Shown here one piece after another: positions 1 through 64,000 of a stretch of 64,000 bases of DNA. Within the stretch, counting starts at the first letter, position 1, and each line of letters opens with the position of its first letter. This DNA comes from a virus, in IMG/VR virus record IMGVR_UViG_3300028558_000016, positions 278,014 through 342,013 of that record. The stretch is one strand, 5' to 3'. The notes under the pieces are model-generated. The model had not been told where the DNA came from. It did not search any database and saw only the letters and a program-made list of their open reading frames with translations. Both the position numbers and the translations under genes were made by a program.

Positions 1-1119
1 CTTGCAACGCTTTCTCATGGACCCGGTTCAGGAGTTAAGTGTCTTTATTTTGCAACAACCTCAAGAATAATCAGAGTAGACCTTGCAAATATTACCGCAG
101 CTTCTACAACTTTCGTATCAGACTCGATGGTTGAGGTTCCACCAGGATCTTCGACAACATATCCTTTGACTGCAGTAATGTCTCATGTTTTATATTCTTC
201 GATGATCGACAGACTTGTAATTCTTACGACCTCAGCAGCAGGACAAAGAGGTTATGTTACACAATACAACACGACCTCAGCACAATTCGATCACATATTT
301 TTAATAGATGACAAGAACCAGGATCAATCAACTGCTGCGGTAGGATCAATTCCTTATCCATCTCTTTCAAACACGCAGATGGTAGGAGGGATGCTAAATG
401 GAAGAATGTTTATTGTAAGAAACTCTGCTGCGGCAACTTTAAACCAGATGTACAATCTTCCAATAGGAGCACATTGGGCTTATACTTCTACATCAAATCA
501 GGTCTTGATAACTCCAAGCATTCCAACAACGAATGCCTTGAAATTCTATAGACTTTATGTAAACGAGATAAAAAGATTAGGAACAGATCCTTATGTAATT
601 CAACCGGAACCTTACAAAATGTATGCAAGAACTTCTGGTATTTCTACAAATTTAGGAACATGGACTCTCATAAACGATGATGGAGATCTTTCAGGATTAA
701 CACCTACTTCCGAAATACAAATCAAATTGGAATTCAACATTCTTGGAAGATATTGCATTCCTTCGAGAATAATGTCTTTGGCAGTCGTCTTTGAAGACAC
801 CACGACGGATTCACACTATGAACCTTCTATCGCGAACTCGAATGTTTCTACAAACGTATTCGCCTTCAGACAATCAACGGCTTTCGGATCAAACATCCCT
901 AACTTAAGGATTCAATTGTTCAACGCTGTAACAGGAGTTCCTATAATAGATGACAACGTAACGTCTTCAGCTTTTGGAACTTTCCAGTATTCTTCTAACA
1001 ACGGATTATCGTGGAATGCATGGAGCAATACCCAGGATGTTGTAGGAAATTACATAAGATATACAGCAACTTCTCTGCCAGGATCTACGAGAATTAGAGC
1101 TCTATTGACGCAAGCATAA
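1..1119 (+). CDS. Structural protein, probably tail-fibre/baseplate-associated; 5' end lies outside the window
   Basis: ORF 127..1119 has no in-frame stop back to nt 1, so the true start is upstream. Ser/Thr/Asn-rich and sits immediately before the fibre gene array. Confidence 0.45.
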   Translation, partial: LATLSHGPGSGVKCLYFATTSRIIRVDLANITAASTTFVSDSMVEVPPGSSTTYPLTAVMSHVLYSSMIDRLVILTTSAAGQRGYVTQYNTTSAQFDHIFLIDDKNQDQSTAAVGSIPYPSLSNTQMVGGMLNGRMFIVRNSAAATLNQMYNLPIGAHWAYTSTSNQVLITPSIPTTNALKFYRLYVNEIKRLGTDPYVIQPEPYKMYARTSGISTNLGTWTLINDDGDLSGLTPTSEIQIKLEFNILGRYCIPSRIMSLAVVFEDTTTDSHYEPSIANSNVSTNVFAFRQSTAFGSNIPNLRIQLFNAVTGVPIIDDNVTSSAFGTFQYSSNNGLSWNAWSNTQDVVGNYIRYTATSLPGSTRIRALLTQA

Positions 1120-1137
1120 AAATAAAATATTAAAAAT

Positions 1138-1287
1138 ATGCCAGTAGATGATATAGTTTTCCAAAGCAATCCACCATTCATTTTAGAAGTTCCCGCACAG
1201 ACACCAGGAACAATAAGAGCATTATCGCTTGATGGAGTATTCGATTTTACAAATGCTACTGAAATAATAACGATTCAAATCAGCTAA
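1138..1287 (+). CDS. Small hypothetical protein (49 aa)
   Basis: ATG 1138 to TAA 1285-1287, overlapping the next start as TAATG; no motif recognised. Confidence 0.2.
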   Translation: MPVDDIVFQSNPPFILEVPAQTPGTIRALSLDGVFDFTNATEIITIQIS

Positions 1288-2678
1288 TGATTAGATTAGA
1301 CACCATAAACAAATCACTAAGGATCTTCTCAGATGCCACAGCAACGACAACAGAACCAGTCTTTGTTACGGCATTCGATGACATCAATTCCACGACTCCG
1401 GTGTTAACGCCTGGAAGCAGTGATGGTGCAACTGTTGGAAATACTCCACAAACTGCAGTAGCTTCTCCGGTAGCTTCCATCTACAGAAATGTAAAATATG
1501 TAAACGTATTCAACAGTGACACAGTTTCACACGTCATCACCGTTGAACTATTAAACAATGCTACCACCAGAACCTTAATAAAAGTAACACTTAAAACGAG
1601 TGAGCAATTAATATACAATGATGGAGATGGCTGGGGAGTTATCACAGCTTTAGGAGAAAAGAAAGTAACCGGTGTTTCAGGATTCAGTGGATTCTCAGGA
1701 GTTTCTGGAATTGGAACCTCAGGATTTTCTGGATATTCTGGAGTAAGCGGCTTCTCAGGTGTTTCAGGTTTTTCTGGAATTTCTGGATATTCCGGTGTTT
1801 CTGGATTCTCTGGAACCTCAGGATTTTCTGGATATTCTGGAGTAAGCGGTTATTCTGGTGTCAGCGGATTCTCTGGTTATTCTGGAGTTTCTGGATTTAC
1901 TGGAGTCTCCGGACAAACAGGTGTTTCGGGTTTCTCTGGAATTTCTGGTCAATCTGGCGTTAGCGGATTCACAGGAGTTTCTGGATTTTCCGGCTACACA
2001 GGCGTTTCAGGTTTTACGGGTGTTAGCGGATTTTCAGGCATTTCTGGTGATTCAGGTGTTAGTGGTTTTACTGGATATTCTGGAATTTCTGGATACAGCG
2101 GAACTTCCGGTTTCTCTGGATATTCTGGAATAAGTGGAACTTCAGGCATCTCAGGTTTTACAGGAGTAAGCGGTTACACAGGTGTTTCAGGTTTCACGGG
2201 AGTCAGCGGATTCTCTGGATATTCTGGAGTGTCGGGCTATTCCGGAACTTCAGGATTCTCAGGTTATTCCGGTACTTCCGGCTTCACAGGAACCTCAGGT
2301 TTTTCTGGAATTTCTGGAGATCCTTCTCTTGGATTAATCACAATGAGAGCATCAAGAGCTTCAGCAAATACCACAAACATTTATCTGAGAGATATGGATG
2401 GCAATCCAATGAACCAAGCTCCTTTGGTGATGCCATACAATGGAACGATAATAAATATTTCTGCATCATCTAACACTGCTGGTCCTGGCGCATGGTCTGC
2501 AGAAGTAAGAGATAATGGAACTTTAATAGCAGGAGCAGTGATAAATATGACAGCAGTTCAAACATCAAACTTTGGAACATATTCGGTGAACGTTAATGCT
2601 GGTGCACTTCTAATGATATTCATGACAGGAACTTCCATAGATAGACCTGCAATAACAGTATTAATAAAGAGAAGATAA
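1287..2678 (+). CDS. Collagen-like (Gly-X-Ser)n tail-fibre protein with C-terminal globular domain
   Basis: About 72 uninterrupted G-X-S triplets ([11 protein letters not shown]...) from aa 128 to 344, flanked by non-repetitive N- and C-terminal domains. Confidence 0.8.
   Translation: MIRLDTINKSLRIFSDATATTTEPVFVTAFDDINSTTPVLTPGSSDGATVGNTPQTAVASPVASIYRNVKYVNVFNSDTVSHVITVELLNNATTRTLIKVTLKTSEQLIYNDGDGWGVITALGEKKVTGVSGFSGFSGVSGIGTSGFSGYSGVSGFSGVSGFSGISGYSGVSGFSGTSGFSGYSGVSGYSGVSGFSGYSGVSGFTGVSGQTGVSGFSGISGQSGVSGFTGVSGFSGYTGVSGFTGVSGFSGISGDSGVSGFTGYSGISGYSGTSGFSGYSGISGTSGISGFTGVSGYTGVSGFTGVSGFSGYSGVSGYSGTSGFSGYSGTSGFTGTSGFSGISGDPSLGLITMRASRASANTTNIYLRDMDGNPMNQAPLVMPYNGTIINISASSNTAGPGAWSAEVRDNGTLIAGAVINMTAVQTSNFGTYSVNVNAGALLMIFMTGTSIDRPAITVLIKRR
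1668..2320 (+). repeat. Coding 9-nt-periodic tandem repeat array (G-X-S triplets)
   Basis: Reiterated tctggaNNNtcaggtNNN units inside ORF 1287..2678. Confidence 0.8.
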
Positions 2679-2686
2679 ACATATAA

Positions 2687-4924
2687 ATGGCTCCATATTT
2701 TAAAATAACTACAACAGGAACAAGCCCATCAACGGTCATTTTATATGATCTTGGTGAGAGAACTTTTACACATCCTACTGTAGATTTAGATCTTCTTTTA
2801 GAATTTTCTTTAGAAGAAATCCAGAATTCTCTGGATCTTATTACTGCAATAGATGCTGGAAGATTAACGGCAAATTTAGACGGAACATCCGTAACTACTG
2901 CCGATCAATTCTATGCAAACCTCACGAGCGTTTCAGGATATTCTGGAATAAGTGGAACTTCAGGATTCTCTGGATACTCAGGGGTTTCTGGATATTCTGG
3001 AACTTCTGGAATAAGTGGAACATCAGGAATTTCTGGATATTCCGGAGTTTCTGGTTACACGGGCGTTTCAGGTTTTAGCGGCGTATCAGGTTTTTCTGGC
3101 GTAAGCGGATGGTCAGGAACATCGGGAATTTCTGGGTTTAGTGGAATTTCTGGATGGTCGGGAACAAGCGGAATTTCAGGAACCTCTGGTATTTCAGGAA
3201 CTTCAGGAGTATCCGGATTTTCAGGAACCTCTGGATATTCTGGAACTTCCGGCTTCTCAGGTTACTCAGGAACCTCAGGTTTTTCTGGATATTCTGGAAT
3301 AAGTGGAACATCAGGAATCTCCGGATTTTCTGGAGTTTCAGGTTTCACTGGAGTATCTGGTCTATCGGGTTTCTCTGGAAAAGCAGACAGATATTTAACT
3401 TCCTCAACAACTTCTTTAACGATACCTGTTGGATCTCCAGCAGTGCAAACATTAACCGTTGAAGCAGGATTAGCATATTCAGTTGGACAAGGCATTGTAG
3501 TTGCAAATGATTCAACACATTTATTCACAGGAGAAGTTCAATCTTACAATAATGTTTCTGGAGTTTTAGTTGTTATAGTTCAAACAGAATTAGGAACAGG
3601 AACATTTACTTCATGGACAGTTAACCTCGACGGAGTTCAAGGCGTTCAAGGAAATTCCGGTATTTCTGGATTTTCTGGAATAGCCGTATCAGGTTTCTCT
3701 GGATATTCTGGTGTTAGCGGTTTTAGTGGAGTTTCTGGATTTACAGGAGTTTCTGGTTATTCTGGCTTCACAGGAGTTTCAGGATTCAGCGGATATTCTG
3801 GTGTGAGCGGTTACAGTGGAACATCAGGATTTTCTGGTGTTTCAGGTTTTTCAGGTTACAGCGGAGTCTCTGGATTTTCTGGAGTTTCAGGTTATTCTGG
3901 AACATCAGGCGTTAGCGGATTTTCAGGAATTAGCGGATATAGTGGAACTTCAGGTTTCACAGGAACTTCAGGCGTATCAGGTTATTCAGGCGTATCAGGT
4001 TTCACGGGAGTCTCCGGATTTAGTGGATATTCTGGTGTTAGCGGATTCACAGGTGTGAGCGGTTATTCCGGATTTTCTGGTGTGAGCGGTTACAGTGGAA
4101 CATCGGGTTACTCAGGAACTTCCGGTTATTCTGGAACTTCTGGTACATCCGGTTTTTCGGGAGTTAGTGGATATTCTGGAGTTTCAGGATTTACCGGAGC
4201 TTCAGGTGTCTCTGGATTTAGCGGTGTTTCTGGTTACAGTGGAACATCAGGATTTAGTGGATATTCTGGAGTGAGCGGATATAGTGGAACTTCCGGTTTC
4301 TCTGGATATTCCGGTGTTTCAGGTTATTCTGGAGTTTCAGGATTTACCGGAGCTTCAGGTGTTTCAGGATTCACTGGAGCAAGCGGTGTTTCAGGTTTTT
4401 CAGGCGTGAGTGGATTCTCTGGATATTCTGGAGTTTCTGGATTCTCAGGTACATCTGGAAAGAGCGGATTTTCTGGAGTTTCTGGAAATCCTCCGACATC
4501 TTCTTATGCAGAAATGTACATGACTGGTAATGGAACTGCGACAGCAGTTGTTACTGTTTCTGTTCCATTAAAAGTTGCAGGAACTACGACAGCAGGAGAT
4601 AAGACTTCTGATTGGACCCATGCTTCTAATAAGCTAACATATACCGGAACAACTACACAGGAGTTCTTCTTGAATGTTTCTTTCTCAGCAAATTCTGCTT
4701 CGGCTTCAAAGAGCTTTAGCTTCTTTGTTTACAAGAATGGTTCAGCTGTTTCAAAGTCTCAGATCAATAACTTCTTAAGAAGTTCTGGTGATGATTTTGC
4801 TGGAGGCGTTTCATGTTTGATCTCTTTAGCAACAAATGATTTTGTTGAACTGTGGACACAGAACAATACTTCGGCATCGGATGTTACGGTATCTTATATG
4901 AATTTTAACCTTACAAGAATATAA
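2687..4924 (+). CDS. Collagen-like (Gly-X-Ser)n tail-fibre protein with two repeat blocks
   Basis: Two G-X-S arrays separated by a non-repetitive segment; C-terminal globular domain rich in T/S/N/V. Confidence 0.8.
2927..3381 (+). repeat. Coding G-X-S triplet repeat array, block 1
   Basis: Tandem triplet-codon repeats within ORF 2687..4924. Confidence 0.75.
3631..4487 (+). repeat. Coding G-X-S triplet repeat array, block 2
   Basis: Tandem triplet-codon repeats within ORF 2687..4924. Confidence 0.75.
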
Positions 4925-4925
4925 A

Positions 4926-6950
4926 ATGAGGATAGCAGTTTTAAATAGCGACGGATTAAAGACCACACAGGACGATCAGCTTAAGTATTATTTTACTGTG
5001 GCAGATGGAACAGTTTTTCCAGGATCTCCTGCGATGACTGATGTTACTTCGCCAGATACTTTATATCTTTTCTTCAGATTTAATAGACTCGATTATTTTA
5101 TTTTTAAAGCTTCTGCTGTGTTATATGTGATTCCGAATTGGAATAGTTTGACATCGATTCAACAGGGTTATTATACGTCGAATTACATATTTCCAGGTGG
5201 CCATACTATATTAGATTATTATACGCAAACAGAAGTATATGAACTTAATCAGGATTTATTTTTAAGACCAGACGTAGTTTCTTTTGATCCTACGTTGTTG
5301 ACTGCTCCACTTGTCATACAGCTTCCAGATACTGGATTGACTGGAAAAATGATTACTACTCAGAACTTATCTGATGGTATCGGAGCATCGGGAGTTTCTG
5401 GATTTACGGGAGTTTCTGGTAAAAGTGGAGTATCTGGTTATTCTGGATTTACGGGAGTTTCTGGTTTTTCTGGATACAGTGGAGTATCAGGTTTTTCTGG
5501 ATATTCTGGAATAAGTGGTTACTCTGGAACATCCGGTTATTCTGGATTTACGGGAGTATCTGGATATTCTGGAGCTTCAGGAACATCCGGTTTGCAAGGT
5601 CCTAATGGACTTTCTGGTGTTAGCGGTGTTAGCGGTTATTCAGGAGTTTCGGGCTTCTCTGGGGTCTCAGGATTCAGTGGGTCTGGTGTTTCTGGGTTTA
5701 GCGGTTATTCAGGTGTTAGCGGTTTTAGTGGGTATTCTGGAGTTTCCGGTTTTTCAGGAACTTCAGGTGTTAGTGGATTTTCGGGGATCGGGACATCTGG
5801 ATTTACGGGGGTTTCTGGATTTAGTGGTTACTCAGGGGTTTCTGGTTTTTCTGGAATTAATGGAACTAATGGTACAAATGGAACATCTGGTTTTTCTGGT
5901 GTTAGCGGATATTCAGGAACTTCTGGAATAGGAACTTCAGGTTTTTCTGGAATAGGAACATCTGGTTTCTCTGGATATTCTGGAGTTAGTGGATATTCCG
6001 GAGTTTCAGGATACACTGGAACTTCTGGAGCAACTGGTCCAACAGGAACTTCAGGATTTAGTGGATATTCAGGTGTTAGTGGTTACTCAGGTGTTAGTGG
6101 ATTTACAGGAGCTTCCGGTGTTTCCGGTTTTTCAGGAGCATCTGGGAAATCTGGTTTCTCTGGTACTAATGGAACTAACGGTGCTGTTGGAACTTCTGGA
6201 ACTTCCGGATTTAGTGGTTACACAGGTGTATCTGGATTTTCAGGAATTAATGGAACTAACGGAACTTCAGGTTTCTCTGGAACAAGTGGAGTTTCAGGAT
6301 TTAGTGGTTTCTCTGGAAAATCTGGATTCTCAGGAACTAACGGAACAAATGGTGCTGCAGGTACTTCTGGAACTTCAGGTGTTAGCGGATTTTCTGGAGT
6401 CATTGCTCCTGTCTTGACGACCAAAGGAGATATATTAACTTTTTCAACAGTGAATGCAAGATTACCTGTTGGAACTAATGGACAGATATTGTTTTCGGAT
6501 TCTACACAAACTAACGGAATTAAATGGTCTAATGGAGCAAATGCACAATCATCTCCTACAGATCCAGCGACAACAGCTTCAACAACTGGTGTTATGATGG
6601 GATTAGCAGGAACTATCACACCGGTTACAACAGGAACTATAATGGTAATTATTTCTGGAGATTATGATATTACTGGAACAGGAGATTCAGGCCAAATTCA
6701 AATGAGAACAGGAACAGGAACAGCTCCTACAAATGGAGCTGCTTTAACAGGAACTACAAGAGGTGGTCTCGTTAAATTTTTAAATGGATCAAGTGCACCG
6801 GCTTCTTCAAAAAGAGAAGCATGGAGTTTAAATTGTATAATAACAGGATTGACAGTTGGAACAGCAGTATGGATCGATGTAAGTCAGGCTTCTCCATCAG
6901 GTGGTACTTTTAGAGCAAGGGACATAAGCATCTCAGCAATTGAAATATAA
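4926..6950 (+). CDS. Collagen-like tail-fibre protein with G-X-S/G-T-N repeats and C-terminal globular domain
   Basis: Long SGxSG array with interspersed NGTNGT stretches. Its N-terminal approx. 70 aa resembles ORF 6959..7618. Confidence 0.8.
   Translation: MRIAVLNSDGLKTTQDDQLKYYFTVADGTVFPGSPAMTDVTSPDTLYLFFRFNRLDYFIFKASAVLYVIPNWNSLTSIQQGYYTSNYIFPGGHTILDYYTQTEVYELNQDLFLRPDVVSFDPTLLTAPLVIQLPDTGLTGKMITTQNLSDGIGASGVSGFTGVSGKSGVSGYSGFTGVSGFSGYSGVSGFSGYSGISGYSGTSGYSGFTGVSGYSGASGTSGLQGPNGLSGVSGVSGYSGVSGFSGVSGFSGSGVSGFSGYSGVSGFSGYSGVSGFSGTSGVSGFSGIGTSGFTGVSGFSGYSGVSGFSGINGTNGTNGTSGFSGVSGYSGTSGIGTSGFSGIGTSGFSGYSGVSGYSGVSGYTGTSGATGPTGTSGFSGYSGVSGYSGVSGFTGASGVSGFSGASGKSGFSGTNGTNGAVGTSGTSGFSGYTGVSGFSGINGTNGTSGFSGTSGVSGFSGFSGKSGFSGTNGTNGAAGTSGTSGVSGFSGVIAPVLTTKGDILTFSTVNARLPVGTNGQILFSDSTQTNGIKWSNGANAQSSPTDPATTASTTGVMMGLAGTITPVTTGTIMVIISGDYDITGTGDSGQIQMRTGTGTAPTNGAALTGTTRGGLVKFLNGSSAPASSKREAWSLNCIITGLTVGTAVWIDVSQASPSGGTFRARDISISAIEI
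5381..6403 (+). repeat. Coding G-X-S triplet repeat array
   Basis: Tandem triplet-codon repeats within ORF 4926..6950. Confidence 0.75.
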
Positions 6951-6958
6951 ATACTAAA

Positions 6959-7618
6959 ATGAAGATAGCAAAACTTAAAACAACAGATGTCCAAGAAACA
7001 AGCCAAGGAATCTTGGACAATTATTATGCAGTTCAAGACACACACGTGTTTGATATAACAGAAGATGATGTTACTTCTGTGACCACTCTTTCTGTATTCA
7101 ATCAAGGATATGTGTTCGATTATCAAGTGTTCAGAGACTCGTTGATGACAAACATTGTTCCACAGTGGGCCAACATCTTATATGAGGACAGAAAGAAATG
7201 TGTTCAACATTACAAATATCCTGCAAACATAAGCCAGGAAGAATTCGATAATTACTTCACACAAGCTGACCACGAAAAGAACTGGAGCGTCATAACAACT
7301 TTATCAAGAGCGACAAGGCTTCAGAGATTGTTTGCCGCTTTCCAAAAAATTTCTTATGAATTGACGCAAGCACAGGTTGCTACAATATACATGACGACAA
7401 AGATGATGTTGATCGATTACTACTACGCGAATCTTCCACATATTTTATTTTGGATTCAGAACGGAGTTTATCCTCCAATGGGCATTAATTTTACGACAAA
7501 TGGTTTTCAACAAATGAGCGGCTTCTCTCCTACTTTGGAGATGCAACTCTTGGACATCCTCGTTAATGGTAATTATATAAACACCAGCAATGAGATAACT
7601 GGAATAAAAGTATTTTAA
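6959..7618 (+). CDS. Fibre-associated protein sharing the N-terminal domain of the collagen-like fibres, without repeats
   Basis: N-terminus MKIAKLKTTD..YY.V.D..VF parallels MRIAVLNSDGLKTTQ..YYFTVADGTVF of ORF 4926. Confidence 0.5.
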   Translation: MKIAKLKTTDVQETSQGILDNYYAVQDTHVFDITEDDVTSVTTLSVFNQGYVFDYQVFRDSLMTNIVPQWANILYEDRKKCVQHYKYPANISQEEFDNYFTQADHEKNWSVITTLSRATRLQRLFAAFQKISYELTQAQVATIYMTTKMMLIDYYYANLPHILFWIQNGVYPPMGINFTTNGFQQMSGFSPTLEMQLLDILVNGNYINTSNEITGIKVF

Positions 7619-7635
7619 AAGAACAAACCAAGACA

Positions 7636-8214
7636 ATGCAACTGTTTTTATCATCCGGCAAATCAACACCTCCACAAAAATATCTTGATCACAGATCAGA
7701 GATAAAGAATGGAGATTTACTTCTTTACAGAGGTTCAAGCTTAGTTTCAAGGGGGATACAATACTTTGATAAAGCATATTACAACCACATAGGCGTTGTT
7801 TGGATTCCAGAAAATTCCGGAAGAGTTCTTACGTTAGACATGTGGTCAGGTGGATTGACATGTCTTCCTCTTTCAAGAAGAATGTCAGGCTACAACGATT
7901 TTTGCATCTTGAGACCTAAGGTAGATGCTTCCATATCTTTCGAGGCTGTTAAATCTGTTCTTGGAATGTGGGATGGAAGAAGTGTTAATTATGATTTCGG
8001 TTTATTGCTGAGATTCATAATCATCAAGAAGACTGGAATAGACATAACAGGTCTAAGCGAGAAGGGAACTTACATCTGCAGCCAGTTCGCACAATACTAC
8101 TGTCAGCTGCTTGGAATAAACATCTTCGACGGCATCGACATGATCACTCCACAAGACTTTTTAAGGAAGATGGACTTGAACTTTTTTGACGTGCTTTTAC
8201 AAGAGAACAAATAA
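7636..8214 (+). CDS. Possible permuted papain-fold (YiiX-like) peptidase
   Basis: His-containing motif (YNHIGVV) precedes a Cys motif (GTYICSQFAQYY), as in permuted NlpC/P60-like hydrolases. Weak call. Confidence 0.3.
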   Translation: MQLFLSSGKSTPPQKYLDHRSEIKNGDLLLYRGSSLVSRGIQYFDKAYYNHIGVVWIPENSGRVLTLDMWSGGLTCLPLSRRMSGYNDFCILRPKVDASISFEAVKSVLGMWDGRSVNYDFGLLLRFIIIKKTGIDITGLSEKGTYICSQFAQYYCQLLGINIFDGIDMITPQDFLRKMDLNFFDVLLQENK

Positions 8215-8252
8215 TTATCAGGCGCGTATAACAAGAAAACGCGCCTGATACT

Positions 8253-9497
8253 ATGAGCATTCCAAAGCCTTCTAAAGAATCTGCTCTTCAACAGAGAGCA
8301 ATAAATCTGGAAAAGATCCACTACAAATTTCCAGAAGAAGATCCTGACATCATTCACTCGTTCATACAACACAATGGAACAACTCCGTCCCTTCATAAGG
8401 TGTGCGGTCCTTTCATCTATAACGAAGTCATCGACATCATTAAAACTTATTACGAAGGAAAAGAATTCGTCCAAGAATGGGAGATGGATGACGATTACCA
8501 CAAGTCATCAAGCTATAAAGTTCTTGATAATGGAAAATATACATTCATAAGAATAAAGAAGAGCTATCTTGCAATTGAGACTGATTATCTTATCACTGCA
8601 AAGAAGAACAAGTATAAGGATAAAAGATACGGTTGGTTGATCACGTCTGAGATAGAAATATTCTTTGATTTTCCAACAGGAAAACCGCAGGACCTCATTG
8701 ACAAATTAAAGAAGCTTGAGCTTGAGGTGAACAACGAACACAACAAGATCGGACTTATTTGCCAGGATACCGATGGTGGTTTATACACCAAGGACTTCCC
8801 ATTACTGAAGAACGATTTCGATTTCGATTTGAACCTTCATTACGGCTCTGGATTCTCTACGTTTCACGACATCACAATAAAGAGAATAGATGATTCCGAA
8901 AAAGGAATCATACTGTTGCATGGGACTCCTGGCACCGGAAAATCCTATTACATAAGGAGATTGATCAGAGACCTCATGCGAAGGAATAAGAAGATTCTAT
9001 ATCTTCCAAACAACATCGTCGATCTATTGGGAACCCCGCACTTCAATAACTTCTTATTGGACTTTGTTGATGATGCAATTGAATCAGGAAACAGAAAAGG
9101 TTTATTGATGGTCATTGAGGATGCTGAGAAGGTCCTATTAAAGAGAGAAAGCAATCCATACGGTGGTTCAGGCGTTTCAAACATATTGAACTGCACAGAT
9201 GGAATATTGAACGACTTCTTAAACATTCAGATCCTTGCCACGTTCAACACCAACATCGAGAACATTGATGAGGCTATTCTTAGAAAGAAGAGAGCCATCT
9301 CAGTTAAAGAGTTTGGAAAGCTTTCAATAGAGGATTCTCAGAAGCTTATCGACAGCTTGAACATCGAATACACCGCAACAGAAGAGATGTGTCTTGCCGA
9401 TATTTATTCCATTAAACAGGAAGAGGAAGACAAAATCTTATTAGGAGATAAAAAGAAAGCGACGAAGGTTTTAGGATTCGGTTCAGCAAAAAGATGA
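8253..9497 (+). CDS. Classic-clade AAA ATPase
   Basis: Walker A GTPGTGKS, Walker B LLMVIEDAEK, sensor region NCTDG, and second region ATFNTN..DEAILRKKR. Confidence 0.7.
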   Translation: MSIPKPSKESALQQRAINLEKIHYKFPEEDPDIIHSFIQHNGTTPSLHKVCGPFIYNEVIDIIKTYYEGKEFVQEWEMDDDYHKSSSYKVLDNGKYTFIRIKKSYLAIETDYLITAKKNKYKDKRYGWLITSEIEIFFDFPTGKPQDLIDKLKKLELEVNNEHNKIGLICQDTDGGLYTKDFPLLKNDFDFDLNLHYGSGFSTFHDITIKRIDDSEKGIILLHGTPGTGKSYYIRRLIRDLMRRNKKILYLPNNIVDLLGTPHFNNFLLDFVDDAIESGNRKGLLMVIEDAEKVLLKRESNPYGGSGVSNILNCTDGILNDFLNIQILATFNTNIENIDEAILRKKRAISVKEFGKLSIEDSQKLIDSLNIEYTATEEMCLADIYSIKQEEEDKILLGDKKKATKVLGFGSAKR

Positions 9498-9709
9498 AAT
9501 ACAAATACATAACGATAAGACAAGTTGATGGAGAGTTGTTTGAGCAACGTCCTGTCTTCAGGATCTTTAATAACAAAAGCAACGATCAGATAGGAATAAT
9601 TTCATGGTATAAGCCGTGGAAGGAATTTGTATTCTCTTCAAAGGAAAATTGCGTGTTCAACAACACATGCTTGAGAGACGTTCTTGATTTCATAGAAAAA
9701 CAAATATAA
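9494..9709 (+). CDS. Hypothetical protein
   Basis: ORF with ATGA overlap to the upstream gene; no motif recognised. Confidence 0.35.
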   Translation: MKYKYITIRQVDGELFEQRPVFRIFNNKSNDQIGIISWYKPWKEFVFSSKENCVFNNTCLRDVLDFIEKQI

Positions 9710-9710
9710 C

Positions 9711-10040
9711 ATGGAAGCACAAAAATTCTTAACAGACAAGAAGAAGAAATCATTCGTTGAAGAATTTCTTACGAATGGATTTGAGGATTTCTCTTTTGAG
9801 AACACCATGATGAAGGTCGTCAACGTGGACATTCACACATTGGTCGAAGGAGATCTAACCACAGTGATCATCACATACAAGGATGCTGTTGTCAACTTTG
9901 GAAAGCTTGAGGACAAATACTTCACCAAGCACATCCTCATTGACAAGAACCTTAACGTGTTGACTAACTTGACTTCAGAAGATGTGGTTTATTTAAAAGA
10001 ACTGTTTGACAGATTTAAAACCGAATACATCTTGAACTAA
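9711..10040 (+). CDS. Hypothetical protein
   Basis: ORF in the operon; no motif recognised. Confidence 0.4.
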   Translation: MEAQKFLTDKKKKSFVEEFLTNGFEDFSFENTMMKVVNVDIHTLVEGDLTTVIITYKDAVVNFGKLEDKYFTKHILIDKNLNVLTNLTSEDVVYLKELFDRFKTEYILN

Positions 10041-10333
10041 TGAACCCGACGAAGATATACCACCATACTGGAAAGCTTCCTAAGATCCACTGTGAACAAG
10101 ATTACAGGGACATTCGCATTTACATCAACAACATGTTGCACATCATAATACCTCGTCCAATTGTTTCTGAGGTGACCAAGGACAGCATAAGGCTTCAGTC
10201 CTATCTTGTTGGAAGCAGAGCAGCAAAAAGATATTTCATTGAGGTCGGTTCAGGCGAGAATGCAGACTATTACGGATACGACAACTTCGAGATGTGGAAG
10301 AAGGTATTGGAACTGCTTGATGAAAATATATAA
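10040..10333 (+). CDS. Hypothetical protein
   Basis: ORF with ATGA junction; no motif recognised. Confidence 0.4.
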   Translation: MNPTKIYHHTGKLPKIHCEQDYRDIRIYINNMLHIIIPRPIVSEVTKDSIRLQSYLVGSRAAKRYFIEVGSGENADYYGYDNFEMWKKVLELLDENI

Positions 10334-10336
10334 TTC

Positions 10337-10924
10337 ATGGAGTACAAAGAATTCAAGGATAAACACAAAGGGCAAAAGATCATGGTGGTTGGTTGTGGGA
10401 CTTCAACTGGAACGTTGACCAACCCACAAGACTACATCACAGTTGGCGTCAACGATCTATCGCGCCTCTTTCATCCCAACTACCTCGTTGTGTTGAATGA
10501 CAAATCAAGCTTTGAACACGACAGATGGCAATGGATCGAAGGAACACATTGCCCACACATATTCACACACATAAGAAATTTAGCAGTCAAGGAAGAATCA
10601 AGGATACCATTGCAGCTTGGAAGATATGGCGGAACAGACCTTAACAAGGATGCCGTCGATTACACTTCAAATTCCACCTACGTCGCCTGCATCATTGCGG
10701 CTTACATGGGAGCTTCCAAGATAGGATTGCTTGGTGTTGATTTCACTCTCAATCATTTCTTCGCACAATCAGGAGAGCATTCATTGGCTAAGAAGGCAAA
10801 CGTGATCAACATGGAATACGCAGCATTGAAGGTTGCGATGGACATGAAGGGAATAGAGTTTGTGAATCTTTCTCAAACGTCAAAGATTACTGCTTTGCCT
10901 AAGCAAACAATAGAAGAATTTTAA
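10337..10924 (+). CDS. Hypothetical Rossmann-like protein
   Basis: N-terminal IMVVGCGTS glycine-rich motif; family not identified. Confidence 0.4.
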   Translation: MEYKEFKDKHKGQKIMVVGCGTSTGTLTNPQDYITVGVNDLSRLFHPNYLVVLNDKSSFEHDRWQWIEGTHCPHIFTHIRNLAVKEESRIPLQLGRYGGTDLNKDAVDYTSNSTYVACIIAAYMGASKIGLLGVDFTLNHFFAQSGEHSLAKKANVINMEYAALKVAMDMKGIEFVNLSQTSKITALPKQTIEEF

Positions 10925-11012
10925 TATATAAACCGATTTTGCTTCTGTAAAGATACGGGAAGAAGTAGGGAATAGCTTTCACCTTCACTATGCCGTGGTT
11001 AAGACGATAATA

Positions 11013-11453
11013 ATGTCTCACGAGCGAACAGGTAGCCCCAGCAAAGTCTTTTTAAAAATAACATTTGATTCCATGCGAATAAAACTATTTGAAGAATATC
11101 TAAATGAAGGTGAAGATATTATTTCCAAGATCAAGACTGACATGGAATCTTTTAAGGTGGATGGTCAGCGACCACAAGGAGACTTATCAGTTGGAAAAGA
11201 TTCGGTTTCCGTTAGCTTCAAGCATGTTGGTAATTGGGTTCATGATGAAGAGAGACACAGCGAGGAAGAAACAGAGGATGAGGATTGGAGAGAGGATGAT
11301 GACCAAATGATTTGGGCACATGGAGAATATAAGAAGTATATGGCACAGTTTGATGAATGGGCAAAAGGAAAATCATGGTATTCAAAAGTAAAATTAGGAA
11401 TTGACACAGGTGAGAAAAACTGGACTGAGTTTTCAGTAACAATCAAAAAGTAA
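11013..11453 (+). CDS. Hypothetical acidic protein
   Basis: The track ORF begins at GTG 10995; ATG 11013 is the more plausible start. Asp/Glu-rich centre. Confidence 0.4.
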   Translation: MSHERTGSPSKVFLKITFDSMRIKLFEEYLNEGEDIISKIKTDMESFKVDGQRPQGDLSVGKDSVSVSFKHVGNWVHDEERHSEEETEDEDWREDDDQMIWAHGEYKKYMAQFDEWAKGKSWYSKVKLGIDTGEKNWTEFSVTIKK

Positions 11454-11464
11454 AATGATTTAGA

Positions 11465-11698
11465 ATGACGTACAAGGTTCAGAACAAATTCAGAATACGC
11501 GAATCATGTGGTGGATCTTATGTCGTAGTTTTCTTCTTCGAGAAGATGGTGGAAGTTACTCTGGAAACCTTGTTGGATGAATGCCCTATAGAACAATACT
11601 ACATCATCAAGGAGAAGAATCAGATCGCATTCAGACTAAAAAATTACGATGACTTTGATAAGATAGGAGATTTCGTGGAAATTAAGAACCCTCAATGA
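11465..11698 (+). CDS. Hypothetical protein (77 aa)
   Basis: ORF followed directly by an intrinsic terminator. Confidence 0.4.
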   Translation: MTYKVQNKFRIRESCGGSYVVVFFFEKMVEVTLETLLDECPIEQYYIIKEKNQIAFRLKNYDDFDKIGDFVEIKNPQ

Positions 11699-11714
11699 CT
11701 GAGGGTTTTTTTAT
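11687..11714. terminator. Bidirectional rho-independent terminator between convergent genes
   Basis: aaCCCTCAatgacTGAGGGttttttt on the plus strand; the minus-strand gene stop at 11711 abuts it. Confidence 0.7.
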
Positions 11715-12121
11715 TTTTTTGATATTGATTCTTCGAGTTCGTTTACCCAATCAGGCTTTGCAGATACAAGAACAACTATTTCATCTGTGTTTTCAACAAA
11801 CTCCAATGAATTTTCTTTAGAATTCAAATTCATTCCAAATTTTTTATTTATTACATTTATAAATTCTTTTTCTGTTTCATAGTGTTTTTTTATCCAAGCT
11901 TCATTTATTCTATCAAATTCAGTTTCTTTTAACAGATCTTCTTTTGGAAATACATTTCCGATCTCTTCTGTAGACATTTCATTTAATTCAGAAGTGATTC
12001 TTATCTGATAAGCGAGATCATCTGATATTTCCATAGAAAAACATTCCACATCTTTAATTTTTTCAATAAAAAATGGATCGCCTTCATTATCAGGATCTAA
12101 ATATATTTTAACTTGTTTCAT
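11711..12121 (-). CDS. Hypothetical protein (probable start at MKQVKIY)
   Basis: The track ORF extends to 12238. The internal ATG at 12121 gives an ATGA overlap with the upstream small gene. Confidence 0.4.
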   Translation of the reverse strand: MKQVKIYLDPDNEGDPFFIEKIKDVECFSMEISDDLAYQIRITSELNEMSTEEIGNVFPKEDLLKETEFDRINEAWIKKHYETEKEFINVINKKFGMNLNSKENSLEFVENTDEIVVLVSAKPDWVNELEESISKK

Positions 12122-12303
12122 TGTTCTTCTTCTCTTGCAAGCCATGCCCACAGAAGTCCAAGTGGAACTCCAAACATTCCTGCAATCATTAATGCCTTTT
12201 CTGTCGTAACATCTTTCCTTGCTAATGATCCTATGCATGATATAACCACCACAACAAGGAACACGCTCCAGTTAAACGATTTAAAGTATTTTATTATTTT
12301 CAT
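12118..12303 (-). CDS. Small membrane protein (61 aa)
   Basis: Two hydrophobic helices (VFLVVVVISCIG..., GMFGVPLGLLWAWL). Confidence 0.35.
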   Translation of the reverse strand: MKIIKYFKSFNWSVFLVVVVISCIGSLARKDVTTEKALMIAGMFGVPLGLLWAWLAREEEQ

Positions 12304-12731
12304 AATACGTCTTGATGTTTAAAATCGTCTTCAATGCTGTATTGCTTTATTTTTCTGTACAACGTTCTCTCGCTCATGGTAAGAAGCAAAGCCGCTTTCT
12401 TTCTATTTCCATTACATTGTTTCAATGCTCTTAAGACCAAGGTTTTTTCCCAATCAACACCCAAAGGAATTTCTTCTATGACGCTGAATGTTTCCATTTT
12501 TTTAAGATGAGGAGAATAGTCTGGATCGTTTCTCAGTATAGCATTTGCCAATTCATTATAATCGATCACAAGCTTGGTGTAATCAACTTTTGCGTCTCCT
12601 ACTATTTCAGGTCCATTGATCAGGTCCAATAATTGGTCTTCAGCAGCATCCTGTGTGATGTCTCTGTTTCTGAACTTGATAAGAATATTTCTTACCACAG
12701 CTGAATATTTCATTTCGTCAAATCCTGTCAT
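12300..12731 (-). CDS. DNA-binding protein with C-terminal Fis/NtrC-type helix-turn-helix
   Basis: C-terminus LVLRALKQCNGNRKKAALLLTMSERTLYRKIKQY matches the HTH_8 pattern. Confidence 0.45.
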   Translation of the reverse strand: MTGFDEMKYSAVVRNILIKFRNRDITQDAAEDQLLDLINGPEIVGDAKVDYTKLVIDYNELANAILRNDPDYSPHLKKMETFSVIEEIPLGVDWEKTLVLRALKQCNGNRKKAALLLTMSERTLYRKIKQYSIEDDFKHQDVL

Positions 12732-13069
12732 AACATTATATTACCTTCACTTCCATTTACTGTAACCACCTCATCGTTGAATGAACCTGGCATTATCATT
12801 GCAGTTGACTCTATTCCCATCATGACAACTGGTTTAAGGTTGGTGATGAACATGAAGCTCTTAGGACATAGTTTGTCTTTCCATAATTCTCCCAATTGAG
12901 GCTTTATGTTTGTCACAACTGTTCTTGTATCACCGTCTCCAAACTCAACTGTCAGCTTTAACAGCTTGGATGATTTTGGAACTTCTTCTGCATGGGTGAT
13001 GAATCCAACTTTAATCTCAAGCTTCTTTTCAAGCTCAAGGAATTCCGTAAATTCTATTTGTTCTTTCAT
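12728..13069 (-). CDS. Hypothetical protein
   Basis: ORF; no motif recognised. Confidence 0.4.
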   Translation of the reverse strand: MKEQIEFTEFLELEKKLEIKVGFITHAEEVPKSSKLLKLTVEFGDGDTRTVVTNIKPQLGELWKDKLCPKSFMFITNLKPVVMMGIESTAMIMPGSFNDEVVTVNGSEGNIML

Positions 13070-13070
13070 A

Positions 13071-14042
13071 TTATTCTGTTTCAGTTTCTTTTGTTATTTC
13101 TTTTACTGCTCCTTCTCCAAGGAACTCAATCACCTTCTCGAGGGTGAGATCACAATATTCGTCAATCCAATCTCCGATGTAATAAAGCTTTCTGCTTCCA
13201 ATAACAACCCCAAACAGGATTGGATCTCTTTTTCTTGCAGTCTCTATAATCTTTTCTTCAACGGTTTGTTCGCTTCCTTTTCCATCTGGATCGTAATGAA
13301 GCACGACGTAGTTGTCGAATATGTGGCGGTCATCTGCTTTAATCTTCTTCTCTGCAACGTCATCTGGAATGATCCTCACGAAGTTCTTTATCCAATCAAG
13401 GCGAAGAGCCTTAGGGGATTTCTTTATGAACTTAATTATGTTGTCTTCTGACAAGTACTTGGTCATTCCAATTGCATACAACTGAGCTTCGGCCCTGTAC
13501 ATCTCGATGTCAAATGCCATTGACTGCATCAACGATACTTGTCCAAGTTGTTTAAGCTTTTTAATTGCGGCATCGTAACCTTCTATTTTTTCTCTTACGA
13601 GAACGATTTCTTCCACGCTGTTCTTAACAGAGTTAAAGAATTCTTCTACAGACATTTCAGGTTGAGGTTCTTCTTCTGGCAGCTTGTGTATTTCCATGTT
13701 TGGCACTTGCGCCATGTCCTGCTCCATGCGTATTCGTTCTGCTTCCTTCTTCCTCTTGGACTTACCAAATATCCTTTCAATTATTCCGGGCTTGTTTCCT
13801 GAGTCTCCCATTCCTCCAGCCTGGAATGATCCAGACACAGTTGTTATTGGCCAACCAATAGGAGTGATAAACGAATCGCTTCCTACAACCAATTTGCCTT
13901 CAGGATTTCTTGTGATGTTGTTGTATATCATCATGTGAGCTCCTTCTTCCATTCGGTGTCTCCACTTAGGAAGTTGATAATCCACCTCGAATGCTTCAAA
14001 CACTCTTAATGATTTCTTGTCGTGTGCTAATGTGCTGCTCAT
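13071..14042 (-). CDS. Hypothetical protein (323 aa)
   Basis: ORF; no motif recognised. Confidence 0.45.
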   Translation of the reverse strand: MSSTLAHDKKSLRVFEAFEVDYQLPKWRHRMEEGAHMMIYNNITRNPEGKLVVGSDSFITPIGWPITTVSGSFQAGGMGDSGNKPGIIERIFGKSKRKKEAERIRMEQDMAQVPNMEIHKLPEEEPQPEMSVEEFFNSVKNSVEEIVLVREKIEGYDAAIKKLKQLGQVSLMQSMAFDIEMYRAEAQLYAIGMTKYLSEDNIIKFIKKSPKALRLDWIKNFVRIIPDDVAEKKIKADDRHIFDNYVVLHYDPDGKGSEQTVEEKIIETARKRDPILFGVVIGSRKLYYIGDWIDEYCDLTLEKVIEFLGEGAVKEITKETETE

Positions 14043-14272
14043 TTTATCCTTGCGTTAATTCGTTTAGTAATACGTTTGACCACCTTTTCCAATCCAGCCA
14101 TGTCTCCAAGTTCTTCCGGATTCTTCAAAGCTTTCTTAATTAAGTCAGGTTTGAAAAATGAAGGATCAACATCGCCCCAATCATCTTTCTTAAACTCATC
14201 ATAGATGATCTTGGATATTTCTTCTTCTGTGAACTGCTTCACTTCCTTTTGTTTTGTTCCTGGGAATGCCAT
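14039..14272 (-). CDS. Hypothetical protein
   Basis: ORF with overlap junctions. Confidence 0.35.
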   Translation of the reverse strand: MAFPGTKQKEVKQFTEEEISKIIYDEFKKDDWGDVDPSFFKPDLIKKALKNPEELGDMAGLEKVVKRITKRINARIK

Positions 14273-14718
14273 TAGTTCTTTTTATGTTTTGTTACTACCA
14301 CTTCAATGTCATTGAATTTTCCAACATTGGATAAGAGAGTTGAAACTTCGTTTGTGTCGTCGTCGCCCCAATATTCTATGTTGAGCTTCCAATCAGTAAG
14401 CGTTATGTTAACGTTCAAATGATTTTCAAATGCGTCATTTTTCTTCTGCTTGGTTGTTATGTAAAAATTTGCTTCTTTGAACGTAAGGTCTCTTGGATAT
14501 GGAAGTGATATTAGCTTCAACAGCTTTTCCTTTGTTGGTTCTTCTATTGCTGCTTCTATTCGAGACGAAACTTTATATGCCAACGTTGGGTGATCTGCCT
14601 GACGGGTTAGAACTCCTTCAACGCTTGTCACGAAAGCTTTTATGGAGCTTGGCTCAGGTAGAAATTTTAAGATTCCTTCCATTGTTGCGTAATTTGCTGG
14701 TGATATTACTTGAAACAT
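14272..14718 (-). CDS. Hypothetical protein
   Basis: ORF; no motif recognised. Confidence 0.4.
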   Translation of the reverse strand: MFQVISPANYATMEGILKFLPEPSSIKAFVTSVEGVLTRQADHPTLAYKVSSRIEAAIEEPTKEKLLKLISLPYPRDLTFKEANFYITTKQKKNDAFENHLNVNITLTDWKLNIEYWGDDDTNEVSTLLSNVGKFNDIEVVVTKHKKN

Positions 14719-14719
14719 T

Positions 14720-15211
14720 TTATTTTGCTTTAATTTTTAAATACTCATCATGCAAGTCTGCTAACACCGGTGCTGTCAAAAATAACAATCCAAACACTGC
14801 CAAGCTTATTATGCTTAATATAGGAGTTGATAATCCCAACGCTGCAAGCAATAACCATTTGGCCAAATATATTCCGCATACAACAGTTCTAATTCTCGAG
14901 GTCTTTCTTTGTCTTGGAGTTCCTCTTACAGCAGTCTCCATTCTATCCATATCCTCATGCATTTTTCTAAGAAGATCTTTCAACGCGGCATCATATTCCG
15001 CTTGCGTGTATTCTCTATTTGACATTGGTCCTGTTCCAGGTTTCTTTAAAAGAATTTCCTTTGCAGACAAAAGCTTTTTGAAGTTCTCTTCACTTCCACC
15101 TTTATCTGGGTGGTGTTTCATTGCAAGTTTCTTAAAGGCTTTATTTATTTCCTTTTCATCCTTGCATGTAGTTGGAAGTTCCAACAGCTTGTATGCATTT
15201 TCCTTCGTCAT
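14720..15211 (-). CDS. J-domain (DnaJ-like) co-chaperone with C-terminal membrane anchor
   Basis: YKLLELP...KAFKKLAMKHHPDKGG carries the HPD tripeptide of a J-domain; hydrophobic C-terminal segment. Confidence 0.7.
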   Translation of the reverse strand: MTKENAYKLLELPTTCKDEKEINKAFKKLAMKHHPDKGGSEENFKKLLSAKEILLKKPGTGPMSNREYTQAEYDAALKDLLRKMHEDMDRMETAVRGTPRQRKTSRIRTVVCGIYLAKWLLLAALGLSTPILSIISLAVFGLLFLTAPVLADLHDEYLKIKAK

Positions 15212-15213
15212 CG

Positions 15214-15897
15214 TTAAATATTGTCTGCTATTCCGTTGTCTACTTCGATTGTTATAGAACCGTCTAAAATTCCATCAACAAGTCCTTGAATATCTGCGCT
15301 TGGTCCGCTCCCATACGATTTGCCATACTTGCTTCCTTCCGGAATTTGAAAGTCAAATGATTTGGTGTAGGTCTTGCTCTGAATCTTTTCCTTCATGCAA
15401 TGAATTGTTTCTTCTGGAATCTCATGTATGTCACCAAGAACTTGCACAGCCTTTAATAATCCATCCATTGGATCATCTTCTCTTCTGGAATTTCTTTCTT
15501 GATTTGCTATTCCACATTCTGTTATTCTGTTCTTTTCAAATGCAGCTTCGATCCTTTCTATTTCATTTGCAGTATATCCGGTTAATTCAGCTTGTTGCAA
15601 TGCTACATCTTCTCTGTAGTTGAATCTTCCATTCCTTCTGAAATATTCTGAGTCTTGGACTTGACTTATGTTATCCTTGTTTATTCCGGTCAATACTCTT
15701 TCACGAATGACGTTCATCAATGCCACCCAAGCTCCAACGGTTCCTCCTGTTTTTGCGTCATAGTTATAAGTTCCTTGTGAGTATGCAATTAGATTTCCAA
15801 CAGCACAGTTGCAAGGAGACAAGTGTCTTAAATTTCCGTTCTCGTATGCGTCAACTAATATGTCAACGCTTCTTACGAATTGTTCAGGGTTTTTCAT
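15214..15897 (-). CDS. Hypothetical protein
   Basis: ORF; no motif recognised. Confidence 0.45.
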   Translation of the reverse strand: MKNPEQFVRSVDILVDAYENGNLRHLSPCNCAVGNLIAYSQGTYNYDAKTGGTVGAWVALMNVIRERVLTGINKDNISQVQDSEYFRRNGRFNYREDVALQQAELTGYTANEIERIEAAFEKNRITECGIANQERNSRREDDPMDGLLKAVQVLGDIHEIPEETIHCMKEKIQSKTYTKSFDFQIPEGSKYGKSYGSGPSADIQGLVDGILDGSITIEVDNGIADNI

Positions 15898-16520
15898 ATA
15901 TTGTAAAATAATCTGTTCTTAAACATCTCCAACATTTCTAATTTTCTTTTTTCTGTCAGTTCAGGAAGTTTTCCCCATTTCTTAGGAATGTCCTGATCAT
16001 CTTTTACGTCCCATGGTTTTCCAATCAACATCAATGAAACACAAACACCATCAATAGGTCTTACATAATGCCAACCCAATGGATCGAGCATCTCATAATA
16101 ATTATTTCCTGTCATTTCAACTTTTGCAATCTCTCTAACAACAACGGTGTGTTTATTCTCGTCTTCTCCAACCACCTTCAAAGCTTTGCTTACTTTATCC
16201 TTATGCTTTTCCCAATCAGAAGAATCTTGTCTCAACACATTTAATTCAACGAATCCTGGAGAGTGTCTCGTTCCTAATCCCATCTCATATTTTCCAGACA
16301 ACACATGCATTGCAGATGGCCATGGATGAGGATGGTATAAAGCTTCCTCTGGTTTGCATGGATGAATCACGTGCAACATCAATCGTGCATCAACGATTTG
16401 CGTCCACAGACGTTCAACTCTTGGATGGTGATAATTCACATCAAGAGTGTTCCATATTGATGGGTTCCTTAAAAGGTCCATCAATACGGTTTGCTCTATA
16501 TGTTTTAAGTCTTCGATCAT
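15894..16520 (-). CDS. Hypothetical protein, His-rich (possible cupin-like metal site)
   Basis: HVIHPCKPEEALYHPHPWPSAMHVLSG histidine cluster; weak. Confidence 0.35.
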   Translation of the reverse strand: MIEDLKHIEQTVLMDLLRNPSIWNTLDVNYHHPRVERLWTQIVDARLMLHVIHPCKPEEALYHPHPWPSAMHVLSGKYEMGLGTRHSPGFVELNVLRQDSSDWEKHKDKVSKALKVVGEDENKHTVVVREIAKVEMTGNNYYEMLDPLGWHYVRPIDGVCVSLMLIGKPWDVKDDQDIPKKWGKLPELTEKRKLEMLEMFKNRLFYNI

Positions 16521-16525
16521 ATTAA

Positions 16526-17761
16526 TTACATTAAGTGTGTATAGTCACCTGTGTAGCTTTGTTTGTATTTCCAATTAACAGTGTCGGCCGATTCAACACG
16601 GTACACAGTGTGCTTGATTGTGATTTTCGGTTTTTGTTTAGGTTCTTTTGTTGCTTTAGCCGGATCAGAAACTTCTTCAGATCCTTTTGCCACCCTGCGT
16701 CTTGCTTTTCTGATTGGTTTTCCATCTTCTTCTCTTGACTCAACCTTAATGGTGCAATAATCTATAACCTCTATGATTATTCCAAGGTTGTCGTTTCCTG
16801 CATAGAAATAGTTTCCAAGGATTTGTTCTTCCTCTACATCGATCTTACGAGGAGAAATCACGGCACCCTTTTTGAATTCAGTCAGATTTCCTTGTTCATC
16901 AACTATGGAGATGTTGAACTTGCCTGTTATCTTCTTAACGTTGAACACGTCTTTGAACATCGCAGTGGACTCATTGTGGATGTTGACCTCATCAATGATG
17001 GAATTAACTATGTCAACCGTTATGAGCTCAAGATTAGAAATGAACTTCATGCAATCATCCTTGAATTTCTTGTGGATGAGTCTGTCGTCTATGATCTCTT
17101 CAACAATCTCTGCTGGAAGATCTCCAAACGTTTTCAGGTAACGAATCCTTCCTGGGCGTTGTAATAAGTTTTCGTTTATGTATAGCTTATTTGTCGTAAG
17201 CATGAATGCTCTTCTGCAATCAGAATTCAGTGCTCCATCCATTATGGTTAGCATGTCAGCTTCTTCTCCGAACACCTTCTCATATTCGTCTATGAATATG
17301 ATGATGTCTTGTGGAATTGAGTTCAAGAAGAAATGGGATCCATCTATGAAGTGAGTCACCAAGATGATTGGCATCTTTAATTCGTTGCAAATTATCTTTG
17401 CCGTGACGGTCTTTCCAGTTCCTTTAACTCCATTGAAAAGCATTCCAAGATTTCCTTTAGTTGCACTGTAAGTCTTGGTTGCTCTTTTTACAAGCGCAGT
17501 TTCCAAACCATACAGCTTGTAATCGAAAGAAAAGAATTCTTCCTTCTTCTCGAGATAGAATCCGTAGATGTCTATTTCAAGAGTGTACACAGCATTTTCC
17601 AATTTTGGTTGCTGCTTTGCAAGGTCCTTGAGCCTGAACACGTCGCCGTTCTCATGCCAAACCTTGTCTACTCTTATACGGCGTTTTCCTCTTGGCGGTG
17701 CGTATTCCATTTTTAGTGCTGAAACATTTACTTCTCCTGTTTCTTCTGCTCTTGTGCCCAT
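16526..17761 (-). CDS. Classic-clade AAA ATPase
   Basis: Walker A GVKGTGKT, Walker B IIFIDEYEK, and TTN...NENLLQRPGRIRY second region of homology. Confidence 0.7.
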   Translation of the reverse strand: MGTRAEETGEVNVSALKMEYAPPRGKRRIRVDKVWHENGDVFRLKDLAKQQPKLENAVYTLEIDIYGFYLEKKEEFFSFDYKLYGLETALVKRATKTYSATKGNLGMLFNGVKGTGKTVTAKIICNELKMPIILVTHFIDGSHFFLNSIPQDIIIFIDEYEKVFGEEADMLTIMDGALNSDCRRAFMLTTNKLYINENLLQRPGRIRYLKTFGDLPAEIVEEIIDDRLIHKKFKDDCMKFISNLELITVDIVNSIIDEVNIHNESTAMFKDVFNVKKITGKFNISIVDEQGNLTEFKKGAVISPRKIDVEEEQILGNYFYAGNDNLGIIIEVIDYCTIKVESREEDGKPIRKARRRVAKGSEEVSDPAKATKEPKQKPKITIKHTVYRVESADTVNWKYKQSYTGDYTHLM

Positions 17762-17764
17762 AAT

Positions 17765-18160
17765 TTATATTTGTTTTAGTGTTAGTTTTCCGTCTTCGTC
17801 TCTTTCAATTGAATCTTTTGAATAGTAGCCATTTCCAATTTCGTAATCCTTTCCGTCTGTCATGAATACGTATTGTCCTATTTTAGGATCATTCTCGTTT
17901 TCAAATCTTGCTGCCATCTCAGGTAAAACCCATATCTTCTTCTTGATGGCCAATGCAATCTTCCTTAGTGCAATCTCATCAAGCGTTATGTCAAGGTCGC
18001 CAAACCAAACCTTCTCAAGTTTTCCATCAGACTCAGCGACTATGTTGGCGTTGAATACTGCTATGCTCTTTGGATTTTGTTTTCTATAACCAGACTTGCT
18101 TCCTGAGATCATTCTTCCATTTATTCCTAAGTGCTCAAGAAATATTTTATCCGTTTTCAT
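17765..18160 (-). CDS. Hypothetical protein
   Basis: ORF; no motif recognised. Confidence 0.4.
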   Translation of the reverse strand: MKTDKIFLEHLGINGRMISGSKSGYRKQNPKSIAVFNANIVAESDGKLEKVWFGDLDITLDEIALRKIALAIKKKIWVLPEMAARFENENDPKIGQYVFMTDGKDYEIGNGYYSKDSIERDEDGKLTLKQI

Positions 18161-18408
18161 TTGTCACATGAGTTGCCGACGTTGCTAATAGAATCTGACT
18201 TCCAAGTATATTTTGCTTCCTGCGTGATTATCTTTGACGAATCAATCTGCCAAACATATTTCGTTTGCATGGTTTGTTCGTGTGCCTGTTTTGTTTTTTC
18301 TTGTTCTCGTTTTACCTTTCCATCGGAAATAATATCCAATCCTATAATAGAAACAAAACTTGCGGCGACTATTCCTATGATGTAAACTATTGCTCTATTA
18401 TGTTCCAT
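18157..18408 (-). CDS. Small membrane protein
   Basis: N-terminal hydrophobic helix; ATGA junctions. Confidence 0.35.
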   Translation of the reverse strand: MEHNRAIVYIIGIVAASFVSIIGLDIISDGKVKREQEKTKQAHEQTMQTKYVWQIDSSKIITQEAKYTWKSDSISNVGNSCDK

Positions 18409-18776
18409 TACATTGTTGGGTTTTTAGGGGTTAAGAATCCACAGCTGTGCAACCTAACGAGATTGTCAACGTATGAAATTCCATTTTTCGTCAATTCATT
18501 TTCTGCTTCTTCTTTTCCGTTCATGCACACCCATAACGCGTATGGTTTATCTTCTTCATCTTGAGGATGAAATGCTCTTAGCTTTCCTCCAAACGCATTT
18601 ATTGGAATTGCTATTAAATGTATTCGACTATTAATGTCTCTTAGCATTTGTTCAGCCTCAGGCAAACTTCCATTTCCTTGCTTCAGTTCATCTACAAGAA
18701 TCTGTCCAACAAATCCAGCATGGTTGTTCTCCTGGTTGTTGACTGCCAAATTCATTCTATTGATTACGTCTTTCAT
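18408..18776 (-). CDS. Hypothetical protein
   Basis: ORF; no motif recognised. Confidence 0.4.
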   Translation of the reverse strand: MKDVINRMNLAVNNQENNHAGFVGQILVDELKQGNGSLPEAEQMLRDINSRIHLIAIPINAFGGKLRAFHPQDEEDKPYALWVCMNGKEEAENELTKNGISYVDNLVRLHSCGFLTPKNPTM

Positions 18777-19903
18777 TTGAAAATTTTTCTTATTCCATTA
18801 TTTAATTTCTCACACAGACCTGGTTCAACCTCTTCAGGAAGATTAAAATTGTTGTCATACAGAGTTTTAAGCTCCTTCAACTTGCTGTCGCAAGTGTCAA
18901 GCAATTCTTGCAATGAAACTTCTCCCTTGCGTATCTTAAGAAGCTCAGTGGCTTCCGGCCTGCGTGATACAATTCCTTTTCCAAGTGCAATGTCCGTTGC
19001 CATGTTGATAAGACGTTGCATGTGAAGCATATTCTTTCCATCAATCTTTTGTTCGTGACCTTGAACGTCCACCCATCTCGCTTCATTCTTTTCTTTTAAC
19101 CACGTTTGATAAGATCTGTATTCATCACAATGCAGCATCCAAGCGCTTTCATTAAACATTAAAACTGCAACAGGCTCTGCCTCTACGGAAACTTCTGACA
19201 CTCTCAAAGATGTCGATGACTCGTCATCGTTGGTCATTCCTCTTCCTTCGCCCACATATATTCCAAAGTTGTGGTGAGTATGTGGAAGTCTTACAAGACC
19301 TATTTTTGTTGAATCTATTAATGGATTCTTATCAAGCCATTCTTTAATGGTAATGGTTCCTTGCTTATAGGATACGTAGCAGAAATCAAGAATTGTTTTT
19401 CTCTCAAATCTTTCCTTTTCCCAATTCTGTTTCTTATTTTTTCCATGTGCCTTTGCGGTTTGCTCCATTGCATATCCGCTAAAACTCAGGAATGATTTCT
19501 TTGTTATGAACTTCTTGTGATTGAGCAGTATGCTATCCATCAAAGGATGTTTGTATACAATGCAATCCTCAGGTATGTCAAATATCTCAAGCGAGTTAGG
19601 ATTGTTCTTCTCAAGCATTTGAAGAAACTTTCTCAGCTCATAGAATTTCATCTCACATTCTTTTCCATCAGGTAGTTCAAATTTGCCGGTCTCAACCTCT
19701 TCCCAATCGGGAGTGTAGTTAAGATCTGAGAAATCCTCGTCAGGCATTATGAATATTCCTTTGTGATCAACGTCAGAGTCAGGACGGTTTGTTCCATACA
19801 TCTGCGAACCTGAGACGTACTCCAAAAGAATGAGGCCTTTTTTTCTGAGATCATCAACGGTGTATCTCCGTTTCTTTATTTTATTTTCCGTCTTTGCTAC
19901 CAT
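18773..19903 (-). CDS. Pol-beta superfamily nucleotidyltransferase (resembles 'predicted nucleotidyltransferase' proteins often linked to RNA-repair ligases)
   Basis: GSQMYGTNRPDSDVDHKGIFIMP is a GS...D.D nucleotidyltransferase signature; 376 aa with a helical C-terminal region. Confidence 0.55.
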   Translation of the reverse strand: MVAKTENKIKKRRYTVDDLRKKGLILLEYVSGSQMYGTNRPDSDVDHKGIFIMPDEDFSDLNYTPDWEEVETGKFELPDGKECEMKFYELRKFLQMLEKNNPNSLEIFDIPEDCIVYKHPLMDSILLNHKKFITKKSFLSFSGYAMEQTAKAHGKNKKQNWEKERFERKTILDFCYVSYKQGTITIKEWLDKNPLIDSTKIGLVRLPHTHHNFGIYVGEGRGMTNDDESSTSLRVSEVSVEAEPVAVLMFNESAWMLHCDEYRSYQTWLKEKNEARWVDVQGHEQKIDGKNMLHMQRLINMATDIALGKGIVSRRPEATELLKIRKGEVSLQELLDTCDSKLKELKTLYDNNFNLPEEVEPGLCEKLNNGIRKIFK

Positions 19904-20214
19904 GGTAGTTTTCCAAAATTGTCTTTATCGTTTTGTTTCATTTTTCCAGACTTCACCAAATCATTCTTGGCTGAGTCAATCACCATGCACGCAACATTCG
20001 TGCTGTCGGAGTGGTAGTAATATAAAAATTCTCCAAGTCGTTTTGCATCTGACTTAAAAAGAATCTTCAATGCTTCACCGCGAAATTCTTTTGCGACGAG
20101 CTTATTCACTATCTTCTCTAATTGGATTTTCAGCTTGCTGTTCACCACGGGTGGCTTTGGCGAATTCTTAATTTTGGCCAAAGCTTCTTTCATGGTATAA
20201 ACTTTCTTTCTCAT
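19897..20214 (-). CDS. Hypothetical protein
   Basis: ORF; no motif recognised. Confidence 0.4.
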   Translation of the reverse strand: MRKKVYTMKEALAKIKNSPKPPVVNSKLKIQLEKIVNKLVAKEFRGEALKILFKSDAKRLGEFLYYYHSDSTNVACMVIDSAKNDLVKSGKMKQNDKDNFGKLPW

Positions 20215-20248
20215 CAGTGATAATTAGAAACAAATATACTAAGAAAAA

Positions 20249-20279
20249 AGAAAATAAAAAACCCGCTTATCAGCGGGTT
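20249..20279 (-). terminator. Rho-independent terminator for the minus-strand operon
   Basis: ACCCGCTtatcAGCGGGT hairpin, followed on the minus strand by a T-run (aaaaataaaaaa on the plus strand). Confidence 0.65.
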
Positions 20280-20285
20280 AATTAA

Positions 20286-20531
20286 TTATGATTTAGGTGT
20301 TTCTGTGACTGGATCTTCTTTTTTGACCTCGACGAATTCTGTTGGTTTTACTAAGGTCAACTGTATCTTGTTGTTGGGGTCATTCTTATCAATGATCATG
20401 AGTATCAAATCCTTCTCTGACCATTCATTCATGTAGACCGTAACTTCTTCAAACGATAGAGAACCGTTATGTCCGAGTTCTATGACTGCGGTGCCTTTTA
20501 CTTCTTTTTGAATCTTGAGTTGAGCTGACAT
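20286..20531 (-). CDS. Hypothetical protein
   Basis: ORF; no motif recognised. Confidence 0.4.
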   Translation of the reverse strand: MSAQLKIQKEVKGTAVIELGHNGSLSFEEVTVYMNEWSEKDLILMIIDKNDPNNKIQLTLVKPTEFVEVKKEDPVTETPKS

Positions 20532-20752
20532 AATTTGCTTTTAAAATAGTTAATCACTGCGAATATAGGATTAGTTCCCGAGAAATAAAAATATAGACCA
20601 AAAAATAGTCCCGCTACACAATAGAAGATCCCAGTAGCTTTCCAATAGCTTCCTGTCGCATCCAGTGCCATTTTGAAAAGTACATCGAAGCCAAAGGGAT
20701 TGAAAAACATTCCCAACATCAGGCAGAGGATCGCTATTTTTTGTCTGCTCAC
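20498..20752 (-). CDS. Small membrane protein
   Basis: Two hydrophobic helices. Confidence 0.35.
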   Translation of the reverse strand: MSRQKIAILCLMLGMFFNPFGFDVLFKMALDATGSYWKATGIFYCVAGLFFGLYFYFSGTNPIFAVINYFKSKLCQLNSRFKKK

Positions 20753-20815
20753 TTAAACTATCGTATTCCATTTATGTTTGTTACTCCGTAGAGTGTTTTG
20801 TTTTCAACCTATATA

Positions 20816-21250
20816 TTAGTACAACCAGGGTTTTTCCGGAGAAACTCCAAGATCTTTACATGAGCAAGCAAATTTTCCATCCTTAAACGTCATCACGCAA
20901 TATCGGTCTGGATCATCGTGCAGATTAAATGTCTCGCCATACTTTTTAATCATGGCTTCATCTTCACTCATTAGCATTTCATGCTTTTGTTCGTCTGTGT
21001 ACTTGTCTGCTTCGATCTTGTTTGCTATGGCTTTTGATTTTAATTCCATCATCTTCTTTACAGTCTCATCCTCGTTAGAAGAAGCAAACACAAGTTCCTC
21101 AATTCCTTCATAACCGCAATAAACAATTACGTTTATATTCTTCTTGTCTTGATGGAACAAGTTCAATTGTGATGGATTGATCTGAGACTCGTTGTTTGAA
21201 AGTTTTGAATTTTCCCAAGGATAAAAATCCTTTATTGCTTGTGTGTTCAT
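20816..21250 (-). CDS. Hypothetical protein
   Basis: ORF; no motif recognised. Confidence 0.4.
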   Translation of the reverse strand: MNTQAIKDFYPWENSKLSNNESQINPSQLNLFHQDKKNINVIVYCGYEGIEELVFASSNEDETVKKMMELKSKAIANKIEADKYTDEQKHEMLMSEDEAMIKKYGETFNLHDDPDRYCVMTFKDGKFACSCKDLGVSPEKPWLY

Positions 21251-21567
21251 GCTCTGTTGTTGAATATTATGTTGTTCAATGGAATTCCTGCCTTGACGAG
21301 AGTTTTATAATCTATGGCAACAATTAATTCAATCTTCATGAATCCATTTTTAGGATTGTAATCTGTCACCTTTCCAACCACTTCATTTGAGTCATAGGCA
21401 GAATAGACAGGTCCATCGACTACGTCTCTCTTTAATAAGCCTGGGTCCGTTTTCACGAAATATTTATTTATCATGTGCATGCTTGAAGAATTTAGTTTAA
21501 ACAGAATCCCTTCTTGATGTTCACTGCTTTGCCCTTTACTATAAACTCTATCTTTTCCTTTTGACAT
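21247..21567 (-). CDS. Hypothetical protein
   Basis: ORF; no motif recognised. Confidence 0.4.
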   Translation of the reverse strand: MSKGKDRVYSKGQSSEHQEGILFKLNSSSMHMINKYFVKTDPGLLKRDVVDGPVYSAYDSNEVVGKVTDYNPKNGFMKIELIVAIDYKTLVKAGIPLNNIIFNNRA

Positions 21568-21649
21568 TGTTTTGCTTTTTCTAAGTAATCGGATGTAGGA
21601 AGTCCTATGACGCGTCTCACGGCAGTTAGTCTCTCGTACAAATCCAAGT

Positions 21650-21922
21650 CTATTGTAAATTTATCAGACATTCTTCTTTAGTGATTTCTTCTAAAGTATC
21701 TATCTCAGTTATGTTTATGAATCTCGTATGGTCCCAAGATATTTCTTTCCCACTTGGAAGATTTCCCCCATGGATTTCTTCTAACAAATATCCATCATGT
21801 CCTTTGCTTTTAACCACTTCCCTTACGGTGTATTCTTCCATTTGTATTGGACGTTCTTTGACGAACTTCATTGAATTTTCTCTAACGTTAGAGAAATCAT
21901 CATTAATGCACAAGACTCTCAT
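21650..21922 (-). CDS. Hypothetical protein
   Basis: ORF; no motif recognised. Confidence 0.4.
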   Translation of the reverse strand: MRVLCINDDFSNVRENSMKFVKERPIQMEEYTVREVVKSKGHDGYLLEEIHGGNLPSGKEISWDHTRFINITEIDTLEEITKEECLINLQ

Positions 21923-22619
21923 GTTTCGGTTGTGTTATTTCTATTAATTTATTTGCTACTTCCATTGTTGCTCTTACGTCGCCTTCACAATATGTTTTGA
22001 TCAGTTCAACTCCCTGTTCTCTCCAATAAGAACCATGTACCATTGAACCTTTTAATTCTCCTTTTGGAGTTTCAACATCGAATATTGCGCTCATTGTATC
22101 AAGCGACGTAAAGCTTTCCTTCCATGAACCATCGCTCCATACTTTAGCGATGTCAAAGAACTTAGTTTCCCATGGTTTCTTATCCCAAACGCTTATGATG
22201 TTTGGCGGAGTTATTCCGTTTGCAAGCATTCTTTTCCAAAGAAACGGTATGTCGAATCTTTCAATAGTGTGACCTCCAAGAAACATTCCTTTCTTGTCTG
22301 CATTGTTCATCACACCTGCACATTTTGTGAGTATTTCTTTTTCATTGAAGCCATAAAAAGAAGTTATTTTCATGTTCATTTCAGGATCATAATATCCAAA
22401 AGAAGCACATATAACTTTTCCATATTCAGCGTGTAATCCAGCTTTGTTTTCCCACAGTTCGTTGAGTGATAAATCACCGTTGCTTTCTTTATATTTCTCT
22501 TGCCACACCTCCCATAATTTTCCCATGCGAGGATTGTCTCTTAAGAACTCATCGTGTGTTGAAGATCTTCCAACAGTTTCGATGTCAAAGAATAAAATCT
22601 TTCTAATGTTAGTATCCAT
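21903..22619 (-). CDS. DEDD-family 3'-5' exonuclease (DnaQ/RNase T-like)
   Basis: Exo I motif ILFFDIETVG, Exo II-like HTIERFDIPFLW, Exo III YCEGDVRAT. Confidence 0.7.
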   Translation of the reverse strand: MDTNIRKILFFDIETVGRSSTHDEFLRDNPRMGKLWEVWQEKYKESNGDLSLNELWENKAGLHAEYGKVICASFGYYDPEMNMKITSFYGFNEKEILTKCAGVMNNADKKGMFLGGHTIERFDIPFLWKRMLANGITPPNIISVWDKKPWETKFFDIAKVWSDGSWKESFTSLDTMSAIFDVETPKGELKGSMVHGSYWREQGVELIKTYCEGDVRATMEVANKLIEITQPKHESLVH

Positions 22620-22673
22620 GTTTTTAAGTTTATCGTTTTATTAGTGAACACGCTAATGGTTTCAGAGTCTTTG

Positions 22674-22694
22674 TAACTTATTGAATATCAATAC
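22674..22694. promoter_or_regulatory. Palindromic operator-like site TTGAATATCAA (variant of TTGATwATCAA)
   Basis: tgtaacttattgaatatcaata is nearly identical to the site at 52334-52357; lies about 40 bp upstream of the promoter box. Confidence 0.45.
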
Positions 22695-22726
22695 TTTAAA
22701 ATGATTGTTTTTATAGGTGGAAATTA

Positions 22727-22740
22727 GTTAGTATATTTAC
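22727..22740 (+). promoter_or_regulatory. Promoter, gTTAGTAtATTTAC class (Bacteroidota -7 TAnnTTTG-like)
   Basis: One of six copies of the TTAGTAnATTTAC motif placed 15-45 nt upstream of a start codon; divergent region opposite the minus-strand block. Confidence 0.5.
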
Positions 22741-22762
22741 ATTGATAACAACCAACCAAAAG

Positions 22763-23296
22763 ATGAATAGAAAACACAAAAAAGGCGATGTCTTAGTTTT
22801 ATCTCCTGACGTCCAAAAAATAAGGAATGAAATCCTCGGCAAATGCGAAGATTTAAGTCCATTGGTAAACAAGATAGTTGAATTTGAAATCTACGATTCA
22901 ATTCACATCAAGAAGCAAAATGAAATTCACATGTGCCGGGTGATCGGACAAAAATTGCCTCCACGAAAAGGCGAAACACCTTTGCCAATAGACATCAGAG
23001 AATTTTTAATTCCTGAGACTGCACTAATCACCGCGAAAGATCATTTAATACACCTCACGAAAACAACAGAGCTCCAAGGCATTTACAAACATCTTATAAA
23101 GAATGCAAACAAGGATTTTGATTACTTGTTGTTTTCGCTGGAAATTTCTCAGCAAGCGCAAGGTGGCGCAAGATCTGGAATTGAAAATTGCGTAGGAAAA
23201 GAAATAGTAGAATTGTCCATGAGCATTTTTCCTAATGCAAGGCTTGGCGACATCATACCAGAAGAATATTACCAAAGATTTAATCAACCAAAATAA
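22763..23296 (+). CDS. Hypothetical protein
   Basis: The track ORF starts at TTG 22742; the first ATG (MNRKHKKG) is at 22763. Confidence 0.45.
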   Translation: MNRKHKKGDVLVLSPDVQKIRNEILGKCEDLSPLVNKIVEFEIYDSIHIKKQNEIHMCRVIGQKLPPRKGETPLPIDIREFLIPETALITAKDHLIHLTKTTELQGIYKHLIKNANKDFDYLLFSLEISQQAQGGARSGIENCVGKEIVELSMSIFPNARLGDIIPEEYYQRFNQPK

Positions 23297-23297
23297 A

Positions 23298-23474
23298 ATG
23301 GCAAAAGCAACAACAGTCGAAAATCAAAACGGAGGATTAGATCTTCTCGTTGAGAAAGATGCTGGTAATGAAATAAGAATTTCTACTGGCGACGAAAAAA
23401 ACAGTTTAAAGTTCTGGCAACACATGAAAGAATTGTGTGAAGGAGCTATTCATGAATTAAAAGACAAAGAATAA
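23298..23474 (+). CDS. Small hypothetical protein (58 aa)
   Basis: ATG at 23298 (MAKATTVENQ) directly after the upstream stop; the track ORF 23235 start overlaps the upstream gene. Confidence 0.35.
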   Translation: MAKATTVENQNGGLDLLVEKDAGNEIRISTGDEKNSLKFWQHMKELCEGAIHELKDKE

Positions 23475-23475
23475 T

Positions 23476-23838
23476 ATGACAATATATCATGGTACGGACA
23501 AAGAATCCGCAGAAAAAATACAACAGGATAAAATCCTGAAAGGCTCAGGAAGTTTTGGGCCTGGAATATGTCTCACACTCGAAAGAGCATTAAACTATTC
23601 AGCAGTCAAATGTGGAAAGCATGGTCCACAAGCAAAAAACATTGGACGAATAGTAATGATCGAAAATATTCCATCTCAAATATTGAACACCGCTTCAAAG
23701 GATGCTCCTGAAGGTTTCACTCTTAACGATGAGTTTGGAAAACCATCAAGAGGATTGCATTTACAAAAGGTGAGAATCCTATCCATCAAAGAAGCACAAT
23801 GCATGATGTCAATGGAACATGAATTTAATAGCAATTAA
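23476..23838 (+). CDS. ART-fold NAD+-binding domain protein resembling the C-lobe of Tpt1/KptA RNA 2'-phosphotransferase
   Basis: MTIYHGTDKESAEKIQQDKILKG...ICLTLE...GRIVMIE parallels the KptA segment [21 protein letters not shown]...HLS...PVILTV; no N-lobe R-H-R-R is seen. Confidence 0.3.
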   Translation: MTIYHGTDKESAEKIQQDKILKGSGSFGPGICLTLERALNYSAVKCGKHGPQAKNIGRIVMIENIPSQILNTASKDAPEGFTLNDEFGKPSRGLHLQKVRILSIKEAQCMMSMEHEFNSN

Positions 23839-23840
23839 AA

Positions 23841-24278
23841 ATGCAAAAATTTGAACGAATAGAAATTTCTGAAGAAAGAGCCAAACAGCTTGGAACAGAT
23901 GAGGTGTGGGTAAATGAAACTCATCAGGTAATTGTTTACAGAGATCCTAAAGAAGCTCCTGAGCTTCCACAAAATTCAAATCCAAAAGATTGGCCAGCGA
24001 TGATTTGGCTATCAATAAAACGTGTTGACAGGGAAGCGATGCATGATTGGAGAGAACTACAGGAAATAAAGAACATGATCGTCGGCCCAGAAAACGAAGC
24101 AGTAGAAGTTTATCCTGCTGAATCAAGATTGGTTGACACTTCAAACCAATATCACCTGTGGGTTTTTGCTGACAAGGAAGTAAGATTTCCATTTGGATTT
24201 ACTTCACGAGGTGTAGCTGATCCTGAACTTGCCGAAAAGATGGGTGCAAAACAAAGACCGTTTAATAAACATAACTAA
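23841..24278 (+). CDS. Hypothetical protein
   Basis: ORF; no motif recognised. Confidence 0.45.
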   Translation: MQKFERIEISEERAKQLGTDEVWVNETHQVIVYRDPKEAPELPQNSNPKDWPAMIWLSIKRVDREAMHDWRELQEIKNMIVGPENEAVEVYPAESRLVDTSNQYHLWVFADKEVRFPFGFTSRGVADPELAEKMGAKQRPFNKHN

Positions 24279-24526
24279 TGAGAGTAAAAACAAAATATGG
24301 AAATGGCACCTTGATTGGTGTTTCCTCCAACGGTGGAATAAATTTAAGTTTTAAAGTATTATTGGACAATACTTTTCCTTCTGATTTGCCTGAAGAAGAA
24401 AAAGAATTAAATGAAATCAAGAATGCTGAAAGCAGGATATACAATTGTTTATCTGTTGATGTATTAACTGATGATGGACAAGTAATAGAACTTGGAAAAG
24501 ATATAATAATTAAATTTGTAAAATGA
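24278..24526 (+). CDS. Hypothetical protein
   Basis: ORF with overlap junction. Confidence 0.4.
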   Translation: MRVKTKYGNGTLIGVSSNGGINLSFKVLLDNTFPSDLPEEEKELNEIKNAESRIYNCLSVDVLTDDGQVIELGKDIIIKFVK

Positions 24527-24855
24527 TGAAAGAGTCAGAAAAATTAAAACAACAATCAGCGGAAGAAGATAACGATCTTATTGCGATGGGTATTGGAAAG
24601 AAAATCATCCGCGAAGAACGAATAGAAAAGTTCGAGGAGAAATGGTTGAAGAAATTTCAATTGAAGTTTGGGGATAACATTAATTGGGTTCCTACAATGT
24701 ATTGTTATAGAATTAATGATAACGGAAAGATAATTGATTTCTATCCAAAGGCCAACAAGCTATTCATCAAAGAAAAGAATAATTGGGTTAAACCAGGATT
24801 AAAATTTTTAGTTAAAATGTATTTCACCGCTGACGAAATCAACGCTGCAATATAA
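24523..24855 (+). CDS. Hypothetical protein
   Basis: ORF with ATGA junction. Confidence 0.4.
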   Translation: MMKESEKLKQQSAEEDNDLIAMGIGKKIIREERIEKFEEKWLKKFQLKFGDNINWVPTMYCYRINDNGKIIDFYPKANKLFIKEKNNWVKPGLKFLVKMYFTADEINAAI

Positions 24856-24914
24856 AGAATTCGCTATTTTTTTGTATTTTTACTTAGTATGCTTACTGAT
24901 AAAAATCCAAAATT

Positions 24915-25235
24915 ATGGCAACACTACTGAAAGAAAAAACGAGGCACGTATTCATAAGTGCAATGAATTTTGTTAGAGTTAGATTATTTGAAGGAACAGA
25001 ATTAAATACGCCTGAGAAAAAAATCAGGGATGAAAAGGAAAAGGAAAAAGCTTTAGTTCATTATGAAAAGATCATGAAGAACATTGGTACATGTCAAAAT
25101 AAATTGCAAATTGATACAGCTCATGTAATGATAGATCAATTTTATTCAAGATATGGAAGACTGTGCCATGATAAGTATTTGAACCTACAAGAGAAGATGA
25201 ATGAACGCAAAGACCAATTATGCATGTACTTTTAA
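24915..25235 (+). CDS. Hypothetical protein
   Basis: ORF; no motif recognised. Confidence 0.4.
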   Translation: MATLLKEKTRHVFISAMNFVRVRLFEGTELNTPEKKIRDEKEKEKALVHYEKIMKNIGTCQNKLQIDTAHVMIDQFYSRYGRLCHDKYLNLQEKMNERKDQLCMYF

Positions 25236-25242
25236 TGTAACT

Positions 25243-25259
25243 GCTTGATTATCAATAAG
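25243..25259. promoter_or_regulatory. Palindromic operator-like site TTGATTATCAA
   Basis: ctgcTTGATTATCAAtaag is the inverted copy of the site at 52391-52409 (18/19 identical). Confidence 0.5.
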
Positions 25260-25261
25260 TT

Positions 25262-25295
25262 ATATTTCCATTATTTAATGGAAATATTTTTATTT
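25262..25295 (+). terminator. Hairpin plus T-run, probable terminator of the upstream gene
   Basis: ATTTCCATTAttTAATGGAAAT perfect inverted repeat followed by atttttattt. Confidence 0.45.
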
Positions 25296-25306
25296 ATGGC
25301 TAATTA

Positions 25307-25319
25307 TTAGTAATTTTAT
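25307..25319 (+). promoter_or_regulatory. Promoter, TTAGTAATTTTAt class
   Basis: Copy of the TTAGTAnATTTAC motif about 20 nt upstream of the PARP gene start. Confidence 0.45.
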
Positions 25320-25339
25320 AGTAAATAAATCAACCAAAT

Positions 25340-26788
25340 ATGGCAACAAAATCATCAACAATGTCCGGCGAGGACATTAAAAAAACAGCGATCGATAAAG
25401 GATTAAAGGTCGCAATACTCGTATGTGTGTCAGATGACAACAATAACAAGTATTTCAATATGTACGAACAAGGAGATGGAACTTACATGGTAATCCGCGG
25501 AAGAGTGGACGTTACCGAAATAATCGAAGGTCCATACCCAATGTCAAAATGGGATGTTCATTACAAGGACAAAACAAAAGCAAACAAAAAACCAAAACCT
25601 TACACTGATCAAACTCATTTGTTCTCTGAACAAAAGAAAAGCGATGGTGCAGGAAAGAAAAAAGAAAAATCATCGAACTTCCATTCAAAGAGAACTGCAA
25701 TGGTAATTGATTTCGTGAAACAACTTCAAAAATTCGCAAATCAATCGGTAGAAGAAAACTACACGGTATCAGCCGCAAACGTTACTAAGAAGCAAGTTGA
25801 TTTCGCTCAACAAACTTTAAATCAAATTAGCGACATGGTTAAGAAAGGCGCAGAGGTTGGTCCAATCAATGACAAACTAATGGAGCTTTATCAAATCATT
25901 CCTCGTCGTATGAAACATGTGAATAACCACCTCATCATTACAGATGAAATGGAAAAAACACTTGGTAAAGTTGAGAAGACCGACAAAGAAAAAATGAAAG
26001 AGGCGAAAGCTAAAACATATTCAATGAAGATTAAATCTGATGCCGAGTTACAAAAAGCGCATGACATGATTGCCGGTGAGCAAGATACTCTTGACGTTAT
26101 GGCAGGTCAGGTTGCTGTTGAAGAACAGGAAAAGAAAGATCACGTTGAAACCCCAGGTGCTAAAAAAGAATACGATTTATTGCACGCAATGAAACTTGAT
26201 ATGGAAGATTGCGATAAGTATGAAATTGCAATGCTTAAGAATATGCTTGATCAAAACGCTAAAGCCGGCCACGAAAAGAATTCAAACCTTTTCAAACGTG
26301 CATATCGCGTTAAGAACGATAGCACTGAAGTTGCTTACAACAATTTCATGGGTAAAGTTAAAAACAAGAAGAAGGAATTATTGTGGCATGGAAGTCGCAA
26401 TGAAAACTGGTGGAGCATTTTCCAACAAGGTTTAGTTCTTCGTCCTACCAATGCAGTAATCACCGGTAAGATGTTTGGTTACGGATTATATTTCGCTGAC
26501 AAGGCGCAAAAATCCATAAACTACTCTTCTTATTCTGGAGCATCACGCTCTTACACAGGGGGTTCATCAAGGAATGCAATTCTTGCGGTATATGAAGTTC
26601 ACCAAGGAGATCAATTGGTAATTAAACGTCATGAGCACTCACACTCACAATTGACTGATAAACAAATGGAAAAACACGGTAAAGATTCTGTGTTCGCTCA
26701 AGGCGGTTATGACCTTGTGAATAACGAATACATTGTGTACAAGCAACAACAATGTACTATAAAATATCTTGTTGAAATTGGGAACTAA
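25340..26788 (+). CDS. Poly(ADP-ribose) polymerase (PARP) catalytic-domain protein with N-terminal WGR-like and helical regions
   Basis: LLWHGSRNENWWSIFQQGL (H-G-S), GKMFGYGLYFADKAQKS (Tyr), and DLVNNEYIVYKQQQCTIKYLVE (catalytic Glu) align one-to-one with the PARP1 LLWHGSR/GIYFAD/LLYNEYIVYD motifs. Confidence 0.75.
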   Translation: MATKSSTMSGEDIKKTAIDKGLKVAILVCVSDDNNNKYFNMYEQGDGTYMVIRGRVDVTEIIEGPYPMSKWDVHYKDKTKANKKPKPYTDQTHLFSEQKKSDGAGKKKEKSSNFHSKRTAMVIDFVKQLQKFANQSVEENYTVSAANVTKKQVDFAQQTLNQISDMVKKGAEVGPINDKLMELYQIIPRRMKHVNNHLIITDEMEKTLGKVEKTDKEKMKEAKAKTYSMKIKSDAELQKAHDMIAGEQDTLDVMAGQVAVEEQEKKDHVETPGAKKEYDLLHAMKLDMEDCDKYEIAMLKNMLDQNAKAGHEKNSNLFKRAYRVKNDSTEVAYNNFMGKVKNKKKELLWHGSRNENWWSIFQQGLVLRPTNAVITGKMFGYGLYFADKAQKSINYSSYSGASRSYTGGSSRNAILAVYEVHQGDQLVIKRHEHSHSQLTDKQMEKHGKDSVFAQGGYDLVNNEYIVYKQQQCTIKYLVEIGN

Positions 26789-27204
26789 TGGAAGAAAACA
26801 AAAACGATATAGAAGAAATCGACGGTGTCCAAGAAGAGAGGGGTGAATTCCCTCCCTTCTTTGGCTTGTTTAGAATGACAAGATTTGAACGTGTACTTCA
26901 TGCTTCCATCATTGGATTAATTGGAGCAGCATTCATCGCATACACTCTGTGGAGCAAAATCATTCCAGGACAAAACCCAACTAAGGAAATGCTACAGATG
27001 AATGATTGGTATGTTATACCATGTTTCGTATTATCTGTTTTGCTTCTGTTGTCTGGATTTCCAGTTGTAATGAAAGACAGAAGTTTTGGAAACATGATGC
27101 TTCAACAATTGCTTAGATGCTTCATGGCGATAATATGGATGGTCTTATATTTTGAAGCAAGTCAAATATTATTCATAATTTTTTACAGACACTTACCAGC
27201 ATGA
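26788..27204 (+). CDS. Membrane protein (3-4 TM helices)
   Basis: ATGA overlap with PARP; several hydrophobic helices. Confidence 0.45.
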   Translation: MEENKNDIEEIDGVQEERGEFPPFFGLFRMTRFERVLHASIIGLIGAAFIAYTLWSKIIPGQNPTKEMLQMNDWYVIPCFVLSVLLLLSGFPVVMKDRSFGNMMLQQLLRCFMAIIWMVLYFEASQILFIIFYRHLPA

Positions 27205-27701
27205 GTAAAGAAAAACATAATCATAAGGAAGGCTTTGAATGTGAAGCTTGCAAAATTGGAATGAAAGCAATGAAAGAAAAAGAAGCTGGATTCCTAAAAA
27301 ATCCAGGTTGGTTCGCTCATTATGTTCCAGATCCTACATATCCAAATGGAATGAATGTGCACACCCACGGTCTTGAAGAAAATTTCAAGCATCTTGATTT
27401 GCAAATATGTCTTGCTATGGATCAACGTATATGCCATCAAATTTTAAACAATGCCATTGGAGAAATAAAGGCAGGAAAGAAATTTGAGGCCGGAGAAAAA
27501 TACGATGATGTCATTGAAGCAAGTCCAGCATACAAAGACCTTAAACTAAAGGTTCTTTTCCTTGAAGCCGAGGAAGGTGGAAGAAAAGTTCTTCGCATGA
27601 TTTTTCCTGAAAAAGATGGAAGTTTTATGGGGCAAATGTCATCCAAACAAATGGAAGGTTGTAAGGTTCCAGAGGATTTAATCTTATATTATACGTTATG
27701 A
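27201..27701 (+). CDS. Hypothetical protein, DUF4262-like
   Basis: GWFAHYVPDP...MNVHTHGLEENFKHLDLQICL resembles the conserved core of an uncharacterised family. Confidence 0.35.
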   Translation: MSKEKHNHKEGFECEACKIGMKAMKEKEAGFLKNPGWFAHYVPDPTYPNGMNVHTHGLEENFKHLDLQICLAMDQRICHQILNNAIGEIKAGKKFEAGEKYDDVIEASPAYKDLKLKVLFLEAEEGGRKVLRMIFPEKDGSFMGQMSSKQMEGCKVPEDLILYYTL

Positions 27702-27931
27702 ATTCACACCTATTGATGACAGAAACTTCCAACATAGATTGGAAAGAAAACAGAGTTATTGACAATGATAAGCTTGAAAAAACGGTTATTCCATGGGAAG
27801 ATAACATTGAGGTAACCAATGGTCTTGATGGAGAAAAGAAGACAATTAAGATGAAAACTGTGTCTTTATATGAACATATTATGTTAAAAGATGGAAAAAA
27901 ATACAAAATATTGCACATGTTATCAAAATAA
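27698..27931 (+). CDS. Hypothetical protein
   Basis: ORF with ATGA junction. Confidence 0.35.
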   Translation: MNSHLLMTETSNIDWKENRVIDNDKLEKTVIPWEDNIEVTNGLDGEKKTIKMKTVSLYEHIMLKDGKKYKILHMLSK

Positions 27932-27995
27932 TGTGTAATTTAGCACTATAATTAAAATTAAAATAATAATATAAACAACAAAAAAAGAAACAATT

Positions 27996-28817
27996 ATGAG
28001 TACAACAGCCACAAAAAAAATCGACAAGGATGCTGTTTTTAAAACAGCAGTTAAATTAATGACTGACAATGGAAAAACTTCTTCATTGGAAGTAAAAGAA
28101 GAATTACGTAAAGATGGGTATTGGGCAAAACAAGAACCCGTTCGTGATTTGCTTCGCGAATTAAAAAGTGAACACAATTGGAACGTGAATGATGTTGGTC
28201 ACATTGAATATTCTCTTCCAACAGCAACATCCGCAGCAACAACCGGTCCTTCTCCAATTGAAGGTGACATCATCGATTTAATCGTTGAGACAACCAACAT
28301 TGACGAAGATGATGTTGAAACTACAAGCATTCTTACTACAGATCTTTCAATGGACCATCTTGATATTATTTCATTGCAAATGGCCATCGACAAAAAATTC
28401 AGTGTTGACTCTTCTAAAGATTGGAACAATATCAACACCGTTGACGATGTTATTAAGTTGGTGGAAAAGCTTACAGCCGGAACTCCTTTTGCGAAAGCTC
28501 CAACTACTTCTTTACATTCAGTTATGAATCCAAAAACAACTGGAAAACCAAGAAAACCAAAAATGGTTATTAATGATTCTCAAAATCCATCAACGGATCC
28601 TCGTGTTACAATCAACATTGATTACAAGAAGATTGTTACAGGCACGAAAGATGCCAAAGACACATGTGATGGAAAAGACTGGTATGTTTCTAACAAAGGA
28701 ACTGATCCGGTAATTTATGATCAAAAATACAATTCCAACAACGTGAGAACCGTATATGCTCGTTTGAAAGGAATTAAGATACAGGAAGTTCGCGCAGCTC
28801 GCGTTGAACATCTATAG
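27996..28817 (+). CDS. Hypothetical protein with an acidic segment loosely resembling a carrier-protein DS(L/M)D motif
   Basis: DLSMDHLDIISLQMAIDKKF is vaguely ACP-like; weak. Confidence 0.35.
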   Translation: MSTTATKKIDKDAVFKTAVKLMTDNGKTSSLEVKEELRKDGYWAKQEPVRDLLRELKSEHNWNVNDVGHIEYSLPTATSAATTGPSPIEGDIIDLIVETTNIDEDDVETTSILTTDLSMDHLDIISLQMAIDKKFSVDSSKDWNNINTVDDVIKLVEKLTAGTPFAKAPTTSLHSVMNPKTTGKPRKPKMVINDSQNPSTDPRVTINIDYKKIVTGTKDAKDTCDGKDWYVSNKGTDPVIYDQKYNSNNVRTVYARLKGIKIQEVRAARVEHL

Positions 28818-28872
28818 GAAAACGGTAAACCCATGGTTGCCATGGTTGGTTGTCCTTTGGGTATTATCGTGA

Positions 28873-28904
28873 AAGGGTGGGAGGAAACTTCCACCCTTTT
28901 AATT
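28873..28904 (+). terminator. Rho-independent terminator
   Basis: aaGGGTGGgaggaaacttCCACCCtttt. Confidence 0.55.
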
Positions 28905-29280
28905 TTCCATGACTTTAAGAAGTATATAGCTTTAAATAACCAACACAGTCATGGCCAAAGCAAAAGCAGCCTCCACCAACTCAGTAAGGGCTTTAAACAG
29001 TTCAAAGAAGAACAGACCCGGAGTTCATTCCAAAAAGAAGAATTCAAGTCTTAAATCATCTAAAAACTATAAAAAGGCATATAGAGGACAGGGTAGATGA
29101 AACATTGTTTTGAGATTAGGGTATAGCTTTAGAAGGTTGCATCCAGCAAAAACAACTATCGTCTATGGCTTCGGCCTTCGATGATCCTACGACCTAAGCA
29201 ATCTGTGTTAGTTTCATTTGTTTTATTTTTATTAAAAGTGTAAGAGTCCAGGCCCCGTAAGGCCTGGATTTCTTATTTTT
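28905..29280 (+). ncRNA. Candidate structured non-coding RNA region
   Basis: About 370 nt without a credible ORF. Contains a GGCttcgGCC UUCG-tetraloop hairpin and ends in the strong hairpin TCCAGGCCccgtaaGGCCTGGA plus a U-run (29246-29275). Confidence 0.25.
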
Positions 29281-29299
29281 CTTATAAGTAGATTATTGG

Positions 29300-29307
29300 T
29301 ATATTTG
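29300..29307 (+). promoter_or_regulatory. Promoter -7 box TATATTTG (TATATTTGCA class), near-leaderless
   Basis: Exact Bacteroidota -7 consensus 7 nt upstream of the ATG at 29315. Confidence 0.45.
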
Positions 29308-29314
29308 CATTATA

Positions 29315-30472
29315 ATGCAGATACCTAAAGACATAGCAGAAATTCAACAAAAATTCATCGCCGCTGGAAAAGAAATTTTCCTCGTTGGTGGATGTGTTCG
29401 TGATTTCAAGCTTGGTCTTGAGCCCAAAGATTTGGACATGGCAACCAATGCCTTTCCAGAAGAAATTGAAACCATCCTCAAAGGAGTTGAGATGGACCTT
29501 ACAGGCAAAAGTTTTGGAGTCATGCGGGTTCGCAGTGAGTTCGATCCAAACGGATACGAAATTGCCACATACAGAGAAGATGAGAGTGCTGGAAGAAAAC
29601 CGACCGTAAAGATCGGATCAACCATGGAAAACGATGCGTGGAGAAGAGACTTCACGATCAACGCTCTTTACTATGATATTTCCAACAAGACTATAATTGA
29701 TCACACTGGCGGGCTCAATGATTTAGAAAACAAAATCATTCGTGCTTGTGGCGATCCTGCGAAAAGAATTAACGATGATGCTTTGAGAATGCTTAGGGCA
29801 GTTCGTTTCAAAAATACTATTGGTGGAACTATTGATGTTGACTTGCATAATGCAATGTTGGCCAATCCTGTTTTACAAGGTCCAGACAAAGATGGAAATA
29901 TAGTACCAATATCACAGGAGAGAATAGCTGAGGAATTCCTTAAAGGTCTTTCCAAAAGCTACAACATGGATCTCGTTGACCAATATGTGAAAGATTTAAT
30001 GACATACCAATTTCTTGGACAAGTGTTCAGAGGACTTCACGTAAATGATAATTTTACATGCAACTCAAGAAAGCCTGAGATAATGATTGCGGATCTTTTA
30101 CGTTTTAATACGAATCACAAGGATTTATTTAATAAGCTTGTTTATGATTGCAAATTCAGTATTGATATTGCCGAAGGAGTTATTTTTCTTTTGAGCCTTG
30201 AAGATATTGATGAGGACAAAGTGTACAAGCTAAGAAAAAGAATGGACAGCAAAACCAAATTAAATAAGGATGATCTTATTATTTATTCAGGTTTAATGGT
30301 AGAGAATGGAATGATTGGAAGAGTTGCTTATGTACATGCATTCACTAAATATTCCATAACAACAAGCGGAGATGAATTAAAAGAAAAGGAAGGATTTGTT
30401 GATGGAGCAGAACTTGGAGCAGAGATAGCAAAAAGAGAGAAAAACAATTTTTTAAAAATATTTACACAATGA
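29315..30472 (+). CDS. cca: tRNA nucleotidyltransferase (CCA-adding enzyme / poly(A) polymerase head-domain family)
   Basis: FLVGGCVRDFKLGLEPKDLDMAT (GGxVRD...DxD) and RRDFTINALYYD motifs of class II CCA enzymes. Confidence 0.75.
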   Translation: MQIPKDIAEIQQKFIAAGKEIFLVGGCVRDFKLGLEPKDLDMATNAFPEEIETILKGVEMDLTGKSFGVMRVRSEFDPNGYEIATYREDESAGRKPTVKIGSTMENDAWRRDFTINALYYDISNKTIIDHTGGLNDLENKIIRACGDPAKRINDDALRMLRAVRFKNTIGGTIDVDLHNAMLANPVLQGPDKDGNIVPISQERIAEEFLKGLSKSYNMDLVDQYVKDLMTYQFLGQVFRGLHVNDNFTCNSRKPEIMIADLLRFNTNHKDLFNKLVYDCKFSIDIAEGVIFLLSLEDIDEDKVYKLRKRMDSKTKLNKDDLIIYSGLMVENGMIGRVAYVHAFTKYSITTSGDELKEKEGFVDGAELGAEIAKREKNNFLKIFTQ

Positions 30473-31161
30473 ACGAATCAAAAGACTTAAAAAGTTTAAT
30501 AGCATCCTTGCAGGAAGGAAGCGAGTTTTGTGATTTCATGATAACAAAGCTTCTTCACATGGATGGGTCCACCGATGCCGATCTTAAAAAAGATTACAGA
30601 AAACTCTTTAAAGAAGGAGGAGCTGATGCTTTTAAAGATGACATGAAAAATGGAAAGAAATTAAAGTATACAGAAGAAGAGCTTGAAATGATCGAGGAAA
30701 AAATAAATGAAATTTTTCCAGAAGGTCATGAGCCACTCACAACAACAATGATACCATTCGGTTTTTATCTTGGACAATTATTAAGAAAGAAGATACCAGG
30801 TGCTGAATGGAAAGTGACAGATGAGGTTAACAAGAAAAACAGTATATGGGATGTCTTTATTGAATTTAAAAATTCTGACGGATATACCATGCAGGCTAAA
30901 CCGTTCATGCGCGTTGATAAATTTTGGAGAAGGAGAGAAGATAAGATGTCAGCATTCGTTAAGATGATTGAAATGACATCTGAAATTAAAATGGATCCTG
31001 AGTATTGGAATAAACGCGCAGATGATGAAGGTTGGATTGAAACCGCTAACGAAATGTCGTTCAGGGTTTTTCAAGGAAGCAAGAAAGATAAAATAGATGG
31101 AGATTTCTCTAAAGCAAAGGGAATGTTTCATAACGGAAAATTTGGAGATGGAAAATATTAA
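30469..31161 (+). CDS. Hypothetical protein
   Basis: ORF with ATGA junction; no motif recognised. Confidence 0.45.
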   Translation: MNESKDLKSLIASLQEGSEFCDFMITKLLHMDGSTDADLKKDYRKLFKEGGADAFKDDMKNGKKLKYTEEELEMIEEKINEIFPEGHEPLTTTMIPFGFYLGQLLRKKIPGAEWKVTDEVNKKNSIWDVFIEFKNSDGYTMQAKPFMRVDKFWRRREDKMSAFVKMIEMTSEIKMDPEYWNKRADDEGWIETANEMSFRVFQGSKKDKIDGDFSKAKGMFHNGKFGDGKY

Positions 31162-32488
31162 TAAAATAAAAGACATACACTCGAGTGATGCCTATGGAAT
31201 TCTGGTAGAGACTGGATGTGGTCTTGCGGTATCTAATGAATTGCTTGAAGTCAGCGGTGCATCTAATACGGTTTATTTTGCTGAATGTCCATACAGCAAG
31301 GAATATCAAACATTCAAGTATGGCGAAACCAATGCGAGAGCGGTTTCAATGGAAAACATAAAGCACATAATGAATTATCATAAAGCTTTAGATAAACCAG
31401 AAAACGTTAACTTCATTTATGCTTCATCCTTTCAAGTAGGAGAACACAACGATAAATCAACTCATGGATGGATAGGTCTTTCATTAAAAGAAGATGACAG
31501 ACGTTATTTCCACATCTCAATACATGAGTCATTAACACGAAAACAATACATCGATAAAATATCTAAGATAGGAATTGACATTTTACATTTTTACATAAAC
31601 AAATCAACTGGTACAAATTTCATACCGAGCAATTGTTGCATTGACATAGTACTTAATGGAAAAGGTGAACAGGTCAATTTAACTGATATGTTTGTTTCTC
31701 TTAGATATGAAGACGATGAAAACTTCTTATGCTTCAAAGAAGGAAAATTAGTTAGAATGGAAGATCTTTTCAGAGATCAAAAGAACATAGTATTATTCAA
31801 GGGAAGCTTTAATCCAATCCATGCCGCTCACATACACACTGCACAATTAGCAAAGGATGAATATGGAATTGAACCTGTGTTTGTTATTAGTTCTTCAGTG
31901 TATCAAAAAGGATGGATAGAACCTGAGGATCTTAAGAACCGAGTGGAAACATTAAACGAACTTGGCTATCCTGTTATAATAACTAAAGATGGTTACTTTA
32001 ACAAGAACACGTCCTATATTAGACGTAAATTCAAACAACCTTTGATATACGTAGTTGGTTCGGATACATTAAACAGAATATTGGAAAGCTCATATAACAT
32101 TTTAAATCCAGAACTTAGCGAGAGATATAATCATTACGTCAATCAATTGATTTCCATGAAGCCTGAGAATGAACTGATAACAGACGAAGAATTGGATGAA
32201 ATAGAAAAAATGGCATTACAACATTATTTAAGAAGATTCAAAGAGGATTTCAAAGATGTAAAATTCTTCGTTGTAAATAGACCAGGGAGCGAATTGCACG
32301 AAGATGCAAAACGAATAGAAGAATTTTATTCAATGGTTGAAGAACATCCTGAGTATTTCCATATAAGCTCAACTAAAATTCGTGCCATGCTTATAGCTGG
32401 AGATTATGAGACAATTAAAAAATTGATACCAGAAAAAATATTTGAAAAGTATATTAACCAAAAAACAAACAACCATGTCAACAACTAA
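31148..32488 (+). CDS. Fusion of a CinA/PncC-like (NMN deamidase-like) domain and NMN/NaMN adenylyltransferase
   Basis: N-terminal domain VETGCGLAVSNELLEVSGASNTVYFAECPYSKEYQ parallels the PncC segment [35 protein letters not shown]. C-terminal domain GSFNPIHAAH is the (H/T)xGH nucleotidyltransferase motif. Confidence 0.55.
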   Translation: MENINKIKDIHSSDAYGILVETGCGLAVSNELLEVSGASNTVYFAECPYSKEYQTFKYGETNARAVSMENIKHIMNYHKALDKPENVNFIYASSFQVGEHNDKSTHGWIGLSLKEDDRRYFHISIHESLTRKQYIDKISKIGIDILHFYINKSTGTNFIPSNCCIDIVLNGKGEQVNLTDMFVSLRYEDDENFLCFKEGKLVRMEDLFRDQKNIVLFKGSFNPIHAAHIHTAQLAKDEYGIEPVFVISSSVYQKGWIEPEDLKNRVETLNELGYPVIITKDGYFNKNTSYIRRKFKQPLIYVVGSDTLNRILESSYNILNPELSERYNHYVNQLISMKPENELITDEELDEIEKMALQHYLRRFKEDFKDVKFFVVNRPGSELHEDAKRIEEFYSMVEEHPEYFHISSTKIRAMLIAGDYETIKKLIPEKIFEKYINQKTNNHVNN

Positions 32489-32774
32489 AACAAAAAAGTC
32501 AAAGAAAGAAAAAATTGAAATCAACAACTTCACAATCCATCGTTCGATGGGAGAGAGTTTTGATTGGAAAAAACTCGATCTTAAAAAGAAACACATTGAA
32601 GCTCTTAATGAAATAGGAAATTCAGGAAAGTTAAAAGGCAAAAAAATAACCATCAGCGAATACTTTGAAAGGTATCTTAATGGAAAAGGTCTTAAACACG
32701 AAGTGACATCTATGAAATCCAATAACATGGAATTTACAGACACGCTTTTAATAACAAGAGTTAAAGTAAATTAA
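32475..32774 (+). CDS. Hypothetical basic protein
   Basis: ATG 32475 (MSTTKTKK) is the more plausible start than the track start 32442. Confidence 0.4.
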   Translation: MSTTKTKKSKKEKIEINNFTIHRSMGESFDWKKLDLKKKHIEALNEIGNSGKLKGKKITISEYFERYLNGKGLKHEVTSMKSNNMEFTDTLLITRVKVN

Positions 32775-32784
32775 AAATTAAAAC

Positions 32785-33144
32785 ATGGCAGCTTTTTACA
32801 TATTGTTAGGAGTTATGTGTGGAGTAGTTGGAATTTTCATATTCGGTTATTATGCTTCAAAGAAGGATAACAAAAAATTTGATGCAACCGAAACAATGAA
32901 TAAAACTGTAACTGAAAGCTCAGGCCCAATTTGGCCTGAGCCTGGTTACATGAGCGAACCTATATGGCAATCAACAAGGATTGAAACAACGTTCGTCAAT
33001 GCTGGAAAAGGTTCAGAAAAAAAGTCAGACAAGAATGCAAAAGAAAAACCTCTTGAAGACCAATTGAAAGAAGCTCTTGAAAATGAATGGTACGAAAAGG
33101 CTGCAGAAATTAGAGATAAAATTAATAACGCTAAAACCAAATAA
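32785..33144 (+). CDS. Membrane-anchored protein with C-terminal UVR-like motif
   Basis: N-terminal TM helix; C-terminus LEDQLKEALENEWYEKAAEIRDKI resembles the UvrB/UvrC UVR motif. Paralogous to the C-terminus of ORF 47966. Confidence 0.4.
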   Translation: MAAFYILLGVMCGVVGIFIFGYYASKKDNKKFDATETMNKTVTESSGPIWPEPGYMSEPIWQSTRIETTFVNAGKGSEKKSDKNAKEKPLEDQLKEALENEWYEKAAEIRDKINNAKTK

Positions 33145-33990
33145 ATGTATAACATAAAATACCCGGTCGCATTCCACCCAGTGGATATGGCCATAACAAG
33201 AATACACGAAGGAAGAATACAAGTTCTCCTTGCGCAAAAAGTAAAAGACACAGAAGGTGGAGCTAACATTGTTAGATTCCCTGGAGGTTTCCTTGATGTG
33301 TGTGACTCGTGTGCTGAAGAAGCAGCATTGAGAGAAGCAATGGAAGAAACAGGAATGAGATTTGGAAACTCTGCTATGGCAGATTATTTCATCGGATACT
33401 TTGCTAAGAAGAAACCATTTACCGATAAGTTGAACAAACTTATAGAATCAAACGGTGATGCAAAGGAAATAACTGAAACCATCAACCAATTGCATGCAAT
33501 CAAAATATCCGATGATGCTTTAGCATGGTTGAGAACAAGAACAACTTACATTGGTTCAACTAAGATTGATGATGCAAGATATGCTGACACAGATCACAAA
33601 GTAATCACAAGCTTTTATGAGCTACATCCAAATCCAAAATTCGATAAGGATGGTGAAGGTCCATTTGATGACATCGCAAGAACAAAATGGTTTTTCCTTT
33701 CAGACATTAAAGAAGAAATCATGCACAAGTCGCATGTTCCATTGTTCAACATGTTATTTGAAAAATACAAAGCAGAGAGACTTGCAGACAACGTGTTTAA
33801 CGCTGCTGAAGAGGTATTCAAATCAACAGAGGAAATGTTCAACACCTTCAAAAAAGAAACTGATGAGATTTTTGATGGAATAAAAAAGAAAATGCCTGAA
33901 TACGAAAAGAAAGTGGATGAAGCAATGCAAGGCATGGGAAAGAAAATGGATAAGTTCTTTAGCGGTTTAGAAGATATTTTAAAATCTTAA
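33145..33990 (+). CDS. Nudix hydrolase with C-terminal helical extension
   Basis: GGFLDVCDSCAEEAALREAMEETGM contains a Nudix-box-like REAMEETGM (REUxEExGU). Confidence 0.6.
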   Translation: MYNIKYPVAFHPVDMAITRIHEGRIQVLLAQKVKDTEGGANIVRFPGGFLDVCDSCAEEAALREAMEETGMRFGNSAMADYFIGYFAKKKPFTDKLNKLIESNGDAKEITETINQLHAIKISDDALAWLRTRTTYIGSTKIDDARYADTDHKVITSFYELHPNPKFDKDGEGPFDDIARTKWFFLSDIKEEIMHKSHVPLFNMLFEKYKAERLADNVFNAAEEVFKSTEEMFNTFKKETDEIFDGIKKKMPEYEKKVDEAMQGMGKKMDKFFSGLEDILKS

Positions 33991-33993
33991 ATC

Positions 33994-34269
33994 ATGATAG
34001 ACATCACAAAACTAACAGATGAGGATAAGGACCGTTGGGTTGCTTATACTGGAAAAGGACCCGACAATGAAGAAGTTGGAGCCATAAGTTCTTGGAACGA
34101 CAAATTCATTTTTGTTAAGTATGTTTCAGGACAAGGTGGAACAGATAATGGAGTCGCTACAAAGCCAGAAGATCTAAGGTTCTTGTCAGAGGAAGAAGAG
34201 GAAGATCTTCCTGAATATTTGAATGCGCTTGAAGAAATGGAAGACGATGAAAACGAAGAAGAAAATTAA
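33994..34269 (+). CDS. Small acidic protein
   Basis: C-terminal Glu/Asp run. Confidence 0.35.
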   Translation: MIDITKLTDEDKDRWVAYTGKGPDNEEVGAISSWNDKFIFVKYVSGQGGTDNGVATKPEDLRFLSEEEEEDLPEYLNALEEMEDDENEEEN

Positions 34270-34287
34270 CGTAATAAAAACAACAAC

Positions 34288-36081
34288 ATGAAAAGATCAA
34301 CTAAACATTTCGGAGATTATTCCGATGCGGAGTTAAAAAGCATGAGTCCTGAGCAACTCATTGCTATCATCTTGGAAGGTCAGAACGATGATAACTTCAT
34401 CATCATGACAGACTCTTACAAAATGACTCATCACCTGCTTTATCCTAATGGATTAAGAAGGGTTTACTCATATATGGAACCACGCGGCGGCGAAATGCCT
34501 TACACCGTATTCTTTGGATTGCAGTATTACATCAAAAGGTATCTTGCTGGAAGAAGAATCACCAAAGAGAAAATCGAAGATGCACGTCAAGCAAACATTG
34601 CACACTTTGGATTTGATTGCTTTGATGATACAATGTGGTATCACATATTAAATAAGCACGATGGTAAACTTCCATTGAGAATTAAAGCTATTCCTGAAGG
34701 AACTCCGATCGCTGTTAAGAATATCGTGATGGATATGGAAAACTTAGACCTTGATAATTGTGCAGCATTGACAAACATCACAGAAACATTGTTAATGAAA
34801 ATCTGGGCAACATGTACTGTCGCAGCTTACAATAGAATCATCAAGGAATTAATAACAAAGAATCACGCGATCACTTCAGACCTTCCAGCATTCTTGATTG
34901 ATTACATGCACCATGATTTTGGTTACAGAGGAACTTCATCAGAAGAGACTGCACGCTTAATGGCTGCGGCTGCAATGACAAGTTTTAAAGGAACTGACAC
35001 AATGGGCGGTTTAAGCTTAATCAAGAAATATTATTCTCCTGATGGAGCAACATGGTCTGAATGCATGGCAGGTTTCTCTGTTATTGCGTCTGAACACTCA
35101 GTTGTTTGTTCATACGGTGGAAGACACAAAGAAGCGAAATCATACCTTGACATTATAAACAAGGTTAAGAACCATCCTAAAATTAAGATAGCAAAACCAT
35201 TGAGCGGAGTAATTATTCTATCTTTGGTGTCTGACACTTATAACATCTACAATGTGTCTAAGAAAATTCTTAAACAATTGGAAAAAGAATTTATTGGATG
35301 GACAAACGATAACGGCATTCCAATTAAGATTGTTATTCGTCCTGACTCGGGAGTTCCTGCTAACGTGTTATTTGGATATAACGATGTTGTTAAAGGAATG
35401 GTTGCTGACAAAGATGCTTTAGCAGTAGCACCAATCGACCTTTGCAAAAGAGTTGCAGATGACATGTCGATAACTTTAGAAGAAGGAACAGAGCTTGTGA
35501 CCAAAGGAGTATTTGAAATACTGTTCGATGAATTTGGATCAACAACAAACACTAAAGGTTACAGAGTATTCCATCCACAAATAGGAGTATTACAAGGTGA
35601 TGGCGTTAAGTATACTGTCATCGATGAATTCCATGAGATCATGAAAACGAAAGAATACATGATAGACATCATGATGCTTGTTGTTGGTTCAGGCGGAAAA
35701 AATCTACAGGCTCACGATCGTGATGAACAAAAATGGGCAATCAAAGCAACTGAGGTTGGCATCGATAATGACTCAGTAATGGGTGGTATAGAAACAGTTC
35801 AAATAGAAAAAAATCCAATCACAGATCCTGGAAAGAAATCTAAAAAAGGAGATCTTAAGCTTGGCAAGAAAATGCTTAAGGTAGGCCCTGATTACGATTT
35901 CACAAAAGAATGGATGAACTTTAAAACCTTCCAAGAAGGTGAAGAAGGATTTGATACTGTAACAAACCTTTTAGTTCCTGTATTTGAAATGGGAGAAATC
36001 CTCGTTGAATACGATTTTGAAGAAGTGAGAGCGAACAGTGCGGTAGTATATCCTCAAATTAAAAAAACGGCTTTAGCCTAA
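34288..36081 (+). CDS. nadV: Nicotinamide phosphoribosyltransferase (NadV/NAMPT)
   Basis: FIIMTDSYKMTHHLLYPNGLRRVYSYMEPRGG closely parallels the NAMPT segment [31 protein letters not shown]; 597 aa. Confidence 0.85.
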   Translation: MKRSTKHFGDYSDAELKSMSPEQLIAIILEGQNDDNFIIMTDSYKMTHHLLYPNGLRRVYSYMEPRGGEMPYTVFFGLQYYIKRYLAGRRITKEKIEDARQANIAHFGFDCFDDTMWYHILNKHDGKLPLRIKAIPEGTPIAVKNIVMDMENLDLDNCAALTNITETLLMKIWATCTVAAYNRIIKELITKNHAITSDLPAFLIDYMHHDFGYRGTSSEETARLMAAAAMTSFKGTDTMGGLSLIKKYYSPDGATWSECMAGFSVIASEHSVVCSYGGRHKEAKSYLDIINKVKNHPKIKIAKPLSGVIILSLVSDTYNIYNVSKKILKQLEKEFIGWTNDNGIPIKIVIRPDSGVPANVLFGYNDVVKGMVADKDALAVAPIDLCKRVADDMSITLEEGTELVTKGVFEILFDEFGSTTNTKGYRVFHPQIGVLQGDGVKYTVIDEFHEIMKTKEYMIDIMMLVVGSGGKNLQAHDRDEQKWAIKATEVGIDNDSVMGGIETVQIEKNPITDPGKKSKKGDLKLGKKMLKVGPDYDFTKEWMNFKTFQEGEEGFDTVTNLLVPVFEMGEILVEYDFEEVRANSAVVYPQIKKTALA

Positions 36082-36082
36082 T

Positions 36083-36562
36083 ATGGAAAAACAAGTAAAA
36101 ATATCTCAGTCTGTTGCCATCTTGATTGATGGCAACAACATTGAGATCAGCATACATAAGGATGCAGAGAAAGATAACGTGATGTGTGATTTCGATAATC
36201 TCGTTCCCAAGCTTATTGGCGACAGATCATTAAATCGCTTGGTGTACTTCAGAGAAGGAAAAAGCATCTCGCCTAAATTGGCAGACAGACTCCATAAATT
36301 ATTTTATGGAGTTGTTAAGCCATGCAGGAAGAATGCTGACATTCGTTTAACCATTGAAGCCATACAACTTGCAAACAAAGTGGACACAATAATAATTATG
36401 AGTGGAGATTCTGATTACATTGAGCTTGTTCAACATTTGCAATCACAGGGATTAAGAGTTGAAATAGCCGGAGTCCAATCAAGCACTTCAAAGTCATTGA
36501 TTGAAGCGGCCGATTTCTTCCATCCAATAACTAAAGACGATTGGTTCACATTTAAAAATTAA
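36083..36562 (+). CDS. NYN/LabA-like domain protein (predicted RNase fold)
   Basis: VAILIDGNNIEIS at the N-terminus and IIMSGDSDYIELV...GLRVEIAGV. Confidence 0.6.
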   Translation: MEKQVKISQSVAILIDGNNIEISIHKDAEKDNVMCDFDNLVPKLIGDRSLNRLVYFREGKSISPKLADRLHKLFYGVVKPCRKNADIRLTIEAIQLANKVDTIIIMSGDSDYIELVQHLQSQGLRVEIAGVQSSTSKSLIEAADFFHPITKDDWFTFKN

Positions 36563-36567
36563 TTGAA

Positions 36568-36885
36568 ATGAAGCAAGACGAAGAAGAAGACCAAATCATT
36601 TGTATTTGTTCAAAAGAAAATTCGGCTCATACCATTGGTATAAGAGTTCCATGCCGTGGTCCAGGCTGTAATGCTCAGCTTTGGCTGAGTGACAGCACTA
36701 TTAATAGAATTAAAAAGGAAAAAACGGATGTTGATTTAACGAAAACACCTCCTACCCCATTGTGTATGGATTGTGGATTGAAGGCTTTGAAAAATTCAAA
36801 GGATTTTAAAATAGCTCCACCAACCACCGAACAGATGGAAGAAATATTAAAGGCAATGACAGAAATCGATGCTCAACAAAGATGA
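36568..36885 (+). CDS. Cys-rich zinc-binding protein
   Basis: CICS...CRGPGC...CMDC cysteine clusters. Confidence 0.45.
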   Translation: MKQDEEEDQIICICSKENSAHTIGIRVPCRGPGCNAQLWLSDSTINRIKKEKTDVDLTKTPPTPLCMDCGLKALKNSKDFKIAPPTTEQMEEILKAMTEIDAQQR

Positions 36886-37501
36886 CATAATCAAAGCAGC
36901 AGGAGTCCATCCATTAAAGGTTAAAAACATTTACGTGTTTGGATCTCGGGTATATGGAACCGCAACAGCGGACTCTGACTATGACATCATTGTTGTTGCT
37001 AATTCCATGGATGAAAAGAGAGAAGTTGTTTATAAGGATCTCAATATCCATATTCATACTCCAGATAAATTCATTAGAGATCTCAAACAGCTTGACATGC
37101 ATAACCTCGAGTGCATCTTTGCTCCAGAAGGAGCAAAGATATTGGAAAAAGTAAATTATGTCGATGCTAATTTTAAGATCAATCCAGACCAAATGAAATA
37201 TGCTGCAATGAGCCAATCATTCAACAGGTTTCACACGGCCAAGGTGAAAATTCTCGATGGAGATTTTCACAGAGGAATTAAAAGCTTATTTCATTCATTA
37301 AGGATATTATTGTTTTCGATGCAAATACTTCGTAATGGAAGGATCGATGATTTTTCAGAAGCTAACAAATTTTGGGCCGACATCAAGATAGACATTCAAC
37401 TTACAAAAAATATCACCAACGAGGAAGAGATGTGGAGATATTTCAAAGATAAATATCTTCCACAAAAAATTGAATTAGAAAAACGATTAAAAGAAATGTA
37501 A
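36869..37501 (+). CDS. Minimal nucleotidyltransferase (MNT/KNTase-like) with C-terminal helical domain carrying an Rx6H HEPN-like motif
   Basis: YVFGSRVYGTATADSDYDIIVV is the GS...D.D nucleotidyltransferase motif. RGIKSLFH fits R(x4-6)H. Confidence 0.5.
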   Translation: MLNKDDIIKAAGVHPLKVKNIYVFGSRVYGTATADSDYDIIVVANSMDEKREVVYKDLNIHIHTPDKFIRDLKQLDMHNLECIFAPEGAKILEKVNYVDANFKINPDQMKYAAMSQSFNRFHTAKVKILDGDFHRGIKSLFHSLRILLFSMQILRNGRIDDFSEANKFWADIKIDIQLTKNITNEEEMWRYFKDKYLPQKIELEKRLKEM

Positions 37502-37502
37502 T

Positions 37503-37904
37503 ATGAGAGTATTAGTAATGGGACCACCTGAAAAAGAGTCCATCAAAAAAGTAAAAGAATTCGCAGAGAGCCATGTTTTAAACTTCGATGATCTGCTTGA
37601 TATTAAAAATGGCGCTGAACCTTTTGTTGGAAACAGAAAAGGACATTCTTGTATCATCCCGCAAGATTTCAGAATTGTGTTTTCTGTTGAAATGCATCCA
37701 AGAAAAGATGGAAAAGGATTCACAAAATTAAGAGTGATGTCGATGTCAGTTCCTGCTGAGGGAAAACTTCCGAGTGTTGAAGCCGTTCAAATGGTTTTAC
37801 CTGAGCTTGGATTCACTTCAAAATTTGAAGACTCTTATGTTACAATGGAGAATGATGCAAAAGGAGAACCTGTTGCCATAGTAGTAATGGAAGAATTCAA
37901 ATAG
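37503..37904 (+). CDS. Hypothetical protein
   Basis: ORF; no motif recognised. Confidence 0.4.
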   Translation: MRVLVMGPPEKESIKKVKEFAESHVLNFDDLLDIKNGAEPFVGNRKGHSCIIPQDFRIVFSVEMHPRKDGKGFTKLRVMSMSVPAEGKLPSVEAVQMVLPELGFTSKFEDSYVTMENDAKGEPVAIVVMEEFK

Positions 37905-37905
37905 A

Positions 37906-38409
37906 ATGAGACCTATAGATCATAACGACACCTTATTGTACTTTGAAGAAGAAACTGGTTTTCTTTATAAGAAGAAGAAATATAGCGGCGCAGATTATTT
38001 TTCTCCGTTAAATTTTTGTACTTTAGAGTGTACACCTAAAAAAGATAATCATGGCAACACAATTAACACCGTCAAAGAAGCAATTCAAGAACATACAGGA
38101 AATATACAACTACGCAGAGAACCAAAACGACAACCTGCACGTTGGGGACTTAGACCATACGTCAGCCTGCGAGATAGAACACCGAGACGGGTCCAAGTTT
38201 TATTTAACCAATGTTCACATGGAATTGGTACGGTTCACAACAAAAACATTCGACGAAACTGTGTACATAGCATACTCGGAACATCACCAACCACTCGTGT
38301 ATATGGAATCGGACCTCGTGTCAGAACCAAAAATAATCCCATTAGGAAAGAAGAAGCTCGTAAAAAAGAAATAAGATTTCCAATATCACATGGGACGAGA
38401 AAATTTTAA
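37906..38409 (+). CDS. Hypothetical protein; ambiguous frame (ORF 38051..38374 in the +1 frame looks more protein-like downstream of about 38050)
   Basis: The first roughly 50 codons look genuine, then the frame becomes Arg-rich and atypical. The overlapping +1 frame has normal composition, and an A-rich heptamer ccuAAAAAAg sits at the junction. Confidence 0.3.
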   Translation: MRPIDHNDTLLYFEEETGFLYKKKKYSGADYFSPLNFCTLECTPKKDNHGNTINTVKEAIQEHTGNIQLRREPKRQPARWGLRPYVSLRDRTPRRVQVLFNQCSHGIGTVHNKNIRRNCVHSILGTSPTTRVYGIGPRVRTKNNPIRKEEARKKEIRFPISHGTRKF

Positions 38410-38845
38410 GCTATTAATACGTAATTTAAGAACGATGGAAACAACATGCGGGATATTTTTATTCTTAAAAAACGGAAAACTGTTGTTGGGACACGTAACA
38501 AACACTCAAGACAAATGGAGCATTCCGAAAGGACTTCCGGATGATGGAGAAGAATTGTTCGATGCAGCCAAACGAGAGATGTTCGAGGAGTCAAACATAG
38601 AATACGATAAGCTTAAGATAAACACCATTGTAAACAACCAATATACTTATTATAAGAATGGAAAGAAGAAGCTGTTCTCATTAACAGTTCACACTCATAA
38701 TGAGGAAAAAGATTTTGATTTGAAATGTCATTCTTTGGTAAATGATGATTTTCCTGAAATAGATGGATATAAATTTGTCACAATAAAAGAAGCATTGGAT
38801 ATGGACATCCAAGAAACACAAAAAGAAATATTAAGAAATATATGA
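38390..38845 (+). CDS. Nudix hydrolase
   Basis: GLPDDGEELFDAAKREMFEESNI fits Gx5Ex7REUxEEx(G/N)U. Confidence 0.65.
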   Translation: MGRENFKLLIRNLRTMETTCGIFLFLKNGKLLLGHVTNTQDKWSIPKGLPDDGEELFDAAKREMFEESNIEYDKLKINTIVNNQYTYYKNGKKKLFSLTVHTHNEEKDFDLKCHSLVNDDFPEIDGYKFVTIKEALDMDIQETQKEILRNI

Positions 38846-39348
38846 ATAAGCTCGAATATAGAATGTATGGAATAGTTCCTTACAACATTTCAGAAATACA
38901 AAAAGGAATCCAATTTGGACATGCTGTTGTAGAATACTCGTTGAAGTATTTTAAGAACGAAGACTTTCAACAGTGGGCCAAGAAGCACAAAACATTCATG
39001 GTTATGAATGGAGGAACAACCAATATGGGAGAAGGAACAATTCAAGGAAGACCCGATTGGATGGTTGAAGAACTTAAAGGGTCATTAAATAAATACGCCG
39101 ATTTACTTTCCAAAAATAAAATCAAATGCGCTTATTTCTTTGAGCCAGACTTAAATGATGCTTTAACTGCCGCGGTATTTCTTGCAGATGAAAGAGTTTT
39201 CGACAAGATTAAATATCCTGATTATGTTCCTCTTTCTTTTGATTTAGCAAAAAATGATCCACAACACGAGAAAGAATGGGTCAAATCTATAGGAGGAAAA
39301 CAAAATGTTTTCCTTCGTGAATTCATATCTAAACTAAGATTTGCATGA
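38842..39348 (+). CDS. Hypothetical protein
   Basis: ORF with ATGA junctions on both sides. Confidence 0.4.
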   Translation: MNKLEYRMYGIVPYNISEIQKGIQFGHAVVEYSLKYFKNEDFQQWAKKHKTFMVMNGGTTNMGEGTIQGRPDWMVEELKGSLNKYADLLSKNKIKCAYFFEPDLNDALTAAVFLADERVFDKIKYPDYVPLSFDLAKNDPQHEKEWVKSIGGKQNVFLREFISKLRFA

Positions 39349-40031
39349 AAACGACAGACAAATACGTATTATTTTATACTGAGGTATTTTCTCAGTGGCA
39401 TCCTTCCAATTTTGAAGTAGGAGGTAAAAAATTCTGCACAGCAGAACAATTCATGATGTATTTCAAAGCATTAACGTTCGGTGATCAAGAGATTGCAGAC
39501 AAGATATTAGCAACAAATAGTCCACGTGAACAAAAGAAACTTGGACGCGCTGTTAAAGGATTTGATGCTGTTAAATGGAATGCAATAGCCAAGGAAGTTG
39601 TATTCAAAGGAAACAGAGCTAAGTTTCAACAGAATCCAGAAATGTTCGAACAATTAATGGCAACAGGACACAAAGAACTTGTTGAAGCTTCCCCTTATGA
39701 TACTATATGGGGAATAGGCTTTGATGAAAATGCTCCTGAAGCTCTTGATAAGTCAACATGGAATGGAACAAATTGGCTTGGCGAAGTATTAACAAAGCTT
39801 AGAGATGTTCTTAGAAGAGAACAGACAATTCAAAACATAGTGAAACATGGTGAAGCTGAATTGGAAAAATTTGCCAGGGATTATCCAAATGACATAGGAC
39901 GATTGTATGAAAGCTATAAAAAATTGAAAACACAATCTTGGTCTGAAGATTTTTTAAGAGGATATTTAGGAGCTATAACAGATTTAATTATTATTAAAAA
40001 AGGACATTGGGGAGACTCATTTGTAAAATAA
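39345..40031 (+). CDS. NADAR-domain protein (YbiA-like; NAD/ADP-ribose N-glycosidase family)
   Basis: VLFYTEVFSQWHPSNFEVGGKKFCTAEQFMMYFKA...LGRAVKGFD...KFQQNP...LVEASPYDTIWGIGFDE parallels the E. coli YbiA pattern. Confidence 0.7.
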   Translation: MKTTDKYVLFYTEVFSQWHPSNFEVGGKKFCTAEQFMMYFKALTFGDQEIADKILATNSPREQKKLGRAVKGFDAVKWNAIAKEVVFKGNRAKFQQNPEMFEQLMATGHKELVEASPYDTIWGIGFDENAPEALDKSTWNGTNWLGEVLTKLRDVLRREQTIQNIVKHGEAELEKFARDYPNDIGRLYESYKKLKTQSWSEDFLRGYLGAITDLIIIKKGHWGDSFVK

Positions 40032-40225
40032 TGGGAAATAAAAACAGATTATACAGAAATACCGATGATTGTTTTATCGGTGGAGTTTGTTCTGGAATAT
40101 CAGACAAGCTTGGAATAGATCCAACATACGTTCGTGTATTGTGGGCTCTTTTCATATTCCTATTTGGATATGGATTATTGTTATACATCCTCCTATGGAT
40201 TATAATGCCTGAAAATGAAAACTAA
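40031..40225 (+). CDS. PspC-domain membrane protein
   Basis: LYRNTDDCFIGGVCSGISDKLGIDPTYVRVLWALFIFLFGYGLLLYILLWIIMPE matches the PspC consensus; TAATG junction with the NADAR gene. Confidence 0.6.
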   Translation: MGNKNRLYRNTDDCFIGGVCSGISDKLGIDPTYVRVLWALFIFLFGYGLLLYILLWIIMPENEN

Positions 40226-40487
40226 ATACGTCATAACTTTCCTTTTGAGCCTGACGATCTGTTTGTGTTCAGTATTGTATTTCCAATTTTATTGGATGTT
40301 ATTCATGCCTTTATTGGCCACAAATTTATTTCTTCCATTCTATATGATGGATCTTAAATCGGTAGAAACAAAGATGGAAATAATATTCTTCTTCTTGGTT
40401 CCGTTTGCAAGCGTTTTGTGGATTTTTGTAGATGGACTTCCTGGAACAATTTCTTACTTTGGAGATAAATGGAAAGAATTGAAATGA
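40215..40487 (+). CDS. Membrane protein
   Basis: Multiple hydrophobic helices. Confidence 0.4.
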   Translation: MKTKYVITFLLSLTICLCSVLYFQFYWMLFMPLLATNLFLPFYMMDLKSVETKMEIIFFFLVPFASVLWIFVDGLPGTISYFGDKWKELK

Positions 40488-40654
40488 CAGCTTTATTAAT
40501 CATATACATTATCGGTGCCTTGTTATTTCTATTCCTACTTTCATTAGATGCCAGCGCATTTAAACCTAAACATATAATACTAATAACAGTATTTTGGTTT
40601 CTGTGGTTGCTTTACTTCTTGGTCATTTCAGTGACGCACTTCAAGAGAAAATAA
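40469..40654 (+). CDS. Small membrane protein
   Basis: Two hydrophobic helices. Confidence 0.35.
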   Translation: MERIEMTALLIIYIIGALLFLFLLSLDASAFKPKHIILITVFWFLWLLYFLVISVTHFKRK

Positions 40655-40668
40655 TAGATATATAAGTC

Positions 40669-41592
40669 GTGAAAAGATTCCACGATTATAGCACATTCAA
40701 CGGCCTTGAAAATCTAAAACAGATTGTTGCCAAGAAAGATCCTTCCATGAGCGAAGACCTCATGAAGGCACTATTTCCATTAAGAGATAAGAACATTGGC
40801 AAAACATTGAAGGACATCATAAAGAGATTTGAAAAATCCGCTGAATACGATACACCGAACAAATGGTTCAGTCCAAACAAGTATAACACTTTTATGGAAT
40901 ACTTTCAAAGAGGATTAACCGACAAGAAGAAAGAAGAAATAGAAGCAACCATAGATCAATATCTCATGGTCATGCCTTCTGAATCAAACATTGAATCAAT
41001 AGGAAATTTCTCAGACACTTCATCGATATTAAGATTGAAGAAACCGACTAAAGACGTAGTTAAGGATTTAATGGATTTTGGAATAAGTGATGTGAGCACA
41101 TTAAACTTTATAAGCCTAAAGCTTCTCAAATGTTATTACCACAGGGTGCATTGCCCAGTAAGCGGAACTATACAAAAGATAACATTCATTGGAAGAGAAG
41201 AACCGTTGTTTGGAGACAATTCCCTATGGGTGGTTGAATTCAATTCAGAAGAAGGAAGAATTTACATGCTTGTAGTTGGAGAACTTTCTATACAGGATTT
41301 TAATTTCAACTTCAAAGAAGGAGACAAGGTTAACAAATTTGAAGAGCTCGGAAAATTCAATTGGGGTTCTCAGCTCGTTTTAATATATGCAAAAGATTCA
41401 TTCGTAAGCGAACCGTTGATCATAGAAAAGGAGAAATATTTTGTTGGTGATGGAATATTTAATAAGACAAAAATAGTTCAAGGCGATATTCTTAATTCAA
41501 TGCCAATTGACCAGATAGGAAATGGACAAAGAAACGGAACAATATACGGAGATGATATTTTAAAAGCACCAACAGGAGCAAACATATTTTAA
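40669..41592 (+). CDS. Phosphatidylserine decarboxylase-like protein
   Basis: GTG start. C-terminal LGKFNWGSQLVLIY resembles the PSD self-cleavage motif LGxFxMGSTVIxLF. EYFQRGL resembles the PSD FFxRxL motif. Length 307 aa. Confidence 0.45.
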   Translation: MKRFHDYSTFNGLENLKQIVAKKDPSMSEDLMKALFPLRDKNIGKTLKDIIKRFEKSAEYDTPNKWFSPNKYNTFMEYFQRGLTDKKKEEIEATIDQYLMVMPSESNIESIGNFSDTSSILRLKKPTKDVVKDLMDFGISDVSTLNFISLKLLKCYYHRVHCPVSGTIQKITFIGREEPLFGDNSLWVVEFNSEEGRIYMLVVGELSIQDFNFNFKEGDKVNKFEELGKFNWGSQLVLIYAKDSFVSEPLIIEKEKYFVGDGIFNKTKIVQGDILNSMPIDQIGNGQRNGTIYGDDILKAPTGANIF

Positions 41593-41930
41593 TGGAACAA
41601 GCAAAGATCGATAAGATAAACAGCATAATCGCAGATGCAAAGAATAAAATTAAATTTCTTGAATGTGACGGTTCAACGAGAGTATTTGATTACCTTCTAA
41701 CTAAGAATAACATCAAACATACTGTAATGGTTGGAACTGCATCACTGGAAGATAAAGAGATGCTACATTATTGGATCAAAATTGATGACATGATATTGGA
41801 CCTAAAATCAAAGATGTGGTTTGGAGATGAAGCCTCAGAAGGATTATTCAAAACAAGCAAGGTCAAGTATAACGGTAAACCAATAGAGCTAAATACCTCC
41901 GAATTGATGTACCATATTTTAACAAGTTAA
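41592..41930 (+). CDS. Hypothetical protein
   Basis: ATGA junction; no motif recognised. Confidence 0.4.
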   Translation: MEQAKIDKINSIIADAKNKIKFLECDGSTRVFDYLLTKNNIKHTVMVGTASLEDKEMLHYWIKIDDMILDLKSKMWFGDEASEGLFKTSKVKYNGKPIELNTSELMYHILTS

Positions 41931-41955
41931 ATTTTCGAGGCTCAAAAATATCTTT

Positions 41956-41963
41956 TATATTTG
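41956..41963 (+). promoter_or_regulatory. Promoter -7 box TATATTTG, near-leaderless
   Basis: Exact TAnnTTTG 5 nt upstream of ATG 41968. Confidence 0.4.
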
Positions 41964-41967
41964 TTGC

Positions 41968-42195
41968 ATGAGCAATGAATTAATAAGAATACTTAAAGAC
42001 ATAACACATGACAATGAAGAAAAAAGACTTCAAAAAGCGAGTGAATGTTCTGATGGAATAAGCTATTACAATTGTAATGCTTTACCAATGGTAGATCAAT
42101 TAGCAAATGAACTTTCCAAGTTGTCTGAAGTTGAATTGTCATTGGCCTTAAGAATTCTCGTTAGAAAGACTCAGAAAAAGGCCCAGAAAAAATAA
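41968..42195 (+). CDS. Hypothetical protein (75 aa)
   Basis: ORF; no motif recognised. Confidence 0.4.
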   Translation: MSNELIRILKDITHDNEEKRLQKASECSDGISYYNCNALPMVDQLANELSKLSEVELSLALRILVRKTQKKAQKK

Positions 42196-42220
42196 ATTTT
42201 TTAGTTTCAGAAATAGTTCC

Positions 42221-42228
42221 TATATTTG
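42221..42228 (+). promoter_or_regulatory. Promoter -7 box TATATTTG (TATATTTGCACTGAT, identical 15-mer to the site at 60345)
   Basis: Exact 15-nt repeat of the Smr-gene promoter; no ORF follows. Confidence 0.45.
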
Positions 42229-42235
42229 CACTGAT

Positions 42236-42566
42236 CATAGTTAAATGGCTTTATGCAATATATGTGTAGCTGTTCTACCTTCATCAGATGCAAGGACAAA
42301 AATTTAGGTGCGGTTATCTCCTTGCTAAACTATCGCATAGGTCAGGATTGCATTGAGAAATGCAATTGTATGGACAGACTTTAGGTATGATCATAATTTT
42401 AGAAACAAAAAAGGTATATAAGAATATAACAAGTCATGAAAACAACATTGTCATTAAGTCTAAGTTTGTCGCTATCCTTATCAGGATGGACTAACCGGGC
42501 TATGTGATAATTTCTGACTAATAAGAAATTTGAATGAACCCGGTGGAAACATCGGGTTTTTTATTT
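42236..42566 (+). ncRNA. Candidate small RNA between a promoter copy and an intrinsic terminator, upstream of the tRNA cluster
   Basis: About 330 nt with no ORF of 60 aa or more. Internal perfect hairpin ATTGCATTgagaAATGCAAT. Ends in the terminator aACCCGGTGgaaaCATCGGGTtttttt. Confidence 0.35.
42537..42566 (+). terminator. Rho-independent terminator
   Basis: ACCCGGTG gaaa CATCGGGT followed by tttttt. Confidence 0.6.
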
Positions 42567-42575
42567 TATACACAT

Positions 42576-42658
42576 GCCCATGTGGCGGAATTGGTAGACG
42601 CGCCGGTCTTAGGAACCGGTGCCTTTAAGGCGTGCAGGTTCGAGTCCTGTCATGGGTA
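42576..42658 (+). tRNA. tRNA-Leu (anticodon TAG), class II
   Basis: GCCCATG acceptor, AATTGGTAG D-loop, anticodon loop CTTAGGA, long variable arm, GTTCGAGT T-loop; no encoded CCA. Confidence 0.8.
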
Positions 42659-42739
42659 CAACGTGGTGAAAGTACATTCAGACTGTACCATCAGATTTTA
42701 GCTACTGATGAAGCATTTGTGGTGATGCTGCTGCGAATT

Positions 42740-42826
42740 GGTGAGATGTCCGAGTGGTTTAAGGAGCAACCCTGGAAAGGTTGTATACGGGAAACCGTAT
42801 CGTGGGTTCGAATCCCACTCTCACCG
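42740..42826 (+). tRNA. tRNA-Ser (anticodon GGA), class II
   Basis: GGTGAGA acceptor, 3-bp D-stem with GAGTGGTTTAA loop, anticodon loop CTGGAAA, long variable arm, discriminator G. Confidence 0.8.
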
Positions 42827-42836
42827 CAAATAAAAT

Positions 42837-42920
42837 GGAAGGTTGGTAGAGCGGTCTATTGCACCAGTCTTGAAAACTGGAGATCCTACGGGGTCCGTGA
42901 GTTCGAATCTCACACCTTCC
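42837..42920 (+). tRNA. tRNA-Ser (anticodon TGA), class II
   Basis: GGAAGGT acceptor, D-arm GTA/GAGCGGTCTAT/TGC, anticodon stem CCAGT with loop CTTGAAA; very similar to E. coli tRNA-Ser(UGA). Confidence 0.8.
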
Positions 42921-42926
42921 GCAATT

Positions 42927-43014
42927 GGAGAGCTACTCAAGTTGGTTAAGAGGCGCGTTTGCTAAACGTGTAGGACGAGAAATCGTTGGGTGGGTTCGAA
43001 CCCCACGCTCTCCG
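42927..43014 (+). tRNA. tRNA-Ser (anticodon GCT), class II
   Basis: GGAGAGC acceptor, anticodon loop TTGCTAA, long variable arm, discriminator G. Confidence 0.75.
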
Positions 43015-43025
43015 CAGAAAATTCT

Positions 43026-43108
43026 GCCCCCATGGTGGAATTGGTAGACACGCAGGACTTAAAATCCTGTGCCCTTAGGGCGTACGAGTTCGAGTCTCGT
43101 TGGGGGTA
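43026..43108 (+). tRNA. tRNA-Leu (anticodon TAA), class II
   Basis: GCCCCCA acceptor, anticodon stem CAGGA/TCCTG with loop CTTAAAA, long variable arm. Confidence 0.8.
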
Positions 43109-43115
43109 CATAAAT

Positions 43116-43197
43116 GCCGAGTTGGCGGAATTGGTAGACGCGCTGGTCTCAAACACCAGTGACGAAAGTCGTGTGGGTTCGAGTCCCACACTCGGTA
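43116..43197 (+). tRNA. tRNA-Leu (anticodon CAA), class II
   Basis: GCCGAGT acceptor, anticodon stem CTGGT/ACCAG with loop CTCAAAC, long variable arm. Confidence 0.8.
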
Positions 43198-43213
43198 CAA
43201 GAAGAAGAATAAA

Positions 43214-44677
43214 ATGGAAAATGATAAAAAATATTGCTTGGTGATGTTTCCTTATCCGTCTGGAGATGGATTGCACATTGGACATTGCTACAACTACTTG
43301 ATAGTTGATAGCTATTGTCGTTGGATGAAGAGAAAAGGAATTGAAGTGTTTCAACCATTTGGTTATGACGCTTTCGGTTTGCCTGCGGAGAATTATGCGA
43401 TCAAGCATAACAGAGATCCAAAAGAAGTCACCTATGAAAACATAGAAAATTTCAGAAGGCAGATGAAGAGATTGGATACTAATTATGAAGAGAAGTTAAT
43501 TACAGCTGATCCATCTTATTTCAAATGGACACAATGGTTGTTCACAAAGATGTTGGAGAAGGGAATTGCTTACAAGAAATTTCATCCAGTAAACTTTTGT
43601 CCATCTTGCGCAACAGTGATTGCCAATGAGCAGGTGAAGGAAGGAAAATGTGAGAGATGCAATTCAGTTGTTGAGATGAAAAACTTGAATCAATGGTTCT
43701 TCAGAATAACAGACTACACAGATAGGTTGATCAAGAACTTGCAATGGTTGGATTATCCCGAGAAAACCAAGAAGCAACAATTACATTGGTTGGAGAAGAT
43801 GAAAGAAAACAAGATCGATTGGTGTGTGTCAAGACAGAGAAAATGGGGATGTCCAATTCCTGTTGAAGGAGAGGAAGATACTTTGGACACATTTGTTGAC
43901 AGCTCATTTTACTACTTGAGATTCTTGACGGATTCTGAAGATGAATTCTTGCCAAGAGAAAAATATAAGCAGGTTGATTTGTACGTCGGAGGAAATGAAC
44001 ATGCTTGCATGCATTTGATTTATGCAAGATTTGTGAACATGTTCTTGTATGACTTGGGAATTGTTGAACAAGAAGAACCGTTCAAGAAGTTGATTCATCA
44101 GGGAATGATCAAGATGAATGGAACAAAGATGTCCAAGTCTATCGGCAATGTTGTTAATCCGGATGGGTATGATCCAGATGAATTGAGATTTTACTTGATG
44201 TTCATTGGACATTATTTTGATGGCGGAGATTGGAACGATCAAAACATTGTTGGCATAAGAAAATTCTTTGCACGATGGGATAAGCTTACTTTTAGAGAAG
44301 CAAAGGAAGGAATTGAATCTATGGATTTGACTGAATTTGAAAACCAGATCGATGGTTATGTGAAAGCTTTCAAGTTCAATAAGGTTGTTAGTTCATTCAT
44401 GGAATTTTACAACAATAATAGCAGCAGAAACTTTGACAAGGAAACCAGATTGAAGTTGAGAAGAATGTTGGAGTGTTTTGCGCCAACAAGATTTTCTAAA
44501 GATGAAAGGCCTCCAGTTGGCATGGATGAATTAAGAAGAAAATCCAATGAGTTGTCTGAGAACGTAAACAAGATTGAAGTAATGGTTAATAAAATTTTTA
44601 AAGATGTTGAACAAAAAGAAAATATCACCGGAATATCCGAGAATACCTCACTTGATGGGGAAGTCAAATCTGTATGA
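43214..44677 (+). CDS. leuS: Leucyl-tRNA synthetase-like class I aaRS catalytic core, apparently lacking the CP1 editing and C-terminal domains
   Basis: PYPSGDGLHIGHCYNY (HIGH) and MNGTKMSKSIGN (KMSKS). Only about 265 aa lie between the two motifs and 487 aa in total, against about 860 aa in bacterial LeuRS. Zinc knuckle CPSC...CERC present. Confidence 0.8.
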   Translation: MENDKKYCLVMFPYPSGDGLHIGHCYNYLIVDSYCRWMKRKGIEVFQPFGYDAFGLPAENYAIKHNRDPKEVTYENIENFRRQMKRLDTNYEEKLITADPSYFKWTQWLFTKMLEKGIAYKKFHPVNFCPSCATVIANEQVKEGKCERCNSVVEMKNLNQWFFRITDYTDRLIKNLQWLDYPEKTKKQQLHWLEKMKENKIDWCVSRQRKWGCPIPVEGEEDTLDTFVDSSFYYLRFLTDSEDEFLPREKYKQVDLYVGGNEHACMHLIYARFVNMFLYDLGIVEQEEPFKKLIHQGMIKMNGTKMSKSIGNVVNPDGYDPDELRFYLMFIGHYFDGGDWNDQNIVGIRKFFARWDKLTFREAKEGIESMDLTEFENQIDGYVKAFKFNKVVSSFMEFYNNNSSRNFDKETRLKLRRMLECFAPTRFSKDERPPVGMDELRRKSNELSENVNKIEVMVNKIFKDVEQKENITGISENTSLDGEVKSV

Positions 44678-45308
44678 CGATGACATTGAGATCAATGTTG
44701 AGTTAGGGTTTGATGCCTTTGTACAAGAGAAGGTTGATGGAGCAAACTGTGGAATCAGTTGGTTCGATGGACCCATTCTCAGAAACAGAACCCATGTGTT
44801 AAGAAAGGGATTTGAAAGAGACACTCCAGCAAAGAAACAATTTGTTCCAGCTTGGAATTGGTTGCATGAAAGAGAAGATGACTTGAAGGAGATGATGAAG
44901 AAGTGGAATGGACAGATAACTGTTTATGGAGAGTGGATGCTTGCAAAACATTCTATTGGATATGAGAAGCTTCCAGATTATTTTCTTGCTTATGACATTT
45001 GGTCGTGTGAAGAAAACAAGTTTGTTTCTCCGAAGGAATGCAAGGAACTTTTGAATGGGACTGGCATAAGATGGATCGAAGCAGAAAGAATAAGCATTCA
45101 ATCGTTCTCTGATTTGAAGTCAGTTCTTGATGTTCCCTCTAAGTACAGAGATGGAATTAAAGAAGGAATAGTTATCAAGAAAACTGACGAAGACGATAAG
45201 TGGATAGAGAAGACTTTCAAGGTTGTTAGAAAAGATTTTGAAAGGGCTGATGAAAGCTGGAATAAGAAAAAGCTTGAAAAGAATAAGCTGATAAAGAGGA
45301 GTGCCTGA
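44655..45308 (+). CDS. Minimal ATP-dependent polynucleotide (probably RNA) ligase, nucleotidyltransferase domain only
   Basis: Motif I EKVDGAN (KxDG), motif IV EGIVIKK, motif V KVVRKD. The track ORF starts at 44604 inside leuS; 44655 is the internal ATG. Confidence 0.5.
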   Translation: MGKSNLYDDDIEINVELGFDAFVQEKVDGANCGISWFDGPILRNRTHVLRKGFERDTPAKKQFVPAWNWLHEREDDLKEMMKKWNGQITVYGEWMLAKHSIGYEKLPDYFLAYDIWSCEENKFVSPKECKELLNGTGIRWIEAERISIQSFSDLKSVLDVPSKYRDGIKEGIVIKKTDEDDKWIEKTFKVVRKDFERADESWNKKKLEKNKLIKRSA

Positions 45309-45380
45309 GTGGCTGAAAGGACCGGTCTCGAAAACCGGCACACCCAAAAGGTGTCGTGAGTTCGAATCTCACCTCCTCTG
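45295..45380 (+). tRNA. tRNA-Ser (anticodon CGA), class II
   Basis: AGAGGAG acceptor (A1-U72), D-arm CCT/GAGTGGCTGAA/AGG, anticodon loop CTCGAAA, long variable arm, discriminator G; overlaps the last 14 nt of the ligase ORF. Confidence 0.75.
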
Positions 45381-45419
45381 CATTTTTTAATTTGATGATT
45401 TTTTTGTAAATTCACTATC

Positions 45420-45725
45420 ATGAATGATGAAGATAAAAAAATAAAGGGATCATTGTTTTTCTTGTACATCGGCAAGCTTAAAGAATTGGGTTTGATAGAA
45501 GGTGGCGCAGGAGATTTGACCATGAAAGGTTTTGACATTGCCATTGATGCCTATAACAGTGGACATAGATTGTCAGATGAGGAGATTAGTAATTTTCTCG
45601 AAGCCGCTCCTGGAATGGACGATGACGACACAATAGAGGCAGCATTTGGAATGATAGCCAAGATGCAAGAAATTGGATTTGATGGAATGAAAGAATTGGT
45701 TGAACGAGTAAAGAAAACATTATGA
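45420..45725 (+). CDS. Hypothetical acidic protein
   Basis: ORF with ATGA junction to Sir2. Confidence 0.4.
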   Translation: MNDEDKKIKGSLFFLYIGKLKELGLIEGGAGDLTMKGFDIAIDAYNSGHRLSDEEISNFLEAAPGMDDDDTIEAAFGMIAKMQEIGFDGMKELVERVKKTL

Positions 45726-46432
45726 AAAAGAAATTAGTGGTGTTTAGCGGTGCAGGAGTTTCTGCTGAGAGCGGAATTCCTACATTCAGAGATTCAAATG
45801 GTCTTTGGGAAAACCATAAGATGGAAGATGTTGCTACTCCAGAAGGATGGGAGAAAAACAGAGAGCTTGTTCTCAACTTCTACAATCTTATGAGAACGAA
45901 ACTCAAAGCAGTTGTTCCGAATAAAGCTCACAATATAATTGCAGAGCTTGAAGAACATTTTGAAGTTACAGTCATCACACAAAACATAGATGACTTGCAT
46001 GAGAGAAGCGGCTCAAAGAAGGTCATACATCTTCATGGAGAATTAATGAAGAGCAGAAGCACATTTAATCCAAATCTAAAATACGAGTGTACTGGAAATA
46101 TAAACATAGGTGACAAATGTGAGAAAGGTTCTCAATTGAGGCCTGACATAGTTTGGTTTCATGAAAATGTTTATCACCTTGACACTGCGGCTGAATTGGT
46201 AGAACAGTGCGATATTCTTCTTGTTGTTGGAACTTCATTAAATGTTTGGCCTGCAGCAGGATTGTTATATGTGACGAAACCGGAAACTGAAATATATTGC
46301 ATTGATCCAAAAACAGTTGTTGGAAGTGATATTCAAGTTACTCACATAAAGAAGAAAGCGAGTGAAGGGATGGAGAAATTTAAAAAGATTATTCTCGAGA
46401 AAAAAGATAAGAAAGAAAATTGCTGTTTATAA
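45722..46432 (+). CDS. Sir2-family NAD-dependent protein deacylase / ADP-ribosyltransferase (sirtuin, CobB-like)
   Basis: FSGAGVSAESGIPTFR, TQNIDDLHERSG, catalytic His in IHLHGEL, and VVGTS are canonical sirtuin motifs. Confidence 0.8.
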   Translation: MKKKLVVFSGAGVSAESGIPTFRDSNGLWENHKMEDVATPEGWEKNRELVLNFYNLMRTKLKAVVPNKAHNIIAELEEHFEVTVITQNIDDLHERSGSKKVIHLHGELMKSRSTFNPNLKYECTGNINIGDKCEKGSQLRPDIVWFHENVYHLDTAAELVEQCDILLVVGTSLNVWPAAGLLYVTKPETEIYCIDPKTVVGSDIQVTHIKKKASEGMEKFKKIILEKKDKKENCCL

Positions 46433-46436
46433 TAAT

Positions 46437-46518
46437 GCCCAGGTGTTGGAATTGGTAGACAAGCACGGTTGAGGGCCGTGTGCAGTAATGCGTAGGGGTT
46501 CGAGTCCCCTTCTGGGTA
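46437..46518 (+). tRNA. tRNA-Leu (anticodon GAG), class II
   Basis: GCCCAGG acceptor, anticodon stem CACGG/CCGTG with loop TTGAGGG, long variable arm; the next ORF starts 2 nt after its 3' end. Confidence 0.75.
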
Positions 46519-46519
46519 C

Positions 46520-46732
46520 ATGGAATTAATAGGAAAAAAATTCACAAGAAAAGATAGAACCTTCGTAGAAGATTTGCTCAAGAGCACAACAGTGTACACC
46601 ATAGAAGAATCAAAAAAGAAAGGTGTTTTAGTTGTTAGATGGGATAAGGACGGAGAGTCGGCTCATACAACATGCTCAATAAAAGAAGCTGAAAAAAACG
46701 TGAAGAAGGGAAAATGGGTTTTACAGCCATGA
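46520..46732 (+). CDS. Hypothetical protein
   Basis: ORF immediately after the tRNA. Confidence 0.35.
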   Translation: MELIGKKFTRKDRTFVEDLLKSTTVYTIEESKKKGVLVVRWDKDGESAHTTCSIKEAEKNVKKGKWVLQP

Positions 46733-46911
46733 TTTCGATGGAACCTAAAAATATCTATATTAAGGATAAGAAAGATTTCAGGAGAGTTGAACACCTTCTT
46801 AATGGAAGAGTGTTCTGGAGAGAGAAGAAAGATGACATTAGTAAAGTAGAAATAAAAATAGCATTTCCAAGTAAATACACGAGAAATATTGTTAAATCTT
46901 TAAAAGACTAA
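46714..46911 (+). CDS. Hypothetical protein
   Basis: ORF with overlap. Confidence 0.35.
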   Translation: MGFTAMISMEPKNIYIKDKKDFRRVEHLLNGRVFWREKKDDISKVEIKIAFPSKYTRNIVKSLKD

Positions 46912-46912
46912 A

Positions 46913-47368
46913 ATGGCAAAGATCAGCGAGGAAGATAAAATAGAATTAGAAGAATACACAAGGCTTAGAGATTTTCATCTCTCTGAATATAAAAGATACA
47001 AAGGTTTATTGGAAAATAAAAGGACAAGCACGAAGGTTGTCTATAATCCAACCACCGATGCAGCAAAAGTTTATTGGAAAGAAAAGAAAAAGATGGACTG
47101 TGATGCAGTCTATTCGATCTTGATTAATAAGAAGGAAGAAATAGGAACCGGAGAGCTCTGTGATGTTTTAAACACAAAAATGGAATACATCAACAACAAA
47201 TATGATTCCATGACTTTCGCTGGAATTCTTGGTAAGCATTTAAAGGAGGATGATAGGATATATTGTTATATGGGGCAAGTTAATGGAAGAAGATCCACTA
47301 TATGGGGATTGAATGAATGGAAGAAAACAAATCCATCTGTGATATTAAAATTCAAAAAACCAAAATGA
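46913..47368 (+). CDS. Hypothetical protein
   Basis: ORF; no motif recognised. Confidence 0.4.
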   Translation: MAKISEEDKIELEEYTRLRDFHLSEYKRYKGLLENKRTSTKVVYNPTTDAAKVYWKEKKKMDCDAVYSILINKKEEIGTGELCDVLNTKMEYINNKYDSMTFAGILGKHLKEDDRIYCYMGQVNGRRSTIWGLNEWKKTNPSVILKFKKPK

Positions 47369-47384
47369 CCATGATATATAAATC

Positions 47385-47765
47385 ATGGATTATATTTTCA
47401 CAATAACAGAAACTGACGAAGATAACGTAGATTCTTCATTCGCAGCTCTTCATGGAAGACTTGAACACTGGTTCAACCTCACTCAGAAAACCTATACAAC
47501 TTACAGAATAGCAGATAATGTTCCAACTGTAACAACCGTTCTCGTATGGGAAGAAAACATCGCAAAGATTTACTACTATAAAAACCTTGAGATAAACAGA
47601 CTTGAGCGACAGCTTCTGTTAGAAAAAACAAGGATGCATGAGATAAATTATTTTAAGGCTTACATGAGAATAGGTGCTGATGAAACCAATGCCACGATAG
47701 AGGCACAAATGGCACAGACCAACGCTGATCTAACATATCTGAAAAATTACAATCCTAATTTATGA
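47385..47765 (+). CDS. Hypothetical protein
   Basis: ORF; no motif recognised. Confidence 0.4.
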   Translation: MDYIFTITETDEDNVDSSFAALHGRLEHWFNLTQKTYTTYRIADNVPTVTTVLVWEENIAKIYYYKNLEINRLERQLLLEKTRMHEINYFKAYMRIGADETNATIEAQMAQTNADLTYLKNYNPNL

Positions 47766-47920
47766 CGCACGACGAAGATTGCCCTAATTGTGGTGAGCTT
47801 GTTGAAGTAGAGATTTGGGAAGAGGGAGAATGCCCGAGATGTTCTTCCCGCTATTGGTGGGAAGAAATATTTGATGAAGATGATTACGAGACAACAGATC
47901 CTATTTTAGTTTGGGAATAA
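47762..47920 (+). CDS. Small zinc-ribbon protein (52 aa)
   Basis: MTHDEDCPNCGELV...ECPRCSS; ATGA overlap with the upstream gene; not in the ORF track (under 60 aa). Confidence 0.4.
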   Translation: MTHDEDCPNCGELVEVEIWEEGECPRCSSRYWWEEIFDEDDYETTDPILVWE

Positions 47921-47965
47921 TATTGATTTTTTTTACTATATTAGCTAATAATCAACTGAAAACCC

Positions 47966-48448
47966 ATGGAGCGTAATTACGTGTTATTCATATTCAATAA
48001 TTCTAAGGATGAATTCCTTAAGGAACCAAAAGAACTTAAAATACTACAGCAAGTAACGGTAGGAGATATTAGAGGAGCAAGCTGTGGTCCAATCAACATG
48101 TGTTTCTTTCCAAGTGAACACAGCAAAGAAGAAATTTCCGATTTGTTAGTAAAAGATGGAATTCATTTTCTTCTTGTGGATGATCAAGATTCTGAACATT
48201 CATACCCAAAACACATTCGTAGCATGTTATCCGGAAAAATGGATCACACCGCTGTCAGAAAGATAGAAATAGGTGGTGGAATGGAAATTACTGAACCAAA
48301 GAAATTATCATTGGAAGATCAACTCAAAGAAGCTTTAAAAGAAGACGATTTTGAGTTGGCCGCAGTATTACGTGACAAAATAGCCAAAGCAAAATCCCCA
48401 GAACCTAAGACAGGAAAGGGCTCAACCCTAAGGCAACTTTTTGATTAA
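47966..48448 (+). CDS. Hypothetical protein with C-terminal UVR-like motif
   Basis: LSLEDQLKEALKEDDFELAAVLRDKIAKAK; paralogous to the C-terminus of ORF 32785. Confidence 0.4.
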   Translation: MERNYVLFIFNNSKDEFLKEPKELKILQQVTVGDIRGASCGPINMCFFPSEHSKEEISDLLVKDGIHFLLVDDQDSEHSYPKHIRSMLSGKMDHTAVRKIEIGGGMEITEPKKLSLEDQLKEALKEDDFELAAVLRDKIAKAKSPEPKTGKGSTLRQLFD

Positions 48449-48481
48449 AATCTTTTTAATTTTAATTGATTTTTAGTATAT

Positions 48482-49225
48482 TTGTTCTCTGTGATAGAGA
48501 TAAAATGTATATTAAAATACGATCCTGTTCCATTATCTGGAAAAGCAGAAACCATGTGCAAACCTTGGTGGATGATCGCAACATGCGAAGGAGATCTCAC
48601 TGAATATTATGCATGGCTTCTTAAAAAACGAACAGGATTAATTCTCCAACGCCCTGCATGGGGCGCACATATCTCAGTCATAAGAGGAGAAGAACCACCC
48701 AACAAAGAATTATGGAAAAAATACCAGGACAAAGAAGTCACTTTGCTCTATGATCCAAACGTCAGAACAAATGGAGATCATTGGTGGATGAGAGTCCATT
48801 GCAACGAACTTCTTGACATAAGAGAAGAATTAGGTCTTCCAAGATTTGGAGCATTAACTTTACACCTCACGTTAGGAAGACCAATCCCAAGACACGAAGA
48901 AGCATCAGATTATTTCCATACAGTTTTTAAATCATTCGCTCCATCGGCGCCAATAAGACCATACATGACACAAGAAGAAGCTTTAAAGAATTTGTCTTTG
49001 CCTCCAATGGAAGTAAAGCATAAAGAATTAAAAACACCTGAACATTCAGACTCTATGTTCAGAAAGGAATGTCCAAACTGTGAGACTGGATTATTGATGA
49101 TGAAAAGAAATCAGTCAACGCTCGCTCTTGAAAAAGATGATAATTGCACTTATTGTGGAAGACGATTCACTTACACTGACATAAAAGAAAACTCAGTAAT
49201 ATTAGAATATAATGAAAAAGCTTGA
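48482..49225 (+). CDS. 2H-superfamily phosphoesterase (LigT/CPDase-like) with C-terminal zinc ribbon
   Basis: Two H-x-(S/T) motifs (AHISVIRG and LHLTLGRP) plus C-terminal CPNC...CTYCG. Confidence 0.5.
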   Translation: MFSVIEIKCILKYDPVPLSGKAETMCKPWWMIATCEGDLTEYYAWLLKKRTGLILQRPAWGAHISVIRGEEPPNKELWKKYQDKEVTLLYDPNVRTNGDHWWMRVHCNELLDIREELGLPRFGALTLHLTLGRPIPRHEEASDYFHTVFKSFAPSAPIRPYMTQEEALKNLSLPPMEVKHKELKTPEHSDSMFRKECPNCETGLLMMKRNQSTLALEKDDNCTYCGRRFTYTDIKENSVILEYNEKA

Positions 49226-49586
49226 AACAAAAGATATAGAAAAAAATGGTGTAGCAGTGGAAAATTACGAAGGGGTATTATCTTACATCTGTGAAGACGT
49301 TAATCGTAGTATAAGACTTACTACTTTCCTCAAAGACGAACTATCATCCATTTTTGGTACACACAACACAAAATACAAAGGTGACGAGTATAATTTTCAC
49401 GTATGGATAATTGAGTTCGAACAAGAAATATTTCAGATTTTCACAGCTAATGGTAAAGGAACTTGTTTCTCTATTGTGGATCCAACATTCTCGTTCGATG
49501 ATGATGGACAACCGGACGGTAAATCTGACGTATGTTTAAGATTCCTAAAAGACATGGACATGAAACTTCAAAAGCTAATAAAATGA
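49212..49586 (+). CDS. Hypothetical protein
   Basis: ORF; no motif recognised. Confidence 0.4.
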   Translation: MKKLETKDIEKNGVAVENYEGVLSYICEDVNRSIRLTTFLKDELSSIFGTHNTKYKGDEYNFHVWIIEFEQEIFQIFTANGKGTCFSIVDPTFSFDDDGQPDGKSDVCLRFLKDMDMKLQKLIK

Positions 49587-49587
49587 A

Positions 49588-50535
49588 ATGAAAGAAATAA
49601 TATTACCGGTAGGACTTCCTGCAGCAGGAAAATCCACAATAGTAAATGATTACGTCAGCCAGGGGTTTGCTAAACTTTCGAGAGATGAAATTGGAGGAGG
49701 TCTTGAAGTAGACGGAAAAGTAAATACAAAACTCAAGGATTGGATCCGAATGGGCAAGGAACAAATAATAATGGATGCTACTTACATGACTAAGGAAGTT
49801 AGGAAGCATGTTATAGACATTGCGAAGAAGAATGGATATAAAGTAACATGCGTTCACATTGCAACATCAATAGAAGATTCTCAATTTAATGCAGTTTCGA
49901 GAATGATCAACAGGCATGGAAAACTATTTCAACACGCAGACGATTATACCAAGGCAAAAGATCCTAACATGTTTCCAGTTGCTGCCTTATACAAAGCGAA
50001 TAAAATAATCGAAAAGCCAACCATGTCAGAAGGATTCGACGAGGTTAAAATAGTTCCTTTCAAAAGGAAATTAAACGGCTACACAAACAAAGCAATATTA
50101 TTTGATTATGATGGAACACTAAGACAGACTAAAAATGCCGATTCATTATATCCAACAGATCCAAGCGACATTGAAATTCTTCCTGGGAGAACTGAAAAGA
50201 TCAATGAATTGAAAAAAGAAGGTTACATCATACTCGGTGTTTCAAATCAAAGTGGTGTTGCTAAAGGAGTATTGACTTACGAAATGGCCGATAAGTGTTT
50301 CAAGAAAACAAATGAGCTTTTAGGTGTTGACATCGATTACAGATTTTGTTCTCACAAGGTTCCACCTATCACATGTTATTGCAGAAAACCAGGAGTTGGA
50401 TTTGGGGTTGAGTTCATCGAGAAATATAAATTGGATCCATCACAATGTATCATGGTTGGAGATATGAAATCCGATGAGACCTTCGCAAAGAGATGTGGTT
50501 TTAAATTTGTTCACGTAGATAAATTCTTTAAATGA
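49588..50535 (+). CDS. pnk: Polynucleotide 5'-kinase / 3'-phosphatase (T4 Pnk-like)
   Basis: N-terminal P-loop VGLPAAGKST and C-terminal HAD motif ILFDYDGTL (DxDGT); same domain order as T4 Pnk. Confidence 0.7.
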   Translation: MKEIILPVGLPAAGKSTIVNDYVSQGFAKLSRDEIGGGLEVDGKVNTKLKDWIRMGKEQIIMDATYMTKEVRKHVIDIAKKNGYKVTCVHIATSIEDSQFNAVSRMINRHGKLFQHADDYTKAKDPNMFPVAALYKANKIIEKPTMSEGFDEVKIVPFKRKLNGYTNKAILFDYDGTLRQTKNADSLYPTDPSDIEILPGRTEKINELKKEGYIILGVSNQSGVAKGVLTYEMADKCFKKTNELLGVDIDYRFCSHKVPPITCYCRKPGVGFGVEFIEKYKLDPSQCIMVGDMKSDETFAKRCGFKFVHVDKFFK

Positions 50536-50687
50536 AGAAGAGCGATGAAGAAAAAATCAAAGACTTAAACTATGCTATAAAAGTATTTGAGAAAGCTTTA
50601 AAGGATGGAGGTTCTCCTGAAGCAGTTGAATGGGGAAAAAAATATCTCGAAAAGTTAAAGAAGAAAAAATTAAAACTAAAAAAATAA
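50532..50687 (+). CDS. Small Lys-rich protein (51 aa)
   Basis: ATGA overlap with the pnk stop; not in the track (under 60 aa). Confidence 0.25.
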   Translation: MKKSDEEKIKDLNYAIKVFEKALKDGGSPEAVEWGKKYLEKLKKKKLKLKK

Positions 50688-50693
50688 ATTATT

Positions 50694-51044
50694 ATGACAG
50701 AAGTTTTAGACAAATACGTGAAGTTCCTATGGGAACGTTTCATGGCAGACATGGATGTGCTAACGAATGTTTGGATGTACATTCCGCTTTTAATACCATT
50801 CATCTTCTACATGATATTCTTTGTCATCAAATGGTGGATCCTTCTTTTTCCAATAACCCTGCCTATAAGCATATTGAAAGGATTCTTCAGTGTAAAAATA
50901 AGAAATCAAAATGGAGTTTCCACTAAAAGTGAAATATTAAAAGAGATGAGCGATGACCTTGAAGATGTGGGTGTTCACCCAGACAAAAGTTACAAGGTCA
51001 TCATGGAATGGAAGAAGAAATTCAGGATAGCTCGAAAAGATTAA
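50694..51044 (+). CDS. Membrane protein
   Basis: Two long hydrophobic helices; preferred over the overlapping ORF 50630..50926. Confidence 0.4.
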   Translation: MTEVLDKYVKFLWERFMADMDVLTNVWMYIPLLIPFIFYMIFFVIKWWILLFPITLPISILKGFFSVKIRNQNGVSTKSEILKEMSDDLEDVGVHPDKSYKVIMEWKKKFRIARKD

Positions 51045-51523
51045 AGCTTCTTTGTTATGACATGGTCTTCTATGTCCTCAAAGTTATCGTTGAACTTAAT
51101 TCTTTTCTTCTTAAGATATTCCTTGACAGATCCTATTCGTGTAAATCCCTCTCGGTAATAAAAACTGAGAGGTTTTCCTTCTTTATTTACGTATGAATTT
51201 ATTTTCTTGCATCCGGCTTCCTTAGCAATCGAACACAGAAATTTCATAACTTCTTTTCCTTCTCCTTTATTTCTGTGTTGTGGAAGAATACCGAGCCAAC
51301 CGAGCCAAAGCTCTTTTGTGTCAAAATCGAGAGAATATAAACCACATACTCCTATGGTTTCTTTCTTATCATTCTTGATCAACCAAACCTCCCAAAATTT
51401 TCCATCATCCACACATTTGCACCACATCTTCATAGTTTCTTTGAAGGACTCTCCAAAGTCAGCCATAAGTCCTGTAGTCAAACATTTGTACTGTCTGATA
51501 TTTCTTGACTGAATAAATTTCAT
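51041..51523 (-). CDS. GNAT-family N-acetyltransferase
   Basis: WLGWLGILPQHRNKGEGKEVM is the Q/RxxGxG/A acetyl-CoA motif. Confidence 0.6.
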   Translation of the reverse strand: MKFIQSRNIRQYKCLTTGLMADFGESFKETMKMWCKCVDDGKFWEVWLIKNDKKETIGVCGLYSLDFDTKELWLGWLGILPQHRNKGEGKEVMKFLCSIAKEAGCKKINSYVNKEGKPLSFYYREGFTRIGSVKEYLKKKRIKFNDNFEDIEDHVITKKL

Positions 51524-51525
51524 TG

Positions 51526-52266
51526 TTAACTTTGTTTAAAGTACCTAAATAGATGCGCAGACATAACATAGGTAATAGCAAGTCCGATTCCGATAATGGT
51601 GAAAGACTTATCTATTCCTGCGTCGCCATTAACAAATATATTAAAATCGTACAAACCGTGATAAAAAGTTGCCGCACAAATACCAGCAAAAGTATGACAC
51701 ATCATCCTGAAACGTGGGTGAATTGATGATAGCATGTTCTTAGGCGAATCGTTGTCAATTCTGCCGAGGGCTACGAAGTATCCGAGCATCAAACCACAAA
51801 TCATGTGAACTAAGACTGAACTGAAAGATCTGATAAGAAGAACATCGCCCCCATAGATCTGGGCGTAAAGAATATTTTCAGAAACAGCAAAACCACAAGA
51901 AATAGACATCGCATAAAACATTATTGATGAAGGGTGATCAACCATCTTTTTGTTTCTGTACCAATCAGTGAGTTTGAACATCGAGAATTTGCTCATCTCT
52001 TCAAGAGCACCAACCTTGACGAATGCCGTCGCAAAAAGCGCAATCATCATGTTCTTGCTCATTGGTTCATCCCAATTTGGGAACATGTAGTGAACTGCAT
52101 TTACGAGTATCGTTGATAGAACTCCCATGCAAAAATAAAGTGATGCGGTTCTCCATCTAATTGTAAATGGTGGTGCTGTGATGTAAACTATTATAGAGTA
52201 AATCAAAGCTGGAAGGAACGTGAAAATAAATGAGATCACGTTGTTGTCGTCAAACATTGAATGCAT
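51526..52266 (-). CDS. PrsW-like intramembrane metalloprotease
   Basis: ALEEMSKF (EExxK), GFAVSENILY (FxxxEN) and HGLYDFN (HxxxD/N) lie on predicted TM helices. Confidence 0.5.
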   Translation of the reverse strand: MHSMFDDNNVISFIFTFLPALIYSIIVYITAPPFTIRWRTASLYFCMGVLSTILVNAVHYMFPNWDEPMSKNMMIALFATAFVKVGALEEMSKFSMFKLTDWYRNKKMVDHPSSIMFYAMSISCGFAVSENILYAQIYGGDVLLIRSFSSVLVHMICGLMLGYFVALGRIDNDSPKNMLSSIHPRFRMMCHTFAGICAATFYHGLYDFNIFVNGDAGIDKSFTIIGIGLAITYVMSAHLFRYFKQS

Positions 52267-52339
52267 GGAAAATAAACCTTTATTTTATATATTCAAAATG
52301 ATTTTATTGATTATATGTATTATTTCCAAGACGTTGTAA

Positions 52340-52360
52340 CTTATTGATAATCAATAGATT
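52340..52360. promoter_or_regulatory. Palindromic operator-like site TTGATAATCAA
   Basis: tgtaacttattgataatcaatagatt shares 22 nt with the site at 22674. Confidence 0.5.
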
Positions 52361-52390
52361 GCTTCGATCATTTTCCATCTATAATTTTAA

Positions 52391-52409
52391 CCTATTGATA
52401 ATCAAGCAG
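52391..52409. promoter_or_regulatory. Palindromic operator-like site TTGATAATCAA
   Basis: cctattgataatcaagcag is the inverted copy of the site at 25243. Confidence 0.5.
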
Positions 52410-52461
52410 TTACAAAATTGTTATTAAATATTGATGAAATTATTTTTCCATGTCACAAATA

Positions 52462-52475
52462 GTTAGTAAATTTAC
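52462..52475 (+). promoter_or_regulatory. Promoter, gTTAGTAaATTTAC class
   Basis: Motif copy 45 nt upstream of ATG 52520. Confidence 0.5.
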
Positions 52476-52519
52476 TATATCAAATTAATCATTTAATTAT
52501 AAACTCTAAAAACAAAAAA

Positions 52520-53167
52520 ATGTCAACAACTAAAAAACCAGGAGCCGGATTATTAGGCTTAGCGAAAAAAACAGTAAAAACAACTGCTGCTAAAAAAGAC
52601 AACAAAGAAGTAATTACAGTTTCGGATAAAACCGTTTCTGATGCAATTGACACTTATATTAAAAACAAAAAGATCGCCGACGAAGCTGCCGCTGCAATGG
52701 CTGCCGCTTCTGAAATCGTGAAAAGCGAAGGTGGTAAAAAAATCTTCATCGAAGAAATGGAGAAAACCGGTCGCTCAAAAGAATCATTCATTCTTGCCAG
52801 CCAAAATGGAAACAGCTTAATGTATGTTGTTACCGACGCTTACAAACGCGCAAACTTGGATGAAGAACGTGTTGAGTACTTACGCAAAATGTTTGGCGAA
52901 GAAATCATCACAGACAAAAACGAATTCATCGTTAATCCTGAATTAATCGATGAGCATGGTGAAACACTTTGCGAATTAATTAAAAATTGTCCTAAGTTTA
53001 CCGATGAGGTTAAAGAAAGCCTTATCCAATTGAAACAATCGTTCACAATTGCAAAAGGAACTAAAGATAAAATGCGCGACATCGCAAAAGCTTCCAATAC
53101 AACTGTTGAAACAGTGTTTGAAGAAGTTCAACCAACATGTCAAGTGAAAGTTCGCGGTTCAAAATAA
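52520..53167 (+). CDS. Hypothetical protein with basic Lys/Ala-rich N-terminus
   Basis: ORF; N-terminal KKPGAGLLGLAKKTVKTTAAKK. Confidence 0.45.
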   Translation: MSTTKKPGAGLLGLAKKTVKTTAAKKDNKEVITVSDKTVSDAIDTYIKNKKIADEAAAAMAAASEIVKSEGGKKIFIEEMEKTGRSKESFILASQNGNSLMYVVTDAYKRANLDEERVEYLRKMFGEEIITDKNEFIVNPELIDEHGETLCELIKNCPKFTDEVKESLIQLKQSFTIAKGTKDKMRDIAKASNTTVETVFEEVQPTCQVKVRGSK

Positions 53168-53751
53168 TCCGCGGAATTTCCAAAATCAAGGGAAGGTTCG
53201 CCATGGACCTTCCCTTTTTTTATTTCACAAAACTAAAAATGATAAAAATGAATAACGAAATTGAAAAAGAAGCAACAAAAGAAGCACTCATTGATGGATT
53301 ATACAATGCATGTGAGGATGTTTGCAAGACACTCACCATTGATGAAATCATGGAAACCATAGAGGAATCCAAAAAAAGAATTAAAGATCACCTGCTGTTA
53401 CTCCCATATAGCAAGAAGGAACAAACTCCATATCTTGATTGGGCTTTTGAGGATTTTGGTTACAGAGGAGGAATTACCGCTGAGGTTATTGACAAGCTTG
53501 CTCCGCACACAATTATCGCAAAAGGAGAAATTGAAAATTCCGAAAAAGGATTATTCATGGTAAATTCCAATATTGGAAAAAAATTATTGTGGGTGGCGAA
53601 AAAAGGTGGTGGAGATGATTGGGCCATTTACACTTTTTGGGCAGAAAAAGGTATTGATTATGTTCTGAAACATGGGGATAAAGTTAGCAAATACAATGTG
53701 CACAAACTTGTTCCTGTCGATGACGAAGCATTGAAAATGTATAGAAGTTAA
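53137..53751 (+). CDS. Hypothetical protein
   Basis: ORF overlapping the upstream gene end. Confidence 0.4.
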   Translation: MSSESSRFKIIRGISKIKGRFAMDLPFFYFTKLKMIKMNNEIEKEATKEALIDGLYNACEDVCKTLTIDEIMETIEESKKRIKDHLLLLPYSKKEQTPYLDWAFEDFGYRGGITAEVIDKLAPHTIIAKGEIENSEKGLFMVNSNIGKKLLWVAKKGGGDDWAIYTFWAEKGIDYVLKHGDKVSKYNVHKLVPVDDEALKMYRS

Positions 53752-53826
53752 ATCCGTAGTATGGTGCGTGGGGGAAAGCCCCCGACTCGTGTTATCATTT
53801 TCACGGTTTGAAACATACGGATAGTA

Positions 53827-53856
53827 AAACGGCCTCAATGAGGCCGTTTTTATTTT
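53827..53856 (+). terminator. Rho-independent terminator
   Basis: ACGGCCTCaatGAGGCCGTttttatttt. Confidence 0.7.
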
Positions 53857-53869
53857 ACATGAAAAGTTA
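53856..53869 (+). promoter_or_regulatory. Promoter, gTTAGTAcATTTAC class
   Basis: Motif copy 32 nt upstream of ATG 53901, directly after the terminator. Confidence 0.5.
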
Positions 53870-53900
53870 GTACATTTACCTGAAATCAAAAGATAACAAA

Positions 53901-54176
53901 ATGGCAACTATCATTAAAGCTGACGGCTCAGAAGAAAATCTTGTTTTGGAAAAAACAACCTCATTGAAAACATTGCAAAAAGCAGTTGGAGGTTATATCG
54001 AACTTTTACATACCAAAGATGGAAGATACATGCTCTGCAATGAAGATGGAAAAAGCATGAACCTTTCTCCAAACGAAAAAGCCACAGAGTTATGGGCTGG
54101 GCAAAACGAGATAATTCTCGGAGATGTTGTTGTCTGTGATAGAATTGAACTTGATAAAGGAGAAGGAGATGAATGA
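53901..54176 (+). CDS. Hypothetical protein
   Basis: ORF; no motif recognised. Confidence 0.4.
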   Translation: MATIIKADGSEENLVLEKTTSLKTLQKAVGGYIELLHTKDGRYMLCNEDGKSMNLSPNEKATELWAGQNEIILGDVVVCDRIELDKGEGDE

Positions 54177-54531
54177 AGAATTGACCATAAAGGAAACAAT
54201 CGTTTATGACGTTGACAAACAAAATGCAAGTGTTGTAGCTGGAGAAAAACCGAGGTCGTGGACAACATGGGAAGGCAGACGATTGACTGTTGACCAAATT
54301 GACCACCAACATTTGTCAAACATATATTGGTTCAATGTGCTATTGTATAACAGAGTTTATTTGTTCATTGTTGAAGAACTTCAAAAAAGATTTAATTCAG
54401 TTCTTCTTCCATACAGACCGGATGTCAGATTTGACAACGAGATAAGAAGCCTTGATAAAAAAGGATTCTTATATGAGGGCGGAAGGTTGATCATGTATAA
54501 CGGAGTTGTTATAGGAGAAATTAAAAAATAG
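54169..54531 (+). CDS. Hypothetical protein
   Basis: Internal ATG 54169 preceded by AAGGAG; overlaps the upstream stop by 8 nt. Confidence 0.4.
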   Translation: MNEELTIKETIVYDVDKQNASVVAGEKPRSWTTWEGRRLTVDQIDHQHLSNIYWFNVLLYNRVYLFIVEELQKRFNSVLLPYRPDVRFDNEIRSLDKKGFLYEGGRLIMYNGVVIGEIKK

Positions 54532-54535
54532 TAAA

Positions 54536-55051
54536 ATGGAAAACACATTGGTTCAATTTAATGTTAACGATCACGTTCTTGTGAAACTTCTCGATGATGG
54601 AATTATTGCTTTCATCAAACACTACAATCAATATGCTTTAAAGAAAGAAGACAAGTTGACCATCACTGAATTTGTAAAGAGAGCCGACAAGGATGGATAT
54701 TATGAAATTCAAATGCATGAATTCATGTCAGTGTTTGGAGAGCATGTTTCTAATACAATGGATTTTAGATACTTCGAGCCGAACATTTATTTCAACAAGA
54801 AAGACCTTCATCAAAAAGAAGTGAAAGCTGTTGAAGGATGGAGCGCCCAGAATTATCACGGATTTCAAGTTGATCTTCCCGATGGATATTATGAAGGAGT
54901 TTGGGGTGGCGGAGAAGTTGATATTATCAATTTGAATATTAAAGGAAGAGAATCAACTTATACATTCAAAACTTCCGTTGAAGTAAAATGTACCAATTGT
55001 CCAGTGAAAGTGACAGTCGTTAATAAAAGAGCTTACGTATACGAACCTTAA
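54536..55051 (+). CDS. Hypothetical protein
   Basis: ORF; no motif recognised. Confidence 0.4.
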   Translation: MENTLVQFNVNDHVLVKLLDDGIIAFIKHYNQYALKKEDKLTITEFVKRADKDGYYEIQMHEFMSVFGEHVSNTMDFRYFEPNIYFNKKDLHQKEVKAVEGWSAQNYHGFQVDLPDGYYEGVWGGGEVDIINLNIKGRESTYTFKTSVEVKCTNCPVKVTVVNKRAYVYEP

Positions 55052-55060
55052 AACAAGAAT

Positions 55061-55327
55061 ATGAACAAATGCTTATGTGATGGAAAAGGATGGATTAGAA
55101 TGCCTGGAACAAAGGCCCTGATTTATTGCCCTGACTGTGAAAAGCCAAGGATCCTCAAAAGAATGATAAAATCTGGAACCAAGATAGTAAGCCCTGTGTT
55201 TGGTACAGGAGAAGTGGTGGAAGATGGAAAGGCGGCAAAAAAGACCATAAAAGTGAGGTTTTCCAAGCAGGATAAAGATATTGACCTGGATAGGACAGAG
55301 GTGGCCTACGTCTATGACCAGGCTTGA
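55061..55327 (+). CDS. Small zinc-finger protein
   Basis: CLCDGKG...CPDCEKP cysteine pairs. Confidence 0.4.
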   Translation: MNKCLCDGKGWIRMPGTKALIYCPDCEKPRILKRMIKSGTKIVSPVFGTGEVVEDGKAAKKTIKVRFSKQDKDIDLDRTEVAYVYDQA

Positions 55328-55356
55328 CTTCCGGGCATTTTTTTATGTGGATAAAA

Positions 55357-55370
55357 GTTAGTATATTTGT
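55357..55370 (+). promoter_or_regulatory. Promoter, gTTAGTATATTTGt class (exact TAnnTTTG)
   Basis: Motif copy 20 nt upstream of ATG 55390. Confidence 0.5.
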
Positions 55371-55389
55371 AGTATAAAACCAACCAGAT

Positions 55390-56070
55390 ATGATACAGTA
55401 TAATGAGTTCAGATACATTTTTCCACCACGTGCGGAAAATGCTCTTTCACCTGATGCGTTGAAAGATTACGATAACGGAAAATATATTGCCCAACCAAAA
55501 CTTGATGGCGATTGCATGTTGATATTCACAAATGGAATAGAGACACGCATTATGGATCGTCACAAAAAAGAATTCTTGAAGAACATCAAGATGACTCCAA
55601 CACTTCAAAAGCTTCACAGAGAAACTGACAATGGAACAAAAAATAAATGGATGATCCTTGTTGGTGAGCACATGATCAAATCAAAAAAGAATGCCGAAGG
55701 TAAAACATGGAATGAGAAGTATGTTATTTTTGACATCATTGCTTTTGATGGAATTCAGTTAGTAGGCAAAACATTTCAGGAGAGACAAGAACTTCTCGAT
55801 AAGCTTTTTGGAAAAGAAGAAGTTGCATTGACAAAAACTGGAACATATAAGGATAAATTCCTTTATGCAACGGAAATTGAAGACGTGTTTCGCGTTAAAT
55901 CATTCCGTGATTGTTTTTCTGCTCTTTGGAGCGATTTGACAAAGATTGACATGTACGAAGGTCTCGTTATAAAAAGAGCCGATGCAAAACTTGAAAATGG
56001 AAGCACACAAAAGAACAACATAAATTCACAATTAAAATTCAGAAAGGCCACTTTAAATTATCCACATTAA
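55390..56070 (+). CDS. Minimal ATP-dependent polynucleotide ligase (nucleotidyltransferase domain only)
   Basis: Motif I AQPKLDGDCML (KxDG) and motif IV YEGLVIKRADAK. Confidence 0.5.
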   Translation: MIQYNEFRYIFPPRAENALSPDALKDYDNGKYIAQPKLDGDCMLIFTNGIETRIMDRHKKEFLKNIKMTPTLQKLHRETDNGTKNKWMILVGEHMIKSKKNAEGKTWNEKYVIFDIIAFDGIQLVGKTFQERQELLDKLFGKEEVALTKTGTYKDKFLYATEIEDVFRVKSFRDCFSALWSDLTKIDMYEGLVIKRADAKLENGSTQKNNINSQLKFRKATLNYPH

Positions 56071-56537
56071 TGAGCAAGGAAAAAACAGTAAAGGCACATG
56101 AGACGAAATTAATAACCGCAAGGGAATTATTTTCCATGTCATACGCAACGCGTGAGCTTTATACACCGGACAAAATTGAGTCCATGAAAAAGAAAATAAT
56201 CGAAAGACTCAAGCTGAAAATGTCGAGCGTTGAATTTTTCGAGAATGAAGGAATAATTTTTTATTCATCAACATTCAAGGAAGAAAAAGGTCCAAACAAA
56301 GGAGATCAATTAACCACCATCAATTATCTAAAGGATTATTCCGTAATGAGTGGTGGCGAATTATGGAAATTCGGTTACATCAACAAGAAGACAGGACAAA
56401 TAACTCTTCTTTTTGGCGGTCATTGCGTGGCCAAAGGAAGACAAGAAGCATTTAAGTATTTTGAAATAGCAAAAGTAGTAACAACCAGTAAATTTGAAAA
56501 CTCAGCAGACTTAATTCCGTTTGCTCATAAAGATTAA
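56070..56537 (+). CDS. Hypothetical protein
   Basis: ATGA junction; no motif recognised. Confidence 0.4.
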   Translation: MSKEKTVKAHETKLITARELFSMSYATRELYTPDKIESMKKKIIERLKLKMSSVEFFENEGIIFYSSTFKEEKGPNKGDQLTTINYLKDYSVMSGGELWKFGYINKKTGQITLLFGGHCVAKGRQEAFKYFEIAKVVTTSKFENSADLIPFAHKD

Positions 56538-56541
56538 AACC

Positions 56542-56928
56542 ATGAAAAAACTTTTATTCATTCCGTTAATTTTCCTTTTCGCATGTGGAAAGGAAGTAGT
56601 CCTAAACAAGGATTTCATCACCATCGACAACATTGAAAAGAACGATGATAATTCCTTTGAAATAAGCTTGAAAGCTCCGGCTGAAAGCGGAGGTTCAATG
56701 CCTGATGTCCATTTCACTTCCAAATTCAGATTTCAAGCCGGTGATACTCTTTGGTCGAGATACCAATTGAAAGAGTATAACATTGACAAAATAACTCAAG
56801 CCAATATTGAAAATGCTTCTTTGAAAGATTCTTTACAGAAGATAAACATGCTTCTTAAAAAAGCTGAATTGGAAAATGAGCTTTTAAAAGATCATTACTT
56901 TTCAACATTACAACCAGCATCAAAATAA
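56542..56928 (+). CDS. Lipoprotein
   Basis: MKKLLFIPLIFLFACGKE signal peptide with lipobox Cys; the track start 56521 is upstream of this ATG. Confidence 0.5.
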   Translation: MKKLLFIPLIFLFACGKEVVLNKDFITIDNIEKNDDNSFEISLKAPAESGGSMPDVHFTSKFRFQAGDTLWSRYQLKEYNIDKITQANIENASLKDSLQKINMLLKKAELENELLKDHYFSTLQPASK

Positions 56929-56929
56929 T

Positions 56930-57148
56930 ATGAAACATAAAATCAAATCAATCAAAGAAAAAGTTCCTCAATTAACTACATTGCCAGACGGCCTTTATAA
57001 TGGAGTTTGGGGCGGATATGTTATAGAAGTTAAGTACAAAGACAAAACTTTTGAATTAGAAACAGAAGAAGGGGTAAGAGGTATGGACATAAAAGTTGTT
57101 GTTGAAGTTAAAGATGGTGTTCCATCATTCGATGAAGTCAATTCTTAA
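56930..57148 (+). CDS. Hypothetical protein
   Basis: ORF; no motif recognised. Confidence 0.35.
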   Translation: MKHKIKSIKEKVPQLTTLPDGLYNGVWGGYVIEVKYKDKTFELETEEGVRGMDIKVVVEVKDGVPSFDEVNS

Positions 57149-57159
57149 TTCTTAAAAAC

Positions 57160-57840
57160 ATGTTTGATCAATTACAAGAATTTTTATATGTCATTGTAGC
57201 TTGCATTTCAGCCTACATCATTTATCAAGTATATCAGTTTAGAAAACTCCTTTTATTAGCAGGAGTTTTCGCTGTTTTAGGATATATCGGTTACTTGATA
57301 TATGGTCAACGAATGTTGACAAATGAAGTGGCACAAAAGACCACTGAAATAAAAGAGAAATCGAATGAACTCCAACAAATAAAAAAGACGCTTGCGGAAG
57401 AAGATTTTAATAACACAAGATCGCTTGGTTATCGTTTAAACAATCCTGGAAACATACGCAAATCTTCGACAACATTTAAAGGCGAGGTGGAAAGTCCTGA
57501 AGCTTTCAAGCAATTCAAATCTATGAAGTATGGATTTAGAGCCATGACATCCTTGCTCCACACCTACATAAATAGCGGTTTCAATACAGTGGAAACAATA
57601 TTAAACAGGTATGCGCCATCGAGCGATGGAAATAATCCTGTGAATTATACAAAGTCAGTTATTAAATTAGCCAATGTTCGTCCAGACCAGGCTCTATCAA
57701 CTCCTGATTTTAAAAATGGAAATATGCTCAACATCATGTATGCTATGACGAGAGTTGAACAAGGATATTCTCCTAACATTCATGATCTCCATGAGGGTTA
57801 CATGATGTATGTGAGAGAAATTAATTTACAAGTAGAATAA
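57160..57840 (+). CDS. Membrane-anchored protein with conserved NNPGNIR motif
   Basis: Two N-terminal TM helices then a globular domain (GYRLNNPGNIRKS). Confidence 0.4.
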   Translation: MFDQLQEFLYVIVACISAYIIYQVYQFRKLLLLAGVFAVLGYIGYLIYGQRMLTNEVAQKTTEIKEKSNELQQIKKTLAEEDFNNTRSLGYRLNNPGNIRKSSTTFKGEVESPEAFKQFKSMKYGFRAMTSLLHTYINSGFNTVETILNRYAPSSDGNNPVNYTKSVIKLANVRPDQALSTPDFKNGNMLNIMYAMTRVEQGYSPNIHDLHEGYMMYVREINLQVE

Positions 57841-58160
57841 TGGAAAGAATAATAATACCAGAAAAAGATTTCAACAAGCTTACAAAAGATGAGCTCATGA
57901 ATTGTTTTGCATTAGTAACACATGATGGCTCAGACCAATATGTTTCAGGATGGAAAGTAATCATTGATGATTGCATGCAAGAAGCACGTGAAACAAAATC
58001 TAACGCAGAAGCCACAAAATTTATAGCTGCTCGAACAAATTTACAGTTGCTTGATAAGTACTATGAGCAAAATTCAGATCTTAATGGAAATAATCACGAA
58101 TTGTTATTGGCCAAAATAATTAAAGGAATTCCTAAACTGTACGTAATACAAATCGACTAA
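57840..58160 (+). CDS. Hypothetical protein
   Basis: ATGA junction. Confidence 0.4.
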   Translation: MERIIIPEKDFNKLTKDELMNCFALVTHDGSDQYVSGWKVIIDDCMQEARETKSNAEATKFIAARTNLQLLDKYYEQNSDLNGNNHELLLAKIIKGIPKLYVIQID

Positions 58161-59246
58161 ATGAAAATAGAAGCCGGAAGTAAAGCAAAAATCTATTGCC
58201 TATCTGACAAACCAGAAGGTGAAATAATTTCAGTGACGGACACCACAGCAGTAATTAAGATTGACCGTGGAGTTCTAACTGTTGACATGGATGACATCGT
58301 GGAAGGCGATGAATTCCTAAAAGTATTAAACTACAGATCCATAGAGGAAGAAAAGAATGAGCCTGAACCTAACAGTCCAGAAAAATTCGCAGATGACATG
58401 ATGGCAACTGTACAAGCCTTGAAGGAAGATGACAAAGACATTTATAAGTTGTTCATGCACTTCATAAGAACTTCTGACACTGTAAAGAAAGATGGAATAA
58501 TATTTCCTCTGCCATGCATATTTGAAATGCCATCAGGAAAAACCCTCGAAGGACTCGAAGATAAAATTAACACAAAGGCCACGATCGCGATGGCTGGATT
58601 GGCTTTACCTGTTCCACAGGTTTATGCTTCTGCTTCAGGCATAATTAAAAAGGAAAATCCGAAGGAAATAATATTTGCCACATTCATTGAAAATAAATTG
58701 TCTGAAGGAAAAATAGATCCAAAATATTACAGAGTTCTTTGCATATTCAGGATGAAAAGAAATAAGTGGATGTATGGCGTCATGGGATATAACACAAAAG
58801 AAGATCTCGTAAATCAAGAGCCTGATTGGAAGAACGAAGCATGGATCGAAAAGATGAAAGCTCTTCTTGGTTCAGGTGGTGCAATTCCTATTCCAGAAAA
58901 AGTTGGAACTGCGTATGGCAACAAGATCGACATAAAGATTTGGAGAGAGAACAGCCAAGGTTATTTTTATGAAGGAGATGTCGTTCTGGAAAAGCTCGAT
59001 AAGAAGACTCAGAAGTATGTAAAGGAAAATAACCTCGATCTTAAATTCAGTGATCCGGATAACAGAACTAAGATAATGGATTTCTTCAAGAGCAAAGACA
59101 TGACACTTGATTTCATGGACACTGGGACTGGTTCATTCGTTAACCTTATGGTATCAAACAAAGGATTCATGTTCATGGACAGAAGAAGTAAAACAAGAGC
59201 AATCCTCGAAGCAATAGAAGCAGTAGCAAACGAAAAGAAAAAGTAA
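58161..59246 (+). CDS. Hypothetical protein (361 aa)
   Basis: ORF; no motif recognised. Confidence 0.45.
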   Translation: MKIEAGSKAKIYCLSDKPEGEIISVTDTTAVIKIDRGVLTVDMDDIVEGDEFLKVLNYRSIEEEKNEPEPNSPEKFADDMMATVQALKEDDKDIYKLFMHFIRTSDTVKKDGIIFPLPCIFEMPSGKTLEGLEDKINTKATIAMAGLALPVPQVYASASGIIKKENPKEIIFATFIENKLSEGKIDPKYYRVLCIFRMKRNKWMYGVMGYNTKEDLVNQEPDWKNEAWIEKMKALLGSGGAIPIPEKVGTAYGNKIDIKIWRENSQGYFYEGDVVLEKLDKKTQKYVKENNLDLKFSDPDNRTKIMDFFKSKDMTLDFMDTGTGSFVNLMVSNKGFMFMDRRSKTRAILEAIEAVANEKKK

Positions 59247-59247
59247 T

Positions 59248-59562
59248 ATGAAAACAATAGTAGTAAAAGTTGAAGTAAAAACCGACAGGGTACAGGACTT
59301 CATAGATGCAACAATTGAAAGTCAAACAGCAACAACAAAAGAACCTCGTTGTTTGTCTTACACAATTTTGCAAGACGAAAAAGAGAAACACAAATTCACT
59401 TTGGTGGAAACTTACAAGAACGATGCGGCCATAGAAGAACACAAGGCAACACCTCATTTTTTAAAGTGGAGAGAAGTGGTTCAGGAAATGATGGCATGTC
59501 CGAGAGTGAGTTCTAAACACGATTTCATTGATTGGAAGAACAGCTCAGTAGAAACACTGTAA
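59248..59562 (+). CDS. ABM-domain (antibiotic biosynthesis monooxygenase-like) protein
   Basis: CLSYTILQDE...YKNDAAIEEHKATPHFLKW follows the ABM/Dabb pattern. Confidence 0.45.
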   Translation: MKTIVVKVEVKTDRVQDFIDATIESQTATTKEPRCLSYTILQDEKEKHKFTLVETYKNDAAIEEHKATPHFLKWREVVQEMMACPRVSSKHDFIDWKNSSVETL

Positions 59563-59563
59563 C

Positions 59564-59583
59564 TTGTTGATTATCAATAGATT
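59564..59583. promoter_or_regulatory. Palindromic operator-like site TTGATTATCAA
   Basis: cttgTTGATTATCAAtagatt, about 40 bp upstream of the promoter box. Confidence 0.5.
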
Positions 59584-59617
59584 AGAATTGAATAAGCATT
59601 TTTAAATGTGATGGAAA

Positions 59618-59631
59618 TTTAGTAATTTTAC
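59618..59631 (+). promoter_or_regulatory. Promoter, TTTAGTAATTTTAC class
   Basis: Motif copy 25 nt upstream of ATG 59656. Confidence 0.5.
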
Positions 59632-59655
59632 TATGTAAATCAATAACAAACCAAC

Positions 59656-60270
59656 ATGGCCAAAGTAAAAGAAGTTGCTCCTAAAAAGGACGAGAAAAAA
59701 GTAAAAGTAGCAGAAACTAAAAAAGTTGAAGCTAAAAAAGCAGTTGAAAAACCTGCAAGCGAAATGACCTTTGAAGAAAAGGTTGCAAAGAACGAAGAAT
59801 TCCAAGCAAAAAAACGCGAAATAAAAACCCGTATTGAAGCTGCTAAAAAAATAGAAAACGATGTTACTGTTTTTGAAATAAGCTTGAAACAAGTTCAGAA
59901 TGAAGAAAGAAAATGGTTAGAGAGTTTTGCCAAGATGCTTGAACCTGAAATCAAGAAAAACGGTTTCATTTATAAGTTGTTCAAACGTGGAGAAAAAACT
60001 TTGATCTACGCACAACACGATAAACGTGATGCTGAAGATGGTGGTGGAATTAGCGAAACACCAATTGCTTACGAAGTTTTCTTAAGCAAGATTTCTCCTC
60101 CAAAAATTGCATTCAAAAAACCATACGACGCATACGAGATGTTTCCTGGAAATGGCGTGTTTGGAATTTGGGCATGGACATGTTCAACAATCGAAAGAGC
60201 TGAAGAACGTTTCACCAACCTTGAAAAAGGTGACATCGCAGAAAGCGAAGCTGATAGCGATGAAGAATAA
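59656..60270 (+). CDS. Hypothetical protein with histone-H1-like Lys/Ala-rich N-terminus
   Basis: AKVKEVAPKKDEKKVKVAETKKVEAKKAVEKPA low-complexity basic region. Confidence 0.45.
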   Translation: MAKVKEVAPKKDEKKVKVAETKKVEAKKAVEKPASEMTFEEKVAKNEEFQAKKREIKTRIEAAKKIENDVTVFEISLKQVQNEERKWLESFAKMLEPEIKKNGFIYKLFKRGEKTLIYAQHDKRDAEDGGGISETPIAYEVFLSKISPPKIAFKKPYDAYEMFPGNGVFGIWAWTCSTIERAEERFTNLEKGDIAESEADSDEE

Positions 60271-60313
60271 TTGAGTGGATGACCGGGAAGTTTTACTTGC
60301 TGGGCTCAAACTG

Positions 60314-60342
60314 AAAGCCTGAAAGAAATTTCAGGCTTTTTT
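60314..60342 (+). terminator. Rho-independent terminator
   Basis: AGCCTGAAAgaaaTTTCAGGCT 9-bp stem followed by ttttttt. Confidence 0.7.
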
Positions 60343-60344
60343 GT

Positions 60345-60352
60345 TATATTTG
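60345..60352 (+). promoter_or_regulatory. Promoter -7 box TATATTTG (TATATTTGCACTGAT), near-leaderless
   Basis: Exact consensus 5 nt upstream of ATG 60358; the 15-mer is identical to the site at 42221. Confidence 0.5.
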
Positions 60353-60357
60353 CACTG

Positions 60358-60600
60358 ATGAGAAGAAGAAAAAAGAAAATACCAATCACAAATGATCTTG
60401 ACCTTCATGGCATAAAACACCGTGACGTTGAACTCATTGTTGAGGACCATGTTCTTCTACACAAACCTCCTTTTAAGATAATCACAGGTCATTCTACGAC
60501 CATGAAGAAGCTCACCACAGATGTTCTTGAAAAACATCAATACAAATACCAGGATGGTGTTTTAAACAACCTCGGATGCATCCTCGTCATATCTGAATAG
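60358..60600 (+). CDS. Smr-domain protein (small MutS-related nuclease domain)
   Basis: LDLHGIKHRDVELIVEDHVL....IITGHS fits the Smr consensus LDLHG...IIHGKG. Confidence 0.55.
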   Translation: MRRRKKKIPITNDLDLHGIKHRDVELIVEDHVLLHKPPFKIITGHSTTMKKLTTDVLEKHQYKYQDGVLNNLGCILVISE

Positions 60601-60646
60601 AAACTTCATCGTCTGTCATTCATATAAGTAGTAAATCATTTCAATT

Positions 60647-61891
60647 ATGATAAACATACTTATCGACGGCAATTTTATAAGTTTTTCTGAATTCTCATTG
60701 TTCTGCAATTATGGAAAAACAAAAGATCCCTTAAAGAAAGAAAGGGATCAAGTGGCATTCATCCAAGGATTATCAAACAGATTATTCTACATTCTAAACG
60801 GTCTTCCCAAAGGTGGAAGAGTCGTGTTCTGTCTTGACTCGAGATCTTGGAGAAAAGATTTCATGGACAAATACAAAGAGAGCAGGGAAGATGCTAATGG
60901 AAATAAGGGCATCATGGACACAGACACCAAGCAGATCTTTTATAGTCTTCTCGCTGAATTCGGCGAGGTGCTTCAAAAAGCTGGAATAATTTCTTCAAAG
61001 GTACAAGGTGCTGAAGGTGATGACTTGCTTTTCAAATGGGCAAAGTTCTTCAATGACAGAGGAGAAAATTGCATCGTAATATCCGGTGACAAGGACATGA
61101 CTCAAACAGTCGTTGGCCCAGAAGAACCTTGGACAGTAGTTTGGTCAAACAAATCAAACAACAACAAATTATATTCCATGCCAGGTTGGCAAGACACTAT
61201 TGAACAAACAACAAGCAACACGATATTCGAGTTTGACATGGCTGGAGACAATGATTCTCTTTCAAGAATGATAAGAGACTCAGGAGCAGCGATGCAAGTC
61301 ATGGACACAGACTTTTATATTTTGCACAAGATCTTAATTGGTGATGATGGTGATGATGTGCCTTCTTCTTGGAAGGTCAAAACCACTACAGCAAAGGGAG
61401 AAGAAAAATGGGTGAGAGTTACAGACGGAAAAGCCAAAAAAATCATCGATGTCATAACAGCTCCTAACGTTGATCAATCCCTTAGCGCAAGGGAATGGTT
61501 GGATGTTATTTTAAAGTCCATCAATCCACAAGCAAAATCAATTTTACCCTATTTCAATGCTGGTCTTTCTGTTGACAAGAGAATGGATGAAATTGCTGGA
61601 ACTCTTTTAAGAGTCATGGGAGATGTCGATGATAAGGAATTAAGAAAACAAGTCATAGAAAACATAAAGAGGAATGCAAAGCTCGTTTGGCTGAAAGATG
61701 AGATGCTTCCTTTTAATGTCAACGAGATGATAAACGATAATATTGATAAATCAATAAATGAAGTACCAGCTCCTAACAGAACAAAATGGAATAAGATGGC
61801 ACTTCTTGATGGATCAAGATTTGGAAAGGTAAAGATAGCACCGAGAGGATTTGATCCTTTCAGCCTGATAAATTTGCCTGATGAAGATTAA
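60647..61891 (+). CDS. 5'-3' exonuclease / flap endonuclease (T4 RNase H / T5 D15-like)
   Basis: N-terminal ILIDGN, GAEGDDLLFKWAKFF and IVISGDKDMTQ are PIN-like 5'-nuclease metal-site motifs. Confidence 0.7.
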   Translation: MINILIDGNFISFSEFSLFCNYGKTKDPLKKERDQVAFIQGLSNRLFYILNGLPKGGRVVFCLDSRSWRKDFMDKYKESREDANGNKGIMDTDTKQIFYSLLAEFGEVLQKAGIISSKVQGAEGDDLLFKWAKFFNDRGENCIVISGDKDMTQTVVGPEEPWTVVWSNKSNNNKLYSMPGWQDTIEQTTSNTIFEFDMAGDNDSLSRMIRDSGAAMQVMDTDFYILHKILIGDDGDDVPSSWKVKTTTAKGEEKWVRVTDGKAKKIIDVITAPNVDQSLSAREWLDVILKSINPQAKSILPYFNAGLSVDKRMDEIAGTLLRVMGDVDDKELRKQVIENIKRNAKLVWLKDEMLPFNVNEMINDNIDKSINEVPAPNRTKWNKMALLDGSRFGKVKIAPRGFDPFSLINLPDED

Positions 61892-61976
61892 AAGTTAATA
61901 TGTTGTTAAGAACAGCAAAAAATGATTATATTAGCTTGTGTTGATAAACTGATGTTTAACAAAAAATCAAAAACAA

Positions 61977-62243
61977 ATGAGTAAAAAAAGCAGCTCTTCA
62001 AAGAAGAGCAACAGCTCTAAAAAGAGCAAGACTGATGTTACCGCATTAGGAACATTAACCAGAAGCACGGACAGAAGTAAATTCACTGAAAACACATGGG
62101 TTGTTTTTAGAGGTCCATCTGGAGAAAGAAAACCAATGTTGTTCAGCGGAAAATTAAGCCGTGACAGAGTACGTGGCGCTTATGCCAAGATCACTGGAAC
62201 GTCTCACGATCGCACAAGATCAAGGAGATTGAGAAATTACTAA
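61977..62243 (+). CDS. Small basic protein (Ser/Lys/Arg-rich)
   Basis: MSKKSSSSKKSNSSKKSKTD...; possible nucleic-acid-binding or internal virion protein. Confidence 0.4.
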   Translation: MSKKSSSSKKSNSSKKSKTDVTALGTLTRSTDRSKFTENTWVVFRGPSGERKPMLFSGKLSRDRVRGAYAKITGTSHDRTRSRRLRNY

Positions 62244-62378
62244 GAAATAGGGGAAAGTGAAACGGTTGGAACTCGACTAAGGAGTGGTGTTGAAACTCCT
62301 GTGCAACCAGGATGACCGTTGCCTTCGCAAGAAGTTTAATTGAAGACACCTTATAGATCTTTCCCGCCAATTGGAAAA

Positions 62379-62410
62379 GCTTGCAGAAATGCAGGCTTTT
62401 TTTATTTATT
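62379..62410 (+). terminator. Rho-independent terminator
   Basis: GCTTGCagaaatGCAGGC (one G-U pair) followed by tttttttattt. Confidence 0.5.
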
Positions 62411-62468
62411 TTTATTACAAGGAAGTCATTCCGGGTTTGAATATATACAAAAACAAACTCAGCCTGTA

Positions 62469-64000
62469 ATGACTCTTAAAGAATTATTTGACCTAAAAGA
62501 GGTATTAAGCACTGACTCTATTTCGACCACGAGGCTAACAGTCAATGATAACTTTTCCAAACTTAGAAAAGGATTATCGGCTTTAATAGACACACTTCAG
62601 GTAAACGAAGGGCCAAACATCGTAGTAGATTCAGTTGCAGCCACAGACATTGTGGCCAATACTTTTTCAACACCTCTTCCAAAAGGAGGAACATATAAAT
62701 TCACTGTAAATTCAAACGGTGAGATAACTGCAACAAGCGTTCTTGGAAAGGTTGTCGTAGAGACACCAAGATTAAGGCTTGATCCAGATCCAACCCTCAT
62801 TGCTTTTCAAGCGGGTGAGATTCGTTGGAGCGGAACAGATTTCGTTGGATGGAATGGAACTCAATGGATTTCGTTTACGGCCGGAGCAAACATTGTTATC
62901 ACTGCAGGCCCTCTCGTAGTAAATCAACTTTATACAATAGTATCATACGGTGCAGGCGATGACTTCACAAACGTGGGCGCATCTTCTAATGCAGCCGGAG
63001 TCATATTTGTTGCAACCGGAATAACTCCTACAACATGGACAAACGGTTCCGTTCTCGCAAGCAGCAACGGAGAAGCAAACACATCAAGCAATGTTGGAAC
63101 TGGAATAGGATCAGCACTTCCTAAAGCAGGAGTAAATCTTCCATTCAAATCATTTGCAGCAGGCGCAGGAATATTTTTAGACAACGTAACAGATCCTAAT
63201 ACGATTGTGATCAGCAACGTTGGTGCAACATCTGGTTACTCAGGAACTTCTGGAACATCAGGAAGATCTGGTTACTCAGGATTAAGCGGTTACTCAGGAA
63301 GCATTGGAGCAAATGGTACATCAGGTTTTAGCGGTTATTCGGGAGCTCCAGGTCTTTCTGGATTCTCAGGAATAGCAACATCTGGATATTCTGGAACATC
63401 AGGTTTTGGAAGTTCTGGATTTAGTGGTTACTCAGGAGTTTCTGGAACAAGCGGTTTTTCTGGAGCATCAGGAGTAAGCGGTTACAGTGGAACATCTGGT
63501 CAAGAAGGTCCAATTGGACCTGCAGGTGTTGCGGGTGGAATTGGTCCTGCTGGTACATCAGGAACATCAGGATTTTCTGGTTACTCAGGACAAGCTGGAG
63601 CACCAGTTCTTGGTCCAGCAGAAGATGGAAGTTATCTTGACGGATTCTGGACAGACTTAACTCCATTAACTCCAATCGGAACATTTGCTGATAGGGTGAA
63701 CGAAATAATGCTTGCATTACTTCCTCCACCAGCACCAGCTCTTACAGATTGGAGTCAAACAACTTTAGCGCTTTCAGTTCAAGGAAAATTAAGCTTTGAC
63801 AACTTGAGTCCTATCATTGGTTACAATAACGCAAGCTCTGCAACGCCACCAGTATTTGTGGATGGAGTGTTTGTGCTTTCAGGAAAAAGACTTGGAATAA
63901 CTCAACAGGTTGGAGGTACAAAACTTTCAGGAGTGTTGAATTATCAAGTCGTAACAGGACCAGGAGTTCCAACACCAGCATATCCAGCACAAACATTTGG
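62469..64000 (+). CDS. Tail-fibre protein with N-terminal fibre-like domain and collagen-like G-X-S/G-P-A repeats; 3' end lies outside the window
   Basis: Open frame from ATG 62469 to the window end (not in the track because there is no stop). NDNFSKL N-terminal motif typical of phage fibres. SGYSGTSG...GPIGPAGVAGGIGPAG repeats at 63232-63605. Confidence 0.65.
   Translation, partial: MTLKELFDLKEVLSTDSISTTRLTVNDNFSKLRKGLSALIDTLQVNEGPNIVVDSVAATDIVANTFSTPLPKGGTYKFTVNSNGEITATSVLGKVVVETPRLRLDPDPTLIAFQAGEIRWSGTDFVGWNGTQWISFTAGANIVITAGPLVVNQLYTIVSYGAGDDFTNVGASSNAAGVIFVATGITPTTWTNGSVLASSNGEANTSSNVGTGIGSALPKAGVNLPFKSFAAGAGIFLDNVTDPNTIVISNVGATSGYSGTSGTSGRSGYSGLSGYSGSIGANGTSGFSGYSGAPGLSGFSGIATSGYSGTSGFGSSGFSGYSGVSGTSGFSGASGVSGYSGTSGQEGPIGPAGVAGGIGPAGTSGTSGFSGYSGQAGAPVLGPAEDGSYLDGFWTDLTPLTPIGTFADRVNEIMLALLPPPAPALTDWSQTTLALSVQGKLSFDNLSPIIGYNNASSATPPVFVDGVFVLSGKRLGITQQVGGTKLSGVLNYQVVTGPGVPTPAYPAQTF
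63232..63605 (+). repeat. Coding G-X-S / G-P-A triplet repeat array
   Basis: Same repeat type as 1668-6403, within the partial fibre gene. Confidence 0.7.

Follow-up and report, generated by a model that had tools for sequence, protein, structure and literature searches.

The 64,000-nucleotide window analysed here (positions 278,014 to 342,013 of IMG/VR virus record IMGVR_UViG_3300028558_000016) carries three adjacent genes on one strand, g1, g2 and g3, that encode long arrays of Gly-X-Ser triplets, together with an island that includes four tRNA-Ser genes. The locus raises two questions: what do the array proteins build, and does their serine content account for the tRNA genes? The window comes from a huge-phage contig of 482 kb, whose relatives are also huge phages, and we read about 80 kb of that contig, comprising the window and approximately 8 kb of flank on each side (16 kb in total). 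We conclude that the array genes of this huge phage probably encode modular, trimeric virion fibres (tail-fibre or receptor-binding proteins), and that the tRNA-Ser genes have no specific tie to them.

ORF positions agreed with a sequence-only reading of this DNA, which had placed three neighbouring fibre genes at one end of the window and a fourth, g4, from position 62,469 (Table 1). The fourth leaves the window at its end and is the first in another cluster of large, fibre-like genes; its full length was taken from L002, which is 100% identical to the window where the two overlap. A fifth Gly-X-Ser gene overlooked by that reading, g0, encodes 706 aa with 147 triplets and is located upstream of the window at a distance of 5 kb. 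The 708-aa protein that precedes g1 has a weak match to a PHROG tail-fibre family (phrog_1591, E 9e-5) and a 63% identical orthologue in a 374-kb relative.

Table 1 Features of the fibre genes and of the tRNA context block in the window
Feature	Position	Strand	Remarks
Fibre-module protein, C-terminal 330 of 708 aa	127..1119	+	Gene start upstream, L001 7707-9833
g1	1287-2678	+	463 aa
g1 anchor, aa 1-128	1287..1670	+	61% identical to N-terminus of repeat-free 255-aa upstream paralogue (p255)
g1 array, 72 triplets	1671..2324	+	~62 nm if triple-helical; orthologue in 374-kb relative has 38
g1 head, 117 aa	2325..2678	+	66% identical to head in 374-kb relative; phrog_5073 tail-fibre match reaches into head
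g2	2687-4924	+	745 aa
g2 anchor, aa 1-83	2687..2935	+	
g2 array 1, 50 triplets	2936..3385	+	
g2 globular insert, aa 234-315 (82 aa)	3386..3631	+	Separates the arrays; 71% identical in 374-kb relative
g2 array 2, 95 triplets	3632..4492	+	Includes 89-triplet unbroken run
g2 head	4493..4924	+	Predicted all-beta jelly-roll, TNF/C1q/BclA-like fold, low-confidence model
g3	4926-6950	+	674 aa
g3 anchor, aa 1-152	4926..5381	+	27% identical to p219 N-terminus; 51% identical in 374-kb relative
g3 interrupted G-X-S/N/T arrays, 110 triplets in four blocks	5382..6404	+	374-kb relative has 65
g3 head	6405..6950	+	Conserved linker motif, then predicted TNF/C1q-like jelly-roll
Repeat-free 219-aa ORF (p219)	6959..7618	+	Paralogue of g3 anchor; 62% identical in 374-kb relative
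Context block, outside fibre system	42576..46519	+	4 tRNA-Ser and 4 tRNA-Leu, LeuRS-like gene, RNA ligase, Sir2
LeuRS-like gene	43214-44677		Directly after tRNA block
RNA ligase	44604-45308		
Sir2	45722-46432		
g4, first 510 of 979 aa	62469..64000	+	Full gene on L002; collagen-like segment 63234-63605, 38 triplets

The plan of anchor, array and head that had been proposed for all four proteins holds for g1 to g3, but not for g4, where a short array (aa 256-379) is followed by approximately 600 aa of other domains. Gly-X-Y triplets number 72, 145, 110 and 38 in g1 to g4, with Ser at Y in 60/72, 130/145, 84/110 and 26/38 of them, respectively (~85% overall). Our triplet census and codon count bore out that X in the arrays is F, V, Y, T or I and that all six Ser codons are used (TCT 158, TCA 120, AGC 54, AGT 52, TCC 29 and TCG 11 across the arrays of the five genes). 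The run lengths first given, 70 to about 330 uninterrupted triplets, were too high; the longest unbroken run is 89 triplets (g2, aa 336-602), and a figure of ~327 is reached only as the sum of g1, g2 and g3. Aromatic and beta-branched residues alternate at X (lag-1 autocorrelation -0.39), with aromatic runs of no more than three. Identity between adjacent Ser codons, the avoidance of which would be an anti-slippage signature, was no different from shuffled sequences in g0 to g3; the short g4 array alone fell below them (0.08 versus 0.275 ± 0.08).

All four arrays were matched by the Pfam Collagen profile PF01391 (E 6e-32 to 2e-63 for g1 to g3 and 4e-14 for g4), at bit scores of 110, 210, 158 and 53 against a cutoff of 27.2. 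The composition that stabilises collagens (Pro/Hyp-rich X and Y positions, or the charged pairs or Thr-glycosylation of bacterial collagens) was not found; in each gene Pro occupies X in zero to three triplets, and there are hardly any charged residues.

The genes had also been called paralogous. The repeat is indeed shared, but repeat-masked proteins have no mutual BLAST similarity and the heads have no profile-profile similarity; hhalign comparison of head against head gave no homology, and we therefore rejected paralogous heads. As judged by sequence comparison, the fibre proteins are mosaics that have the repeat alone in common, with anchors and heads mutually unrelated. Parts of the fibres also occur free of repeats, in p255, p219 and the 226-aa protein P0004, which joins a g2-homologous anchor directly to a g2-homologous head with no collagen segment between them, and an insert similar to that of g2 is present in P0125. 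The 374-kb relative keeps the same gene order and has non-repeat domains that are 51-74% identical, with the g3 head replaced and with 88, 38, 129 and 65 triplets in g0 to g3, compared with 147, 72, 145 and 110 here. The repeat would then be a shared, fast-resizing spacer module between anchors and heads that are swapped independently, and such exchange would supply several fibres differing in reach and specificity.

Structural modelling predicts that the g2 and g3 heads are TNF/C1q-like jelly-rolls, g2 at lower confidence. Single-chain AF2 models of these heads are compact, 8-10-stranded jelly-rolls superposable on C1q, TNF or BclA. Known members of the TNF/C1q-type fold form trimers, and in C1q, collagen VIII/X and BclA the fold nucleates the collagen helix; the tips here could likewise trimerise and nucleate the shaft from its C-terminus. 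The resemblance is confined to the fold, with 7-20% identity between our single-chain models and C1q/TNF-type heads such as the Photorhabdus TNF-like lectin (9ib6), the C-terminal domain of Chlamydia Pgp3 (4jdn) and the Bdellovibrio tip Bd2734 (8okw). Collagen was the sole Pfam match in the fibres, with none to C1q, TNF or BclA_C, and there is no PHROG or Pfam family for the anchors or heads as such. PDB sequence searches with the g1, g2 and g3 heads returned nothing meaningful, and tblastn of g3 gave a single head match, in LR756502. The BclA and F-BclA proteins of the Bacillus exosporium differ in being bacterial spore proteins with GPT triplets, and they have no sequence similarity to the anchors or heads here. 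Giant-virus proteins with collagen repeats and C1q-like heads (Pandoravirus, Pithovirus and Cedratvirus; BFVD) are alike in architecture and head fold, and IMG/VR has a few Gly-X-Ser loci on contigs of giant-virus MAGs; in the present contig, however, the tRNAs and the LeuRS are of bacterial type and the neighbouring genes of phage type.

Evidence for the place of these proteins on the virion comes from the g1 anchor and from PHROG. The g1 anchor domain is present in at least 2,757 cluster representatives, at residues 1-125 in nearly all of the best 150 of those 2,757, and is 33-38% identical to the N-termini of fibres on podovirus-like contigs. On one of these (L010), a g1-type anchor starts a 1045-aa tail fibre encoded after head-tail connector genes (adaptor Ad3 and Hc3; phrog_637 and phrog_578) and before the DNA-ejection proteins. 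Among g1 to g4, it is for the g1 anchor that such an N-terminal domain in common with tail-module fibres was seen. The fibres match PHROG tail-fibre families 6320, 5073 and 30509 (best E 7e-109), and the matches extend into the heads. Collagen-like phage tail fibre and minor tail proteins (PHROG 6320, 5073, 30509 and 1806) likewise have Gly-X-Y arrays between non-collagenous domains, and the collagen-like prophage proteins of E. coli O157:H7 are the same kind of phage fibre (PMC3368898). Relative to these, the present arrays are almost pure G-(F/Y/V/T/I)-S, lack proline and charge, and are encoded in a 482-kb genome. Modular fibres of this sort, with which phages probably bind their hosts, are common and of an already-known type. 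From the Collagen matches, the head models and the g1 anchor homology, which support the initial reading of receptor-binding or decoration fibres with BclA/C1q-type heads, we infer a role on the virion.

Of the two functions named in that reading, we favour receptor-binding tail fibres and consider decoration of the capsid or neck, as whiskers or as a 'hairy' coat like that of BclA, unlikely. The PHROG matches are overwhelmingly to tail-fibre families and the g1 anchor family starts a tail fibre inside a podovirus tail module, although a collagen segment joined to a TNF/C1q head is the architecture of BclA and of giant-virus surface fibrils, and multiple paralogues differing in length would be in keeping with a coat. 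The p255 head matches phrog_10330, a family in the head-and-packaging category annotated only as 'virion structural protein'; against this, homologous Gly-X-Ser proteins carry domains typical of receptor-binding proteins (Peptidase_S74, pectate lyase 3 and CBM), the first two being tailspike/tail-fibre modules. Decoration would also be compatible with the lack of identified baseplate genes beside the fibre genes; neither baseplate nor capsid genes that would place the fibres were seen in the ~80 kb read of the 482-kb contig. In the favoured reading as receptor-binding tail fibres, the N-terminal anchor would dock the protein on the virion, the spacer of Gly-(aromatic or beta-branched)-Ser triplets would form a long thin rod of approximately 35-125 nm, and the distinct globular tip would bind a host surface structure.

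The spacer is most likely a proline-free, collagen-type triple helix. Host-guest peptide scales assign low triple-helix propensity to aromatic X and to Ser at Y. We give limited credence to the arrays being another architecture with Gly at period three, such as bundled polyglycine-II/PPII helices, or flexible, possibly O-glycosylated linkers. Proline and charged pairs are essentially absent, and the alternation of aromatic and beta-branched X residues points to a hexapeptide packing rule atypical of collagens; the strict register of Gly at every third residue, in runs of up to 89 triplets, and the heads that follow the arrays, whose fold class is one that forms trimers and nucleates collagen helices, nevertheless argue for the triple helix, and beta-sheet is incompatible with a period of three. 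A PDB search with the array returned generic collagens only, aligned through the Gly register, and no solved structure with a Gly-X-Ser array, which leaves some room for a non-collagen shaft. A literature search on Gly-X-Ser or G-X-S repeats returned lipase-motif papers only. It also seems rather doubtful that G-(aromatic)-S-G-(beta-branched)-S arrays are a structurally distinct class of proline-free, uncharged shaft, be it a different PPII-based trimer or a collagen helix of non-canonical form whose surface would carry a ladder of aromatic and Ser residues, possibly glycosylated. The Gly-X-Ser shaft is a common and uncharacterised proline-free sequence solution for a long thin rod and, if it forms a stable triple helix, would be of interest for collagen-mimetic design.

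Gly-X-Ser fibres occur widely among viral contigs, whatever their size, many of them on contigs of 5-70 kb with a median of 90 triplets, and arrays in uncultivated phages reach approximately 930 triplets. Nothing among 50,697 phage records was matched by megablast with positions 1-9000, by tblastn with the g1 anchor or by blastn with the g2 array (3700-4480). For annotation, a block of 'hypothetical' huge-phage genes can be read as a probable multi-fibre host-recognition module in which anchors, shafts and tips can be swapped. Between relatives, shafts differ in length by up to two-fold, which is useful for host-range inference and for the engineering of receptor-binding proteins.

The island of tRNA genes holds the four tRNA-Ser genes already reported (anticodons GGA, TGA, GCT and CGA) and four tRNA-Leu genes that had been overlooked. 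Its neighbours encode RNA ligase, PNK/phosphatase, CCA-adding, Sir2 and NAMPT functions (RNA repair and NAD+ salvage). Ser and Leu tRNAs are the only ones visible in the 64-kb window, and no tRNA-Gly was found in the window or within ~8 kb on either side. Recoding, with the 'Leu' tRNAs having Ser identity, was rejected because their 5' halves are, on inspection, canonical tRNA-Leu and tRNA-Ser sequences.

The sequence-only reading saw in the fibres a mundane rationale for the four tRNA-Ser genes. Serine makes up 18.0% of fibre residues compared with 5.9% in other window genes (3.1-fold enrichment), the fibres hold 29% of the window's Ser codons within 11.7% of its codons, and at least five Gly-X-Ser genes are present. 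Gly is even more enriched (20.3% versus 5.6%, 3.6-fold), yet has no tRNA in the window or flanks. Half of the eight tRNAs are for Leu, a residue that the fibres under-use (4.8% versus 8.4-8.5%, 0.56-fold) and for which a LeuRS-like gene adjoins the block. The tRNA set of the window and its 16 kb of flanks is thus not biased to the residues that the fibres over-use. Codons read by the phage Ser and Leu tRNAs do make up 22.8% of fibre codons compared with 14.3% elsewhere, so the lack of enrichment that had been named as counting against the idea was not observed; the set leaves no Ser or Leu codon unread, however, irrespective of use, so comparing codon fractions with the anticodons, as had been proposed, does not discriminate. 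One of the four, tRNA-Ser(CGA), reads only TCG, the rarest Ser codon of the fibres (5% of fibre Ser codons; 11/424 in the arrays), and array Ser codon choice in a 50%-GC relative follows genome GC. That the four genes exist even partly to supply the extreme serine demand of the arrays is, in our view, highly improbable.

Comparison with other phages also argues against the serine-demand explanation. Gly-X-Ser fibres are common on phage contigs of ordinary size, and only 2 of 119 Gly-X-Ser loci had any tRNA. Related huge phages have 19-27 tRNAs in 40 kb, clustered by amino acid. Huge phages generally have large tRNA complements, tRNA number scales with genome size, and the tRNAs are likewise grouped by amino acid beside synthetase and RNA-repair genes (Al-Shayeb et al. 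2020, PMC7162821); the 64-kb window differs in having Ser and Leu tRNAs only. The fibres do not convincingly explain the serine tRNA genes, and the link is weak. From their position among RNA-repair and NAD+-salvage genes, the tRNA-Ser genes appear to be part of an island for Leu/Ser decoding, RNA repair and NAD+ salvage, of a kind typical of translation autonomy or counter-defence in huge phages. Decoupling the fibres from tRNA-Ser removes a tempting mundane explanation and makes the Ser/Leu island a question of autonomy or counter-defence. The island was not found in the 374-kb relative with LeuRS-like and NAMPT queries or an exact tRNA-Ser 29-mer, and the first 50 kb of LR756500 had only three genes in common with the window, with no tRNA and no Gly-X-Ser gene. 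The window's tRNA block is 78% identical over three pieces to a region of LR756501 that has a block of five tRNA-Leu genes.

The sequence-only reading had placed three adjacent Gly-X-Ser (G-X-S) collagen-like fibre genes near the start of the window and a fourth at 62469, and all four were found as ORFs (g1–g4; table below). Gaps of only 8 nt (g1/g2) and 1 nt (g2/g3) separate the first three, and all four proteins match Pfam Collagen well above threshold and far beyond chance. Ser fills the Y position in 60 of 72 Gly-X-Y triplets in g1, 130 of 145 in g2, 84 of 110 in g3 and 26 of 38 in g4; X is F, V, Y, T or I, as had been described, and proline is essentially absent. All six Ser codons do occur in the arrays, though very unevenly (TCT 158, TCA 120, AGC 54, AGT 52, TCC 29, TCG 11). 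The range given for uninterrupted triplets, 70 to about 330, is wrong: the longest unbroken run is 89, and ~327 is the sum over g1–g3. An 82-aa globular insert breaks the g2 array, the g3 array is split into four blocks, and the collagen segment of g4 (aa 256–379) is followed by ~600 aa of other domains. Aromatic and beta-branched residues alternate at X (lag-1 autocorrelation −0.39; aromatic runs ≤3), so the true repeat unit is close to a hexapeptide, G-Ar-S-G-(V/T/I)-S. Judged from the degeneracy of the repeat DNA (60–80% matches at periods of 9 to 90 nt), the arrays are not recent expansions.

Features in and beside the window (window coordinates unless an upstream-flank position, L001, is given)
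Feature	Position	Length	Remarks
g0, fifth G-X-S gene	L001 4792-6912	706 aa	~5 kb upstream of window; 147 triplets
g1	1287-2678	463 aa	same strand as g2, g3
g2	2687-4924	745 aa	same strand as g1, g3
g3	4926-6950	674 aa	same strand as g1, g2
g3-anchor paralogue	6959-7618		repeat-free; 27% identity
192-aa protein	7636-8214	192 aa	phrog_1128
AAA+ ATPase	8253-9497		downstream of fibre genes
Transposase-family ORF	13071-14042	323 aa	minus strand
PARP-like	25340-26788
CCA-adding enzyme	29315-30472
NMNAT-like cytidylyltransferase	31097-32488
NUDIX	33145-33990
NAMPT	34288-36081
RlaP-like nucleotidyltransferase	36869-37501
NADAR	39345-40031
Phosphatidylserine-decarboxylase-like	40669-41592		just upstream of tRNA block
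tRNAs	42576-46519		eight
Truncated LeuRS-like	43214-44677	487 aa	~843 for TIGR00396; editing domain apparently absent
RNA ligase	44604-45308		interleaved with tRNAs
Sir2	45722-46432		interleaved with tRNAs
2H-phosphoesterase-like	48482-49225
PNK/3'-phosphatase	49588-50535
g4	62469-		979 aa in full	continues past window end

g1 is encoded on one metagenomic contig of 482,059 bp (ena:ERZ27245401:k141_1209612); the window is ~13% of this huge-phage genome (GC 37%), and the nearest phage-collection records are huge phages of the LR7565xx series. Behind g0 come two further genes, one for a 255-aa protein that is repeat-free and paralogous to the g1 anchor (61% identity), the next for a 708-aa protein that reaches into the window with its C-terminus at 127–1119. 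Two arrays of 71 triplets each flank a 165-aa globular insert in g0, and inserts of this type recur in the unrelated metagenomic G-X-S proteins P0128, P0131, P0138 and P0219. The repeat-free paralogue after g3 and the two genes behind it, whose order is kept in a 374-kb relative at 50–62% identity, may be fibre assembly factors. Downstream of g4, three very large genes (1209, 651 and at least 900 aa; 14785–21245 of the downstream flank L002) gave no PHROG matches and probably encode additional parts of fibres; a 26-aa motif (GSRLVEADSSGNL-like) is common to the products of 1209 and 651 aa. The genes around g1–g3 and around g4 thus make up two fibre-like clusters ~55 kb apart, with non-structural genes between them. 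A mobile element within the genome is indicated by the 323-aa ORF at 13071–14042, which matches the transposase family phrog_10081 of PHROG (E 1.5e-23).

The description of the fibres as paralogous stands for the repeat module, which is common to all, and fails elsewhere: with repeats masked, BLAST found no similarity among g0–g4, and profile–profile comparison found none among the heads. P0004, a homologue from elsewhere, joins a g2-type anchor straight to a g2-type head without a collagen segment, in P0125 and P0126 a g1-type anchor is coupled to G-X-S arrays (with a g2-type insert as well in P0125), and the 321 homologues of the g3 head are mostly proteins of 115–300 aa. The entire cluster recurs in identical gene order on the 374-kb IMG/VR contig IMGVR_UViG_3300035183_000733 (L005), with non-repeat domains 51–74% identical. 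Triplet counts there are 88/38/129/65 versus 147/72/145/110 here (g0/g1/g2/g3), and the g3 head has been swapped for a different one; shaft length and tip therefore evolve fast and independently of each other. L005 carries the closest relative of the fibre cluster, yet for related huge phages the two genomes differ widely in composition: GC is 50% in L005 versus 37% here, despite that protein identity and gene order.

The g1 N-terminal domain occurs in at least 2,757 cluster representatives of a 1.84-billion-protein library, and nearly all of the best 150 of these carry it at residues 1–125 of proteins of ~100–1,840 aa. On a podovirus-like contig (L010) it forms the N-terminal part of a 1045-aa fibre encoded directly after the head-tail adaptor genes Ad3 and Hc3 and before DNA-ejection genes. 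A confident AF2 model of the g3 head (pLDDT 85) matches phage ‘Collagen triple helix repeat’, ‘C1q domain containing’ and ‘Peptidase S74 domain-containing’ proteins in BFVD, and the low-confidence g2 head model (pLDDT 61) shares that fold class, to which cyanophage tail-fibre domains also belong. Strong matches to PHROG tail-fibre families 6320, 5073 and 30509 reach into the heads. Full-length g1 retrieved at least 745 proteins at E < 1e-10, many of them G-X-S proteins fused to the receptor-binding modules Peptidase_S74, pectate lyase 3 or CBM_5_12. Searched at DNA level, with degenerate positions, for sequence encoding G[FY]SGVSG[FY]SG[VTAI]SG[FY]SG, IMG/VR gave at least 119 loci, 109 of them with G-X-S ORFs; among the matches listed, the median ORF had 90 triplets and the largest 932, on contigs of 5 to 374 kb.

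The G-X-S proteins of this phage are most likely trimeric virion fibres, for which we infer both trimerisation and virion location. An N-terminal adaptor would attach the fibre to the virion, the G-X-S array would serve as a slender rod (taking 0.286 nm per residue, a predicted ~62 nm for g1, 43 + 82 nm for g2, ~98 nm for g3 and ~126 nm for g0), and a TNF/C1q-type C-terminal head would trimerise, nucleate the shaft and bind a host surface ligand. Such a plan would resemble that of BclA, C1q and collagen VIII/X, in which a collagen shaft is joined to a trimerising, nucleating head. We infer a triple helix for the shaft, with the main caveat that the arrays are without proline or charge pairs; on host-guest peptide scales, an aromatic residue at X and Ser at Y are poor triple-helix formers. 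Given this composition, and since no solved structure in the PDB contains a G-X-S array, a non-canonical PPII-based shaft is possible, and the question could merit a biophysical test. Phages and giant viruses are already known to have collagen-like tail fibres that end in C1q/TNF-like tips, and this cluster is a new, unannotated instance. The G-(aromatic or beta-branched)-S type of shaft, abundant as it is in metagenomic phages, is under-described; a search of a limited literature library found no paper on it.

The sequence-only reading had also offered fibre Ser demand as a rationale for the four tRNA-Ser genes. Fibres are indeed Ser-rich (18.0% versus 5.9% elsewhere) and hold 29% of the window's Ser codons, so a contribution, minor at most, is possible. 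As a specific rationale it is not supported: Gly is enriched more (20.3% versus 5.6%), yet the window and ~8 kb on each side, the part of the 482,059-bp contig that our tRNA statements cover, hold no tRNA-Gly, whereas Leu is depleted in fibres (4.8% versus 8.4–8.5%) though four tRNA-Leu are present. The eight window tRNAs (Ser GGA, TGA, GCT, CGA; Leu TAG, TAA, CAA, GAG), all of class II, are complete decoding sets for these two six-codon amino acids; because they read every Ser and Leu codon, the suggested comparison of fibre codon enrichment with anticodons cannot discriminate. tRNA-Ser(CGA) decodes only TCG, the rarest fibre Ser codon (5%), and in L005 the choice of Ser codons in the arrays simply tracks the GC content of the genome. 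Six of the tRNAs form a block directly preceding the truncated LeuRS-like gene (TIGR00396, E 7e-120). In related huge phages, 40 kb hold 19–27 tRNAs, arranged in blocks by amino acid, among them five consecutive tRNA-Leu and three tRNA-Gly, and huge phages encode up to 67 tRNAs per genome, their number scaling with genome size (PMC7162821). G-X-S fibres, moreover, are common on contigs in the usual size range of phages, and any tRNA occurs at only 2 of the at least 119 loci. Fibre Ser demand should no longer be invoked to explain the tRNA-Ser genes.

Instead, the tRNAs are embedded in what looks like an RNA-repair and NAD+-salvage island, pointing to translation autonomy or counter-defence. 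RNA ligase, 2H-phosphoesterase-like, PNK/3'-phosphatase, CCA-adding enzyme and RlaP-like nucleotidyltransferase genes represent RNA repair and tRNA maturation; Sir2, NAMPT, NMNAT-like, NUDIX, NADAR and PARP-like genes represent NAD+ metabolism. Apart from RNA ligase and Sir2, these genes lie densely in 25340–40031 and 48482–50535, which suggests a counter-defence that reconstitutes NAD+ and repairs tRNA. In a 735-kb phage (L021; LR756501.1 174454-214848), ARAGORN predicted a tRNA with a four-base anticodon, ttac, within a tRNA block (L021 10516-10606), which could be frameshift-suppressor-like or a prediction artefact. The phosphatidylserine-decarboxylase-like gene (PF02666, E 2e-17) represents a lipid-metabolism function unusual in a phage.

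What the first reader, a model, noticed from the sequence alone, without database searches (positions are those of the whole stretch)
22674..59583. Recurrent palindromic operator TTGATwATCAA positioned 40-110 bp upstream of a recurrent promoter box
Seen in sequence: five intergenic copies, at 22681, 25245, 52344, 52395 and 59567. Their extended flanks are near-identical in pairs: 22674/52340 share 22 nt, and 25243/52391 are inverted 19-mers. Each lies upstream of a gTTAGTAnATTTAC promoter copy.

Inference: this is a binding site for a dimeric phage regulator. Candidates are the Fis/NtrC-type HTH protein at 12300-12731 or a host factor. It would define a co-regulated (middle/late?) regulon that includes the PARP gene and the gene block at 52520.
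Basis: seen in the sequence. Interest (0 to 1): 0.6.

Follow-up and report, generated by a model that had tools for sequence, protein, structure and literature searches.

The report
Bacteroidota-wide symmetric IHF-like site in megaphage
The repeated palindrome is real, but it is not private to this phage: the same 25-bp site recurs across phages, mobile elements and housekeeping promoters of the whole phylum Bacteroidota, and it looks like a symmetric docking site for a host DNA-bending protein of the IHF/HU type that the phage places upstream of some of its promoters.

Summary
There are five intergenic copies, four exact and one with a single mismatch, against 0.2 expected. The true unit is a 25-bp palindrome, TAA-N4-TTGATWATCAA-N4-TTA, usually with a TGTAAC arm. 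All five copies fit it with at most 1 mismatch (0.01 expected).

The "promoter box" is the ordinary Bacteroidota sigma-A -7 element (TAnnTTTG) with a phage-typical TTAG extension. The window has at least 11 such promoters, and four carry the palindrome 45-120 bp upstream.

The key result is that the same 21-mer occurs in at least 115 unrelated IMG/VR contigs and at least 120 bacterial genome stretches. About 88% of the genome hits are Bacteroidota, from all orders, and 86-92% of all hits are intergenic. No protein family is shared next to them. The contexts include iteron clusters, a tmRNA/integrase junction, a MITE end, and a fixed position 68-70 bp upstream of the rplM -7 box in eight genomes.

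Relatives of this 482-kb megaphage keep three of the four site regions.

Each half-site equals the E. coli IHF consensus WATCAANNNNTTR, and the two AA steps lie 9 bp apart, which is the IHF/HU kink spacing.

Best reading: a host IHF/HU-family homodimer site acting as an architectural upstream element. The binder was not identified. The phage HTH_8 protein is not supported as the binder.

The parts
22674..22698 (.). Site 1: TAACTTATTGAATATCAATACTTTA, with TGTAAC arm at 22672-22677. It lies in the divergent region between the 3'-5' exonuclease operon (minus strand) and the 22763 operon (plus strand).
   Evidence: A site is conserved at the same place in relatives L236 and L237. Centre to -7 box is 46 bp here, 46 in L236 and 45 in L237.
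25238..25262 (.). Site 2: TAACTGCTTGATTATCAATAAGTTA, a perfect match to the 25-mer. It starts 2 nt after the stop codon of 24915-25235 and lies upstream of the PARP-domain gene.
   Evidence: It is not present upstream of PARP in L236 or L237.
25262..25292 (+). Terminator-like hairpin (ATATTTCCATTA / TAATGGAAATAT) plus a T-run, lying between site 2 and the PARP promoter.
   Evidence: inverted repeat I1; fold -10.3 kcal/mol, z-score -3.9.
52337..52361 (.). Site 3, the promoter-distal copy: TAACTTATTGATAATCAATAGATTG. It lies in the divergent region between the PrsW-protease gene (minus strand) and the 52520 gene (plus strand).
   Evidence: It is kept in the closest relative L240 only. Centre to -7 box is 118 bp.
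52388..52412 (.). Site 4, the promoter-proximal copy: TAACCTATTGATAATCAAGCAGTTA. Its GTTACA arm faces the 52520 promoter.
   Evidence: It is kept in L240-L243, whose 52520-protein homologs are 87-62% identical. Spacing to the -7 box is 67, 67, 68, 67 and 57 bp. Orientation and spacing match the host rplM promoters.
59560..59584 (.). Site 5: TAACTTGTTGATTATCAATAGATTA. It overlaps the stop codon of the ABM-domain gene 59248-59562 and lies upstream of 59656.
   Evidence: A site occupies the same junction in L241 (3 mismatches to the 25-mer), L242 and L243.
22728..22740 (+). Promoter -7 box TTAGTATATTTAC (TAtaTTTA, ending in A where the consensus has G), for 22763-23296.
25308..25320 (+). Promoter -7 box TTAGTAATTTTAT, for the PARP-domain gene 25340-26788.
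52463..52475 (+). Promoter -7 box TTAGTAAATTTAC, for 52520-53167.
59619..59631 (+). Promoter -7 box TTAGTAATTTTAC, for 59656-60270.
53867..53879 (+). Promoter box of the same type (TTAGTACATTTAC) with no palindrome. It is preceded by a terminator hairpin at 53830-53851.
12300..12731 (-). Considered here and not supported.
   Evidence: PF02954, E = 2e-11; no homolog in 235 motif-bearing loci.

Best explanation
The five palindromes are binding sites for a host protein conserved across the phylum Bacteroidota. The protein is most likely a homodimer of the classical IHF/HU family.

**Proposed mechanism**
- Each half-site (WATCAA-N4-TTA) is read by one subunit.
- The two beta-ribbon arms kink the DNA at the two AA/TT steps, which lie 9 bp apart.
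- The outer TTA/TAA (often TGTAAC) elements are clamped against the protein body. The result is a sharp bend.
- In this megaphage the bend sits about 45-70 bp (once about 120 bp) upstream of sigma-A-type promoters whose -7 box is sub-consensus (TTTA instead of TTTG).
- There it would act as an architectural upstream element that raises or conditions promoter activity at the heads of transcription units. The phage copies an arrangement that host housekeeping promoters such as rplM also use.

**Shown**
- The motif, its symmetry and its statistics.
- Its phylum-wide intergenic distribution.
- Its conservation in related phages and in host promoters at fixed spacing.

**Inferred**
- The identity of the binder.
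- The bending.
- The sign of the effect on transcription.
For: 1. **Statistics in the window.** (5 observed against 0.01 expected).
2. **Not phage-specific.** The exact 21-mer GTAACTNNTTGATWATCAATA is found in at least 115 IMG/VR stretches with unrelated flanks. It is also found in at least 120 genome stretches. Of the 80 titled genome records, 70 are Bacteroidota, spanning Bacteroidales, Flavobacteriales, Cytophagales, Chitinophagales, Saprospiraceae and Sphingobacteriales.
3. **Intergenic.** 108 of 117 viral hits and 106 of 123 genome hits are intergenic, where about 76% of the genome-locus DNA is coding by a crude ORF call.
4. **No shared neighbour.** No protein family is shared next to the site.
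5. **Unbiased half-site logo.** 75 further TTGATWATCAA cores occur in the 1.9 Mb of loci (about 5 expected from base composition). Their flanks give T68 A79 A66 at positions -7 to -5, that is YAA-N4-TTGAT. This equals the IHF consensus WATCAANNNNTTR. Nine of the ten window half-sites match it.
6. **Geometry.** In IHF-H' the kink is 6 bp from T44 of TTR, and HU prefers DNA distortions spaced about 9 bp apart, which accommodates the same kinked structure (PMC5829579). In TTGATWATCAA the two AA/TT steps are exactly 9 bp apart. Two 5-bp half-sites 6 bp apart do not suit an HTH dimer.
7. **Contexts typical of IHF-type sites.**
   - Between element-specific iterons (L017, L022, L038, L047, L052, L063, L070, L079, L089, L109).
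   - Between a tmRNA 3' end and an integrase gene (L093).
   - Directly inside the terminal inverted repeat of a MITE (L186).
8. **Host promoters.** Eight genomes keep the site 68-70 bp upstream of the rplM -7 box although the flanks have diverged. Three Flavobacteriaceae keep it at 49-50 bp.
9. **Phage relatives.** Sites are kept at orthologous positions with spacings of 46/46/45, 67/67/68/67/57 and 51/51/55/45 bp.
10. **Promoter quality.** All four palindrome-linked promoters have TTTA in the -7 box. Five of seven palindrome-free promoters have the consensus TTTG.
11. **Cross-species precedent.** E. coli IHF is used in place of the Bacteroides host factor in the in-vitro IntDOT reaction. That host factor, BHFa, belongs to the IHF/HU family.
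Against: - No binding experiment exists, and no Bacteroidota IHF/HU protein with this specificity was found in the literature searched.
- E. coli IHF sites are asymmetric. A perfectly palindromic double consensus has no precedent that I could find.
- The TGTAAC arm is more specific than the TTR of the IHF consensus. It also resembles the GTnAC site of EbfC/YbaB.
- Site-to-promoter spacings are not all in one helical phase. The values 46, 57 and 67-70 form one class, but 51, 55, 61 and 118 also occur.
- Much of the 66-70 bp peak in the global survey comes from one orthologous locus, the rplM region.
- The sign of the effect on transcription (activation or repression) is untested. In the Chitinophagales locus the other edge of the site abuts the -7 box of the divergent amidohydrolase gene, which would fit repression there.
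Confidence: 0.5

Rival explanations
1. The site binds a host-encoded global regulator or nucleoid protein that is not of the IHF/HU family. Examples would be an unknown homodimeric or tetrameric factor, or a YbaB/EbfC-type protein reading the GTnAC arms. It would act as a class-I-like activator or repressor.
For: - All the evidence for a host factor applies equally.
- The strong arm TGTAAC / GTTACA contains GTnAC, the reported EbfC site.
- Spacings of 46, 57 and 67-70 bp differ by about one helical turn. I note from my own knowledge that this resembles class-I activators.
Against: - The best-conserved part is the TTGATWATCAA core, with half-sites only 6 bp apart. That fits minor-groove arms 9 bp apart better than HTH dimers.
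- G and C of the GTAAC arm are only weakly conserved in the unbiased half-sites: G 32% and C 39%, against T68 A79 A66 for the TAA.
- Both halves match the IHF consensus.
Confidence: 0.3
2. This is the first reader's reading: an operator for a phage-encoded dimeric regulator, such as the HTH_8 protein 12300-12731, that defines a phage-specific regulon.
For: - The HTH_8 gene is conserved in relatives L236 and L237.
- The sites are conserved within the phage clade.
Against: - The identical site occurs in hundreds of unrelated phages and in chromosomal housekeeping promoters.
- No homolog of the HTH_8 protein occurs in the 235 loci.
- No protein family is shared near the sites.
- By inspection, and from my own knowledge of the Fis and NtrC consensus sites, the site does not resemble either.
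Confidence: 0.07
3. The palindrome acts as a nucleic-acid structure, such as an RNA hairpin, terminator, processing site or DNA cruciform, or as a recombination or cassette boundary.
For: - Two copies directly follow or overlap stop codons (25238, 59560).
- Two of the five copies fold at about -8 kcal/mol.
- Pairs of copies share identical spacers.
Against: - The spacer positions are not complementary across 173 non-redundant copies. Position 7 is T in 28% and position 8 is A in 55%, opposite a fixed TA.
- Three of the five folds are no better than shuffles.
- There is no Rfam match.
- The site is kept at fixed distances from promoters in hosts and phages.
Confidence: 0.04

Closest known systems
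IHF binding sites of Proteobacteria (consensus WATCAANNNNTTR; for example lambda attP H', oriC, sites upstream of promoters, sites near IS and transposon ends)
   Same: - Each half-site matches the consensus.
- The unbiased logo gives ATCAA-N4-TTA.
- The implied kink spacing is 9 bp.
- The range of contexts is the same: an att junction, iteron regions, a transposon end and upstream of promoters.
   Different: - The site is perfectly symmetric, two overlapping inverted consensus copies sharing one central W. This implies a homodimer rather than the alpha/beta heterodimer.
- There is no A-tract half.
- There is an extra preference for TGTAAC in the arm.
- It is restricted to Bacteroidota.
- The binder is unidentified.
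Bacteroides host factor A (BHFa), the IHF/HU-family host factor for CTnDOT integration
   Same: - It is a chromosomally encoded Bacteroidota IHF/HU-family protein used by a mobile element.
- E. coli IHF is used in its place in the in-vitro reaction.
   Different: No recognition sequence for BHFa was available to me; the primary paper is not held. A link between BHFa and this motif is conjecture.
FNR/CRP-family boxes (TTGAT-N4-ATCAA)
   Same: The pentamer half-sites TTGAT / ATCAA are the same, and the site lies upstream of promoters at distances about one helical turn apart.
   Different: The spacer is 1 bp, not 4. The half-sites therefore lie on different faces of the helix. The conserved outer TAA/TTA arms extend the site to 25 bp.
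Fis upstream activating sites at rRNA, tRNA and ribosomal-protein promoters
   Same: The site lies upstream of strong housekeeping promoters (rplM, a tRNA array) and is exploited by phages.
   Different: The sequence is unrelated to the Fis consensus. From my own knowledge, Fis is not a Bacteroidota protein.

Membership tests
IHF-type binding site | Match to WATCAANNNNTTR | tested here: met
   Nine of ten half-sites match exactly. The unbiased flank logo of 139 half-sites gives TAA at the TTR position.
IHF-type binding site | Two kinks about 9 bp apart, with one in the AA step of ATCAA | tested here: inconclusive
   The AA/TT steps of the two ATCAA elements are 9 bp apart in the sequence. Kink positions are inferred from the literature; no structural or bending data exist for this site.
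IHF-type binding site | Bound and bent by an IHF/HU-family protein | not testable with these tools
   This needs EMSA, footprinting or ChIP. The window has no HU/IHF gene, and only 1 of 235 loci has one.
IHF-type binding site | Asymmetric site with an A-tract in the non-consensus half, as for E. coli IHF | tested here: not met
   The site is a palindrome with the consensus on both halves. No flank conservation is seen beyond position 0.
IHF-type binding site | Occurs in recombination sites, origins, transposon ends and promoter-upstream regions | tested here: met
   Found at a tmRNA/integrase junction in L093, between iterons, just inside a MITE terminal inverted repeat in L186, and upstream of rplM and phage promoters. 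This evidence is circumstantial.
FNR/CRP box | TTGAT-N4-ATCAA, or a 5-N6-5 palindrome | tested here: not met
   The spacer is a single W in all copies.
Operator of the phage HTH_8 (Fis/NtrC-type) protein | The site co-occurs with the regulator gene | tested here: not met
   No homolog occurs in 235 motif-bearing loci of about 2-15 kb each. The site is also present in bacterial chromosomes.
Bacteroidota sigma-A promoter (-33 TTTG / -7 TAnnTTTG), for the 'promoter box' | A -7 element TAnnTTTG about 19-21 bp downstream of a T-rich/TTG -33 element | tested here: met
   TTAGTAnnTTT(G/A) has TTTTT about 19 bp upstream. Canonical TAtaTTTG is present in five other intergenic promoters. The four palindrome-linked boxes end in A instead of G. 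The consensus itself is from my own knowledge.
Sigma-54 promoter (GG-N10-GC) | Fixed -24 GG / -12 GC spacing | tested here: not met
   The distance from the TGGAAA element to the TAGTA box varies (8 against 11 nt), and there is no GC at -12.
Structured RNA or intrinsic terminator | A stable stem with compensatory changes | tested here: not met
   The separate hairpins at 25262-25292 and 53830-53851 are terminator-like, but they are not the motif.
EbfC/YbaB site | GTnAC palindromes | tested here: inconclusive
   GTAAC is present in one arm of all five copies. It is only weakly conserved in the unbiased half-sites.

The most novel reading that the evidence does not exclude
Bacteroidota would possess a previously undescribed, phylum-wide, sequence-specific architectural system.

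- A homodimeric IHF/HU-family protein recognises a perfectly symmetric double-IHF consensus, (T)GTAAC-N3-TTGATWATCAA-N3-GTTAC(A).
- The site is used at fixed positions upstream of housekeeping promoters such as rplM.
- It has been recruited by phages of many lineages, by a MITE, by integrative elements and by iteron-type origins.
- A 482-kb megaphage copies the host rplM-type upstream arrangement for its own promoters.
- The motif would also be a simple DNA marker of a Bacteroidota host for uncultured phages.
Probability: 0.4. Interest if true: 0.75.

Novelty: new variant of a known kind. Interest (0 to 1): 0.6.

Why it matters
**If the binder is confirmed**
- It would give the first defined recognition sequence for a nucleoid-associated or architectural protein in Bacteroidota, a phylum whose transcription signals differ from the E. 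coli model.
- It would explain a recurrent element of phage, plasmid-like, MITE and integrative-element control regions in that phylum.
- It would offer a portable upstream element for promoter engineering in Bacteroides and Flavobacterium.
- It would provide a short DNA signature for assigning uncultured phages, including megaphages, to Bacteroidota hosts.

**For this phage**
The finding changes from a private phage regulon to host-factor-dependent promoters at the heads of at least four transcription units.

Tried and rejected
- **Nucleotide similarity to INPHARED phages.** No match in near or distant mode.
- **IMG/VR relatives of the 52520 and 59656 proteins.** None found. Relatives were instead reached through the protein database and contig look-ups.
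- **A regulator gene shared next to the motif.** All-against-all clustering of neighbouring ORFs found no common family.
- **A phage-encoded HU/IHF.** None in the window, and one incidental HU in 235 loci.
- **The HTH_8 protein as binder.** Rejected.
- **RNA family or hairpin.** Rejected.
- **Sigma-54 promoter plus enhancer reading.** Rejected because the TGG-to-box spacing varies.
- **Origin of replication in the window.** No iterons occur around the window sites.
- **Distant relatives.** L238 (exonuclease 59% identical) and L239 (52%) carry no site in 20 kb.
- **Literature.**
  - Exact-string searches for the core found nothing relevant.
  - Searches for a Bacteroidota IHF/NAP motif found nothing.
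  - The primary BHFa paper is not held.

Full report
**1. Observation**

TTGATWATCAA occurs four times exactly, at 25245, 52344, 52395 and 59567. The expectation is 0.20, and no shuffle reaches 4. A fifth copy at 22681 has one mismatch, TTGAATATCAA.

All five copies share a longer, oriented block, TGTAACTnnTTGAwwATCAATA. Read on both strands, the unit is a 25-bp palindrome, TAA-N4-TTGATWATCAA-N4-TTA. Three copies match it perfectly and two have one mismatch. With at most 1 mismatch allowed, 5 are found against 0.01 expected.

All copies lie in AT-rich intergenic gaps (GC 0.18-0.26) at the starts of transcription units:
- the divergent region between the 3'-5' exonuclease gene and the 22763 operon;
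- upstream of the PARP-domain gene;
- the divergent region between the PrsW-protease gene and the 52520 gene, which holds two copies 51 bp apart;
- upstream of 59656.

**2. The "promoter box"**

Aligning the regions shows TTTTT, then about 19 nt, then TTAGTAnnTTTAC, then 25-45 nt of A/C-rich leader with no Shine-Dalgarno sequence before the ATG.

Other AT-rich gaps carry TTAGTATATTTG or TATATTTG, at about 20245 (minus strand), 29300, 48480, 55350 and 60345. This is the canonical Bacteroidota sigma-A -7 element TAnnTTTG (my knowledge of that consensus). The box is therefore the general promoter of this phage and host, not a regulon mark.

All four palindrome-linked promoters end TTTA(C/T) rather than TTTG. 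Five of seven palindrome-free promoters have TTTG. This is a small sample, but it fits promoters that depend on an upstream factor.

**3. The site is not private to the phage**

They lie on contigs of 5-364 kb with unrelated flanks.

Of the 80 titled records, 70 are Bacteroidota, from all major orders.

The hits are 92% (viral) and 86% (genomic) intergenic. By a crude ORF call, about 76% of the genome-locus DNA is coding.

Within the 1.9 Mb fetched there are 75 further TTGATWATCAA cores. Base composition predicts about 5. Their unforced flanks give T68/A79/A66 at positions -7 to -5.

Clustering the neighbouring ORFs found no protein family common to the sites. The window's HTH_8 protein has no homolog in any locus. 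A host-encoded binder conserved across the phylum is the economical explanation.

**4. Contexts elsewhere**

- The site sits between element-specific iterons in at least ten viral contigs.
- It lies between the 3' end of a tmRNA gene and an integrase gene in L093.
- It lies next to what reads as a tRNA 3' fragment in L165. Rfam did not call a tRNA there.
- It lies directly inside the terminal inverted repeat of a roughly 260-bp MITE that breaks many contigs of one Bernardetiaceae MAG.
- It lies about 280 bp upstream of a 12-tRNA array in L160.
- It lies upstream of ribosomal protein L13 (rplM) in Chitinophagales-type genomes.

In eight of those rplM loci the site centre is 68-70 bp upstream of the rplM -7 box, always with the GTTACA arm toward the promoter, although the sequence in between has diverged. 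Three Flavobacteriaceae keep a site 49-50 bp upstream of another promoter.

**5. Conservation in the phage's relatives**

The window comes from a 482-kb contig. Homologs of its exonuclease lie on contigs of 258-438 kb.

| Site region | Relatives | Centre to -7 box, window then relatives (bp) |
|---|---|---|
| Exonuclease divergent region | L236, L237 (exonuclease 83% and 79% identical) | 46 / 46 / 45 |
| Promoter-proximal site upstream of the 52520 ortholog | L240-L243 (87-62% identical) | 67 / 67 / 68 / 67 / 57 |
| Site upstream of the 59656 ortholog | L241 (3 mismatches to the 25-mer), L242, L243 | 51 / 51 / 55 / 45 |

In the exonuclease region the palindrome is one of a few conserved blocks. 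In the 52520 region the one exception, 57 bp, is 10 bp (one helical turn) shorter.

The distal 52337 copy is kept only in the closest relative, L240. The PARP-upstream copy is absent from L236 and L237.

Window site 52388-52412 has the same orientation and spacing as the host rplM sites.

**6. What binds it**

The spacer positions are not complementary across 173 non-redundant copies. The RNA folds are weak. No Rfam family matches. This is a duplex DNA site, not a hairpin.

The two pentamers are only 6 bp apart centre to centre, which is awkward for an HTH dimer.

Each half reads WATCAA-N4-TTA, identical to the E. coli IHF consensus WATCAANNNNTTR. Nine of ten half-sites match.

In the IHF-H' complex the nearer kink is 6 bp from T44 of the TTR element, and related HU prefers DNA distortions about 9 bp apart, which accommodates the same kinked structure. 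That places a kink in the AA step of ATCAA. In TTGATWATCAA the two symmetric AA/TT steps are exactly 9 bp apart. The palindrome is therefore what an ideal site for a homodimeric IHF-like protein would look like. This step is inference.

Bacteroidota have 1-3 classical HU/IHF proteins. One of them, BHFa, is the host factor for CTnDOT integration. E. coli IHF is used in its place in the in-vitro reaction.

No paper I could search gives a recognition sequence for these proteins or describes this motif.

**7. Mechanism proposed**

The host protein binds the palindrome and bends the DNA upstream of sub-consensus sigma-A promoters. This would bring upstream DNA or a partner to RNA polymerase, or set the geometry of divergent promoters.

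The direction of the effect is not shown. In the Chitinophagales locus the opposite edge of the site abuts the -7 box of the divergent amidohydrolase gene. One site could therefore help one promoter and hinder the other.

**8. Rivals**

- A non-IHF host factor, which would include a YbaB/EbfC-type protein reading the GTnAC arms, cannot be excluded.
- A phage-encoded regulator is unlikely (section 3).
- A structural-RNA role is unlikely (section 6).
- A recombination-site role is unlikely, given the fixed distances to promoters in hosts and phages.

**9. Verdict**

What is there is a member of a phylum-wide family of sites that looks like a symmetric variant of the IHF site. The binder is unproven.

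Interest is moderate to high. The motif family appears undescribed in the literature I could search, and it is directly testable.

Noticed in passing
whole window; P0001 and P0121: The window belongs to a 482,156-bp contig, a megaphage. Exonuclease homologs lie on contigs of 438, 374, 349, 289 and 258 kb. There is no nucleotide match in INPHARED. Promoter and leader features (TAnnTTTG boxes, no Shine-Dalgarno sequence, CAACCAA leaders) point to a Bacteroidota host.
   Followed up: partly
window 42576-46519: All eight tRNA genes are Leu (tag, taa, caa, gag) or Ser (gga, tga, gct, cga), so all are long-variable-arm tRNAs. They flank a 487-aa class I aminoacyl-tRNA synthetase-like gene at 43214-44677.
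   Followed up: no
window 1287-6950: Three consecutive large genes encode collagen triple-helix repeat proteins of 463, 745 and 674 aa. They are probably fibre or appendage proteins.
   Followed up: no
window 25340-26788 and 34288-36081; L236 1-8057: The window has a PARP catalytic-domain protein and a NAMPT-like protein. Relatives add NUDIX, a CTP_transf_like (NMNAT-type) protein and a PolyA_pol-family gene in the same block. This looks like an NAD-related module.
   Followed up: no
window 22620-22672 (minus strand); alignment A2: Between the palindrome and the exonuclease start codon, two blocks are conserved in the window, L236 and L237: GAAACCATT and TAATAAAAC..TAAAC. Neither resembles TAnnTTTG. 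They may be a non-canonical (phage-specific?) promoter for the leftward replication operon.
   Followed up: no
window 22718-22727, 59608-59617; L236, L237, L241-L243: A TGGAAA(A/T)T element lies just upstream of the TTAGTA box in several palindrome-linked promoters. Its distance to the box varies (8-11 nt). Its function is unknown.
   Followed up: partly
window 25262-25320 and 53830-53879: Terminator hairpins have a T-run that doubles as the T-rich -33 element of the next promoter. These are compact terminator-promoter cassettes.
   Followed up: partly
L186 1375-1636 and many contig ends of the same MAG (L132, L134, L147, L154, L157, L190, L213, L217, L221, L225, L232, L234, L235): A roughly 260-bp MITE-like repeat in a Bernardetiaceae MAG has the terminal inverted repeat TAACGTGAACTACGGATTAC. 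It carries the palindrome immediately inside one end and fragments the assembly.
   Followed up: partly
L144, L149, L179, L184, L214, L233 (Chitinophagales): In the divergent region between rplM and an amidohydrolase gene, a second, degenerate inverted copy of the site lies about 50 bp from the first. The -7 box of the amidohydrolase gene abuts the first site.
   Followed up: partly
L005 (IMGVR_UViG_3300037010_002556) and L241 (JGI 3300037010): L005 carries both the palindrome and a TTAGTAATTTTAC box. It comes from the same metagenome as relative L241, so it is probably another fragment of a related megaphage.
   Followed up: no

What the first reader, a model, noticed from the sequence alone, without database searches (positions are those of the whole stretch)
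22727..59631. Phage-specific promoter consensus gTTAGTAnATTTAC built on the Bacteroidota -7 element
Seen in sequence: six copies at 22727, 25307, 52462, 53856, 55357 and 59618. Each lies 15-45 nt upstream of a start codon, and each follows an intergenic gap or terminator.

Established knowledge: Bacteroidota sigma-A promoters use a -7 TAnnTTTG box instead of TATAAT.

Inference: the host is a Bacteroidota member. The invariant TTAG extension upstream of the -7 box may mark a phage-modified or alternative sigma specificity.
Basis: partly seen in the sequence, partly recalled or inferred. Interest (0 to 1): 0.5.

Follow-up and report, generated by a model that had tools for sequence, protein, structure and literature searches.

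The report
Host-type promoter family in huge phage
The repeated TTAGTAnATTTAC box is real and is the downstream half of at least 13 two-part promoters of the Bacteroidota type in a roughly 482-kb phage, so it is an ordinary though unusually uniform phage promoter family, and nothing found here points to a new sigma specificity.

Summary
Five of the six coordinates are right; 53856 should be 53867. The exact 13-mer occurs 3 times against 0.02 expected.

The full motif is bipartite: aTTTTT (-36 to -32), a 19-nt gap, then TTAG (-16 to -13) abutting TAnATTT[A/G]C (-12 to -4). A matrix scan finds 12 sites scoring 23-38 bits; the next best scores 10.5. One further site has a shifted T-run. All 13 are intergenic and point at the next gene. 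Several abut terminator hairpins.

The layout matches the Bacteroidota primary-sigma promoter (TTG, 17-23 nt, TAnnTTTG). Shine-Dalgarno sequences are depleted, which supports a Bacteroidota host.

T-run, TTAG and the -7 box are 88-94% invariant across orthologous promoters of sister phages; flanks are 23-33%. TTAG is lineage-typical, not invariant (8 of 13), and rare in other phage promoters. The full motif also precedes ordinary chromosomal genes (SOD, Clp, peroxiredoxin) in Bacteroidota. Cultured Bacteroidota phages each carry their own -16 to -13 style. No sigma or RNA polymerase gene lies in the window.

Best reading: early/middle promoters read by host RNA polymerase. This is a new member of a known kind, of modest interest.

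The parts
22708..22740 (+). Promoter: TTTTT, 15 nt, TTAG TATATTTA C. Predicted start about 22744-22745. Serves the ORF with ATG at 22763 (177 aa). The rightward half of a divergent control region.
   Evidence: Matrix score 36.1. Exact 13-mer. Anatomy. Orthologous sites keep TTAG in L256 and L257.
25287..25319 (+). Promoter: TTTTT, 15 nt, TTAG TAATTTTA T. Serves the PARP-like gene 25340-26788. An AT-rich hairpin (25263-25286) abuts the T-run.
   Evidence: Score 33.3. Box end to ATG is 21 nt and the hairpin folds at -8.5 kcal/mol. PARP domain.
29276..29308 (+). Promoter of the TTTGCA sub-type: TTTTT, 15 nt, TTGG TATATTTG C. The ATG of the CCA-adding-enzyme-like gene (29315) is only 7 nt after the box, so the mRNA is near leaderless. 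It follows a strong hairpin at about 29247-29268.
   Evidence: Score 29.8. Hairpin -20.1 kcal/mol. PolyA_pol head domain. Orthologues: TTGG...TTTGCT in L256 and TTAG...TTTGTT in L257.
42197..42229 (+). Promoter of the TTTGCA sub-type: TTTTT, 15 nt, TTCC TATATTTG C. Lies about 350 nt upstream of the Leu/Ser tRNA array.
   Evidence: Score 32.0. tRNAs.
45383..45415 (+). Promoter: TTTTT, 15 nt, TTTG TAAATTCA C. Lies directly after tRNA-Ser(CGA). The ATG at 45420 is 5 nt after the box, so the predicted mRNA is leaderless. Serves a 101-aa ORF and the Sir2-like gene.
   Evidence: Score 31.8. Anatomy. SIR2 domain.
47904..47936 (+). Weak or possible promoter: TTTTA, 15 nt, TGAT TTTTTTTA C. Upstream of ORF 47966-48448.
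   Evidence: Score 23.0, the lowest of the set. It lacks a proper TA at -12/-11.
48453..48485 (+). Promoter: TTTTT, 15 nt, TTAG TATATTTG T. Upstream of the 2H-phosphoesterase-like ORF.
   Evidence: Score 32.3..
52443..52475 (+). Promoter: TTTTT, 15 nt, TTAG TAAATTTA C. Serves ORF 52520-53167. The rightward half of a divergent region that carries two operator-like palindromes.
   Evidence: Score 37.6. Exact 13-mer. Orthologues in L003 and L004.
53847..53879 (+). The T-run doubles as the U-tract of terminator hairpin 53826-53850. Serves the DUF3846 ORF at 53901.
   Evidence: Score 33.8. Terminator. Hairpin -12.4 kcal/mol. Orthologues.
55338..55370 (+). Promoter: TTTTT, 15 nt, TTAG TATATTTG T. 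Lies after hairpin 55322-55336. Serves the ligase/capping-enzyme-like gene 55390-56070.
   Evidence: Score 37.7.. Orthologues.
59599..59631 (+). Promoter: TTTTT, 15 nt, TTAG TAATTTTA C. Serves ORF 59656-60270, upstream of the flap endonuclease gene.
   Evidence: Score 36.6. Orthologues in L003, L004 and L250.
20559..20591 (-). Minus-strand promoter of the GCA sub-type: TTTTT, 15 nt, ATCC TATATTCG C. Serves ORF 20286-20531.
   Evidence: Score 28.9. Identical ATCC TATATTCGCA orthologue in L256.
20230..20262 (-). Minus-strand promoter: TTAG TATATTTG T with the T-run shifted by 1 nt. Lies directly after hairpin 20262-20277. Serves ORF 19897-20214.
   Evidence: hairpin -7.4 kcal/mol; box end to ATG 16 nt.
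60345..60352 (+). Generic -7 box TATATTTG (then CA), with no T-run and no TTAG. Lies directly after terminator 60313-60340, 5 nt before the ATG at 60358. It shows that plain host-type boxes also occur in this genome.
22672..22693 (+). Operator-like element TGTAACTnnTTGAWTATCAATA with palindromic core TTGAT-n-ATCAA. Further copies at 25236-25257 (+), 52335-52356 (+), 52393-52414 (-) and 59558-59579 (+). They lie 35-110 nt upstream of four of the promoters.
   Evidence: Five copies against 0.04 expected. The core gives 7 matches against 0.88 expected. Conserved next to orthologous promoters in L003, L004, L256 and L257. TTGATTAT is the most enriched intergenic 8-mer.

Best explanation
These are the early or middle promoters of a huge phage (about 482 kb) that infects a Bacteroidota host. 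They are read by the host RNA polymerase carrying its primary sigma factor (the sigma-ABfr type).

Anatomy (shown): a T-run at -36 to -32 occupies the place of the '-33 TTTG' element. A 19-nt spacer follows. TAnATTT[A/G] at -12 to -5 is the '-7' box. The conserved TTAG at -16 to -13 sits immediately upstream of that box.

Mechanism (inferred):
- Transcription should start 4-5 nt after the box. This gives short, A-rich leaders without a Shine-Dalgarno sequence, of about 12-65 nt, and three near-leaderless mRNAs.
- TTAG acts as an upstream extension of the -7 box. It is the lineage-fixed form of a weaker general T-16 T-15 n G-13 preference seen in strong phage promoters of these hosts.
- It is most needed when the 3' end of the box departs from the optimal TTTGCA.
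- In several sites the T-run also serves as the U-tract of the preceding intrinsic terminator, which makes compact terminator-promoter modules.

Not shown: the start sites, the dependence on host sigma, and the contact made by TTAG.
For: Architecture.
- Positions -36 to -33 are T in 12 of 12 sites. T-12, T-8 and T-7 are 12 of 12 and A-11 is 11 of 12. Position -5 is A in 7 and G in 5. C-4 is 9 of 12.
- The spacing fits TTG, 17-23 nt, TANNTTTG and the -12 to -5 register of the box.

Position.
- All 13 sites are intergenic and co-oriented with the next gene. Box end to ATG is 5-69 nt.
- TATATTTG is the second most enriched intergenic 8-mer.

Host type.
- Shine-Dalgarno-like 4-mers occur before 4 of 97 genes, against 11.7 +/- 3.0 at random positions. 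A is 60% at -3, as described for Flavobacterium johnsoniae.

Selection.
- Across orthologous promoters of sister phages (flap endonuclease about 71-73% identical), the fraction of invariant columns is: T-run 0.90, TTAG 0.94, -7 box 0.88, spacer 0.58, flanks 0.23-0.33.
- More orthologues are given.

Shared machinery.
- The same bipartite layout occurs 2-6 times per locus in many IMG/VR phage contigs. Of 117 such loci, 106 share no protein with the window.
- It occurs in Cellulophaga phage phi38:1.
- Host-RNAP-dependent, rifampicin-sensitive, primer-extension-mapped middle promoters of Cellulophaga phage phi14:2 carry the same TAnnTTTG(TA) box with TTG at -33.

No phage factor needed for the sequence as such.
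- TTTTT-N15-TTAGTATATTTAC lies 14-35 nt upstream of SOD, Clp, peroxiredoxin, GT2, MarR, radical-SAM and rhodanese genes in Bacteroidota chromosomes. Several are conserved between species.
- Promoter context was found in 16 of 40 Bacteroidota hits against 9 of 80 hits elsewhere (Fisher p = 6e-4).

Other points.
- Cultured Bacteroidota phages have their own conserved 4-mer at -16 to -13: TCCT in B124-14 and GTTG/TTTG in phage 11b.
- No sigma or RNAP domain was found in the window genes scanned or in the Pfam marks on related loci.
Against: - No 5' ends or expression data exist, so promoter function is inferred.
- G at -5 is described as nearly invariant in F. johnsoniae promoters, yet 7 of 13 sites have A there.
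- The -33 position is T, not G.
- TTAG is absent from unselected chromosomal candidate promoters (0 of 44) and rare in other phages (0 of 73, 3 of 181, 1 of 43). Yet it is kept in this lineage, even in a relative with 51% G+C (L258). That pattern would also fit a lineage-encoded recognition factor.
- Only 64 kb of about 482 kb was examined for sigma or RNAP genes.
- The precise host is unknown, so the host's own promoter preferences could not be measured.
Confidence: 0.66

Rival explanations
1. The sites are promoters read by host core RNA polymerase, but only with a lineage-encoded specificity factor. Candidates are a phage sigma, a sigma appropriator or activator in the manner of T4 AsiA/MotA, or covalent modification of RNAP, for instance by the PARP-like enzyme encoded behind one of the sites. 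That factor would read TTAG and/or the T-run.
For: - TTAG is as conserved as the core across orthologues (0.94).
- It is almost absent from other phages and from unselected chromosomal promoters.
- It persists in a more distant relative with 51% G+C, which may infect a different host.
- Two sub-classes coexist in the window: TTAG with TTTAC or TTTGT in 8 sites, and no TTAG with TT[T/C]GCA in 4 sites. These could be two temporal classes.
- A conserved palindromic operator accompanies four TTAG promoters.
- A Fis-type HTH protein is encoded at 12300-12731.
Against: - The full motif works as a promoter-position sequence before housekeeping genes in uninfected Bacteroidota chromosomes.
- TTAG is missing from 5 of 13 otherwise equivalent sites.
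- Phage-specific 4-mers at -16 to -13 are common in small cultured Bacteroidota phages.
- No sigma, anti-sigma or RNAP domain was detected in the window.
Confidence: 0.2
2. The motif is the promoter of a phage-encoded RNA polymerase that is independent of host sigma, as in phiKZ-like jumbo phages. Their early promoter TATATTAC resembles TATATTTAC.
For: - The genome is huge (about 482 kb), and many jumbo phages carry their own RNAPs (own knowledge).
- There is a superficial resemblance to the phiKZ early consensus (own knowledge).
Against: - The element is bipartite, with the 19-nt spacing and TA/TTT core typical of Bacteroidota sigma-A.
- The same layout occurs in unrelated phage contigs of 5-100 kb and in bacterial chromosomes.
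- No RNAP subunit domains appear in the window or in about 150 kb of related loci.
Confidence: 0.05
3. The repeats are not primarily promoters. They would be recombination or mobility cassettes, or binding sites for a replication, packaging or nucleoid protein, that merely resemble the -7 box.
For: - Terminator-plus-motif modules recall the promoter-stem-loop cassettes that mediate gene shuffling in T4-type phages (own knowledge).
- Gene content between the conserved sites differs among relatives.
Against: - Strict co-orientation with downstream genes, and fixed short distances to start codons.
- A bipartite layout with sigma-A spacing.
- No extended sequence similarity beyond -38 and -3 among the copies.
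- A recombination role would add to promoter function rather than replace it.
Confidence: 0.05

Closest known systems
Bacteroidota primary-sigma (sigma-ABfr) promoters: -33 TTTG/TTG, 17-23 nt, -7 TAnnTTTG (Bayley 2000; Chen 2007; Baez 2019, PMC6847099)
   Same: - TA at -12/-11 and TTT at -8 to -6.
- A T-rich -33 region with a 19-nt gap.
- AT-rich spacer, short A-rich leaders without Shine-Dalgarno sequences, and genes starting 5-70 nt downstream.
   Different: - G-33 is replaced by T, giving an invariant T5 run.
- G-5 is replaced by A in 7 of 13 sites and is followed by C-4.
- An extra conserved TTAG lies at -16 to -13, which is not seen in 44 unselected chromosomal candidates.
- Information content is much higher than in host promoters.
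Middle promoters of Cellulophaga crAss-like phage phi14:2, a tripartite motif read by host RNAP (bioRxiv 10.1101/2020.03.07.982082)
   Same: - A phage promoter family built on TAnnTTTG(TA), with an upstream -33 block and an A/T tract.
- Some start codons lie only 3-6 nt after the box.
- It also precedes tRNA genes.
   Different: - phi14:2 has TTG(A/C) at -35 to -33 and ATAT at -16 to -13, with no TTAG and no T5 run.
- Its start sites and rifampicin sensitivity were measured; here nothing was measured.
Bacteroides fragilis phage B124-14 promoter family, the source of the strong 'phage promoter' P_BfP1E6 used in Bacteroides engineering (Whitaker 2017; cited from PMC11554821 and own knowledge)
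   Same: Several near-identical promoters in one phage. Each has a phage-typical 4-mer at -16 to -13 directly before TAnnTTTGCA, plus a conserved -33 block.
   Different: - The 4-mer is TCCT and the -33 block is (G)ATTGCA.
- The host is Bacteroides.
- The Whitaker paper itself could not be read here.
T4 early promoters and promoter-stem-loop cassettes of T4-type phages (own knowledge)
   Same: - Many near-identical promoters, richer than the host consensus, read by unmodified host RNAP.
- They are spread through regions of small early genes and often sit next to stem-loops.
   Different: - A different sigma type and a different consensus.
- No evidence here for early timing or for cassette-mediated recombination.
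phiKZ-type early promoters (TATATTAC) read by a virion RNA polymerase (own knowledge)
   Same: An AT-rich conserved block close to the start site in a very large phage.
   Different: - The present motif is bipartite with sigma-A spacing.
- It occurs in small unrelated phages and in bacterial chromosomes.
- No RNAP genes were seen.

Membership tests
Bacteroidota sigma-ABfr (-33/-7) promoter | -7 box TAnnTTTG (TAHHTTTG) at -12 to -5 | tested here: inconclusive
   TA and TTT are essentially invariant, and no G occurs at -10/-9. The last base is G in 6 of 13 sites and A in 7. Published host sets report G-5 as nearly invariant. However, TTTAC boxes stand in promoter position before chromosomal Bacteroidota genes.
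Bacteroidota sigma-ABfr (-33/-7) promoter | -33 element TTTG/TTG placed 17-23 nt upstream of the -7 box | tested here: inconclusive
   An invariant T-run at -36 to -32 sits exactly 19 nt from the box in 12 sites and 18 nt in one. The G is missing. The -33 element is weak or undetectable in host data sets as well.
Bacteroidota sigma-ABfr (-33/-7) promoter | Transcription starts 4-5 nt downstream of the box | not testable with these tools
   No transcript data are available. Predicted start positions are listed.
Bacteroidota sigma-ABfr (-33/-7) promoter | Recognition by host RNAP with the primary sigma factor | not testable with these tools
   Support is indirect only: shared use by unrelated phages and chromosomal occurrences.
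Bacteroidota sigma-ABfr (-33/-7) promoter | Genomic context typical of the phylum: no Shine-Dalgarno sequence, A-rich leaders | tested here: met
   Shine-Dalgarno-like motifs occur before 4 of 97 genes, against 11.7 +/- 3.0 expected. A is 60% at -3 and 66% at -11.
Phage-specific sigma or appropriator-dependent promoter class (T4 middle/late type) | A phage-encoded sigma, anti-sigma or activator gene | tested here: inconclusive
   No such Pfam domain occurs in the 40 window proteins scanned or among the precomputed Pfam marks of related loci. Only about 13% of the genome was seen, and novel factors would escape Pfam.
Phage-specific sigma or appropriator-dependent promoter class (T4 middle/late type) | The motif is absent from host promoters | tested here: not met
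   The exact 33-nt pattern lies 14-35 nt upstream of housekeeping genes in several Bacteroidota families.
Phage RNAP promoter (phiKZ-like) | A single conserved block at the start site with no -35-like partner, plus phage multisubunit RNAP genes | tested here: not met
   The motif is bipartite with fixed 19-nt spacing. No RNAP domains were found (and the locus tables).

The most novel reading that the evidence does not exclude
TTAG at -16 to -13, together with the invariant T5 run, is a lineage-specific recognition code. It is read by host RNA polymerase only after the phage reprograms it, through a phage-encoded sigma-like or appropriator protein or through ADP-ribosylation by the PARP-like enzyme. 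This would define a temporal class separate from the plain TTTGCA promoters in the same genome. The conserved palindrome TTGAT-n-ATCAA upstream would act as its switch.
Probability: 0.13. Interest if true: 0.6.

Novelty: new member of a known kind. Interest (0 to 1): 0.3.

Why it matters
- It assigns an uncultured phage of about 482 kb to a Bacteroidota-type host from cis signals alone.
- It gives a ready map of 13 transcription units covering tRNA repair and replacement genes, NAD-metabolism genes and replication genes.
- It adds strong, compact terminator-promoter modules that could serve as expression parts for Bacteroidota.
- The comparison shows that phages of this phylum each keep a 'house style' at -16 to -13 on a common sigma-A core, with a weak general T-T-n-G trend. 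This hints at an unrecognised upstream extension of the -7 element, which is cheap to test by mutagenesis.
- It does not, as it stands, reveal a new transcription mechanism.

Tried and rejected
- Megablast of 24 kb against cultured phages found no match.
- Single-protein searches of IMG/VR for relatives of the flap endonuclease and the ligase-like protein found nothing. Relatives were reached instead through protein homologues and their contigs.
- The motif is absent from the more distant relatives L006, L008, L249 and L251, from Tenacibaculum phage PTm1 and from huge-phage record LR756500. It is therefore not a general jumbo-phage signal.
- The standard sigma-70 promoter scan is uninformative: 73 hits against 61 +/- 8 expected.
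Two thirds of its hits were single chance matches in AT-rich non-Bacteroidota genomes. It gives only a roughly 3-fold taxon enrichment, so context analysis was needed.
- tRNA genes are not the usual downstream target of the chromosomal hits.
- Rfam finds only tRNAs in the window.
- I considered that ATGTCAA in the spacer, the reverse complement of TTGACAT, marks an opposite-strand sigma-70 promoter. I rejected this because no -10 partner exists and all genes lie downstream in the given orientation.
- I considered that the palindromic element is a leftward promoter. I rejected this because two of the five copies would drive antisense transcription.
- I considered that TTAG supplies stop codons for upstream ORFs. 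I rejected this because the upstream ORFs end well before it.
- The Whitaker 2017 paper on Bacteroides phage promoters is not held.
- The exact host could not be identified.

Full report
**What is in the sequence**

The 13-mer TTAGTANATTTAC occurs exactly three times, at 22728, 52463 and 53867, all on the + strand. Only 0.02 matches are expected. With up to two mismatches it occurs 21 times, against 9.0 +/- 3.3 expected.

Site '53856' is about 11 nt too far left; the box begins at 53867.

An invariant TTTTT lies exactly 15 nt upstream. A position weight matrix covering both halves, refined iteratively, recovers 12 sites with scores of 23.0-37.7 bits. The next-best position in 128 kb of both strands scores 10.5. 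Random first-order Markov sequences reach 11.0 on average, with a maximum of 14.9. A thirteenth site on the minus strand (TTAG TATATTTG at 20242) has its T-run shifted by one base.

Numbered by the Bacteroidota convention, in which the box spans -12 to -5, the consensus is: a(-37) TTTTT(-36 to -32), 15 nt, TTAG(-16 to -13), TAnATTT[A/G](-12 to -5), C(-4). Over all 13 sites:
- TTAG is present in 8; the rest are TTGG, TTTG, TTCC, ATCC and TGAT.
- Position -5 is A in 7 sites and G in 6.

**Context**

All 13 sites lie between genes and point toward the next gene. No site lies in the structural-gene block at 1-11.7 kb.

The genes served include:
- a PARP-like protein, a CCA-adding-enzyme-like protein, a Sir2 protein, a 2H-phosphoesterase-like protein and a ligase/capping-like protein;
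- the operon leading to a flap endonuclease;
- an array of tRNA genes.

These are early/middle-type functions.

Hairpins directly abut the T-run at 25307, 29296, 53867, 55358 and 20242(-). There the T-run can double as a terminator U-tract. At the divergent regions 22728 and 52463 there is no hairpin, yet the T-run is still present. It is therefore a promoter element in its own right.

An unbiased count of 8-mers enriched in intergenic DNA gives TTGATTAT first and the -7 box TATATTTG second.

**Fit to the Bacteroidota promoter**

Published work gives the following:
- The primary-sigma consensus is -33 TTTG/TTG and -7 TAnnTTTG, with 17-23 nt between them.
- The box sits at -12 to -5.
- G is excluded at -10/-9, and starts lie 4-5 nt after the box.
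- The spacer is AT-rich, and the -33 element is often weak.

The phage motif matches the TA, the TTT, the exclusion of G at -10/-9 and the 19-nt gap. It departs at -33 (T for G) and at -5 (A in about half the sites).

The genome also shows the translation signature of the phylum. Shine-Dalgarno-like 4-mers precede only 4 of 97 ATG genes, against 11.7 +/- 3.0 at random positions. Leaders are A-rich and G-poor, with A at 60% at -3 (compare).

The closest bacterial homologues that carry a name for the PARP-like protein come from Bacteroidota. The host-phylum inference is therefore supported. The class within the phylum remains unknown. Chlorobiota, which share a related sigma, are not formally excluded.

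**Source and relatives**

An identical PARP-like protein sits on a contig of 482,156 bp. The flap endonuclease sits on contigs in the 0.2-1 Mb size class. The window is therefore part of a huge phage.

Homologues of the flap endonuclease and the PARP-like protein led to syntenic contigs of sister phages. In those with 70-80% protein identity, the motif stands at the orthologous intergenic positions. Over four orthologous promoter sets, the fraction of invariant columns is:
- T-run 0.90
- TTAG 0.94
- -7 box 0.88
- spacer 0.58
- flanks 0.23-0.33

This is a clear footprint of purifying selection on all three blocks.

Two TTAG TATATTTG promoters are present even in L258, which has 55% PARP identity and 51% G+C. 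More distant relatives (L006, L008, L249, L251), Tenacibaculum phage PTm1 and huge-phage record LR756500 lack the motif.

**Is it phage-specific?**

Many of these contigs (26-41% G+C, 5-400 kb) contain 2-6 sites with a common and even richer consensus: (A/T)ATTTTTTTAT(G/T)TCAA..ATT.TT..TATATTTAC(A/T). Of the 117 loci, 106 share no detectable protein with the window. Unrelated phages thus use the same promoter layout, which points to a shared reader, namely the host enzyme.

Cellulophaga phage phi38:1 carries two such sites. The middle promoters of Cellulophaga phage phi14:2 have the same box with TTG at -33. Those promoters were mapped by primer extension and shown to depend on rifampicin-sensitive host RNAP.

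Forty of them (33%) are Bacteroidota; I estimate that phylum at roughly a tenth of the species in the collection, from my own knowledge. The other hits are single chance matches in AT-rich genomes.
- In Bacteroidota, 16 of 40 hits are intergenic with a gene start 13-60 nt downstream, and 8 of 40 lie inside ORFs.
- Elsewhere the figures are 9 of 80 and 33 of 80 (Fisher p = 6e-4).
- The downstream genes are ordinary chromosomal genes: superoxide dismutase, a Clp ATPase, a peroxiredoxin, a family-2 glycosyltransferase, a MarR regulator, a radical-SAM enzyme and a rhodanese protein.
- Several sites are conserved among three or four species of Rikenellaceae, Chitinophagaceae or Flavobacterium.

The complete motif, TTAG included, is therefore compatible with promoter use in uninfected cells.

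**How special is TTAG?**

TTAG is rare outside this lineage:
- Chromosomal candidate promoters taken without regard to the extension: 0 of 44. Only T-16 (59%) stands out there.
- Other phage contigs, excluding the sites that were searched for: 1 of 43, 0 of 73 and 3 of 181.

Those other phage sites do show a general trend. T-16 and T-15 are 65-74%, and G-13 is 25-44% against an 11-12% background (p = 7e-4 and 1e-7).

Cultured Bacteroidota phages each have their own recurring 4-mer on the same core:
- TCCT in Bacteroides phage B124-14 (4 of 10 sites)
- GTTG or TTTG in Flavobacterium phage 11b (7 of 10 sites)
- GTTG in phi38:1
- ATAT in phi14:2

TTAG is thus the house style of this lineage. It conforms to the general T-T-n-G trend and is not a unique mark.

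Within the window there is a suggestive dependency:
- The eight TTAG sites end in TTTAC, TTTAT or TTTGT.
- The four strong sites without TTAG (29296, 42217, 20571 and the plain box at 60345) all end in TT[T/C]GCA. By my own count this split has a 1 in 495 chance.
- The orthologue of the 29296 promoter switches from TTGG...TTTGC to TTAG...TTTGT in L257.

This fits compensation by an upstream extension, much as an extended -10 compensates for a weak hexamer in E. coli. It would equally fit two regulatory classes. The sample is small.

**Factors**

No sigma, anti-sigma or RNA polymerase domain was found among 40 window proteins scanned against Pfam. None appears in the precomputed Pfam marks of about 150 kb of related loci. 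This covers only a small part of the genome and cannot detect novel factors.

A second cis element, TGTAACTnnTTGAWTATCAATA with palindromic core TTGAT-n-ATCAA, occurs five times against 0.04 expected. The copies lie 35-110 nt upstream of four TTAG promoters. The element is conserved beside the orthologous promoters of sister phages. It looks like an operator for a dimeric regulator. A Fis-type HTH protein is encoded at 12300-12731.

**Verdict**

The promoter and host inferences are supported by indirect but convergent evidence.

The suggestion of an altered sigma specificity is not supported. The simplest account is a family of strong host-sigma-A promoters with a lineage-typical upstream extension (confidence about 0.66). 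A phage-factor-dependent class remains possible (about 0.2).

This is a new member of a known kind: phage promoter families built on the Bacteroidota -33/-7 architecture, as in phi14:2 and B124-14. Interest is modest. The most useful by-products are:
- the transcription-unit map;
- the hint of a general T-T-n-G extension of the -7 box;
- the operator-like palindrome.

Noticed in passing
window 42576-46519 (tRNAs); 43214-44677; 12728-13069 (-): There are eight tRNA genes, and all are class II tRNAs with a long variable arm. Four are Leu (anticodons TAG, TAA, CAA, GAG) and four are Ser (GGA, TGA, GCT, CGA). They sit next to a 487-aa leucyl-tRNA-synthetase-like ORF. A tRNA-binding-domain ORF is encoded elsewhere in the window. 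One IMG/VR contig (L086) encodes a LeuRS-like protein 59% identical to the window's.
   Followed up: partly
window 18773-19903 (-), 29315-30472, 48482-49225, 49588-50535, 55390-56070: A set that looks like tRNA/RNA repair: an RlaP-family nucleotidyltransferase, a CCA-adding-enzyme-like protein, a 2H-phosphoesterase-like protein, a polynucleotide kinase/phosphatase and a ligase/capping-enzyme-like protein. Together with the tRNA array this suggests a counter-measure against host anticodon nucleases.
   Followed up: partly
window 25340-26788, 31097-32488, 34288-36081, 45722-46432: An NAD-related module: a PARP-like ADP-ribosyltransferase, an NMN-adenylyltransferase-like protein, nicotinamide phosphoribosyltransferase and a Sir2 protein. 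A NUDIX gene lies in the syntenic position in relatives. The module is syntenic in sister phages (L256-L258).
   Followed up: partly
window 22672-22693, 25236-25257, 52335-52356, 52393-52414 (-), 59558-59579: An operator-like element TGTAACTnnTTGAWTATCAATA (palindromic core TTGAT-n-ATCAA) occurs 5 times against 0.04 expected, upstream of four of the promoters. It is conserved in sister phages, and similar palindromes occur in a few unrelated IMG/VR contigs (for example three copies in L099).
   Followed up: partly
window 1287-6950: Three consecutive large ORFs (463, 745 and 674 aa) consist mostly of collagen-like G-x-x triplets, such as [11 protein letters not shown]. They are presumably fibre proteins. 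Similar collagen-marked ORFs of about 975 aa lie downstream of the flap endonuclease in the window phage and its relatives (L001, L003, L004).
   Followed up: no
window 29308-29315, 45415-45420, 60352-60358: At three promoters the start codon lies only 5-7 nt after the -7 box, which predicts leaderless or near-leaderless mRNAs. The mapped phi14:2 middle promoters show the same arrangement.
   Followed up: partly
IMG/VR loci L012-L128, for example L101, L075, L041, L015: Many unrelated AT-rich phage contigs share a strikingly uniform promoter consensus: (A/T)ATTTTTTTAT(G/T)TCAA..ATT.TT..TATATTTAC(A/T). It occurs 2-6 times per roughly 10 kb. The spacer block ATGTCAA is also partly present in the window's sites. 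I did not find this described in the papers searched.
   Followed up: partly
window 12300-12731 (-): A 143-aa protein has a C-terminal Fis-type HTH_8 domain (E = 2e-11). It is a candidate DNA-binding regulator within the leftward gene block.
   Followed up: no
L258 (relative, 55% PARP identity): This syntenic relative has 51% G+C, against 36% for the window. It still carries TTAG TATATTTG boxes at two promoters, though with degenerate T-runs. Its base composition is so different that a different host seems possible.
   Followed up: no
window 24871-24896: Two overlapping box-like sequences (TTTG TATTTTTA C followed by TTAG TATGCTTA C) lie upstream of ORF 24915-25235 without a correctly spaced T-run. 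This may be a decayed or weak promoter.
   Followed up: no
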